From a virus (taxonomy: Duplodnaviria > Caudoviricetes): a stretch of DNA of 28,944 nucleotides. How positions within the stretch are numbered: position 1 is the first letter of the stretch; each line of letters opens with the position of its first letter. A program made the translations under genes and the position numbers. Under the pieces are notes generated by a model. That model was not told the origin of the DNA, made no database searches, and was given only the letters and a program-made list of their open reading frames with translations. This document shows positions 1 to 28,944 of the stretch, piece after piece. The DNA is taken from the IMG/VR virus record IMGVR_UViG_3300042857_000007, positions 1-28,944 of that record. One strand, given 5' to 3'.

Positions 1-2
1 AC

Positions 3-137
3 GCCATCAAGCTGCTGGCCGAGAAGGGCCTGAATGAACTGCCCGGCAGCATGGTGCTGGGCCGCTGGTGCGGTGATCCGTACAAGTGGAACTGGGCCAA
101 CGTGCAGGGCCTGCTGACGGGGCGCTATCACCAATGA
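3..137 (+). CDS. Hypothetical protein, 3' end only (AIKLLAEKGL...GRYHQ*)
   Basis: Open frame from the window edge to TGA at 135-137, with ATGA overlap onto the next gene. Confidence 0.6.
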   Translation, partial: AIKLLAEKGLNELPGSMVLGRWCGDPYKWNWANVQGLLTGRYHQ

Positions 138-418
138 CCAAGTTCACGCCCGCTCAGGTGGCCTATCTTGCCGCCACGGTGGCGTTTGAGGTAGAGTTTG
201 CAAAGAAGGAACGGGAGAGACTGATGGCCAACGGTGCAACCAAGGTGGTGTTCTTTGAGAGTGGCGGTCAGGCGCTGGGTGAGTACCTGATGTACAACCC
301 GCCCGTCACGGGGGATGACGTGACGTGGGGTGAGGCCACCTACACGGTGGTGCGCCGTAATGTGGATGTCTATGACAACATGGTGCGGGTCACGGTCAAG
401 CGGGCTGACAACGCCTGA
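134..418 (+). CDS. Hypothetical protein (MTKFTPAQ...; alternative start MANGATK at 224)
   Basis: ATGA-coupled to the upstream gene; GGGAGA precedes the alternative ATG; phage-like codon usage. Confidence 0.65.
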   Translation: MTKFTPAQVAYLAATVAFEVEFAKKERERLMANGATKVVFFESGGQALGEYLMYNPPVTGDDVTWGEATYTVVRRNVDVYDNMVRVTVKRADNA

Positions 419-434
419 CGGCGGATGCTATGGT
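405..434 (+). promoter_or_regulatory. Putative sigma70-type promoter
   Basis: CTGACA (405-410), 18-nt spacer, TGc-TATGGT (429-434); the same ggatgctatggtg -10 context recurs on the minus strand near 6269-6280. Confidence 0.55.
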
Positions 435-440
435 GACCCT

Positions 441-700
441 GACCCTGCCCACCTACCCGGTTCTGCCGGACGGTGGCCTCTGGGCCGCCCGCAAGTGTGC
501 ATAGCGGCGGTCTGGTAAGCGAGCGGTGTACCGGGCTTGATCACCCGTGAAGCCCACGGCAGGGGCGTTGGTTTATCGGTGGCGTTGACGGAGCGGCCCC
601 AAGGCGGGTGCCTTTTAGCGGATGTCAACCCGCCGATGAAAGGTCTGGCAGGGCCTGCTTGTGTGGCGGACGCGTCAACGGCGAACACCAAGCCTGCCCG
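441..700 (+). ncRNA. Candidate structured non-coding RNA or long structured leader (family not recognised)
   Basis: Nested stems 443-449/558-564, 449-453/472-476, 482-489/506-513, 533-538/550-555, 572-590/623-640 (18 bp, one bulge) and 647-652/693-698; G-U pairs work only on the + strand; directly after a promoter. Confidence 0.55.
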
Positions 701-719
701 TTTTCTCAAGGGGGTGCCC

Positions 720-935
720 GTGTTCCTGCCCGCAGCGCCGCCCGGTGGCGGCTACCTTGTGCTGAACGCGGCGCAGATCAGCAGCCTTGACCTGTTGTGC
801 CTGATCCGCACCGTTTACCCGCACACCCGCATCATTGCCCAGCAGATGATCCCCCTGACGCCAGACACAAAAAGGGCCGCTGCACAGGTTGGTACGGTTG
901 CAGCGGCCAGAGATTGGGGTGAGGTGCCAATTTAG
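720..935 (+). CDS. Hypothetical protein (~71 aa)
   Basis: 3' part of ORF 537..935; GTG start after AAGGGGG; no recognisable motif. Confidence 0.35.
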   Translation: MFLPAAPPGGGYLVLNAAQISSLDLLCLIRTVYPHTRIIAQQMIPLTPDTKRAAAQVGTVAAARDWGEVPI

Positions 936-1057
936 GGGGTGGGGCGGTGCTTGGCAATGCCCGCTGGGCCGTCAGGCAGCCCCGCCAGAGCGTTTTGTGG
1001 GGCCGGGTGGTGTCTGAGGCCACCCAAGCCCCTCAGGCGCGCCCTAGAGCAGCCTGA

Positions 1058-1318
1058 TCAGTCAGGGTTGCGGCCGGTGGCCACCAGCTTGAGCATCAGA
1101 ATGTCAGCCTCAACGCGGTGTGGCACCATCAGGATGCTGGCGTTGACCTTGCCGGTGACCGGGCTGGGCTTGCGGGCGCGGTGGTCAAGCCAGCTTGCGC
1201 CGGTCAGGGTCAGCATCCAGACGCTGTTGCTGCCGCGCCCACGCGGGCGGGCAACGGCAACCACGCGCTTGCCATCCATGACGGTGGTGCCGTGGTGAAA
1301 GCGGTGCACGGTCATCAT
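1058..1318 (-). CDS. Hypothetical early protein
   Basis: Last gene of the overlapped minus-strand cluster; ATGA coupling with 1315..1458. Confidence 0.65.
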   Translation of the reverse strand: MMTVHRFHHGTTVMDGKRVVAVARPRGRGSNSVWMLTLTGASWLDHRARKPSPVTGKVNASILMVPHRVEADILMLKLVATGRNPD

Positions 1319-1458
1319 GATGACGCCCCCATGGCGTGCAGGAACCGCACCAGATCAGCCTCACGGCCGGTGACGCGGCGGCTGCCGCGCCAGACGGTGG
1401 CCCAGTTATCGGTGCTGGTGTAGACCCGGCCGTCAAGCATCTCAATCTTGCGGGTCAT
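1315..1458 (-). CDS. Small hypothetical protein, 47 aa (MTRKIEMLDGRVYTSTDNWATVWRG...), not in the ORF track
   Basis: Read manually; ATGA overlaps at both ends fill the gap between neighbours exactly. Confidence 0.65.
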   Translation of the reverse strand: MTRKIEMLDGRVYTSTDNWATVWRGSRRVTGREADLVRFLHAMGASS

Positions 1459-1739
1459 GCCGCCACCTCAAACAGGCTGGCCACCGGGGCAAGGCCGCGC
1501 TCACGGCGCTGGCGGTTGTAGGCAATCAGGCCCGTGTCAACGCAGTGGGCGCAGCGGTCAGCGGCGGCGGTGGCCTTGAACGTGGCCCAATCAACGATCT
1601 CACTGGCCATGAAGCGGTAGGTGGCGCGGCTGTTGCTGCGCACCATGCCCTTACCGGCAGGCTGCACGGCGCAGCGCGCCATGATGCGCTGGCCGTTGAG
1701 GCCCTTGTTGGCGCGCAGGTGGGTCTTGCGGGTAGACAT
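1455..1739 (-). CDS. Hypothetical early protein with CxxC (RCAHC)
   Basis: Start MSTRKTH preceded by GGAG; own promoter upstream. Confidence 0.7.
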   Translation of the reverse strand: MSTRKTHLRANKGLNGQRIMARCAVQPAGKGMVRSNSRATYRFMASEIVDWATFKATAAADRCAHCVDTGLIAYNRQRRERGLAPVASLFEVAA

Positions 1740-1777
1740 GGCGTGGTGGCTCCAGAGGCAAAAGCGCCTTGGCAATC

Positions 1778-1810
1778 CCTATACGCCTGATCGCTTACGG
1801 CTGTAAAGGA
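1778..1810 (-). promoter_or_regulatory. Early promoter family member
   Basis: TCCTTTACA-N18-TATAGG on the minus strand. Confidence 0.6.
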
Positions 1811-2490
1811 GAAATCTGCACCCGGCTCCATATTTCTGCCAGATAGGCGGCGCGGGCAGCCTCATGCTCAGGGTTGCGCATGCGGCTCTCCAGATCGTCA
1901 TGTTCTGTGGCGGCCCCGCCGAACAGCTTGCGCATCCCGTTGCGGTATTTGGGGCCGCAGAGGCGGTAGTTGATCAGGTTGATGATGGGGTCAAGCCCGG
2001 CCGCCATGACCAGCGCGGCGTTGGTCTGCCGGTCAACCATGGCCACGCGCTTGATGGCCATGGGCGGTATGGTGCCGTGGTAGGTGCAGTTGCCAAGGCC
2101 GCTCAGGCTGTTCTGCCAGTGGCCCGCGTAGTTCATCAGCCGCCGTCTGTACCAGCGCGTGCGGGCGTGCATGCTGCCGTCAAGCGGGGCGTGCCCCTCT
2201 TGCTTGCGGCTGGTCTGCTCAAGCCAATCCTCATCCGGTGCCAGCCACCACGGGGCCAGCAGGCCCACGTCAATCTCAAGCACCGCCAGTTGCTCATGGG
2301 GCTTGGCGGCGCTGGCGGCATAGTGCAGGGCGTAGGCATCAGTCAGGTAGACGGCAGTGGGGCAGCTTTCAACGCTGTGTGACCAGTTGCCCTTGCGCTT
2401 GCCACGCGGCTTCAGGCCCTGTTCCCTGATAAGGGGCAGGCAGGCGGCGGCGGTGCCGTGGTACAGAAATTCAGGCGTTGTCATCTTCAT
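1795..2490 (-). CDS. ADP-ribosyltransferase-fold protein, Tpt1/KptA-like (H-containing clade)
   Basis: LYHGT...LPLIREQGLKP...AVYLT..ALHYA...VLEID...IPP pattern typical of the Tpt1/KptA NAD-binding lobe; no N-terminal RNA-binding lobe. Confidence 0.7.
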   Translation of the reverse strand: MKMTTPEFLYHGTAAACLPLIREQGLKPRGKRKGNWSHSVESCPTAVYLTDAYALHYAASAAKPHEQLAVLEIDVGLLAPWWLAPDEDWLEQTSRKQEGHAPLDGSMHARTRWYRRRLMNYAGHWQNSLSGLGNCTYHGTIPPMAIKRVAMVDRQTNAALVMAAGLDPIINLINYRLCGPKYRNGMRKLFGGAATEHDDLESRMRNPEHEAARAAYLAEIWSRVQISPLQP

Positions 2491-2656
2491 CACTCTCAAT
2501 GGCCAGCAGGTCCGCTATGGCCTTTTCCTTGGTTTCACCGTAGCCATAGTTGCCGTCTTCCTCATACCCGTCACGGCAGGCCATCCAGTCAAACTGGCGT
2601 ATGGGTATGGGCGGGTAGATCAGGCTGGCCACTATTTGGGCGTCACGCTTGCCCAC
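2471..2656 (-). CDS. Hypothetical early protein (PPIPIRQFDW...GYGETKEKAIADL)
   Basis: GTG start 7 nt after AGGAG; 3' part of ORF 2471..2794. Confidence 0.65.
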   Translation of the reverse strand: MGKRDAQIVASLIYPPIPIRQFDWMACRDGYEEDGNYGYGETKEKAIADLLAIESDEDDNA

Positions 2657-2810
2657 GGTCACGCTCCTCAAGAAACCTGAGCCACATGGTGATGGGCGGC
2701 AGGCTGACGTTGGTCTTCTTGCGGGCAGCGGCCAGCGTGGCGGCAAGGGCGTGCTTGGCGCGTTCGGCATTAGCGGCGCGCTGCTTGGCGTCATCCACCT
2801 TGATGGTCAT
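2643..2810 (-). CDS. Small hypothetical protein, 55 aa (MTIKVDDAKQRAANAERAK...), not in the ORF track
   Basis: Read manually; ATGA-coupled to 2807..3004. Confidence 0.6.
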   Translation of the reverse strand: MTIKVDDAKQRAANAERAKHALAATLAAARKKTNVSLPPITMWLRFLEERDRGQA

Positions 2811-3004
2811 ACGCGCCTCACCGTGCGCACGGCGTCTACCGCCCGGCGCACTTCATCAGCCTTGGCCAGCGTCTTGTCAGACAGCAGGCCGCCATTGCCG
2901 CCCACCAGCCTGCCGCCGATCAGTTCACCGTGCATGTCAAACGCCACGGCGTCAGCCAGTTCAAGCGCCACCTGCATCAGTGTCTGCATGCGGCTGGCCA
3001 TCAC
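2807..3004 (-). CDS. Hypothetical early protein
   Basis: Overlapped start/stop with neighbours; GGAG upstream. Confidence 0.65.
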   Translation of the reverse strand: MMASRMQTLMQVALELADAVAFDMHGELIGGRLVGGNGGLLSDKTLAKADEVRRAVDAVRTVRRV

Positions 3005-3192
3005 GGCAACTCCTTGGCCACGTGTGGGTGGGCAGGCACACGCTTGGTGCTGCCGTCAGGCATCACCACCTCACCGCTGGTCAGGTCACGCGCAATCTCC
3101 TCAGCCAGCTTCTGGCTGTGGGTCGCAGAGCGGCTGACGTAGCGGTGATCACCGCTACGCAGCACACGGTAGACGCCGTACATGGTCATCAC
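3001..3192 (-). CDS. Hypothetical early protein
   Basis: GTGA overlaps with both neighbours. Confidence 0.65.
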   Translation of the reverse strand: MMTMYGVYRVLRSGDHRYVSRSATHSQKLAEEIARDLTSGEVVMPDGSTKRVPAHPHVAKELP

Positions 3193-3353
3193 AGCCCCCG
3201 GCTCTTGAGTTCGGCCTTGATGCCGCGCACCATGGCGGCATTCATGCCGTCACCATTGGGCCGGTCAACCAGCAGCGTCAGCATCATGCGCAGGCGCTTT
3301 GGCGTCAGGGTCTTGAGGTAGTTCAGGTTCAGGCGGTTGGGCAGCTTCATCAT
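3189..3353 (-). CDS. Small basic hypothetical protein (MMKLPNRLNL...)
   Basis: GGGGGAG RBS; first gene after the promoter at 3392-3424. Confidence 0.65.
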   Translation of the reverse strand: MMKLPNRLNLNYLKTLTPKRLRMMLTLLVDRPNGDGMNAAMVRGIKAELKSRGL

Positions 3354-3391
3354 AGGGTCTCCCCCTTCTCTCACAGGTTGGTTGCCCGGTC

Positions 3392-3424
3392 CTTTTACCT
3401 CAGGGTCGCCTGCTTGTAAAGCGA
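3392..3424 (-). promoter_or_regulatory. Early promoter family member
   Basis: TCGCTTTACA-N17-TAAAAG. Confidence 0.65.
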
Positions 3425-3429
3425 CTTTC

Positions 3430-3984
3430 TTACTCCAGCGTGGCGTTTCTGACGGCGGTCAGCGTGCGGGCCACCTTGGCCTTGAGCGCGGCAAATTCAT
3501 CCTCAGCCTTGATGGCGCGCACCCGCCACTGGCCAACGTCATGCTGCGGCGCGTTGGCCGTGTTGCCGCAGACGGCGCAGTCACCCATGTGCTGGGCGCT
3601 GGGCGCGTAGAAGTGCGGGGCCACGGCGCGGGCTTCACCCAGCAGCTTGGTTGTGCGCACAATCTCAGCGTCAAGCTTGTCACGGTAGTTCTTTTCGGCA
3701 TCCGCGTTGGCGTTCAGCCGGGCCACCTCAGCATCGGCTTCAGCCAACTTGCTGCGCAGATGGGCCAGATTTTCGGTATTCGCCTGCTCGATACGGCGCA
3801 GCCCGTCAATCTCAGCCTCAGCCTGTTTCAGCTTGCTGCGCAGCCGCCTGATTTCATCAACCACCGGCTCACTGTCAGCAATGGCATTGGCTATGAAGTC
3901 AGGCAGGGATATGCGCCGCACCTGCGTCCAGCCGTAGCCGCGCAATGCCGTCTCAATGATTGCGCTCATATCAGCACGGGTCAT
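3430..3984 (-). CDS. Coiled-coil protein with a small H/CxxC/H putative zinc-binding insert
   Basis: Heptad-rich helices flanking HFY...CAVCG...QH; GAGG upstream. Confidence 0.7.
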   Translation of the reverse strand: MTRADMSAIIETALRGYGWTQVRRISLPDFIANAIADSEPVVDEIRRLRSKLKQAEAEIDGLRRIEQANTENLAHLRSKLAEADAEVARLNANADAEKNYRDKLDAEIVRTTKLLGEARAVAPHFYAPSAQHMGDCAVCGNTANAPQHDVGQWRVRAIKAEDEFAALKAKVARTLTAVRNATLE

Positions 3985-3985
3985 G

Positions 3986-4471
3986 TCACGCCGCCTCAAA
4001 GAAATTGGCCATCAGGCCGCTGTCACGGCTGGCGTCAAGATGCTCAGCCGCCCCCAGAACCGGGGACTCCCCGGCAGCACCGTAGATGACCGGGTAGGTG
4101 GTGCTGAGAGCTTCACCGTCACGGTTGCGGCTGATGATCATCAGCACGTCTTGGCGCTGGCTGTGTTCGCGCACGGGCACCTTCAGCATCTCAGGCTGAA
4201 GGCGCGGGTTGATGCGCGCCACCCACGCCTCACTGACGTAGCTGTAGCTGTTGATAGAGTTGCCCCTGAACACTTCCTTGATGACAGCCACCCAGAACAT
4301 CTTTTCGGTGTTGTTGCGCCACGCTGGCGCTGGCCACGGCACCAAGTCATCACCGTCAGGCAGCAGCATCACCGGGTTGGTGATCTTGCCATGCTCGGCC
4401 ATGGCCAGCTTGGCGTAGACGCAGGCGGCGGCGTGCTGCCGCTCAAGGGGCGTGCGGGTGGGTGTTGTCAT
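3986..4471 (-). CDS. Hypothetical protein (YVSEAW motif)
   Basis: Start MTTPTRT after GGAAGG; ATGA-coupled to the upstream peptide. Confidence 0.7.
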   Translation of the reverse strand: MTTPTRTPLERQHAAACVYAKLAMAEHGKITNPVMLLPDGDDLVPWPAPAWRNNTEKMFWVAVIKEVFRGNSINSYSYVSEAWVARINPRLQPEMLKVPVREHSQRQDVLMIISRNRDGEALSTTYPVIYGAAGESPVLGAAEHLDASRDSGLMANFFEAA

Positions 4472-4557
4472 TGGTATGCCTTCCACATGATCAGCATGAG
4501 CATGGCACCTATGGCCGCGCCCCACAGTATACATTCCACAACAGGGTGTAAGTTCAC
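4468..4557 (-). CDS. 29-aa single-pass membrane peptide (MNLHPVVECILWGAAIGAMLMLIMWKAYQ), not in the ORF track
   Basis: GAGGA 7 nt before GTG; hydrophobic stretch followed by K; ATGA overlap downstream. Confidence 0.55.
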   Translation of the reverse strand: MNLHPVVECILWGAAIGAMLMLIMWKAYQ

Positions 4558-4567
4558 AGTATCATCC

Positions 4568-5491
4568 TCAGAGTTTGTAAAACAGACGGTGCAGTTCTTC
4601 CTCGGTGCGCCAGTTGACCTTGCTGGCCTTGACCGGCACCAGCTTGCCGTTGCTGAGGTGGCGCATGTGGCCGCGCCGCCAGTGGGCCACCGGGCTGGCG
4701 TGCGTGCCGCCTCTGGCGGCGGCCTTGACGTAGGCGCGGCTCTGAAAGGCGCTGACGTAATCTCTGGTCTGCACCACGTTGTGGCTGGGTATCAGGTGCC
4801 TGCCCTTCTTGGCGCGGGCGGCGTTCAGCTTGGCCGGGGCGGCCACGTGGGTGATGGGTATGGCGGCATCCGCAAGCAGCCGCAGCATGGTGACCAGCGG
4901 GTCAAGGCTGTTGCTGCCACGGTTGCGCTGTTCCAGTTCACTCTCAACGTGGCCAGCGGGGTAGCGCATGTGGGCCGGGCTGACCAGCGTGTTGCCGGGC
5001 TTGGCGTTGATGCTGACCATATCGTAGATCAGCACGGCATCACCCAGCTTGGGTTCAGCAATGCTGACGCCGTACAGTTCCACAACCAGCGTGTCTTCAG
5101 GGCGGTTGGGGTGCGGGGCCACAAGGTAGCCGTTGAAGCCACCCTCCCAACTGGTGACGCCCAGCCAGCTTTCAAACGGGTGCGGCAGTTCGCCAGCCTC
5201 ATACATGTGGCGGCTGGCAATGCTTTCACGCTTGATCACCGCGTTGGGGATGAAGCCAAAGTCAATCATGCGGCCAGAAGCCACCACGTCTTTGATGGCG
5301 TTGCGCAGGTAGGTCACGTCACGCTCTTCAGTGATGGCAAGCAGGGGGTTGATGGCCAGCATGGCACCACCAAGCACGGCGTTGCGGAACGCCTCAGCGC
5401 TCTTGATTGGCCAATCGGGCAGGTGCTGAAACAGCAGGCTGACAACCTCAGCGGCTTCACGCTGGGGCAACAAGGGCATGTTCTCATTCAT
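4568..5491 (-). CDS. Hypothetical phage protein with C-terminal SPxxHWRRGHxR motif
   Basis: Long ORF with phage codon usage; basic His-rich C-terminal motif of a type common in uncharacterised phage proteins; start probably leaderless. Confidence 0.8.
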   Translation of the reverse strand: MNENMPLLPQREAAEVVSLLFQHLPDWPIKSAEAFRNAVLGGAMLAINPLLAITEERDVTYLRNAIKDVVASGRMIDFGFIPNAVIKRESIASRHMYEAGELPHPFESWLGVTSWEGGFNGYLVAPHPNRPEDTLVVELYGVSIAEPKLGDAVLIYDMVSINAKPGNTLVSPAHMRYPAGHVESELEQRNRGSNSLDPLVTMLRLLADAAIPITHVAAPAKLNAARAKKGRHLIPSHNVVQTRDYVSAFQSRAYVKAAARGGTHASPVAHWRRGHMRHLSNGKLVPVKASKVNWRTEEELHRLFYKL

Positions 5492-5497
5492 GCCCTT

Positions 5498-5530
5498 GTT
5501 ATAGCATCCCCTAAGTATCTTTGAAAGCGA
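5498..5530 (-). promoter_or_regulatory. Early promoter family member, probably giving a leaderless mRNA
   Basis: TCGCTTTCAA-N17-TGcTATAAC, with ATG 7 nt downstream of the -10. Confidence 0.65.
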
Positions 5531-5753
5531 GCGCCTTTTCATCTGCGCGCTTACGCAGCACCTTCATCTGGTGCAGGCGCAGGGCCAGCATCAGGTGCAC
5601 TATCTGCTTGACATCCGCATTCAGGTCAGCGGGGTCATAACCTTGGGTCTTGTAGCCGTGCAGGTTGCTCAGCAGGGTGTGAATGACGGGCAGGTCATTC
5701 TTGGCCCCGTCAAGCAGGTCAAACCATTCGTGGTGGTCAAGGGCGCGGGTCAT
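5511..5753 (-). CDS. Hypothetical early protein
   Basis: GAGG RBS; ATGA coupling. Confidence 0.65.
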   Translation of the reverse strand: MTRALDHHEWFDLLDGAKNDLPVIHTLLSNLHGYKTQGYDPADLNADVKQIVHLMLALRLHQMKVLRKRADEKALAFKDT

Positions 5754-5941
5754 GGTGCCTCACCCACGCAACAGCCGTTGGTCAGCACGGTGGGTGTCAT
5801 CCACATCTGGTCAGGGCGCAGCTTGACCACGGCCACCCAGCCGCCTTCAAGCTTGGCGGCGCTGGGTATGGTGTTGGGCAGGCCCAGCCGCAGCGCGGCG
5901 GCGGTGGCGCTGGCCTGCGTGGGGTAGATGGCGGCGGTCAT
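5750..5941 (-). CDS. Hypothetical early protein
   Basis: ATGA coupling on both sides. Confidence 0.65.
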   Translation of the reverse strand: MTAAIYPTQASATAAALRLGLPNTIPSAAKLEGGWVAVVKLRPDQMWMTPTVLTNGCCVGEAP

Positions 5942-6240
5942 GCCGCCACCACCTTCTGCTCCTCAAAGCCGCACATGGCCACGCTGTAGGTGACGCCCTC
6001 AAAGATGAAGCGGTCGCCCATCATGCTGGAGCGCAGGCCGTATTCCTTGCCTTCAATGACCGGCAGCGGGGCGCGCACGGTCACGGCGTCATGCCAGTCA
6101 GGGTTGCCCGGCCGTGACCAAGAACCGCTGATGTTCTGGGTGCAGCGCCATGCAAACTCAAGCGCGTCTTCGGGGGTGGCGTAGGGGGTTTCAACAGAGG
6201 CCACGTGCACGGGGCCGTGGTAGACTTCTACGGTAGACAT
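5938..6240 (-). CDS. Hypothetical early protein (TQN...SWS...LRSSMMGD motif)
   Basis: Strong RBS GGATAGGAG; first gene after the promoter at 6269-6302. Confidence 0.8.
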   Translation of the reverse strand: MSTVEVYHGPVHVASVETPYATPEDALEFAWRCTQNISGSWSRPGNPDWHDAVTVRAPLPVIEGKEYGLRSSMMGDRFIFEGVTYSVAMCGFEEQKVVAA

Positions 6241-6249
6241 CAGGTACTC

Positions 6250-6732
6250 CTATCCAGTTGACAGGGGCACCATAGCATCCTCTGTGGGGGCTTGTAAAGC
6301 GACCTTGGCCACCGGCACCCGGCGCAGTTCAATCTCGGGGTCAGTAGCTTCCACAACAAAGCCAAAGTCTTCAAACAGGCCGGTCAGCCGCTGCGGGTCA
6401 CAATCAGGCTCATAGTTGCGGATGATGGTGGTGCATTCCATGCCGTCAGCGTCAAGATCAGCCGTCACCACGGCCAGCAGGGCGCGCATGTGGCCTTGGC
6501 CGCGCTTCAGCCGGTCGTTGACGTTGACGTAGACAATGCGGTGGGCCTCACCCACCGCGCCCAGCGCCATGCTGACCAGCGCCGGGTCAACCTGATAGGT
6601 CTGCTGGGTGCGGGGGCCTGACGGCTCAGCCGCCCTTGGGCTTACCGCAGGCGGTTGAACGTCACGCGTCATCAGGGGCGCGCTCTGTGGCGGGTGAAGG
6701 CGGGCAGGGTCATGCGTGAAGGTGGCGGCCAT
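6250..6732 (-). CDS. Putative GNAT-fold acetyltransferase
   Basis: V.V....RGQGHMRALL (motif A, R/QxxGxG/A-like) and L..LFEDFGF (motif B-like). Confidence 0.6.
   Translation of the reverse strand: MAATFTHDPARLHPPQSAPLMTRDVQPPAVSPRAAEPSGPRTQQTYQVDPALVSMALGAVGEAHRIVYVNVNDRLKRGQGHMRALLAVVTADLDADGMECTTIIRNYEPDCDPQRLTGLFEDFGFVVEATDPEIELRRVPVAKVALQAPTEDAMVPLSTG
6269..6302 (-). promoter_or_regulatory. Early promoter family member
   Basis: TCGCTTTACA-N18-TGcTATGGT, lying in the 3' end of the GNAT-like gene. Confidence 0.65.
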
Positions 6733-6737
6733 GCGGC

Positions 6738-6766
6738 AGCATAGCCTATGCGTCACGCCATGTCAG
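6738..6766 (-). promoter_or_regulatory. Putative promoter for a leaderless GNAT-like gene
   Basis: CTGACA-N17-TATGCT-gccgc-ATG. Confidence 0.5.
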
Positions 6767-7240
6767 GTACTGGCGTGCGGCGTCCCAACGCAGGTCCTCA
6801 CGGGTAATGCCACGGGCCAGCAACTCAGCTTCGGTAAGGCCGTCTTGGTAGAGCGCGTAGCGGCCATACGCCTTGCTGCCCTTCTGCTTGGGGTTGGGCA
6901 CGTGGCTGACCAGCACGCGGGCGGCCTTGGCGGCCCGTGCAACGGGGCTGCGTGGGCTGGGCTGGGCTGGCTTGGGCTGCACCTTGGGGTAGGGCTTGGG
7001 CTTCAACTGGGCGCTGTCAGGGCACTTGGTCAATATGCCCTTCAGGCACGCCGTGGCTATCATGGTGCGCAGATCGGTACTGCGCTCAAGCCGTGACAGG
7101 GCGGCCTGCGGCGGCAGCTTGTGCTGAATGAGTATCAGGTCAAGCGGCACGTCAGGCGTGGGCAGCGGCAGGCTCAGGGTCTTGCAGACGGCCTGTTGGT
7201 CAGTGGCGCACAGGCGCGCAAATGCGGCAGCTTCAATCAT
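6746..7240 (-). CDS. Hypothetical protein with C-terminal 'NPKK' module
   Basis: RBS GGATAGGAG; C-terminus VPNPKQKGSKAYGRYALYQDGLTEAELLARGITREDLRWDAARQYLTW. Confidence 0.8.
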   Translation of the reverse strand: MIEAAAFARLCATDQQAVCKTLSLPLPTPDVPLDLILIQHKLPPQAALSRLERSTDLRTMIATACLKGILTKCPDSAQLKPKPYPKVQPKPAQPSPRSPVARAAKAARVLVSHVPNPKQKGSKAYGRYALYQDGLTEAELLARGITREDLRWDAARQYLTWRDA

Positions 7241-7296
7241 ATCGGTTCTCCTATCCAACGGTTGCAAGCTTGTACCGGGATTTGCCCCGGCGCAAG

Positions 7297-7461
7297 TCAT
7301 TTCTGGGGCACGCAGACCAGCGCCCAGTCTTGGGTGTTCTCAAGCTTGGCGGCGGCGCGCTGGCAGGCGTGGTAGGTGGTGAATGAGCGGTCACTGGCCC
7401 GCTCACCCACGCACTCACCGCCATTGCCACAGATGGTGAGAATGACGATGACCCACGTCAT
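7297..7461 (-). CDS. 54-aa Cys-rich protein with hydrophobic N-terminus (MTWVIVILTICGNGGECV...), not in the ORF track
   Basis: ATGA overlap with the upstream gene; four Cys; signal- or anchor-like N-terminus. Confidence 0.55.
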   Translation of the reverse strand: MTWVIVILTICGNGGECVGERASDRSFTTYHACQRAAAKLENTQDWALVCVPQK

Positions 7462-8384
7462 GACAGCCGCAGCTTGGTGGCGCTGGTGCCCACGGCGGTG
7501 CCAAGGTGCACCTTGTTGCCCGCCGCCATGCCCGCCTCACGGGCGCTCAGGCTGCCGCTGGTGGCCACGGTGGTGGTCTTGGCCTTGCGCAGCTTGTGGT
7601 CACCCCACTGCTCAGCCACCACGGCGTTCTTGACCACCATCAGGCTCTGGCCGGTGGTGGTGACCAGCGTTTCCGTATGCCGCGCCTTCAGCATTTCCCT
7701 GATACGGGCGCTGACACGCGCCGTGTAGGCCAGCATGAAGTCATTGCGGGTGCGGCGGTGGTTGACGGCACGGGTGGCCTTGAAGGCGTCATAGCCACGG
7801 TCAGCCGCGCCCTCAATGACCCGCATCAGGTAGGTGGCCACTTCAACGTCAGCCGGGAGGCCGAAGAAGATGATCTGCCCTGTGCCGGTCTTGTGGTAGA
7901 CAATGCAGGCGCAGTAATCGGCAATGGCCTTGGCGCACCACTGGCTGGGGTGCGGCCGGGCGCGGTGCGCGCCGTGAATGCCGCTTTCACACTGTTCGGC
8001 CTTGATCTGGGTTTCAGACTGCTCAATGCCGTACTTGTCCATGAGTTCACCGGCCTTGGCAGCGGCGGCCATGGCCTCCTCTTCGGTACAGCCGTTCTCA
8101 ATGGTCTTGTTGAGCAAGGCCCTGATGCGGTTGACGGCGGCGCTGCGGTTGGCGGTGGGCGCTGCGGCGGTGGCGGCGCTGAAGCTGCTTTCACCGGCCG
8201 GTATGGCGATGAAGCCGCGCTTTTCGTCCCAGTGCAGGTCTTCACGCGTGCCACCGGCACGCAGGTATTCGCCCGGCGTCATGCCGTCTTTGTAGAGGTT
8301 GAAGCGGTGCCATGCCTTGCTGCCCACCTTCTTGGGGTTGGGCACCAGCACGCGTATGCGGGCAATAGGGGTCTTGAAGGCCAT
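7458..8384 (-). CDS. DUF2786-domain protein with N-terminal 'NPKK' module
   Basis: NRIRALLNKT...TEEEAMAAAAKAGELMDKYGI is the DUF2786 signature, followed by IFFG...DVEVA.Y and terminal G..AG motifs; GGAG RBS. Confidence 0.85.
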   Translation of the reverse strand: MAFKTPIARIRVLVPNPKKVGSKAWHRFNLYKDGMTPGEYLRAGGTREDLHWDEKRGFIAIPAGESSFSAATAAAPTANRSAAVNRIRALLNKTIENGCTEEEAMAAAAKAGELMDKYGIEQSETQIKAEQCESGIHGAHRARPHPSQWCAKAIADYCACIVYHKTGTGQIIFFGLPADVEVATYLMRVIEGAADRGYDAFKATRAVNHRRTRNDFMLAYTARVSARIREMLKARHTETLVTTTGQSLMVVKNAVVAEQWGDHKLRKAKTTTVATSGSLSAREAGMAAGNKVHLGTAVGTSATKLRLS

Positions 8385-8435
8385 ATCAGTTCTCCAGAGG
8401 TTGAAAAAGGCGCAGCCGGGTGGCCGCGCCTCAGT

Positions 8436-8469
8436 GTTCTAGCACGACTATCGTGCCGGTGTAAAGCGA
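8436..8469 (-). promoter_or_regulatory. Early promoter family member
   Basis: TCGCTTTACA-N18-TGcTAGAAC; the spacer is a palindrome (gcacga-tag-tcgtgc). Confidence 0.65.
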
Positions 8470-8471
8470 GT

Positions 8472-8861
8472 TTATGCGCAGCGGGCCTCAAGCACGTCAA
8501 GCTTGGGCTTGATGGCATCATAGATGCTGTTGGCCAGAGCGTTGTCAGTGTAATCCGCAATCACGTCATAGCCGTCATTGCCGTAGACCAGCATGAAGCT
8601 GGCGCTGGCGGTGCCGTCAGCGGTGCGGGCGCGCAGGGTGTCTTGGTCAGTGCTGGCCAGCGCGCACATGATGGCGTGGCGGTCTTGGCTGCCCTTCAGG
8701 CACCACTCACCACCGTCATGCACGCTGACGTTGAGGTTGCGGCGCAGGCATTCAACCACAAGGTAGCTGCAAGCCTGCTGCTCACTGAGCAGACGCTTGG
8801 CCAGATCATGGTGGCCGTTGGTGGTGGCACGTTCAGCGTAGGTGGTAAAAGCGGTTTTCAT
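8472..8861 (-). CDS. Hypothetical early protein (LVYGNDGYDVIADY motif)
   Basis: First gene of the minus-strand cluster; coherent codon usage. Confidence 0.8.
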   Translation of the reverse strand: MKTAFTTYAERATTNGHHDLAKRLLSEQQACSYLVVECLRRNLNVSVHDGGEWCLKGSQDRHAIMCALASTDQDTLRARTADGTASASFMLVYGNDGYDVIADYTDNALANSIYDAIKPKLDVLEARCA

Positions 8862-8922
8862 TGGTTCAGACCTTGTGTTGGTTGGTGTTGCGGGCTGCCG
8901 GGGGCACCCCCAATGAAGGTCG

Positions 8923-8951
8923 CTTTTAGCTCAAAGGGATATGCAGGTCAA
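8923..8951 (-). promoter_or_regulatory. Putative sigma70-type promoter of the early cluster
   Basis: TTGACC-N17-TAAAAG, preceded by GC. Confidence 0.55.
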
Positions 8952-9030
8952 GGGGCCTCAAACCGAATTGTAACACTATAATGCGTATACGTGAGAAGCC
9001 TTTTTGTCAGAGCACAAAAATTTTCATTTC

Positions 9031-9121
9031 AGTGTAAACAGTGTGAACAGTGTGAACAAGGACATAAATAATCATGCGGGCGCAGGGGTTAGGTTTTTCA
9101 CATTCACTTCACACTTCACAC
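9031..9121. repeat. Opposed arrays of short repeats in an AT-rich divergent intergenic region
   Basis: AGTGTAAAC/AGTGTGAAC/AGTGTGAAC (9031-9057) facing TTCACA/TTCAC/TTCACAC/TTCACAC (9097-9121). Confidence 0.8.
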
Positions 9122-9173
9122 ACATACGCATTATAGGGGGTTGGTATCCCCCGGTTGAGGCTAAAGTCCGCTG

Positions 9174-9203
9174 TTGCCAAGACCCCGGCTCTGCGCCTAT
9201 GCT
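9174..9203 (+). promoter_or_regulatory. Putative terS promoter (leaderless transcript)
   Basis: TTGCCA-N18-TATGCT-gccgcc-ATG(9210); no SD before the ATG. Confidence 0.55.
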
Positions 9204-9209
9204 GCCGCC

Positions 9210-9713
9210 ATGCCGCGCCGCCCACCGCAAGTGATGATCTACCAGCCCCGGTGGGGTGATGATGATTACATGCACAGGCCCAAGGACTTTGATCCCGGCA
9301 TAGCGCTGGCCATCATTGAGCGCATCATGAACGGTGAAACGCTCAACGCGGTTTGCAGCAATAATCGTGATTACCCGCTACCCGGCACGTTCCTGTTGTG
9401 GCTTGAGCAAGAGCCTGACATCAACGCCCGCTACCGCAGGGCCAAGGCCATTCAGACTGAGTTGCTGGTTGACGGCATGCTGGAAGACGGCAAGGCCGGT
9501 ACGTGGGATGCCAACGTGCGCATGCAGGCAGGCAAAGCCTACGTGGAAAAGACTGACCCCGCCCGCTACGGGCCAAAGGCCATGGTGTTCAACATGCCAG
9601 CGCCTGAGCCAGACCAGCCCAAGACTGACGCGGCGGCCAGCGTCAGGGCCAAGGTCAATCAGATGGTTGACCGCATGAATGCCCGTAAACGCAAGACAGA
9701 GGAAGCCAGCTAA
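9210..9713 (+). CDS. terS: Terminase small subunit (Sf6 gp1-like)
   Basis: IIERIMNGETLNAVC...P...TFLLWL.....ARYRRAK...P.RYG pattern; first gene of the packaging operon. Confidence 0.85.
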   Translation: MPRRPPQVMIYQPRWGDDDYMHRPKDFDPGIALAIIERIMNGETLNAVCSNNRDYPLPGTFLLWLEQEPDINARYRRAKAIQTELLVDGMLEDGKAGTWDANVRMQAGKAYVEKTDPARYGPKAMVFNMPAPEPDQPKTDAAASVRAKVNQMVDRMNARKRKTEEAS

Positions 9714-10186
9714 TGCCAGTCACCCTGCGCACCACCAACCGCGCCATCCAGCGCTTTGAGCCGGTCTACCACGGCAAGGGCAAGCACGCCTACGGCATCA
9801 AGCGCATCGGCAATGTCTACCGCGCCTACCGCATGAACAGCAGCCGGTACACCGGCATGAGCGCCAAGCAGGCAGATCACCCCACCAAGGCGGCGGCGCT
9901 GGCGTGGTGCCAGTCTGACTATGGCGTGGTGCGGCCGGGCACCATTGCGCCCACAACCACCACGGCCAGCTTTGTGCAGCCTGCCATAGGGGCCACGGTG
10001 CCTGTTCTGGTGACCAGCGCGGCCGGGCTGGTGGTGGGTCAGAACGTGACAATCGGCTCAGGCGGCAAGTATGAGATCACGGCCATTGCCGGGCTGAGCA
10101 TCACCTGCAAGAACCTTGGCACGGGTTCCATACCGGGCGTCACCATACCGACGGCGCAGGCGTTCACGGTGGTGGGCGCTTGGTGA
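9713..10186 (+). CDS. Hypothetical two-part protein: basic N-half and beta-rich T/V/G/A C-half (possible virion component)
   Basis: TAATG coupling to terS; TTTASFVQPAIGATVPV...GQNVTIGSGGKY resembles structural beta modules. Confidence 0.65.
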   Translation: MPVTLRTTNRAIQRFEPVYHGKGKHAYGIKRIGNVYRAYRMNSSRYTGMSAKQADHPTKAAALAWCQSDYGVVRPGTIAPTTTTASFVQPAIGATVPVLVTSAAGLVVGQNVTIGSGGKYEITAIAGLSITCKNLGTGSIPGVTIPTAQAFTVVGAW

Positions 10187-10470
10187 ACTTGGTGAACCTG
10201 CGGGCGGTTGATGCAGCGCCTGAGCCGCCAGCACAGCCGCCGCAGCCGGTCTACGTGGTCAAGGTGGCCATTCTCACGCCCAAGGGCAGGCTGCTGGGTT
10301 GCCTTGAGCGGCCATGGTCGGGGCCTGAGACAATCGGTGACTTGTGCAACAACCTGATTGCGGTGAATAAGGAACGTGCAGACCTAGACCATTGCCGCAT
10401 TGAGGTGCGCTGGGTGCGGCAGCGGTCTACACCAGATCACCCTGAGGCTGGTTCAGGCAACAGCGAATGA
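10180..10470 (+). CDS. Hypothetical protein
   Basis: Overlaps the upstream stop codon; exact start uncertain. Confidence 0.5.
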   Translation: MVNLVNLRAVDAAPEPPAQPPQPVYVVKVAILTPKGRLLGCLERPWSGPETIGDLCNNLIAVNKERADLDHCRIEVRWVRQRSTPDHPEAGSGNSE

Positions 10471-10539
10471 GCAAGCCCTGTGGGTGATGGCGCTAAAGGC
10501 AAGCTTCTGGCCCAGCCCGGCTGCAAGGCCGGGCACCCA

Positions 10540-10854
10540 TCAGTGGCGCAGGTTGAGGCCGGGCACCTTGATGCGGGTGCGCTTGCGCGCCTCCCTGATA
10601 TCAGCCCAGCCGCAGTAGATGCCCAAGGCTTTCTCCAGTGACAGCACAAGGCTGTTCACGTCATCGGGGCACGCCACGTCATCAGGTGACCATGGCGTGT
10701 AGGGCCGCGCCTCTGTGCTTTTGATGAGCGGCACGGGGCCGTTGCCACCATCCAGCACCAGCACAAAGCTGACCAGCAATGTGGCCTCCCCGGTTGGGGT
10801 GGTGCCGGGCTGGTCTGGCATGCGGTATAGCATCAGCGAGAGTTTCTTGCGCAC
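10540..10854 (-). CDS. Hypothetical protein on the opposite strand between terS and terL
   Basis: AAGGAG RBS and its own early-type promoter. Confidence 0.65.
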   Translation of the reverse strand: MRKKLSLMLYRMPDQPGTTPTGEATLLVSFVLVLDGGNGPVPLIKSTEARPYTPWSPDDVACPDDVNSLVLSLEKALGIYCGWADIREARKRTRIKVPGLNLRH

Positions 10855-10879
10855 GGTAAGTATACTCCTTCAAGTCAGA

Positions 10880-10913
10880 GTAATAACCTCCCGTTTGCAT
10901 AAATGTAAAGCGA
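10880..10913 (-). promoter_or_regulatory. Early promoter family member
   Basis: TCGCTTTACA-N18-TATTAC. Confidence 0.6.
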
Positions 10914-10950
10914 CCCACCGGGCTACGTAACGTAAATGATCACACGTCAG

Positions 10951-10979
10951 TTGCAATCAGGCGCGTTGGAATGTAGCTT
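10951..10979 (+). promoter_or_regulatory. Putative sigma70-type promoter for the sRNA and/or terL
   Basis: TTGCAA-N17-TAGCTT. Confidence 0.55.
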
Positions 10980-10985
10980 GTGCGC

Positions 10986-11079
10986 AGGGCTGTAATGGCC
11001 CAGAGGCTTAACAGCCTCCAGCCGCCCCCGTGGCATTGTACTCCTATCCAGAGGTTGACGCGGGGGTGGCTGTTATTAT
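10986..11079 (+). ncRNA. Candidate three-hairpin small RNA with an anti-Shine-Dalgarno loop
   Basis: Hairpins 10987-11001, 11003-11018 and 11019-11072 (14-bp stem, two G-U pairs); loop GCAUUGUACUCCUAUCCAGAGGUUGA; followed by UUAUUAU. Confidence 0.6.
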
Positions 11080-11118
11080 CATCATTTACCTTTCTGAGGG
11101 GGTAAAGGATCATATACT

Positions 11119-12546
11119 TTGAACGCCAACGTAGCCGTGGCGTCGTTGCTTGCTGAAATGCCCGCTCATGAGCGGGAAATCTTTTTTATGGGCCTTTCAC
11201 CTGAAGAGGCTGACTATCTGCTGTATGATTGGTCCTTTTGGGGCCGCCCAAGTCAGCAGGAGCCGCCCGGTGACTGGGCCGTCTGGGCCGCGCTGGCGGG
11301 CCGGGGCTACGGCAAGACACGCATGGGCAGTGAGTGGGTGCGGGCCATGATGTGTGGGCCTACGCCCATGGCGCGTGGTCGCTGCGGGCACATGGCGCTG
11401 GTGGCTGAGACAGCCGCCGATGCCCGTGATGTCATGGTGCAGAGCGCTGGCGGCATACTGAAGTGCCACCCACCTGAGTTCAGGCCCATCTACAAGCCCA
11501 GCCTGCGGCGTCTGGAGTGGCCCAACGGGGCCACGGCGCACACCTATAGCGCGGATGACCCTGAGCAGTTGCGCGGGCCTGAGCATGAGGCCGCTTGGTC
11601 AGATGAGTTGGCCAAGTGGCGCTATGCCCAAGAAACGTGGGACATGCTGCAATTTGGCCTGCGGGTGGGTGATAACCCCAAGCAGCTTGTCACCACGACC
11701 CCGCGCCCCATACCCCTGATCAAGGAACTGCTTGAGGCCCCCGACACCTACATCACGCGGGGCAGCACCTACGAAAACTATGAGAACCTAAGCCCGGCCT
11801 TCATCAAAAAGATGGAGACGCGCTATGAGGGCACGCGGCTGGGCAGGCAGGAACTGCACGCTGAGGTGCTTGATGACGTGCCGGGCGCGCTCTGGACCCG
11901 CCGCATGCTTGAGACGCGCAGCGCCACCAACCCCAACGGGGCGGGCATGCGCAAGGGCGAGGACCTGCCAGACATGGTGCGGGTGACGGTGGGCGTTGAC
12001 CCGTCTGGTACGTCAGGTGAAATCAGCATGCGCCGCACTGAGGTGCGCGGTGGTGACCATGAGGATGAGGCCGGTGATGACATCGGCATTGTGGCGGCGG
12101 GCCTTGGTGATGACGGCATGATCTACGTGCTGGATGACGCCACGGTGAACTGGGGGCCTGCTGACTGGGCGCGCCGCGTGGTGCAGACCTACAAGAACCA
12201 TGAGGCAGACATGATCGTGGGTGAGGCCAACTTTGGCGGGGCCATGGTTGAGCATACCATCCGCACTGTTGACCGCAGGGTGCCGTACCGCGCCGTGCAT
12301 GCAAGCCGGGGCAAGGCAGTGCGTGCAGAACCCATTGCGGCGTTGTATGAACAGGGCCGCGTGCGCCACGTCTATGGCAAGCCCCTGAGCAAGCTAGAGG
12401 ACCAGATGATCTACATGACCCAGCGCGGCTATGAGGGTGCGGGCAGTCCTGACAGGCTTGACGCGGCGGTGTGGGCCATCACTGACCTGATGTTTGGCAA
12501 GAGCGCCAGAGGCGGCACCGTGGCGCTGCGCGGAGGGCACCACTGA
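11119..12546 (+). CDS. terL: Terminase large subunit (Terminase_6 type)
   Basis: Walker A AGRGYGKT, LRGP, Walker B AAWSDE, TTTP, nuclease VGVDP and SPDRLDA; TTG start. Confidence 0.97.
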   Translation: MNANVAVASLLAEMPAHEREIFFMGLSPEEADYLLYDWSFWGRPSQQEPPGDWAVWAALAGRGYGKTRMGSEWVRAMMCGPTPMARGRCGHMALVAETAADARDVMVQSAGGILKCHPPEFRPIYKPSLRRLEWPNGATAHTYSADDPEQLRGPEHEAAWSDELAKWRYAQETWDMLQFGLRVGDNPKQLVTTTPRPIPLIKELLEAPDTYITRGSTYENYENLSPAFIKKMETRYEGTRLGRQELHAEVLDDVPGALWTRRMLETRSATNPNGAGMRKGEDLPDMVRVTVGVDPSGTSGEISMRRTEVRGGDHEDEAGDDIGIVAAGLGDDGMIYVLDDATVNWGPADWARRVVQTYKNHEADMIVGEANFGGAMVEHTIRTVDRRVPYRAVHASRGKAVRAEPIAALYEQGRVRHVYGKPLSKLEDQMIYMTQRGYEGAGSPDRLDAAVWAITDLMFGKSARGGTVALRGGHH

Positions 12547-14165
12547 TGGCCAAGTCAACGCTGAAGGTGGTCAAGCCTGAGCCGGAGCCTATCAAGGGCA
12601 ACGTCAAGGAAAAGCACCCTGATCTGGCCATGATCTGGGAGGACTGGCAAGAATGCCGTGACACGGTGGCCGGGGCCACTACCATCAAGAGCAGGGGCGA
12701 GGCCTACCTGCCCATGCCCAGCGGCTTCAAGGGTAGCACCGCGCCGCAGGTCATGTATGACGCCTACAAGAAGCGGGCGCAGTTCCCTGACATGGTGGCA
12801 CCCACCATTCAGGGCATGCTGGGCATCATCCACCAGTCAGAGGCGCAGATTGAGGGCCTTGATGAGGGCACCGCGCTGGCTGACATGTGGGAAAACGCCA
12901 CGCCTGACGGCCTGACGCTTGAGGCGCTGCACCGCAAGATCACTGAGGAGATTTTGACGGTGGGCCGGGTGGCGCTGCTGGTTGACCTGCCGCCTGAGGG
13001 CGGTGAACTGCCGTGGATTGCCTTCTACCGGGCAGAAAGCCTGATCAACTGGTCTGAAAGCCGGAACTTCTTTGTGCTGGAAGAAGATTACCGAGTACGC
13101 AACGGCTATTCTTGGGAAGGCAAGCAACGCTACCGGGTGCTTGAACTGGTGGATGATACCTATCAGGTGCAGGTGCTGGCTGAAGACGGCACGCCGCTGA
13201 CTGAAAATGATGACACCACTGACCAAGACGTGGCTGAGGGCGTTGCCACCAGCGTGGTGGTGCCGCAGGCGCGGGGCGGTGACCAGTTGGGTGAGATACC
13301 GCTGGTGATTGCTGGCAGCCGCGACCTGAGCCTGCCCCCTGACCAGATACCGCTCATAGGCGTGGTGCGCAGCGCCAGCGCCATCTACCGGCTTGACGCA
13401 GACTACCGACACCAGCTTTTCATGAGCGGGCAGGAGACCTTGTTCTATATTGGGCTGGATAAAGCTGACGTGCCTGACTACGTGGGCGCTGGCGTGGGTA
13501 TAGCCATACCTGAGGGCGGCGATGCCAAGTACGTAGGCCCCAGCGGCAGCGGCATTGCCGCCCACAAGACAGCCATTGAGGATGAGCGGGCCAATGCCGC
13601 TGAGGCAGGCAGCCGCATGTTTGCGGTGGGTGACAAGAAGGCGGCTGAAAGCGGTGAGGCCCTGCGCATACGGGCGCGGGCTGGCAGCGCCACCCTTATC
13701 AGCGTGGCGCAGACATCAGCGGCGGCGCTTGAGAAGGCGCTGCGCTACTGCGCGCTCTTGGTGGGTGAAGACCCGGAAGAGGTAATAGTAAAACCCAACC
13801 TTGGCTTCCTTGACAGTGACATGACCGCTGAAGAGGCCAACAAGATGACAGAACTGTGGATGAACAAGGTCATCAGCTATGAAACCCTGTACAACAATCT
13901 TCAGCGTGGCCGCATTGCATCGGAGGAGCGAACCGCAGAGGAGGAGCAAGAGTTGGTGGCTGAAGAGGAATCTGCGGCAGTACCCGAAGGTGATGTGGCA
14001 ACTAGCGGGGGAACTGAAGTGCCGTTGGCTGTGGACCTGTCAGAGGGCACCGGCACAGATGAGTACGGCCCGGTAAGCCAAGCTGAGATTGATGAACTGT
14101 TTGCGCCTGAAGAGATTACGCCGCCTGAGCCTGAGCCTGAGCCTGAAGGGGGAGTGCAGCCATGA
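12546..14165 (+). CDS. Portal protein (DUF4055-type)
   Basis: Directly after terL; YLP.P, Y.AY..RA.F and ESGEALRIR motifs; acidic tail. Confidence 0.9.
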   Translation: MAKSTLKVVKPEPEPIKGNVKEKHPDLAMIWEDWQECRDTVAGATTIKSRGEAYLPMPSGFKGSTAPQVMYDAYKKRAQFPDMVAPTIQGMLGIIHQSEAQIEGLDEGTALADMWENATPDGLTLEALHRKITEEILTVGRVALLVDLPPEGGELPWIAFYRAESLINWSESRNFFVLEEDYRVRNGYSWEGKQRYRVLELVDDTYQVQVLAEDGTPLTENDDTTDQDVAEGVATSVVVPQARGGDQLGEIPLVIAGSRDLSLPPDQIPLIGVVRSASAIYRLDADYRHQLFMSGQETLFYIGLDKADVPDYVGAGVGIAIPEGGDAKYVGPSGSGIAAHKTAIEDERANAAEAGSRMFAVGDKKAAESGEALRIRARAGSATLISVAQTSAAALEKALRYCALLVGEDPEEVIVKPNLGFLDSDMTAEEANKMTELWMNKVISYETLYNNLQRGRIASEERTAEEEQELVAEEESAAVPEGDVATSGGTEVPLAVDLSEGTGTDEYGPVSQAEIDELFAPEEITPPEPEPEPEGGVQP

Positions 14166-14581
14166 GCATGCCCGGTGACTACCCGCTGGAAATCTACCAC
14201 GGTGACAGCTATCACTGGCAGTTCAAGCTGTGGATTGATGAGGCCAAGACGCAGGCGCTTGACCTGACGGGCGCGGTGGTCAAGGCTGAAATCCGTGACA
14301 AGCCTGCCGGGCTGGCCATCTTTCCCCTAGACTGTGAGGTGAGCCTGCCCAACATCATTGAGGCCATTCTACCGGCCAGCCTGAGTGACACGCTGCCCAT
14401 TGCCTCTGACATGGTGTGGGATATTCAGATAACCTTTCCAGACGGTAGCGTGAACACGTTGCTGTCAGGCAAGGTCAAGGTCACGCAGGATGTCACTGAC
14501 GCTGTTGACCCCGGCGCAGCGCGCAGCGGCGGCACGGTGAAGGTGATGCAGCCCCAGTTGGTGAGGGCACCGCGCAGATGA
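14162..14581 (+). CDS. Putative virion structural or fibre-attachment protein
   Basis: LEIYHGDS...[14 protein letters not shown]...WDIQ...TLLSGKV beta-sandwich pattern typical of proteins preceding fibre genes. Confidence 0.65.
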
Positions 14582-17500
14582 ACAAGATCATTACCGATTT
14601 GGTGGTGATTGAAAGTACCGCCACCACCGTTGACATCACGGTGCAGCCGGGGCCGCTGGTGGAGATTGTGCAGCCCCCGGCCATCTATGTGGAAATTGGT
14701 GACATAGGCGGGCCTGTTGGGCCGCAGGGGCCGCAGGGCATACCCGGCCCGCAGGGCTTGCAGGGCCTGCCGGGCACCGGGTTCATCATCAAGGGCAGCG
14801 TGCCCACCTATGACGCGCTGCCGGTAGCGCCCGCGCCCAACCCCTACGATGGCTGGGTCACTGATGACACTGACCACCTGTGGGTGTGGAACGGCTATGA
14901 GTGGGTTGACTGCGGTGACCTGAGCGGTCCCCCCGGACCTACCGGCGCGCAGGGCAACACTGGCCAGACCGGCCTTGAGGGGCCGCTTGGCCCGGCTGGG
15001 CCTGCTGGGCCTACCGGCCATGAGGGGCCGCAGGGGCCTCCGGGTGAACAGGGTGAGGTGGGCTATCAGGGGCCTATCGGCCCGCAGGGCGCGTCTGGTC
15101 TGGGCGTCAACTTCAAGGGCACCGTGCCCAACGCCAGCATGCTGCCCGCAGGGGCCGCAGCCAATGACGGCTATGTCACGCTTGACACCGGCTACACGTG
15201 GGTGTGGACGGGCGGGGCGTGGATCAACGTGGGCATCATTCAGGGGCCGGTTGGTCCCATGGGGCCGCAGGGCAATGCCGGGCCGCAGGGCAACCCCGGC
15301 CCGCAAGGCATTCAGGGCAATCAGGGCTTGCAGGGTGACCAAGGCGCGCAGGGGCCTGCCGGTGTTGACGGCGCGGCCGGGCCGCAGGGCGCGCCCGGTT
15401 CAAATGGTGAGCAAGGCCCGCCCGGCTCACAGGGGCCGCAGGGGCCTACCGGCGTGCAGGGGCCTGTGGGGCCTGTAGGCACCACCGATTACGATGACCT
15501 GACCAATGTGCCCAGTGAGTTCCCGCCCGCTGAGCATGCGCACGCGCAGACAGATATTGCGGGCTTGGTTGAGGATCAGGCGGCGCAAGACGCGGCCATT
15601 GCGGCGCTGATGAGCGGCAAGGAGCCTGTCATAGCGGCGGGCACCGCCACCCAGTATTGGTCAGGACTCAAGTCTTGGCTGACCTTGGACAAGGCCGCCG
15701 TTGGTCTTGGCAATGCTGACGATACCAGTGACGCCAACAAGCCCATCAGCACAGCCACCCAGACCGCGCTGAATACAAAGGAGAATACTGCCAACAGGGG
15801 CGTAGCCAACGGCTACGCGCCGCTTGACGGCAGCGCCAAGGTGCCTGCCGGTTATCTGCCCGCCTATGTGGATGACGTGATTGAGGCGGCCAGCTTTGCG
15901 GCGCTGCCCGCCACGGGCGCGGCGGGCGTTATCTACGTGACGCTGGATACCAACAAGACCTACCGCTGGTCAGGCACCGCTTACGTTGAAATCAGCCCTT
16001 CACCGGGCAGCACAGATGCGGTGCCTGAGGGCAGCATCAACAAATACTTTACCGATGCCCGTGCCATTGCTGCCGTGCCTGTGAAGGAAGTTGCTGACGG
16101 CCAGAACTATGTGCGCACGCTGGGCGCGTGGGTGCTGGGCTACACCAAGGCCGCCGTAGACGCGCTGGTGGCGCTGTACCTGCCGCTGACGGGCGGCACC
16201 CTGACCGGCAGGCTCAACACCAAGGCCAGCAGCGCCACTGAAGCGGGCTTGAACCTGATACCCGGCGTTGCGCCCACCGCGCCTGTCACTGGTGATTTCT
16301 GGGCGACCACCGGGGGTTTCTACGGGCGCGCCATTGGCGTCACCAAGGGGCCGTTCGTAGATACGGGTGATCTGGCCACCAAGGCCAATGCGTTTCACAC
16401 GCACCCGCAGGCGGATGTCACCAATCTGGTCAGTGATCTGGCGGGCAAAGCCCCCACCGTGCACGGCCATGCGCAGGCGGATGTCACCAATCTGGTCAGT
16501 GATCTGGCGCTGAAGGCCCCGCTGGCCAACCCGGCGCTCACGGGCGTGCCCACAGCGCCCACGGCGGCGCTGGCCACCAACACCACGCAACTGGCCACCA
16601 CGGCGTTTGTGCAGGCCGCCATGGCCTTGGCCGGTGATCTGCCGCTGATGGTGGGGGCTGCTGACGGCAGCACTGATCTGGATACCATCCAGACCGCAGG
16701 CTGGTTTGACAAGCTGCTGGGCAGCGCCAACGCCCACCTGCCGGTGAGTGGCAATTACTTCTACGTCCAGACGCTGGTCTATGCGGCAGGCGCGCTGACG
16801 CAGGTGGCATACCCCTACAGCACGCAAGCCACCATCAGTCTGGGCATCTACGTGCGCGGCCTGTACGGCGGCGTCTGGTCACCGTGGAACAGGTTGAACC
16901 TTGACGCCACCAAGCTGCCGCTGACGGGCGGCACGCTGACCGGCAACCTCACCATAGACCCCGCCAACGGCATGGCCGGGGTCTCCTGTAGCAGCGCTGA
17001 CAGCCATTCTTATCTGGTATTGGATAAGGGCATTGTTGGTGCGTATAGCTACATAGACGGGCGGTACGCAGGCAAAGTGCGCTGGCGCATGATCTTGGGT
17101 GAGGCCACCGCTGAGGCTGGCAGCAACGCTGGCTCAAACTTTGTGCTGCAAGCTTATGACGATGCAGGCACCGCCGTCGTAGCCAACGCCCTGAGCATTG
17201 CGCGCAGCACGGGCGTGGTCACCATGCCGGGCGCTATCATCCCCACCCGCCCGGCCGGTGACGCCACAGGCTACGCGGCCAACACGGCCTTTGTCACCGC
17301 TGTGGATGTGCTGAAGGCCCCGCTGGCCAGCCCGGCCTTCACGGGCGTGCCCACCGCGCCTACGCCTGCGGTGACCAGCAACGACAACACCCTAGCCACC
17401 ACGGCGTTTGCCACCTACACCGCGCCGCCCGGCCTGATAGGCTTCTTTGCGCGCAGCACCGCCCCCACGGGGTGGATTGCGGCCAATGGCGCTTTGCTCA

Positions 17501-18105
17501 ACCGCACCACCTACGCCATTCTGTTTGCGGCCATAGGCACCGTCTTTGGCGCGGGTGACGGCACCACCACCTTTGGCATACCTGACCTGAGGGGTGAGTT
17601 CCCGCGTGGTTGGGATAACGCCAGAGGCATTGACGCGTCACGCGTGTTCGGCTCCCTACAGCTTGACGGCATTGAGACGCACACCCACCCGTTCACCGGC
17701 AGCGCCATGGCCACCCATGACCACGGCCTGACGGTGGGTGCCAACAGCGTTGGCCACACCCACAGCTTTGCCGACAACTCAAGCGCCACCGGCAACGCCA
17801 GCGCCAACCACCAGCACACCATGACGGGCCGCATTCCTAACACCACCGTCGCCAACGGCTTTGGCATGGGTAGCGGCGTCCTTTATAGTGACAACCCGCT
17901 GACATCAGCCAGCGGCGCGGCGCACACCCACACGGTGGCGGTGGCGGGCACCTCTGGCGGCATCAGCGCCAACCACGTGCATACAATCGACATCACAGCG
18001 GTGAGTGCGGGCACCCCGGCAGGCACCGTGGGTGCCAACACGGGTGCCGTCACTGAAACCCGGCCGCGCAACGTTGCACTACTGGCATGCATCAAGTATT
18101 GCTGA
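14578..18105 (+). CDS. Fibre protein with collagen-like G-X-Y blocks, fibre repeats, tail-collar domain and HxH tip
   Basis: Three GPQ-rich blocks; [10 protein letters not shown] and [17 protein letters not shown] repeats; collar [10 protein letters not shown]...[18 protein letters not shown]; multiple HTH/HDH; [15 protein letters not shown] end. Confidence 0.92.
16406..16509 (+). repeat. Exact 38-bp direct repeat within the fibre gene
   Basis: cgcaggcggatgtcaccaatctggtcagtgatctggcg at 16406-16443 and 16472-16509. Confidence 0.9.
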
Positions 18106-18112
18106 GGACCCC

Positions 18113-18375
18113 ATGGCCAACCCACCCATCGTATACCACTATCACCGTGACACGGGCGTCTATCTCAACGCCAGTTCTGCGGCTGACCCTGACCCCATGG
18201 ATGAGGACAACTGGCTTTACCCGGCCAACAGCACCACCAAGATACCGCCCAGCCCACACCGCCGCCACCGAAACCAACGCACGCCGAGAACGTCAAGAAC
18301 GCGCCCAAGACCATGTTGGTGAGGGGGCCGTGGATCAAAGATGTTCTGACAGGTGAAACTGTAGACAGAGGATAA
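18113..18375 (+). pseudogene. Tail-fibre assembly chaperone (Tfa-like), apparently frameshifted or internally deleted near 18250
   Basis: N-terminus VYHYHRDTGVYL...ADPDPM...WLYPANSTTKIPP is Tfa-like; the in-frame continuation looks out of register, while the -1 frame runs PTPPPPKPTHAENVKNAPKT... to TAA 18373-18375 just before the next gene. Confidence 0.6.
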
Positions 18376-18381
18376 ATAACC

Positions 18382-18711
18382 ATGCCTTCATTGGAAGTTG
18401 TACAGGCCGCCTCTGACCCTGACTTCTACACGCGGGTCAGTTTCCTTGCGCTGAAGACGGCGCAGAACGTGGCGTCTGAAGACGGCAGCGCGCCCAACCA
18501 CACTGAGCGGGTTGACTATGCCAACCGGGTGTTCAGGGGCGATGACAATGCGGCGTTGCTGGCGCAGCACGTGGCCACCAACCCGTCAATAGGCGCAAAG
18601 CTTGAGGCGGGTGAGCCGGTGCCAGACGGTGACATTGAGTTTGCGCTGGCCAGCATCTGGGACGCCCGCGCCACCGCCTTCTACGTGCCGCCGCCCAACC
18701 CCTCACCGTGA
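18382..18711 (+). CDS. Hypothetical protein (likely fibre-associated)
   Basis: AGAGGA RBS; coherent codon usage; position after the fibre and chaperone. Confidence 0.75.
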   Translation: MPSLEVVQAASDPDFYTRVSFLALKTAQNVASEDGSAPNHTERVDYANRVFRGDDNAALLAQHVATNPSIGAKLEAGEPVPDGDIEFALASIWDARATAFYVPPPNPSP

Positions 18712-18723
18712 GGTTAGCCCGCC

Positions 18724-21474
18724 ATGGCCAAGCTGAGACTGGGCAAGAAGCTGCACATGAGCCGTGGGGCCACCCATGCGCGCATGCAGTTTCAGGAGGC
18801 CAAACACAAGCGTGACGTGAGCGGCAAGTTCGCTGAGATGCCCGGCCAGATGCCGGGTGCTGACGGCACCACCGCCGCCGCCAAGGTCACGGTGACCCCG
18901 GCCACCACGGCTGATTGGATGGCCGGTGCCAAGACCAGCAAGGTGGGCGGTGATGACCTGATCAAGCTGCACGTGCAGAGCAACCCCAAGAAGCCGGGCA
19001 GCGCGGCGGCTGAGCGCTTTGCCAAGTATCAGGACGGCATGACCGTGGCCGAATACAAGGCGGCCGGGGGCACCGCTGAAGATTTGGCATGGGACCGCAA
19101 GCGTGGCTTTGTGACCTTTCACGATAAGGCCACCTACGCCAGCATCAGCACCAGCGGGGCCAGCCCGGTTGCGCAGATCAACCACGCCACCGCCACCGGG
19201 CGGCTGGCCAGCATCAAGGCGCAGACTGAGGCCAAGGCGGGCGCGGCCACTGAGGCGGTGAAGCCGCCACCGCCTGAGGTGCCCATCAAGGCGTCTGGTG
19301 AGCCGCCTGAGCCGCCAGCACCACCCAAGCCGGTAGAAGCGGCCCCTAAACCGGCCGCTGCGGCCCCAGCCAGCCCCGCCAGCGTGCAGAAGCCGCCAGC
19401 AGGCCCTGAGCCAGCCCCCAAGCCACAGAACGCGCCTACGGGCACGCCTGAGCCTGCCAAGACGTTCTACAAGCCAGCGCCAGCGCCAACGGCGCTCAGT
19501 GATGACACCATGGTCAAGCACTGGGCCAGCAAGCAGCCGGTCACCATGGCTGAGTACAAGGCCAGCCTCGGCACCAATCTGGGCAAGCACACCCCTGACA
19601 GCTTTGTTCAGCAAAGCTTGCAGAATGGCGATCTGAAGGTGGTGACCCCTGCGGCTGTGCCCAAGCAGCCCAAGCCCACTGACCCGGCTGAGACGCTGAC
19701 CTTCAAGAAGGGTGATACGCTGGCCGACACCAAGCTGAACGGCGTTGAGATGCGGCCATGGCAGCCGCCCAAAGACGCCGAGGGCTGGAAGAACGTTGAC
19801 GGCCAGATGCACCTGCCTGATGAGCCGCCCATGCCCACCATGGGCAAGCTGGGCAGTGGCGTGCTGATCAGGGAGCCTGACGGCCGGGTGTGGGTGGTCA
19901 AGCCCACCAATGAGTTTGGCGGCTACAAGCACACCTTCCCCAAGGGCACCATAGACAAGCATGAGGGCCTGTCACCGCAGGCCAACGCTATCAAGGAGAC
20001 CTTTGAAGAAAGCGGCCTGAAGGTGAAGATCACCGGATTTGCCGGTGACTTCCAAGGTGACACGGGCGTGGCGCGCTACTACTACGGCCAGCGCACTGAC
20101 GGCACGCCGCTTGACCACGGGTGGGAGAGCGAGGCCGTTCTGCTGGTGCCGCCCGGCAAACTCAATACCGTCCTCAACAAGAAGCGTGACTTGGACATTG
20201 CCGCCAAGCACCTGCCAGACATCACGCCTGACCCTGACCAGTTGGCGACGCTCAAGGTCAGCGTCAAGCCGCAGACGCCGCATGACGTGCCTGCCGAGAC
20301 GGGGCGCTGGGGCAAGGCGGCCAGCGTCAAGGCGTCTGTGGCCACGGCGGCCCCGCCCCAGAACTGGGACACCAGTTCTGTGATGACTGACGTGCAGAAG
20401 CAGGAGATGCGCTATGTGCGTGACGCCACCGGCCTGAAGTACCATAGCGGAGATGACAATGAGGCCGTGGGCTTCTACACCTATGACGGCCATGAGGATA
20501 TCAACGGCGGCCTGCGCGTGGGTGGCACGCTCAGCCCTGAGGCCGCGCAGCATGTGAAGACGCTTGACGGCATGATGGCTGAGACGGCCAATGACGTGGT
20601 GGTGTGGCGCGGCATGAAGAGTGCCGGTCTAAATGGCGAGTTCAACACATTCAACACAATGCCACCGCCCATGGAGTTCGTTGACCCGGCCTATGGCAGC
20701 ACCAGCATCAACCCTGCGGTGGCGCACCAGTTTGCCGGTGGCCACATGGGCAAGACAGTGGTGTTCAAGGTGCGCGTGCCCAAGGGCACCAAGGCCATGA
20801 GCGTTGGCCGTGAGGGTGACGTGCGTGAGGGTCTGCTGGATGAGGCTGAAATAGTGCTGGCACGCGGCACGCGCTACAAGTACGTGACCACGCACACCAA
20901 TCAGACCGTTGCTGGGGAAAACGTCAACGTCATTGAGTTGACCGTGGTCAGCAACAACGGCGCGCCTGTAACGCAGCAGATCAAGCTGCCCAAGAAGATG
21001 CCGGATAACCACCGCTATGAGGCTGATGAACTGGTTGATCTGCCCGCCGCCAAGGTGGCTGATGAAGGCGCGGCGGGCCTGAAGTGGGAGTACGAGAAAG
21101 AGTACCACCAGTACGGCGGCCACTCATGGGTCACCAGCCAAGGTGGCACCGGCATCACCAATCAGGCAGACTTCAACAAGCGCTATGCTGAAGCGCCCCT
21201 GACCTATCTCACCAATGATCAATACGATAATCTTGGCTACACCAGCATCAACACTAAGAAGTTGCCCACCTTTGCCAGCGTGGCACCGGGCCTGAAGCAG
21301 CGTAACCGTGACCCCGATGCCATGCGTGACCGCATGCTGAGCGATGACGGCGTGACCACGCCGCCCATAGTGCTGCGTAAGAACGGCAAGCTGCGGCTGA
21401 TGGCTGGCCAGAGCCGCATCTGGGTTGGCTTGGCCACTGGTTACAGGGTGCCTGTCAAGGTACTGGAGGTCTGA
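18724..21474 (+). CDS. Multidomain protein A: NPKK module + Nudix hydrolase + R-S-E ADP-ribosyltransferase (VIP2/Alt-like) + ParB/Srx-like C-terminus
   Basis: Nudix box FPKGTIDKHEGLSPQANAIKETFEESGL (~19935-20019); ART YT....INGGLR, VWRG, YGSTS, VPKGT, DEAEIVLARG (~20470-20950); C-terminal PPIVL.....LMAGQSR.......VPV. Confidence 0.88.
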   Translation: MAKLRLGKKLHMSRGATHARMQFQEAKHKRDVSGKFAEMPGQMPGADGTTAAAKVTVTPATTADWMAGAKTSKVGGDDLIKLHVQSNPKKPGSAAAERFAKYQDGMTVAEYKAAGGTAEDLAWDRKRGFVTFHDKATYASISTSGASPVAQINHATATGRLASIKAQTEAKAGAATEAVKPPPPEVPIKASGEPPEPPAPPKPVEAAPKPAAAAPASPASVQKPPAGPEPAPKPQNAPTGTPEPAKTFYKPAPAPTALSDDTMVKHWASKQPVTMAEYKASLGTNLGKHTPDSFVQQSLQNGDLKVVTPAAVPKQPKPTDPAETLTFKKGDTLADTKLNGVEMRPWQPPKDAEGWKNVDGQMHLPDEPPMPTMGKLGSGVLIREPDGRVWVVKPTNEFGGYKHTFPKGTIDKHEGLSPQANAIKETFEESGLKVKITGFAGDFQGDTGVARYYYGQRTDGTPLDHGWESEAVLLVPPGKLNTVLNKKRDLDIAAKHLPDITPDPDQLATLKVSVKPQTPHDVPAETGRWGKAASVKASVATAAPPQNWDTSSVMTDVQKQEMRYVRDATGLKYHSGDDNEAVGFYTYDGHEDINGGLRVGGTLSPEAAQHVKTLDGMMAETANDVVVWRGMKSAGLNGEFNTFNTMPPPMEFVDPAYGSTSINPAVAHQFAGGHMGKTVVFKVRVPKGTKAMSVGREGDVREGLLDEAEIVLARGTRYKYVTTHTNQTVAGENVNVIELTVVSNNGAPVTQQIKLPKKMPDNHRYEADELVDLPAAKVADEGAAGLKWEYEKEYHQYGGHSWVTSQGGTGITNQADFNKRYAEAPLTYLTNDQYDNLGYTSINTKKLPTFASVAPGLKQRNRDPDAMRDRMLSDDGVTTPPIVLRKNGKLRLMAGQSRIWVGLATGYRVPVKVLEV

Positions 21475-24335
21475 TGCCCGGCCTGAAGCTGAAGCTGAAG
21501 ACAGCTACCAAGATTTCAAAGGGTGCCCACGGCGTCAAGATCAAGTGGGACATGAACAAGCACAAGCGCGACCAGATGACTGGGCGCTTTGTCAACAAGC
21601 CCGGCTCTGAGGAGTTCAAGGCTGAGCCTTTCGGCCCCGGCAAGACGGGCAACATCAAGGGCACCGATGTCATCAAGCTGCACGTGACCAGCAACCCCAA
21701 GAAGCCGGGGTCAAAGGCCAATGCAGACTTTGAGAATTACAAGGATGACATGACGGTAGCCGAGTTCAAGGCCGCCGTGGGCAACAACACCAAGGCCAAC
21801 GAGCACCTGACCTATGACACCAAGAAGGGCTTCATCACCATACACGACCCGGCCACGCTGCCCGCCAAGCCGCTGGCCCAGCCTGAGCCGCCGCCGCCAC
21901 CCAAGCTGACCACGGCCGAGTACGCCATCACCAGCAAGACCAAGAACCTGCAACCGCACGACAAGATCAAGCTGCTGGCCGGGCACAACCCCAAGAAGCC
22001 GGGCAGCAAGTCTGCGGCCCTGTTCTCAAACTACAAGGATGAGATGACGGTAGCTGAGTTCCACGCCGCCATTGGCAACAAGAAGGCCAGTCAGGAGACG
22101 TTGCTCTACGACCTCAAGAAGGGCTTCATCAGCGTGCACAACGGCGCTGATCTGGCTGACATGCAGAGCGGCAAGCTAAGCCCCGGCAAGCTGGCGGCGC
22201 ACATGCAGACAGGTGACAAGGCCCTTGGCGTGGTCAGCAAGAACCCGTTCACCGCAGGCACCAAGAATTATCAGGACTTTGAGGACGCCGCCTTTGACCA
22301 AGGTTTGGTCACGCAGGCCAAGGTGACGGCCAGCGTTGACCCGGCCACGGGCGCGCCCAAGCCCAAGCTGGCTGATCTGGATGACAATGACATCATCACC
22401 AGCCAGACCGGGGCAACCTACAACGCAAGCCTGCTGAAGAGTGACCCGGACCCTGTCTTCAAGAAGGTGGTGGATGACAATCTTGCCAGTGGCAAGTGGA
22501 CCGTCAAGCCCAAGCCCGTTACACTTATGGATACTGACAAGGTATCCGTGAAGGGCGGCAGCATGATCAGCAGCACCAAGTACACCGTGGCTGAATACAA
22601 GGCCATCACCGGCATGACTGACGCGCAGGTGCAAAGCGCCCTGAGCGCTGGCAAGCTGCACCTGCACCCGCCTGAGGCTGGCGCGCCCGCGCCCAAGCCC
22701 GCCACGCCCACGCCTGCGCCCGCGCCCAAGCCGCTGCCCAAGCAAAGCGTTGAAGATGACACCGTGGTGCAGACCATGGGCGGCACCGTCTACACGGCGG
22801 CTGAGTACAAGGCCAAGTGGAAGGCCAACGGCCTGTCAGATGAAGATGTGATCAACAAGCTGAACAACAACATCGCCAGTGGCGTACTTGTGGTCAAGAC
22901 CAAGAGCAAGTTTGCTGACAATGACGTGGTTGAGACGTACTTTGGGAATAAATACACCATAGCCCAATTGAAGGCCAAGTATCCGCATCACACTGATGAT
23001 GATATTCAGGAGCAGCTTGACAACGGTGACCTGTCATTTGTGGCCAAGCAGCCCCCGCCGCCCCAGCCCAAGTCTACACCCACGCTTGACGCCCTGCATG
23101 ATGATGATGTCATCGTCAACAGCATGGGCGTGGTCATGATGTCAGCGGGTGGGGCCAAGAAGCTTGAGACAGCCTCAAAGACTGCCGTTGAAGATGCGCT
23201 GGCCAGCGGCGCATGGAAGAAAGAAGGGGCCTCCCCAGCTGCGCTGACCAAGCTGTCACAGATACCCAAGGCTGAGTGGGACACCCATGACGTTGCCACC
23301 ATCACGGCGGCCAACCCCTACCCGGCAAATTCTGAGGCGTGGATCAAGTTCAAGAAAATCCATAATACATCAAGCGGCACTCAGAGCATGAGTGTGACAA
23401 AATACATGTCATCCACCACCAACGTGGGCACGCAAGAGGCGGTGCTTGATAAGATGGTGGCTGACGGTCACGTCAAGTTTGTCACGCCCGCGCAGAAGAC
23501 CGCCGTGCAGGCGCAGAAGGCCCTGTTACAGCAACAGGCCGCTGCTGAGGCCACCAAGAAGGCGGCTGCCACAGCCGCTGCGCAGAAGACCAAGTGGAAT
23601 GCGCATTTCCAAGTGGTGAAAGAAAAGTCCATAGCCCAGTTCACTGATGACCCCACGTGGGGCAGCAAGCCGGGCAACATGCTGCCCAGCCAAGTCAAGC
23701 AGAGCGGTATGGTGGCCGTCAAAAACATCATGGGCCTGAAGTACCACAGCAACAGCAAGTACGCTGGCGTGGCTTGGTATACCAACGGCGGCTACAGCGC
23801 GGCTAATGAAAAGCTGCGCAACCCCAAGCTGGGTCATGCCCATTTGAACAGTGAGCAGAAGGGCCACGTCAAGGAACTTGACAGCTTGATGTCTGAAACC
23901 AAAGAAGACGTGGTGATGTGGCGTGGTATCAGCGAAAGCAGTGATACGGTGCCTACGGCCGATGCGCAGGGCAACATGAACAACATGCCACCACCGTTTG
24001 AGTTTGTTGACGGCGGCTATGCCAGCATGAGTTTCAACCCACGGGTGTCTGATAGCTTCAAGGGTTATTCCACCACGCACGCCAGCGGCAGCACCTATTC
24101 ACAAACGGGCAAGCGCCGCACGCTGTTCAAGATGCGTATACCCAAGGGCAGCAAGGCGGCGTTTGTGGGCCGCAAGTATAGTCAGGACTTGGCTATGGAA
24201 GATGAGGCTGAGGTGATCACGGCGCGGGGCACGCGCTTCAAGTACATCAGCACCACGCGTGATGTGGATTTCTATGGTGCCAAGTATGACATCATTGAAC
24301 TGGAGATTGTGAACCACGCTGGCGGCAATATCTGA
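21474..24335 (+). CDS. Multidomain protein B: repeated NPKK and related modules + C-terminal R-S-E ADP-ribosyltransferase
   Basis: ART WYTNGGYSAANEKLR, MWRG, YASMS, IPKGS, EDEAEVITARG (~23770-24335); TGATG-coupled to protein A. Confidence 0.88.
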   Translation: MPGLKLKLKTATKISKGAHGVKIKWDMNKHKRDQMTGRFVNKPGSEEFKAEPFGPGKTGNIKGTDVIKLHVTSNPKKPGSKANADFENYKDDMTVAEFKAAVGNNTKANEHLTYDTKKGFITIHDPATLPAKPLAQPEPPPPPKLTTAEYAITSKTKNLQPHDKIKLLAGHNPKKPGSKSAALFSNYKDEMTVAEFHAAIGNKKASQETLLYDLKKGFISVHNGADLADMQSGKLSPGKLAAHMQTGDKALGVVSKNPFTAGTKNYQDFEDAAFDQGLVTQAKVTASVDPATGAPKPKLADLDDNDIITSQTGATYNASLLKSDPDPVFKKVVDDNLASGKWTVKPKPVTLMDTDKVSVKGGSMISSTKYTVAEYKAITGMTDAQVQSALSAGKLHLHPPEAGAPAPKPATPTPAPAPKPLPKQSVEDDTVVQTMGGTVYTAAEYKAKWKANGLSDEDVINKLNNNIASGVLVVKTKSKFADNDVVETYFGNKYTIAQLKAKYPHHTDDDIQEQLDNGDLSFVAKQPPPPQPKSTPTLDALHDDDVIVNSMGVVMMSAGGAKKLETASKTAVEDALASGAWKKEGASPAALTKLSQIPKAEWDTHDVATITAANPYPANSEAWIKFKKIHNTSSGTQSMSVTKYMSSTTNVGTQEAVLDKMVADGHVKFVTPAQKTAVQAQKALLQQQAAAEATKKAAATAAAQKTKWNAHFQVVKEKSIAQFTDDPTWGSKPGNMLPSQVKQSGMVAVKNIMGLKYHSNSKYAGVAWYTNGGYSAANEKLRNPKLGHAHLNSEQKGHVKELDSLMSETKEDVVMWRGISESSDTVPTADAQGNMNNMPPPFEFVDGGYASMSFNPRVSDSFKGYSTTHASGSTYSQTGKRRTLFKMRIPKGSKAAFVGRKYSQDLAMEDEAEVITARGTRFKYISTTRDVDFYGAKYDIIELEIVNHAGGNI

Positions 24336-24368
24336 AGGATGATATAACGGGGTTGAAGGAGTATTGCC

Positions 24369-24614
24369 ATGAAGACACCAACAAAGACAGCCAAGACAGG
24401 GAACTACACCTACACCCCGCCCGCGCCGCCAAAGCCGCTGCCGCCCAATGATGAACCGGCTGAACCGCCAGACTATTACCCCGGCCAAGAGCGCTTTGGT
24501 GACTGGAGCCTGAGCAACATCATACCCATTGACCCCGGTGAAGAACTGGTCAATGACGACCCTGAGGGTGACCCCAACAAGATTGCCCAGTACGGAACCA
24601 AAAAGCCCAAGTAA
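24369..24614 (+). CDS. Small Pro/acidic hypothetical protein
   Basis: AAGGAG RBS. Confidence 0.65.
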   Translation: MKTPTKTAKTGNYTYTPPAPPKPLPPNDEPAEPPDYYPGQERFGDWSLSNIIPIDPGEELVNDDPEGDPNKIAQYGTKKPK

Positions 24615-24685
24615 AATACCCTCTAGGCAAAGGGCTGGAGGCAGCGTATGCTTCCGCCCGTTGCTTTGGTTGAGGGAGATACTGT

Positions 24686-25021
24686 ATGGGCGACCCTGAG
24701 AACACATCAGCACCGGCCCCCGCGCCTGAGGTAGAGGAAGACAATACCCTGCCCCGGCCGCCGCTGGAGAAAAAGCCCCCAGCCCCGCCGCCGTCTGATG
24801 AAGAGGAGATTGTTGAAGACAACAGTCTGCCCCGGCCGCCGCTGGAAAAGAAGCCCACCCCAACACCTGCCACCACGGCTGAGCCTGATGAGGCGGCTGA
24901 CGCTGATGCTGAGGCCGCTGAGGCGGCACTGGCGGCTGGTGAAGACCCAGACGCGGCAGAGGCTGATGAGCCGGTGAGCCGCCGCAAGACCGGCCGGGCG
25001 CGGCATACAGCGGAGGATTGA
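24686..25021 (+). CDS. Acidic low-complexity protein with a duplicated EDNxLPRPPLEKKP motif
   Basis: GGGAG RBS; the internal repeat carries synonymous differences (GAG AAA vs GAA AAG), supporting coding status. Confidence 0.7.
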   Translation: MGDPENTSAPAPAPEVEEDNTLPRPPLEKKPPAPPPSDEEEIVEDNSLPRPPLEKKPTPTPATTAEPDEAADADAEAAEAALAAGEDPDAAEADEPVSRRKTGRARHTAED

Positions 25022-25025
25022 TCAG

Positions 25026-25862
25026 TTGGCGTTGCGTGCAGTCATAGACAAACCTGAGGACGTGCCAGACGCCCTCAAGGCTGAGTATGTTGAGAAGGAC
25101 GGCAAGTTCTATCTTGATCTGGACAACACCATCAACAACCACACCAGCATCTTGCCGTTGAGCATTGCGCTGAACAATCTCAAGAAGGAAAAGAAGACCC
25201 TTCAGGACAAGATTGTGGTGCTGGAGACCCGCACTGCGGGTCTGCCTGATGATTTTGACCCGGCCAAGTACGCTGACATTGTAGCGGAACTTGACACGCT
25301 CAAGACCGACCCCAACCGTGACAAAGACGCTGAGGCCAAGCTTCAGAAAGAACGTGAGCGCTATGAGCAGCGCCTGCGTGATGCTGAGGCCAAGCGGGTC
25401 AATGACCTGAAGGCCAAAGACGCGGAAATCACAGAACGTGACACCCTCATTCATGAGACGCTGGTTGACGGCGGCCTGACTGAGGCGCTGATCAAGCACG
25501 GCGTTGCCAAGGAGTTCATGGGTGCCACCCGTGCGCTTCTGCGCGGGGCCGTGAAAGTGCAGAAGGGTGATGATGGCAAGCGGCACGCCGTGGTCAGCAC
25601 TGACCTTGGTGACGTTGACATTGATCACTTTGTGGAGAACTGGTCAAAGTCAGATGATGGCAAACCATTCGTGACGCAGGCCAAAGGGTCTGGCAGCCAC
25701 GGGTCGGGTAATGGGCGTGGCTCTGAGATCAACCCGTGGGTGAAGGAAACCTTCAACCTCACGGCGCAGGGCCAGATCATCAAATCTGACAAAGACAAGG
25801 CACGCCGTTTCATGAAGAGCGCAGGCCGCTCCAACCATGAGATTGATACCGCACTGGCATAG
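25026..25862 (+). CDS. Capsid scaffolding protein
   Basis: MAL......EDVP..LK.EY.EKDGKFYLD N-terminus, coiled coil, GSG linker and NPW..ETFNLT.QG C-terminus; directly before the capsid gene; GGAGG then TTG. Confidence 0.85.
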   Translation: MALRAVIDKPEDVPDALKAEYVEKDGKFYLDLDNTINNHTSILPLSIALNNLKKEKKTLQDKIVVLETRTAGLPDDFDPAKYADIVAELDTLKTDPNRDKDAEAKLQKERERYEQRLRDAEAKRVNDLKAKDAEITERDTLIHETLVDGGLTEALIKHGVAKEFMGATRALLRGAVKVQKGDDGKRHAVVSTDLGDVDIDHFVENWSKSDDGKPFVTQAKGSGSHGSGNGRGSEINPWVKETFNLTAQGQIIKSDKDKARRFMKSAGRSNHEIDTALA

Positions 25863-25866
25863 GTCT

Positions 25867-25934
25867 GCCGCGTAACCACGGGCACACCCGTCTACCCAAC
25901 CATAGGCTCCCCTGCGCCACGTAATCACGGGCAC
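25867..25934 (+). repeat. Imperfect 19-bp direct repeat in the scaffold-capsid intergenic region
   Basis: gccgcgtaaccacgggcac (25867-25885) vs gccacgtaatcacgggcac (25916-25934). Confidence 0.75.
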
Positions 25935-26017
25935 GGGCCAAGGGCTGCCCCAACCCACGGTTAATCAACTGGGTTAGGTTCATGTTCACTCATGCGCCAT
26001 CTCAAGGAGATTGACCT

Positions 26018-26971
26018 ATGGCCGCTACCAAAATTGCCGACGTTATTGTGCCGTCGGTCTTCAACCCGTATGTTGTTGAGAAGAGCGCCGAACTTTCAGC
26101 GTTCTTTACTTCTGGCGTCATCCAGACCGTCGGTGAACTGAACGTGTTCGGCATGAAGGGCGGCACCACGGTGGCCATGCCTTTCTGGAAGGACCTGACC
26201 GGCGCTGAAGAGGTGCTGTCTGACGTTGTGCCGCTGGGTGTGGACAAGATCACCACCGGCCAAGACATTGCCGTGCTGCACGCACGCGGCAAGGCATGGG
26301 GCGTCAATGATCTGGCCGAGGCCCTGAGCGGTGATGACCCCATGGAGCAGATTGGCGCTCTGGTGGGTGACTTCTGGCAGCGCCGCTGGCAGGCCCTGCT
26401 GATCAGCACGTTGCAGGGCGTCTTTGCCAGCGCCAGCATGGCGGGCAACGTGCATGACATCAGCGCCGCCGCCGCGCCTGACAACATCATCAGCGCCAAC
26501 ACCATTGTTGACGCCATGTACAAGCTGGGCGACGCCAGCCAGCGCCTGACGGCGTTTGCCATGCACAGCGCCACGGTGGCGGTGCTGGTCAAGCAGCAGT
26601 TGATTGACTTCCAGCTTGACGCTGAAGGCAAGCCCACGCTGCCGTTCTACATGGGCAAGCGCGTCATTGAAGATGACGGCATGCCGGTCAACGCGGGCGT
26701 CTACACCAGCTACCTGTTTGGGGCCGGGGCAATCGGCTACGCTGACGGCGGCGCGCCCACCCCCACTGAGACTGACCGTGACAGCCTTGCCGGTGAGGAC
26801 ATCTTGATCAACCGGCGTCACTTTGTCATGCACCCGCGTGGCATTGCGTGGGTGGGCACGGCAACCGGCGTCAGCCCCACCAACGCTGAACTGGCCATCG
26901 GCACCAACTGGAACCGCAGGTACGGCAACAAGAACATCCGTATTGTGCAGTTCAAGCACAAGATTGCCTGA
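26018..26971 (+). CDS. Major capsid protein
   Basis: TKIADVIVP.VF.PY, MPFWKDL, LSGDDPM, MHSAT, GKRVIEDD, HPRG and NW.R.Y..KNI motifs; AAGGAG RBS. Confidence 0.93.
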   Translation: MAATKIADVIVPSVFNPYVVEKSAELSAFFTSGVIQTVGELNVFGMKGGTTVAMPFWKDLTGAEEVLSDVVPLGVDKITTGQDIAVLHARGKAWGVNDLAEALSGDDPMEQIGALVGDFWQRRWQALLISTLQGVFASASMAGNVHDISAAAAPDNIISANTIVDAMYKLGDASQRLTAFAMHSATVAVLVKQQLIDFQLDAEGKPTLPFYMGKRVIEDDGMPVNAGVYTSYLFGAGAIGYADGGAPTPTETDRDSLAGEDILINRRHFVMHPRGIAWVGTATGVSPTNAELAIGTNWNRRYGNKNIRIVQFKHKIA

Positions 26972-26986
26972 CGGGCGTTATGGTTC

Positions 26987-27008
26987 TGGGCGGGGGTGAC
27001 CCCGCCCA
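26987..27008 (+). terminator. GC-rich hairpin after the capsid gene (weak terminator or mRNA-stabilising stem)
   Basis: tgggcgggg-GTGA-ccccgccca, GNRA loop; no long U tract. Confidence 0.5.
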
Positions 27009-27036
27009 TTGAAACACTCAGAAAGGAGAACCCGTC

Positions 27037-27747
27037 ATGGGTCTGTCAGCATTCAGCCGTGCGCGTGTCTCAATGCTTCCAGAGATGGAACTTGAGGCCA
27101 AGCGCTTTGAAGAGTGGAACGCGGCCCACCAGAAAAGCTTCAGGGATATTGATGACCTGCATGAGGGCTTGTCATCTGACAAGCGCCTGACGGCCATACG
27201 CAAGGCCGCCGAGAAGGGCGTGCAGGCCATTGGTGAGAAGGTGGTGGCCGGTCTTCAGGAGAACGTTGAGGGCACTGAAGACAGCATCGACCAGCAGATG
27301 CGTGAAGACCATGTGCGTGACATGGTTGGCCGCCGCCACGTGGTTGACCCGCAGGGTGAGCCGCTGAGCATCATTGAGCGCCTGCACGGACGCGTGCCTG
27401 ATGAGGGCACGGCGGCAGAGGCGTCGGTGGCGCTGATTGCCAAGACTGATGTGGCGGGGCTTGGCCCCACCAAAGAAGAGGTCGATGCCGCGCAAGCTGA
27501 GCAGGAACCATGGGCACCGCCTGAAGATGAACCCACTCCTCCCGCAGCTTCAGGCGGTGAACCCGTGCCCGGTGCAGCGCCGCCTGAGACTGAGCGCAAG
27601 AAGGTGGTGGGCACTGGCCAGACCGCCGTCAACACGCCAGCCAGAGAAGCAGACAAGGCAGCCGCTGACCACAAGACGGCGGCAGACAAGGCTGCGGCAG
27701 ACAAGGCTGCGGCCGACAAGAAGGCCGCAGACGCCAAGAAGAAATAA
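27037..27747 (+). CDS. Hypothetical protein after the capsid gene with AAADK repeats
   Basis: AAAGGAG RBS; MGLSAF.R.R N-terminus; low-complexity tail. Confidence 0.75.
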   Translation: MGLSAFSRARVSMLPEMELEAKRFEEWNAAHQKSFRDIDDLHEGLSSDKRLTAIRKAAEKGVQAIGEKVVAGLQENVEGTEDSIDQQMREDHVRDMVGRRHVVDPQGEPLSIIERLHGRVPDEGTAAEASVALIAKTDVAGLGPTKEEVDAAQAEQEPWAPPEDEPTPPAASGGEPVPGAAPPETERKKVVGTGQTAVNTPAREADKAAADHKTAADKAAADKAAADKKAADAKKK

Positions 27748-27759
27748 CGGGGTCGTTCT

Positions 27760-28254
27760 ATGGCTCACTACGGTTCTGAGGGTGGCTTTGAGGCGTACTG
27801 CCTCAGGCTTGGCTACACCGTTTCACCCGGTGAAGTTGACCCTGCGTTGGAGCGCGCCACCGCCTACCTTGACGGCCACTATGGTGCCCGTTATCCGGGC
27901 GTGCCGACGGGCGGCTACTCTCAGGAACTAGGGTGGCCTCGTACTGGTGTTACTGATTGCCGTGGTTACCCGGTCCCCTCAGACGTGGTGCCCAAGGAAA
28001 TTGAGAACGCCACCTATGAGGCCACCCGTCGTGAATTGACCACGCCGGGTGGCTTGAACCCTGACGTGATCACCGGCCAGATCAAGAAGAGCGTCAGCGT
28101 TGAGGGCGCGGTGTCAGTGACCTACGCTGACCCTGAGGGCGGGGCTGTGGCGGCACAGCAGCCCGTGGTGACCCAGATTGACAGCATGCTGGCGTGCCTG
28201 CTTGGCGGGGCTGTCAGTGGCCGCACCGTGACCAAGTGGTTGAACCGCGCATGA
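27760..28254 (+). CDS. Head-tail adaptor (DnaT-like ssDNA-binding annotation family)
   Basis: AL.RAT.YLD..Y...G......Q.L.WPR...VP.EI..ATYE pattern; position after capsid. Confidence 0.85.
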   Translation: MAHYGSEGGFEAYCLRLGYTVSPGEVDPALERATAYLDGHYGARYPGVPTGGYSQELGWPRTGVTDCRGYPVPSDVVPKEIENATYEATRRELTTPGGLNPDVITGQIKKSVSVEGAVSVTYADPEGGAVAAQQPVVTQIDSMLACLLGGAVSGRTVTKWLNRA

Positions 28255-28625
28255 GTGACGCTTTCTACACAGAGATGGCAGGCATTGCCGGTGACCTGAT
28301 CACCGAGTACCAGCAAGGCACAGCCACGCTTGAGAAGCGCACGCCGGTTGCCGGTATGCCGCCATGGGAGCCGGGGGCGTTCACAGCCACCATCTACGCC
28401 GTGGTGTGCGTGGTGCGCAGCGTTGACCGCCGCTTTGTTGACGGCACGCTGGTGCTGGCCACTGACCGCATGGCCATGGTGCCCGCCACCGCGCTGCCAG
28501 ACGGCGTTGAGCCGCAGGCCAATGACGTGGTGCACGTTGACGGGCGGCCCACCACCATCAAGAAGGTGATACGGGTGCCTGAGGCGGGCATCATCATAGT
28601 CTACAAGCTGATTTTGGGGAGTTGA
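28251..28625 (+). CDS. Head closure / head-tail joining protein
   Basis: FY..MA..A..LI..Y.QG and VDGTLVLATD motifs; ATGA coupling. Confidence 0.8.
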   Translation: MSDAFYTEMAGIAGDLITEYQQGTATLEKRTPVAGMPPWEPGAFTATIYAVVCVVRSVDRRFVDGTLVLATDRMAMVPATALPDGVEPQANDVVHVDGRPTTIKKVIRVPEAGIIIVYKLILGS

Positions 28626-28944
28626 ATGGCAGTCCCCACATCACTGCAAGAATTGTTGGATCAGATGGAACCAAGGGTGCAGCAAGCATTCCTTGACGCT
28701 ATTGCTGACATCAGTGATGAAACCACCATTGCAGCGCTTGAGAAAGCAATCGCCACCGGCAACATTGAGTACGCCCTGAGCGTGCTGAACCTTGACCCTG
28801 CCATCTTCACGCAGGTGGCTGATGAGGTGAGCGACATCTACAAGTACGCCGCCGTGCTGACCGCTGAGGCGGCGCGGGCCACCATCAACCCCATGACCGG
28901 CGCAAGGGTCATATTCCGCTTCAATGTGCGGTCTCCCCCGGCAG
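28626..28944 (+). CDS. Head morphogenesis (MuF/gpF-like) protein, 5' part only
   Basis: MAVPTSLQELLDQMEPRVQQAFLDAI...LEKAIATGN...FRFNVRSP resembles N-termini of phage minor head proteins; the defining domain lies beyond the window. Confidence 0.6.
   Translation, partial: MAVPTSLQELLDQMEPRVQQAFLDAIADISDETTIAALEKAIATGNIEYALSVLNLDPAIFTQVADEVSDIYKYAAVLTAEAARATINPMTGARVIFRFNVRSPPA

Follow-up and report, generated by a model that had tools for sequence, protein, structure and literature searches.

Does the stretch between two small rightward genes of this phage genome specify an RNA and, if so, how much of the stretch belongs to it? The window analysed here, 28,944 bases, is the entire virus record and includes genes for terminase, portal, head and adaptor proteins. 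No catalogued phage has a head protein more than 61% identical to the one encoded here, and the sequence is present in DNA runs from soil and sediment, with no RNA run among those listed. Independent DNA runs agree with the letters of the window, with no variants seen over 395-740. The RNA region is flanked by a small gene at 137-418 and an ORF at 720-935, both rightward, and leftward early genes face them. For this interval the earlier note had proposed a highly base-paired RNA of ~260 nt with switchable pairing, either a novel phage ncRNA (a decoy or antitoxin mimic) or an attenuator of 720..935. The analysis below narrows that vague proposal of a long RNA to one that is short enough to synthesize and that occurs in four natural versions.

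Several features elsewhere in the window were recorded in passing. Two adjacent large head-module proteins (18724-21474 and 21474-24335, both +) each carry an ADP-ribosyltransferase domain (PF03496), which in the first of them lies beside a NUDIX domain. An AT-rich segment with several short direct and inverted repeats lies upstream of the small terminase gene (8960-9140) and is a possible genome end or packaging site. The strongest folding window of the genome, 5441-5520 (z about −10), contains two perfect hairpins directly behind a promoter-like site at 5501(−).

Transcription of the interval would start at a sigma70-type extended −10 promoter-like site found by a promoter scan at 405-434 (+), with a predicted start at 441-442. 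It is one of 4 GATGCTAT sites: TGCTAT occurs only four times in the 28.9-kb genome, each time after GA, and the copy at 6298-6269(−) (listed at 6272(−)), which the scan also picked, has an identical −10 box. Because of these four GA-preceded sites and the shared −10 box, 405-434 is better than a lone consensus match, and the sigma70-like promoter described previously holds up as a prediction of a site type that is used four times in the genome. Its style is one we take to be alphaproteobacterial, and this style, together with an MmgR sRNA found beside a homolog of ORF 720 (see below), points to an alphaproteobacterium as the probable host. The −35 region is overlapped by the 3′ end of the gene at 137..418 (+), a gene of unassigned function with homologs in 5 IMG/VR loci and in a syntenic relative (G004), a coding score of 0.34, and no matches in Pfam or PHROG. 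A 24-codon candidate ORF at 430-504 begins within the −10 box; its score of 0.137 falls between the values for coding and for off-frame sequence. Farther along, the non-coding stretch 936-1003, conserved in G004 (inside a 73% block), contains 10 bases that repeat promoter bases 413-422 perfectly in inverted orientation; it may be a regulator site.

All of the helices named in the earlier note are present in this interval at the coordinates given. As a whole, however, the stretch does not show the unusual degree of pairing that had been claimed: 435-710 folds with z −0.35, and 72 of 200 shuffles fold as well. Its first domain (441-566, +; closing helix 443-449/558-564 plus hairpins) is a possible fold with z −0.96. 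The long bulged hairpin behind it (572-640, +) is stable, with pair probabilities of about 1 in every context tried, and 570-642, with boundaries chosen by eye, is the only part that beats its shuffles (z −3.9, 0 of 200); in a genome-wide scan of 80-nt windows, in which 25 of 722 windows had z <= −3, this hairpin ranks 20th of 722. For 441-640 none of the searches gave a homolog, and no contig bearing the motif described below has a counterpart; an exact 18-mer of domain 1 had no match in IMG/VR. The ORFs here had been called unconvincing, and indeed no frame of 435-716 scores as coding. TCG and CGA in the long stem, previously read as a signal, do not depart convincingly from expectation (4 seen vs 1.6 expected, P 0.08), two of the 4 being both sides of a single base-paired site. 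The reported absence of known RNAs was upheld by ARAGORN (0 tRNA or tmRNA genes) and by Rfam 15 at the gathering score (0 matches in the window). At an E-value threshold, the stretch was covered only by a 13.5-bit chance match, and the best sub-threshold Rfam matches in the window and in the contigs carrying the motif had 13-26 bits, none covering the motif coherently.

Conservation was found in the third domain. A BLAST search of 400-720 against G004 matched bases 640-703 at a different locus (50 of 68 identical, E 1e-3 per genome), and a gapped pattern built from the window and G004 copies gave 5 matches in IMG/VR. Three of these were kept as real copies (L027, L029 and L030, the last being that of G004), and two, which lie inside ORFs and do not have bases 689-692, were dropped; these bases are kept in all copies though not fixed by the pattern. 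The resulting set comprises four sequences, with one copy per contig. L029 and L030 are close kin, and L027 comes from an unrelated complete 40-kb podophage (G007). A further locus, L008, is identical to the window and adds no support. Two covariance-model matches inside coding frames (L025:753-816 and L048) were rejected.

We conclude that 641-698 (+) is an uncatalogued phage RNA motif of 58 nt. Rfam searches over 113.5 kb of the three carrier contigs gave no family match and no ribozyme, and likenesses to 5S rRNA, SRP, twister, pistol, hairpin, fluoride and SAH RNAs were considered and dropped, there being no Rfam match. BLAST of the region or the motif copies against phage and plasmid records gave chance-level matches only, and a full-text literature search for the 12 invariant bases of the motif returned only papers with unrelated titles. 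The motif was not found in the supplement of PMC10085705, and no 9-mer of it matched the portion covered of the PMC10879173 supplements. PMC10690425 describes over ten thousand viral RNA candidates; its files that were covered gave no match, and its three remaining large files may contain the motif. The novel ncRNA of the earlier note thus survives as its third domain, a conserved uncatalogued RNA structure, and not as a 260-nt unit.

The predicted fold of the motif is an H-type pseudoknot formed by two crossing helices on the + strand, S1 (641-644/653-656) and S2 (647-652/693-698), with a 2-nt first loop (645-646), no second loop and a long third loop. Within the third loop lie a variable hairpin region (668-680) and an invariant 12-mer (681-692) that is identical in the four copies; a 3-bp hairpin, P3 (657-659/665-667), has U.G, C-G or U-A as its third pair. 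S2, the helix of the third domain in the earlier note, forms all six pairs (6/6) in three of the copies (window, L027, L029) and all but one (5/6) in L030; at 2 pairs both sides have changed. Its 3′ strand lay outside the search pattern, and the chance of a 6/6 pairing is 0.0024. All 9 pattern matches in GTDB were rejected, as S2 pairs only 2-4/6 in these chance matches. Comparison of the copies shows S2 to be kept by compensatory changes, and the expectation that homologs would conserve pairs rather than codons was borne out for the third domain only.

S1 can pair in all four copies and shows one A-U to G.U change, being otherwise invariant. Because three of its four pairs were fixed by the search pattern, S1 and the pseudoknot rest on this invariance and on the one A-U to G.U change. 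S1 and S2 together have 39 of 40 cells paired, vs 30-48% when the partners are slid; 21 of 500 shuffles attain this score, so that for sequences that are related it is not a strong one. With RNAalifold, an alignment in which one row was cut short yielded no covarying structure, and nested folding of the copies was no better than that of shuffles (z +0.43 for 641-700, −0.42 and −1.55); it favours other hairpins over S2 in L027 and gives S2 a probability of about 0.01 in the window, but nested models cannot score pseudoknots. We infer that S1 forms together with S2 and that 641-698 probably folds as the modelled pseudoknot. The strong hairpin at 572-640 may insulate the motif behind it; apart from this hairpin, the leader outside 641-698 is unremarkable.

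The four phage contigs place the motif in three different gene positions. In the window it lies 21 nt upstream of ORF 720; in L029 and L030 it lies between a PF23977 gene and a primase gene; and in L027 it follows the 3′ end of an ORF and is itself followed by a terminator-like hairpin, beyond which there is no co-oriented gene. A pyrimidine-rich tract with 4 consecutive U (699-707, +), weak as a terminator tail and not called by the terminator scan, follows the motif in the window, and a pyrimidine-rich stretch also lies behind each of the three homologs. These three unrelated contexts are not the constant place 5′ of related genes, with an expression platform, that marks a riboswitch or attenuator. 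So varied a placement speaks against a switch tied to one gene and favours an autonomous, self-folding module that acts on its own transcript.

A feature shared by the contexts is a stop codon, which ends 8, 8, 2 and 1 nt before S1 across the four copies; in the window it is only the end of a 5-codon mini-ORF. It is conceivable that the motif acts on the ribosome at the stop codon, by pausing, re-initiation or coupling, or else is a DNA-level site; replication origins often lie before primase genes, and in two contigs a primase gene comes after the site. The spacing to the stop codon varies, however, and in L029 and L030 the stop is not followed by any continuing open frame. Only one of the three contexts is a replication locus, and the G.U pairs favour the + strand as RNA. 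We regard either version of this explanation as improbable.

ORF 720..935 (+), which lies behind the motif in the window and was the attenuator's proposed target in the earlier note, is a real small gene of an unnamed family, with a conserved core at about 720-860. Its family has 32 database matches, including the window's own protein, and 47 representatives at E <= 0.001. Divergence in this gene is synonymous in pattern: among 13 differences listed over 721-850 from a contig that is 82% alike, 8 fall at third codon positions, and 3 more fall at first positions of leucine codons (frame read by hand). The family proteins have about 45-60 aa and a conserved PPGGG-Y/F-LVL start, and a G-rich run resembling a ribosome-binding site lies ahead of the ORF at 708-714. 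Searches of Pfam, PDB and the Atlas gave no matches, and the gene was not found in GTDB; a suspected likeness to a receiver-domain fragment found no support in Pfam or PDB. Within the ORF, on the − strand, lies a terminator-like hairpin with a T-tract (868..908; inverted repeat 875-884/899-908), which the terminator scan did not call; G004 (locus L010) has a similar one, and it presumably serves the converging early genes.

What lies ahead of ORF 720 homologs differs from phage to phage. The slot holds three small ORFs in G004. On a 1.25-kb metagenome contig, the MmgR/suhB sRNA (RF00519, 49.9 bits, L009:299-384, +) lies directly before the homolog and is possibly a phage-borne copy of a host sRNA. 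In a third case, a tRNA-like element (L013:2761-2882, +) precedes the homolog by ~120 nt and is followed as well by terminase genes; it has a 7-bp closing stem, segments like a D-arm and a T-arm, a long insert and no Rfam match at the gathering score, and L014 and L015 carry the same 1.5 kb around it without a difference. Among the loci with the upstream gene (L001-L005, L016-L021) or with ORF 720 (L009-L015), none has the RNA in this slot. The differing contents indicate that the slot is variable and that the gene does not need the 641-698 RNA. An attenuator specific to 720..935, as had been suggested, is therefore unlikely, given the G004 gene without the motif at that slot and the other contexts of the motif (before a primase gene in two contigs and with no co-oriented gene in the third).

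These results also bear on the proposal that the whole of 441-707 is one phage ncRNA or a switchable attenuator of ORF 720. In its favour, the predicted start at 441-442 abuts helix 443-449, the MmgR/suhB copy shows that the slot can hold sRNAs, and the two mutually exclusive pairings of the proposed switch come within 1 kcal/mol of each other in the model. This near-equality is the part of the switch that stands; its partner is missing from all 3 homologs, and such partners are common by chance, 8% of similar GC-rich 7-mers having a perfect complement in the 300 nt upstream. Together with the ordinary folding of 435-710, the lack of homologs for 441-640 and the small ORFs that occupy the slot in G004, this makes one long RNA the least probable of the explanations considered here. 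Nothing favoured an antitoxin mimic, the motif being single-copy and without repeats. Type III antitoxins are tandem repeats of a 34-57-nt pseudoknot unit, and no such repeat is present in 380-1060. What had been observed in the interval is thus partly confirmed, and its interpretation is partly supported.

For the motif itself, the 12 invariant unpaired bases exceed what a passive barrier would need and hint at catalysis or binding. Binding was considered in the form of a protein operator, a decoy or a ligand aptamer, possibly one that copies or mimics the start region of the host gene rpsT (S20). A covariance model from the four copies, run on 151 genomes from the class to which an Acetobacteraceae MAG belongs, gave 2 matches, one of which was rejected as lying in a coding frame. 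The best match (E 3.8e-4 per genome) is an rpsT leader (L047:1501-1562 in G053), in which codons 2-5 equal 11 of the 12 invariant bases and, around the start codon, S2 pairs 6/6 and S1, which was not in the model, pairs 4/4. The E. coli rpsO operator is likewise described as a pseudoknot, enclosing the SD and the start codon (PMC10931766). A clade-wide structure at the start of rpsT was not seen, however: among the 46 leaders examined, with one locus from an unpublished genome left out, the motif was found in only 1 of the 45 placed. All 10 pairs formed in 2 of the 45 (shuffle mean 0.33, maximum 2), and a relaxed pattern matched 2 of 401 genomes, the second match being in a coding frame. PMC10931766 also states that neither a conserved structure of an rpsT operator nor an affinity of S20 for the mRNA is known, and the podophage copy has no gene to regulate. 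We consider a binding element improbable.

Catalysis is the other function at which the invariant bases hint, and a small self-cleaving ribozyme that cuts transcripts at gene boundaries, whether from a class not yet described or as a distant form of the HDV fold, is possible but unlikely. The size (58-61 nt), the pseudoknotted or multi-stem fold, the invariant unpaired bases and the covariation match the selection criteria given in PMC10085705, and the gene context is arbitrary. Against this, ten non-hammerhead motifs picked on such criteria did not cleave, according to that paper, and no Rfam ribozyme occurs in the window or the carrier contigs. We compared the copies with an HDV/theta layout taken from two rows of the PMC10879173 supplement and then loosened; self-cleavage in that family depends on a catalytic C. 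A P2 of 6-7 bp after a J4/2 that starts with C is represented in all four copies by S2 and bases 688-692, and the P3 of 3 bp followed by U and P1.1 fits L027 and, by eye, the window, but is interrupted by a C.A mismatch in both L029 and L030. If a P1 of 4 bp is allowed, an HDV-like parse with a C-N-R-A-type junction is obtained for L027, and the window appears similar by eye; L029 gives no parse even then. With a P1 of 6-7 bp, there were 0 parses in L027, L029 and L030, and none of the 6 listed among 9 such parses in the window is in the motif register. The motif is not filed as HDV-like because the layout fails on P1 length and, in L029, altogether. The more specific proposal, that it is the first of a new self-cleaving class with a catalytic 12-mer in its long loop, cutting behind stop codons in unrelated phages, is unlikely to a somewhat greater degree. 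Only about a dozen ribozyme classes are known, according to PMC13635239, and a self-cleaving motif would add one more.

Our tentative preference, held at somewhat less than even confidence, is that 641-698 is a portable cis boundary element, predicted to protect or delimit pieces of phage transcripts. S1 and S2 would close a compact H-type pseudoknot onto whose helices the invariant 12-mer would pack through tertiary contacts. By stalling exonucleases or directing processing, the folded knot would give a separate protected end to whichever RNA follows it: the 720 gene, the primase gene or, where a terminator comes next, a 3′ fragment. For the window this would place the motif at the 3′ side of a leader of roughly 280 nt that begins at the predicted promoter (405-434). 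We weight this reading as we do because knots that block exonucleases are known and RNase J1 is among the enzymes that compact knots can stop, xrRNAs being resistant to it (PMC7603331). Whichever explanation applies, unrelated phages reuse one uncatalogued RNA module at different gene boundaries.

Among known systems, MmgR/suhB (RF00519) shares with the motif the slot before an ORF 720 homolog in L009, but the window has no sequence or model match to that family. The preQ1-II riboswitch is an H-type pseudoknot with a hairpin in its long loop, and ToxI is a type III antitoxin; both resemble the predicted topology of the motif in their short first loop, missing second loop and A-rich end of the long loop. 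The motif differs from them in that it has no Rfam match, is not in tandem, and has neither a shared downstream gene nor an overlap with a ribosome-binding site. With the rpsO (S15) operator (PMC10931766), it shares a long-loop pseudoknot, predicted in the case of the motif, and the lone rpsT look-alike would enclose the SD and AUG in the same way; the phage motif, however, loops without a start codon and has no class-wide rpsT counterpart (1 of 45). HDV-like and theta ribozymes (PMC10879173, PMC13635239) are likewise small, phage-borne and pseudoknotted, with a terminal 6-bp helix after a junction like the motif's C-N-R-A-like one; a 3-bp P3 followed by U is a further possible likeness. No motif copy has a 6-7-bp P1 or a tRNA nearby, however, and the would-be variable P4/L4 region is invariant. 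The xrRNAs, which block 5′-3′ exonucleases through a ring-like fold, are known from eukaryotic RNA viruses (PMC7603331), whereas 641-698 has no Rfam xrRNA match. The likeness lies in a compact pseudoknotted fold, predicted for 641-698, within untranslated regions, with the role of nuclease barrier being a proposal for 641-698. If the motif is such a barrier, bacterial viruses would have their own equivalent of xrRNAs, and the motif would offer a compact means of stabilising mRNA.

Follow-up and report, generated by a model that had tools for sequence, protein, structure and literature searches.

A module of about 55 residues with an NPKK sequence, found in the 28,944-nt stretch of phage DNA analysed here (the window), represents a large unnamed domain family. 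We tentatively propose that it is a portable tether that binds DNA, and we predict that the DNA concerned is the chemically modified genome of the phages carrying it. The strongest context of the module is its link to DNA base-modification operons.

Copies of the Module in the Window

Five clear copies of the ~55-aa NPKK module are present in the window. All of them score E-values of 2e-30 to 4e-24 with a 47-row profile, and the clear copies show 50-63% identity to the copy in protein A. On the minus strand, one copy forms the C-terminal end of a protein of ~164 aa that is encoded in the leftward gene block (ORF 6746-7240/7300; module at 6755-6919, profile E 1.3e-25), and another forms the N-terminal end of a DUF2786+DUF7168 protein (7458-8384; module at 8202-8360, E 2.3e-27). 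The plus strand encodes one copy in protein A (residues ~80-133; 18961-19122, E 2.4e-30) and two in protein B (21669-21845, E 2.2e-26; 21963-22139, E 3.5e-24); these three score 74-93 bits, compared with at most 6.5 bits for locally shuffled A and B proteins (600 shuffles). The five copies located by a preliminary description of this DNA are borne out by profile scores and, for the three in A and B, by shuffle controls.

The same description placed degenerate copies near 22240 and 23310 in protein B (plus strand), which score 2.0 and 0.4 bits, respectively, when each sequence is taken alone, below significance, but are recovered with homologue profiles. The former is an N-terminal half only (22218-22325; HHalign 72%, E 3e-5), and the latter is a full-length module (23280-23489; HHalign 93.6%, E 2e-7) with the strand/helix order of the module in the AlphaFold model; nine control windows overlapping no copy reached at most 4.3%. 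Four proteins do carry the copies, but to call them four unrelated architectures was slightly overstated, because A and B both contain an ART domain as well as an H-x-R-D...G-[RK]-F motif in their N-terminal part.

Proteins A and B

According to Pfam and repeat/motif comparison, protein A (916 aa; 18724-21474, plus strand) consists of the HxRD motif, the module, an acidic half-repeat (residues 256-309; 19489-19650; 44 bits versus at most 5 for shuffles), a Nudix domain (19852-20163; PF00293, E 1e-8), an ART domain (20446-20937; PF03496, E 6e-11; R629, S659-x-S661, E707-x-E709), and a conserved C-terminal domain (21031-21471), which sequence comparison also finds in P0026, P0027, P0029, and P0031. 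This last domain looks ParB/sulfiredoxin-like by eye, with no Pfam match. Protein B (953 aa; 21474-24335, plus strand) was resolved by Pfam, profiles, and predicted structure into the HxRD motif, two modules, the half copy, five acidic half-repeats, the degenerate module, a long helix, and an ART domain (23745-24257; R817, S851-x-S853, E911-x-E913), whose motif residues are invariant in 17 homologues and which Foldseek matches to C3/VIP2 folds. Both ART domains score above the PF03496 cut-off and have the R-S-E motifs. The five ~48-aa acidic repeats of protein B (22371-22514, 22518-22673, 22743-22904, 22905-23048, and 23088-23231; plus strand, 22371-23231 overall) align with the C-terminal half of the module (HHalign 59%, E 9e-5) and are ordered strand-strand-helix-helix-strand in the AlphaFold model. 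Acidic half-repeats resembling the C-terminal half of the module (five in B, one in A) were absent from the preliminary description.

The genes of A and B are located among head genes, between portal (12546) and scaffold (25026), and this position suggests that the proteins may be packaged in the head and injected. In their VIP2/C3-type ART, the Nudix domain of A, the position among head genes, and variable domains (the content of A/B-type proteins varies among relatives), A and B resemble the head-packaged phage ARTs and polyvalent proteins, such as T4 Alt and the Alt/VIP2 family, in the available text of PMC5512222 and PMC9503650. Unlike MuF-fused effectors, neither matches MuF (PF04233), which is a separate gene in the relative G003; what stays constant in them is the N-terminal part, made up of the HxRD motif and NPKK modules, a combination not described in the text available from those two papers.

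Predicted Fold of the Module

The predicted fold is confident and compact (pLDDT 95), in the order strand, NPKKxGS loop, helix, short strand, helix, helix, strand, with three helices in all. N-P is invariant, K, Y, and D are near-invariant, and R is conserved; the third helix is acidic, and a conserved aromatic residue lies beside D47. Structure comparison with VIA gave a weak winged-helix resemblance (best Z 5.7), and among the top rows are several HTH regulators and residues 115-177 of PriA, together with peptide-binding or protein-interaction domains (MccB, TbtB, and the PbtF RRE). Foldseek found no match for the module in the PDB.

Like winged helices (PriA 6dgd residues 115-177, with VIA Z 5.2 over 57 residues at 2.5 A; HTH regulators; the ZBP1 Z-DNA-binding domain), the module is predicted to have a small three-helix core with short strands. 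However, it differs from them in showing no sequence similarity and in having an N-terminal strand, an acidic third helix, and a single strand after helix 3 in place of the C-terminal beta-hairpin wing, and the Z-scores are of a size also seen for common arrangements. The earlier suggestion of a possibly winged-helix-like fold holds loosely; the module may be a permuted winged-helix form.

Breadth of the Family

The module is matched by 6,169 sequence clusters (50% identity). Profile searches with 47 members found no named family in Pfam, PHROGs, NCBIfam, or PDB sequences, in agreement with the earlier statement that the module is unassigned; the best match was E 0.04, for single members only, and a name could still come from the Iyer 2013 base-modification paper or the online domain lists of PMC5512222. 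Three short carriers and the window proteins likewise gave no named family for the module, ESM Atlas returned unnamed viral clusters and none among its named ones, and no alignment member (0/47) matched DUF3489 (PF11994). Weak and partial matches to RRM_YTH1, YcnI, and DotG were rejected.

That the module is mobile, mostly basic, and alpha/beta is supported by its varied carriers, the net positive charge of 39 of the 47 members, and the predicted fold. It is mostly C-terminal, behind K/R/A/P-rich linkers, and standalone forms of 68-74 aa also occur. Several resemblances in other carriers were discarded: a suspected resemblance of the L013 N-terminus to a YuA-like protein was not found on search, UDG-like (P0114) and HNH-like (L053) domains seen by eye were not confirmed, and a DpdA-like ORF of G029 had no family match. 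The module carriers are related to one another.

Among the best 137 matches, partner domains are PHD fingers in four, fused to eukaryote-type copies, Rho_N in two, and a weak TAGT match in one. Tudor and NucS matches in carriers are weak as well; the NucS match (P0088, E 0.002) is the one candidate endonuclease fusion seen elsewhere, and none is present in the window.

Link to DNA-Modification Genes

In the available text of PMC8989533, the hypermodification of phage DNA is presented chiefly as a steric shield from nucleases. PF18723 (HMUDK_hel) is encoded in 18 of 36 carrier records and in eight of the nine near-complete ones; for comparison, 208 of 50,697 cultured phage records match phiJL001 gp19. 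In 17 of the 18 carrier genomes with the 5-hmdU DNA kinase gene, a module gene is found on the same strand no more than 1.3 kb upstream of it; among records of at least 40 kb this arrangement holds in 14 of 14, versus a random mean of 0.55 and a random maximum of 6. Approached in reverse, 7 of 80 HMUDK loci carry the module, each 39-1645 nt upstream; because 73 of the 80 have no module within 6 kb (upstream sequence being incomplete in seven of those) and none of five cultured HMUDK phages has one, the module is dispensable for hypermodification.

In other carriers, the module gene stands ahead of a CMP/dCMP-hydroxymethylase-like operon or of a C5 methyltransferase, and the ninth near-complete genome has 7-deazaguanine genes together with ThyX. 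The module gene sits after an SNF2 or UvrD helicase gene and before the base-modification genes; the link could therefore reflect a replication block that these genomes have in common. The window holds a 35% fragment of its genome and no modification genes; DNA modification in its phage would be expected from the relatives G003 and G017.

A slot swap was also observed: the N-terminal domain of phiJL001 Gp18 precedes DUF3489 (PF11994), not the module, in Pseudomonas phage Epa5, where DUF3489 occupies the same C-terminal slot and its gene likewise heads the modification cluster. This N-terminal domain was seen by eye in ~7 carriers, and a strict pattern finds it in 1 of 286 stored carriers; few cases therefore underlie the slot-swap argument. 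A winged-helix look of the RsoM2USA/Wifcevirus C-termini was noted by eye, found no Pfam match, and was set aside.

Possible Functions of the Module

To our knowledge, little work has addressed how hypermodified phages deal with the DNA that they modify or recognise it as their own. Judging from its charge, partners, and gene slot, the module probably binds DNA. As a tether, it would contact DNA via the basic NPKK loop and the end of helix 1, and its acidic third helix would stay out of the major groove, which would let it tolerate bulky C5-pyrimidine or 7-deaza groups. Its copies would hold A and B, with their ART and Nudix domains, on the genome; A and B would then be packaged and ejected with the DNA and be active as infection begins. 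For the two leftward-block proteins, the module would be just the DNA-binding end, and a shared circuit with the ARTs would be unneeded. Against a tether speak the weak structural match, the dispensability of the module for hypermodification, the possible explanation of the operon link by a common replication block in related carriers, and the fusion of one cellular copy (L054) to an ABC-transporter ATPase. The nearest analogy is the 'header' role proposed for ArdC-N in polyvalent proteins, according to the available text of PMC5512222 and PMC9503650.

A more far-reaching and doubtful proposal is that the module is a chemistry-independent self/non-self DNA sensor, by which genome-modifying phages (5hmU derivatives, glycosyl-5hmC, 5mC, 7-deazaG) would tell their own from host DNA and aim many proteins, including injected ADP-ribosyltransferases, and which some eukaryotes would have adopted as a chromatin reader. 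Modification-sensing winged helices, such as those of DpnI, HhiV4I, and KAT6A, are similarly small, winged-helix-like, and joined to varied partners, and read the modification state of DNA; however, in the text available from PMC11037411, the DpnI type are nuclease-fused 6mA sensors and the others eukaryotic unmethylated-CpG sensors, whereas most phage proteins with the module have no enzymatic part. With over 6,000 clusters, links to modification operons of different chemistries, and chromatin-module fusions in eukaryote-type proteins, this 55-aa domain makes self-DNA recognition testable; if the module discriminates modified DNA, it would be a new reader class, and if not, still an unannotated DNA-tether family meriting a domain model.

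It is unlikely that the module is a self/non-self sensor that binds only DNA with an unmodified major groove, sending effectors to the host chromosome or marking new phage DNA not yet modified, with the mature genome spared. Such a single negative readout would explain the co-occurrence with four chemistries, and it is consistent with the PHD fingers on eukaryote-type copies and with the sensing of non-methylated CpG by some eukaryotic winged helices (available text of PMC11037411); it is poorly compatible, however, with A and B being packaged together with modified DNA, and most modified-DNA loci examined are without the module.

The preliminary description had the module bring its carriers to one target, such as the phage DNA or a host complex, where the early carriers could compete with or relieve the injected ARTs; in a protein-binding variant, all copies would dock on one host complex, for instance RNA polymerase. 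Such protein binding, suggested by MccB, TbtB, and the PbtF RRE among the top VIA rows, by the R-S-E and E-x-E signature of the ARTs, and by one cellular copy (L054) fused to an ABC-transporter ATPase with no evident DNA role, is distinctly improbable: an ART is missing from most of the proteins that carry the module, eukaryote-type proteins contain the module too, and the modification-operon link is left unexplained. The idea of one competing system was not upheld, since the module is confined to frames of at most 316 aa in seven of the nine near-complete carrier genomes, and the early and virion-region copies of the window each fall with their respective orthologues in other phages.

Very unlikely, too, is a reader that binds 5-hydroxymethyluracil, or the hypermodified products made from it, and recruits partners to the phage's own DNA. 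The tight adjacency to the 5-hmdU kinase gene, the conserved aromatic beside D47, and two eukaryotic carriers, the one with the weak TAGT match and P0066, whose tail is weakly HMUDK-like (11.6%, E 0.003; no Pfam match), would fit it; yet close family members head the dCMP-hydroxymethylase-like operon or the C5 methyltransferase, or come from a genome in which ThyX and 7-deazaguanine genes are also present. No more probable is a sequence-specific transcription regulator, with its small carriers acting on the modification operon or on early promoters, as the first position of the module gene in the cluster of many genomes (including the standalone forms) and the swap with DUF3489 might suggest, against which stand up to seven copies per genome in unrelated proteins, head-region enzymes included, and the acidic helix at the usual recognition position.

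For the tether reading, which we continue to prefer, phiJL001 Gp18 offers a cultured model. This protein of an Alphaproteobacteria phage is the one cultured carrier found, and no functional study of it was found among the publications listed. Unlike A and B, it has a single C-terminal copy with no enzyme attached; its domain is that of the module (Foldseek TM 0.96, 36% identity), and its gene abuts the HMUDK gene gp19.

The NPKK module family

The approximately 55-aa NPKK module is a real, large and unnamed domain family. All five clear copies claimed in the preliminary description were found, well above shuffled controls, and no named family covered the module in family searches. The two degenerate copies reported in protein B, at 22240 and 23310, scored 2.0 and 0.4 bits as single sequences and were not recovered in this way; they were detected with homologue profiles, where the 23310 copy matched over its full length (93.6%) and the match of the 22240 copy was limited to the N-terminal half (72%); nine control windows without copy overlap reached at most 4.3%, and three others that overlapped true copies exceeded 99%. 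The element order of the 23310 copy in the full-length B model is that of the clear copies. A second, acidic repeat of about 48 aa has five copies in B and one in A, and its iterated profile found 57 stretches in the long stored carriers versus none in 230 shuffles. With its weak match to the C-terminal half of the module (59%, E 9e-5) and a predicted strand-strand-helix-helix-strand fold, the acidic repeat may be a derived module copy lacking the NPKK loop and helix 1.

At E ≤ 0.001 a 47-row profile matched 6,169 sequences in a set of 1.84 billion cluster representatives (2,717 at 1e-10), of which the best 150 were inspected. Among 286 stored carrier proteins, which are top matches and not a random sample, the module is C-terminal in 190, and 27 are at most 100 aa and 249 at most 350 aa long. 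Complete phage genomes possess one to seven copies, and clusters of three to four different small module genes, spanning 3-8 kb, were observed at loci L040 (4915-12341), L045 (3921-11795) and L170 (including 822-1423 and 3983-4150). The sole match in 50,697 cultured phage records is gp18 of phiJL001. A pattern scan of limited sensitivity found three loci in 185,579 prokaryotic genomes, so the module looks rare in cells and prophages. The family is not phage-only, because a set of eukaryotic transcriptomes is the source of carrier P0100 and PHD fingers are present in 4 of 137 top matches (the origin of these four is not given). In the module tree, 16 eukaryote-type rows cluster together with support of 89/96, below the starred level. 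In the eukaryote-type carriers P0066 and P0100, two modules each are accompanied by weak similarity to domains that modify DNA (HMUDK-like tail, TAGT). No published description of the domain was found in literature searches; Iyer and colleagues (2013) or the online supplements of PMC5512222 could contain one.

Predicted fold and conservation

The AlphaFold2 model (pLDDT 95) consists of a strand (2-5), a long NPKKxGS loop, three helices (17-22, 31-36, 41-50) and a strand (53-56). Foldseek found Gp18 (TM 0.96) and no match in the PDB. The VIA-align matches (Z ≤ 5.7) include many HTH regulators besides PriA (115-177), GATOR1/SEA subunits and peptide-recognition domains, in regions that we take to be winged helices; the winged-helix likeness of the model is no more than suggestive. 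All 47 rows have N10 and P11, K12 (45/47), Y25 (46/47) and D47 (45/47) are nearly so, R21 is retained in 36, and 39 modules have net positive charge. A DNA-binding role is plausible; D43 and D47 sit on the third helix, which argues against its ordinary insertion into the major groove.

Proteins A and B

Both ART domains, in A (18724..21474, + strand) and B (21474..24335, + strand), retain R, S-x-S and E-x-E, and the predicted fold of B matches C3/VIP2 enzymes. In relatives of A, Nudix, ART and other domains are interchanged behind a constant HxRD motif and module, which fits the polyvalent, head-packaged effectors of PMC5512222 and PMC9503650. MuF in relative G003 is a separate gene. The A and B module copies and their orthologues form a single starred group (97/88), the two leftward-block copies fall into separate groups of their respective orthologues (95/86, 98/91), and the deeper branching order was not recovered on 57 columns. 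Long carriers are absent from seven of nine near-complete carrier genomes; thus the module is not chiefly an accessory of the ARTs, and the suggestion that early carriers compete with or relieve the ARTs found no support.

The basic N-terminus of both proteins shares an H-x-R-D...G-[RK]-F motif (18805-18831 and 21561-21590, + strand). Of the 286 stored carriers, 26, all at least 188 aa long, have this motif ahead of the module. This region weakly matches a portal-protein PHROG and is a candidate capsid-packaging signal.

Association with DNA-modification genes

Thymidine hypermodification begins with the phosphorylation of 5-hmdU in DNA by enzymes of the 5-hmdU DNA kinase class (PMC8989533). 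The helical domain of this class (PF18723, HMUDK) is encoded in 18 of 36 carrier records (phiJL001 and most, not all, records behind the collected loci), including eight of the nine near-complete ones; for comparison, a search with phiJL001 gp19 alone, which has lower sensitivity than the family search, matches 208 records among 50,697 from cultured phages. A module gene lies on the same strand within 1.3 kb upstream of HMUDK in 17 of these 18 carrier records (7 kb off in the remaining one), and among records of at least 40 kb this holds for 14/14 against a random mean of 0.55. From the HMUDK side, seven of the best 80 of 562 loci carry a module just upstream, at least two of them already in the carrier set, and none of five cultured HMUDK phages has one. 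A thymidylate-synthase-family gene is present in 23 of 35 viral carrier records. The window itself has no modification cluster; its relatives G003 and G017, with the same A/B layout, have HMUDK and synthase. The HMUDK gene of the complete relative G003 spans the contig ends (C1:55-426 and 78460-78948).

Carriers without HMUDK point to other modification chemistries. A standalone 70-aa module gene is followed by an unassigned gene that on inspection looks glycosyltransferase-like, then by genes for a P-loop kinase and for an enzyme that among PDB entries best matches CMP and dCMP hydroxymethylases. One phage group shares this gene set (L011:8160-10754 and relatives L010, L020, L027, L028, L030, L033 and L063), suggesting an undescribed 5hmC-glycosylation pathway. 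A C5 methyltransferase gene lies downstream of module gene L193. The ninth near-complete genome, G029, encodes ThyX, QueC, QueF and FolE above cut-off, and QueD and QueE more weakly, within about 10 kb of its module gene. With a permissive limit of E up to 1, the Gp18 N-terminal domain is found in 71 cultured records; in Epa5 it precedes DUF3489 in the module's place, in a gene heading a modification cluster, and three further examples have other small C-terminal domains without Pfam match.

The link to modification operons is strong but confounded, since the module gene also follows SNF2 or UvrD helicases (eight helicases confirmed), the carriers are related to one another, and tRNA, not DNA, could be the target of the G029 Que genes. 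Our leading, still tentative reading is that the module would bind DNA as a tether that tolerates major-groove modification. Sensing of unmodified DNA is rather unlikely and binding of a protein partner somewhat more so, while reading of 5hmU and sequence-specific regulation, on a par with each other, are less likely still. In a gammaproteobacterial MAG (L054:4920-6020), an ABC ATPase encoded within a transporter operon of the branched-chain type carries a fused module at its N-terminus, a single case that fits none of the DNA readings.

Other features of the window

The window spans an entire 28.9-kb virus record (completeness estimate 35%) and is arranged as leftward small-gene block, terminase, portal, collagen/collar tail-fibre, A, B, scaffold, major capsid protein (about 53% identical to the SPP1 counterpart) and adaptor. 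The layout suggests early expression of the leftward block. Between this block and the small terminase gene lies an inward-facing 23-nt inverted pair (8976-8998 and 9114-9136, 87%) with a TATAAT box in each arm, possibly convergent promoters or an operator pair. A repeated 17-mer with a TTTACA core (3412-3428, 6290-6306 and 8457-8473, - strand) is a candidate early promoter, and promoter scoring classes the repeat at 6298 as sigma-70-type with an extended -10. Within the block, 1795-2499 (- strand) shows a weak N-terminal KptA/Tpt1-like (ART superfamily) match (E 0.004-0.007) and is possibly a third ART-fold gene, and 6250-6756 (- strand), directly downstream of the 6746 carrier, weakly matches GNAT acetyltransferases (E 0.04).

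Follow-up and report, generated by a model that had tools for sequence, protein, structure and literature searches.

A terL-leader stem-loop in a clade of tailed phages with a loop antisense to ribosome-binding regions of the phages' own leftward genes

Does the stretch just upstream of the terminase large subunit gene (terL) of a tailed phage encode an antisense RNA that acts in trans on the phage's own genes, and if so, on which genes and to what end? A sequence-only reading of this locus had proposed a free-standing small RNA with a loop complementary to several ribosome-binding regions, acting as a multi-target translational off-switch in the early-to-late transition, lysogeny or superinfection exclusion. 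The part of this proposal that stands in our analysis is a structured + strand RNA whose loop is antisense to the ribosome-binding regions of several leftward genes; the free-standing small RNA and the link to lysogeny do not.

The window (the whole 28,944-nt stretch analysed, IMG/VR record IMGVR_UViG_3300042857_000007) is a tailed-phage fragment, in which small genes run leftward between about 1000 and 8900 and are followed by rightward genes (Table 1). No close cultured phage was found (best TerL identity 49.5%, to Brevundimonas phages) and no close copy in GTDB genomes (best TerL 56%); an alphaproteobacterial host would be only a guess from these nearest matches. Between the tail fibre and scaffold genes lie two large + strand genes (18724-21474 and 21474-24335) with ADP-ribosyltransferase-like domains (the first also NUDIX; Alt-like by PHROGs), and a similar pair is present in the complete relative G001.

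Table 1. Positions of the terL-leader element, its predicted target sites and neighbouring genes in the window
Feature	Position	Strand	Details
Sigma70-type promoter-like site	10951..10979	+	TTGCAA (10951-56), 17 nt, TAGCTT (10974-79); predicted start ~10986
Hairpin 1	10987..11001	+	Kept in closest relative L001
Hairpin 2	11003..11018	+	Missing from closest relative L001
Main stem-loop	11019..11072	+	Conserved; GC-rich basal stem with compensatory changes
Predicted guide loop	11033..11058	+	Lineage-specific; apical UCC open; antisense to target Shine-Dalgarno regions
Predicted hairpin over terL ribosome-binding region	11077..11114	+	terL -13..-6 P(unpaired) 0.37
Predicted target site, 100-aa gene 5938-6240	6244..6262	-	14 nt perfect (6244-57) plus TTGAC (6258-62); net -12.1 kcal/mol after opening costs
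Predicted target site, 164-aa gene 6746-7240	7248..7264	-	10 nt (7248-57) plus GGTTG (7260-64); net -9.7
Predicted target site, 308-aa gene 7458-8384	8393..8404	-	12 nt; net -11.9
Weaker predicted target site, 94-aa gene 1455-1739	1751..1758	-	8 nt; assessed in the window
terS	9174-9713	rightward	
Conserved 104-aa gene	10540..10854	-	Divergent from the RNA promoter in the window; in 13/15 loci
terL	11119..12546	+	TTG start; PHROGs phrog_979, E 5e-34
Portal, tail fibre, scaffold and capsid genes	3' of terL	rightward	

The local architecture described from sequence was recovered at the stated places, namely the promoter-like pattern, three hairpins on the + strand, and three G-U pairs that form on that strand only, as confirmed from the fold read against the sequence. 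The + strand fold reaches -50.4 kcal/mol (z -3.88, 0/200 shuffles), compared with -44.3 (z -2.79, 3/200 shuffles) for the minus strand of the same region. The promoter-like site scores below the threshold of a consensus promoter scan, and a like pattern lies 5' of the stem in 13 of 15 homologs compared with 132 of 3000 random 200-nt windows, the pattern for this count having been derived from those same sequences. It likely also drives the terL-portal operon, and is accounted for as a plain terL promoter too. The second hairpin is absent from the closest relative and is therefore dispensable, and 5' hairpins of different sequence occur in lineages other than that of the window and L001. The reported U-rich tail proved to be only AU-rich, with no terminator called, and is missing in most relatives. 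Rfam covariance models gave 0 matches in the window at gathering score, and at E up to 10 returned only SNORD87, P9 and sn2343, all far under the cut-off.

We then turned to relatives of the window for evidence of conservation. Searching with TerL turned up 70 loci in viral and 80 in metagenome sequences, among which those with TerL at ~78-100% identity and upstream DNA yielded 15 distinct elements including the window's. This set leaves out duplicates of the L009 type (L003, L004, L006, L007), the L005 type (L008, L078) and the L085 type (L077, L082), the window or contigs already counted (L071-L076, L079), L083, whose element is incomplete, and L012 and L069, which come without upstream DNA. 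The GC-rich stem-loop is found in 15/15 elements, and its eight basal base pairs are paired in 119 of 120 cells, in a register set by eye, with G-C/C-G and C-G/U-A swaps among them. The covariation score of 0.425, on five of the eight basal pairs, exceeds 500/500 shuffles and all slid controls, in a type of test that relatedness of the sequences inflates. Across the 15 elements G-U pairs number 15 on the + strand and A-C oppositions 1, and the + strand folds better than the minus strand in 14; the structure is therefore kept as a + strand RNA. At its tip the apical UCC is predicted to be open in every element (P(unpaired) at least 0.85 in 15/15).

The hairpin is missing from the more distant relatives inspected, a TerL profile scan found no new phage above 59%, and a covariance model built from the 15 elements gave 13 matches in 57 sources, all of them its own training elements; the model missed the L009 element and is thus insensitive. 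A degenerate pattern scan returned 24 viral matches, 2 of them known and 22 without a clade marker gene nearby; one contig it picked out, unrelated and viral, carries a 30-bp near-perfect inverted repeat (L268:10001-10048, minus). Separately, in a 94-kb relative whose TerL is 63% identical, the hairpin's place is taken by a tRNA-Met gene (L261:1414-1490, L264:4233-4307), near which a tRNA with a CUA (amber) anticodon is called.

Another account of the element would make it the ribosome-binding site of a minus-strand ORF of 29 aa (10947..11036), or a chance or copied piece of early leader lodged in a terL-leader hairpin. The minus strand indeed reads a Shine-Dalgarno sequence and an ATG that open a 29-codon frame, and pyrimidine-rich loops always match GGAG somewhat. 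However, this ORF is without a Pfam match and is not conserved among the 15 homologs, 6 of which have no ATG in the hairpin while the other nine lead into unrelated peptides of 15-69 aa, and chance is excluded by the shuffle and permutation tests given below, which leaves this account scarcely credible.

The stem lies just upstream of terL in 15/15 elements, ending 17-48 nt before the gene, as the sequence-only reading had placed it, and no conserved U-run follows it. Since no conserved terminator is present, the element is the terL leader rather than a free-standing gene, and without the U-run a released small RNA would need processing or Rho termination. terL itself starts with TTG in 11 of the 15 (the start coordinate of L085 is not a start codon, and was counted as neither TTG nor ATG), and its -13..-6 region is predicted to be mostly closed (P(unpaired) <0.5 in 14/15). 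A single weak sequencing run, probably of DNA, gives no cover over the element and so does not bear on its expression.

Such proximity could also mean that the hairpin mainly controls terL in cis, with the loop folding on the terL ribosome site and early mRNAs freeing that site by pairing with the loop, so that the leader would sense early transcripts without silencing them. The loops of L013 and L107 are in fact complementary to their own terL ribosome sites (9 and 11 nt; -22.5 and -28.9 kcal/mol), and in L083, whose element is truncated, the loop likewise folds onto that site. Yet the match to the own site is just 3-6 nt in 12 of the 15 elements, the window's included, and 7 nt in L002, near the level of foreign loops (means 3.7-5.9), and in those 12 it is other local pairing that covers the terL site. 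We thus regard control of terL in cis as the main function as unlikely. The sites concerned (L013:9981-9989, the interval between stem and terL in L107, and L083:1-97) are candidates for a pseudoknot or cis switch, and L013 has another 9-nt match before a 593-aa gene (L213:1964).

The core of the proposal is pairing in trans, and all four loop matches reported from sequence are present in the window. They are the four best of its 40 called start regions (14, 12, 10 and 8 nt), with 0 of 3000 loop shuffles reaching the observed top-three sum of 36 (shuffle mean 18.7, maximum 29) when a 5-nt TCC-containing core was held fixed. The sites lie 2.6-9.3 kb from the loop, and pairing spans 8-14 nt. The targets at 8384 and 6240 have 5 nt in common with each other, compared with 12 and 14 nt, respectively, with the loop, a pattern that a guide would give and a single protein site common to both would not.

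This last comparison bears on the possibility that the motif is a protein-binding site before early genes, either a DNA operator or an RNA site, and the hairpin a decoy copy acting as minus strand or DNA. The motif has the same DNA orientation in the hairpin as in the targets, a single 7-nt core is common to all targets in L010-type phages, and the repeats of cluster K mycobacteriophages discussed below were left as possible sites for "RNA or protein" in the part of that report used here (PMC3203893). But the G-U polarity of 15 to 1 points to a + strand RNA, the window targets fit different and barely overlapping parts of the loop, and the motif varies freely between lineages whose proteins can still be aligned; a protein site with a decoy is, in light of this, highly improbable.

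Strong evidence for a guide comes from comparison between lineages, whose loops differ while each fits its own phage's leftward genes at the Shine-Dalgarno region; the exact 16-nt loop core of the window occurs in 0 of 70 loci. Examples of such matches are TTGTCCTAG, found ahead of both the 309-aa and the 108-aa gene of L010, GGTTCCAA ahead of the L009 313-aa gene, and CTCTCTGTCCAGG, GTTCCCTGTCC and CTCCTGTCTGTCCA, which precede the 157-170-aa genes of L013, L015 and L081, respectively. With orthologs grouped by blastp and starts set by coordinate, the mean longest perfect helix in the 308-aa family is 8.7 nt with the own loop (n=9) vs. 5.0 with loops of other lineages (n=64), and in the 165-aa family 10.4 (n=8) vs. 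5.2 (n=58). Across the six lineages with early regions, taking one phage each, the cognate assignment of loops to targets ranks 1 of 720 permutations, compared with 382 of 720 in four control gene families; without the window's lineage it ranks 1 of 120 (controls 86 of 120). As both families had been named from the window alone, the other five lineages constitute an out-of-sample test, and the covariation of loop and targets in related phages that the sequence-only reading called for is thereby borne out. The 100-aa and 129-aa families, by comparison, were picked after matches had been seen.

Within individual phages, the 165-aa ortholog ranks top or tied top in L015 (11 nt, 106 genes), L013 (13 nt, 68), L081 (14 nt, 21), L001 (13 nt, 17), L010 (9 nt, 68) and L080 (9 nt, 21). 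The 308-aa genes of L009 and L010 are missing from such ranks, the simple gene caller having chosen other starts for them. Sites of at least 8 nt lie at about -23 to -4 and, once the cost of opening both RNAs is paid, retain net energies of -5.6 to -17.1 kcal/mol.

Our analysis also revealed labile target sets that shift between lineages, with 1-4 targets per phage. For instance, L013 shows no match at the 308-aa gene (5 nt) and L015 hardly any (6 nt), and L009 has none at the 165-aa gene (4 nt). Good matches to the 100-aa gene are confined to the window and L001 (6 nt in L081), and matches to the 129-aa gene to L010, L011 and L080. In L009 just one site, of 8 nt, is present, and 6-mer matches show no significant enrichment there (8/118 vs. 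13/303, p = 0.32). Within a lineage we see no fine specificity, with the window loop scoring -24.8 on the L001 100-aa site vs. -21.4 for L001's own loop. Between these two phages (window 6244, L001 ~1888), a one-base gain occurred at the same position in both the loop and the 100-aa target site, and the L001 duplex is no stronger.

The 164-aa gene, from the most consistently targeted family, carries a C-terminal NPKK module, and the 308-aa gene an N-terminal NPKK module followed by DUF2786 and DUF7168; since the module sits at the N-terminus in one family and at the C-terminus in the other, duplication of gene starts does not explain the start regions they share. The module itself (~45 aa) is widespread in phages (41 loci; L228-L260) and without a Pfam family, and its model shows weak likeness to small winged-helix-like folds (best Z 5.6, most <=4.7). 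Neither the fold of the 164-aa target nor that of the 104-aa neighbour has a significant PDB match; the sole fold match beyond these nulls is to phiJL001 gp18 (E 4e-4), and the Atlas clusters are unnamed.

Promoter-like sites stand upstream of the targets as well, a TTTACA just upstream of the 6240 target and another site upstream of 8384. Three of the four window targets directly follow TTTACA promoter-like sites and are therefore likely the first genes of early transcripts, and gene layout together with these sites suggests that the target genes are probably early. More broadly, a repeated TTTACA-17/18-TA motif (minus strand), often after TCGC, is seen upstream of 1739, 3353, 6240, 8384 and 10854. 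An attenuator-like GC hairpin followed by five U (8405-8428, minus) adjoins the RNA target site of the 308-aa gene, lying between its promoter-like site and its ribosome site.

A further alternative accepts the pairing and gives it another purpose, in which the RNA guides a phage or host nuclease or modifier to early mRNAs, or stabilises or activates them. In its favour, a gene for a small conserved protein of 104 aa lies close to the element at 13 of the 15 loci, and the model of this protein has weak, non-significant nuclease-like matches (NurA E 0.03, RNase T E 0.15; best Z 5.5). Against this, the sites lie over the Shine-Dalgarno sequence itself, where pairing normally blocks initiation, no significant fold match ties any neighbour to RNA guidance, and in some lineages the 104-aa gene is several kb from the element. 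This gene is also not a conserved target, with a 7-nt loop match in the window only. We consider guidance or activation distinctly improbable.

On the structure, strand polarity and position of the element, and on loop-target complementarity and covariation, we infer that the terL leader probably gives rise to a trans-acting antisense RNA that would block translation of several leftward, probably early genes. Host sigma70 polymerase would transcribe the element from ~10986; the open UCC would nucleate on a target GGA and zip to 8-14 bp at about -23 to -4, forming a duplex over the Shine-Dalgarno sequence that would keep out the 30S subunit. Because the terL ribosome site is covered and the start codon is mostly UUG, transcripts may undergo early termination or cleavage; by analogy with P4 CI, trimming as far as the strong stem could then leave a stable RNA of ~67-100 nt, although the intact leader could act as well. 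As the RNA accumulates, the NPKK-module genes and a few neighbours would be turned down.

Two complete relatives, G001 and G003 (82 and 79 kb), carry genes for DNA polymerase, helicases, primase and thymidylate synthase, with thymidine-hypermodification domains in G001. Domains of tyrosine integrases and serine recombinases are absent from both. PF00589 was found in 0 of 5 records and PF07508 in 0 of 4, two of the records being complete, and no repressor or ParA match occurs among 88 of the 118 called G001 proteins. The clade therefore appears to be virulent, and a role in lysogeny, one of those proposed from sequence, is disfavoured because the two complete relatives are without integrase. 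Time-delayed shut-off of early genes in the lytic cycle is the most likely role, and exclusion of a closely related superinfecting phage is possible as a side effect.

Known phage RNAs offer several parallels. The c4 antisense RNA of P1 and P7 covers ribosome sites of phage mRNA with its loops, and a few bases set its specificity (PMC5320573; PMC12197685). Like c4, the element would be a trans-encoded phage RNA with a loop that pairs with the phage's own mRNAs where ribosomes bind, and few changes in loop or target define specificity. c4 is cut from a longer transcript, with processing by RNase P. It differs in having three stems and two loops, compared with one conserved stem and one targeting loop in our 15 elements, and in targeting ant mRNA to maintain lysogeny, whereas here several unrelated genes would be targeted in phages in which no integrase was found. 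The window targets are genes of unknown function and DUF2786/DUF7168 genes, not the antirepressor operon of a temperate phage, and no Rfam covariance model match supports membership in c4 or P4 CI. The terL-leader element thus appears to work like c4 and is not a c4 member. Of the general features of trans-acting small RNAs, it has its own promoter-like site and a conserved one-strand structure, and has no intrinsic terminator with U-tail (Hfq-type 3' end).

P4 CI RNA and the lambdoid late-leader RNAs 6S and StxS are small RNAs from 5' leaders of phage transcripts, P4 CI acting through transcription termination for immunity and StxS regulating host genes. We propose that the element, like these, is what remains, as a stable small RNA, of the leader at the 5' end of a longer phage transcript; unlike P4 CI and StxS, its predicted action is translational and directed at the phage's leftward genes. 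The sar, OOP and aQ RNAs overlap their targets. These cis-antisense RNAs of P22 (sar) and lambda (OOP and aQ) act on phage genes, sar by blocking translation initiation, and lambda 6S is named among phage RNAs in the same source (PMC12197685). Each of the three has one main target, compared with the several distant targets found here.

Another parallel is the start-associated sequence (SAS) of cluster K mycobacteriophages, an extended Shine-Dalgarno repeat before non-structural genes with one inverted copy away from starts; this near-invariant 13-mer occurs at 11-19 genes of temperate actinophages, and its function was left open in 2011 in the portion of the report covered here (PMC3203893). 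In the 30.8 kb searched of Anaya we found 15 forward and 1 inverted SAS site. The inverted site (L356:29871) is intergenic and falls in a predicted hairpin loop that has 9 nt in common with the window loop; its other strand folds better (-68.9 vs. -55.2). As with SAS, the loop is a single antisense copy relative to its target mRNAs. Unlike SAS, only 4 of 40 start regions in the window match by at least 8 nt, and with different parts of the loop, and sites here differ by lineage, with polarity and covariation measured. We take SAS as a structural parallel, and claim no homology. No published description of a terL-leader hairpin family was found; Fremin 2023 (PMC10690425), covered in part, contains candidate RNAs upstream of terminase genes, and an unannotated prior prediction may exist.

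Early-gene shut-off in lytic phages is known mostly through proteins, and phage antisense RNAs on phage genes are mainly single-target switches of temperate phages, as far as the covered part of one source goes (PMC12197685). A c4-like kind of RNA is known; what is new is its combination with an apparently lytic clade, a terminase leader and several targets. Tentatively, and with more doubt than conviction, one may go further and picture the packaging-operon leader of virulent phages as a re-programmable guide RNA, whose loop silences a shifting set of early genes, whose co-drift with its targets sorts relatives into RNA-defined exclusion groups without a repressor protein, which gates terL in one branch, and which is one case of a widespread, undescribed class of anti-Shine-Dalgarno RNAs that could explain the cluster K SAS repeats. 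If the trans-acting reading that we favour is true, one loop-guided RNA acting on several targets from the terminase leader would tie early shut-off to late transcription without a protein, and the six natural loop-target sets would make a ready-made orthogonal panel. The loop result also suggests a direct way to probe the function of the SAS repeats in culturable mycobacteriophages.
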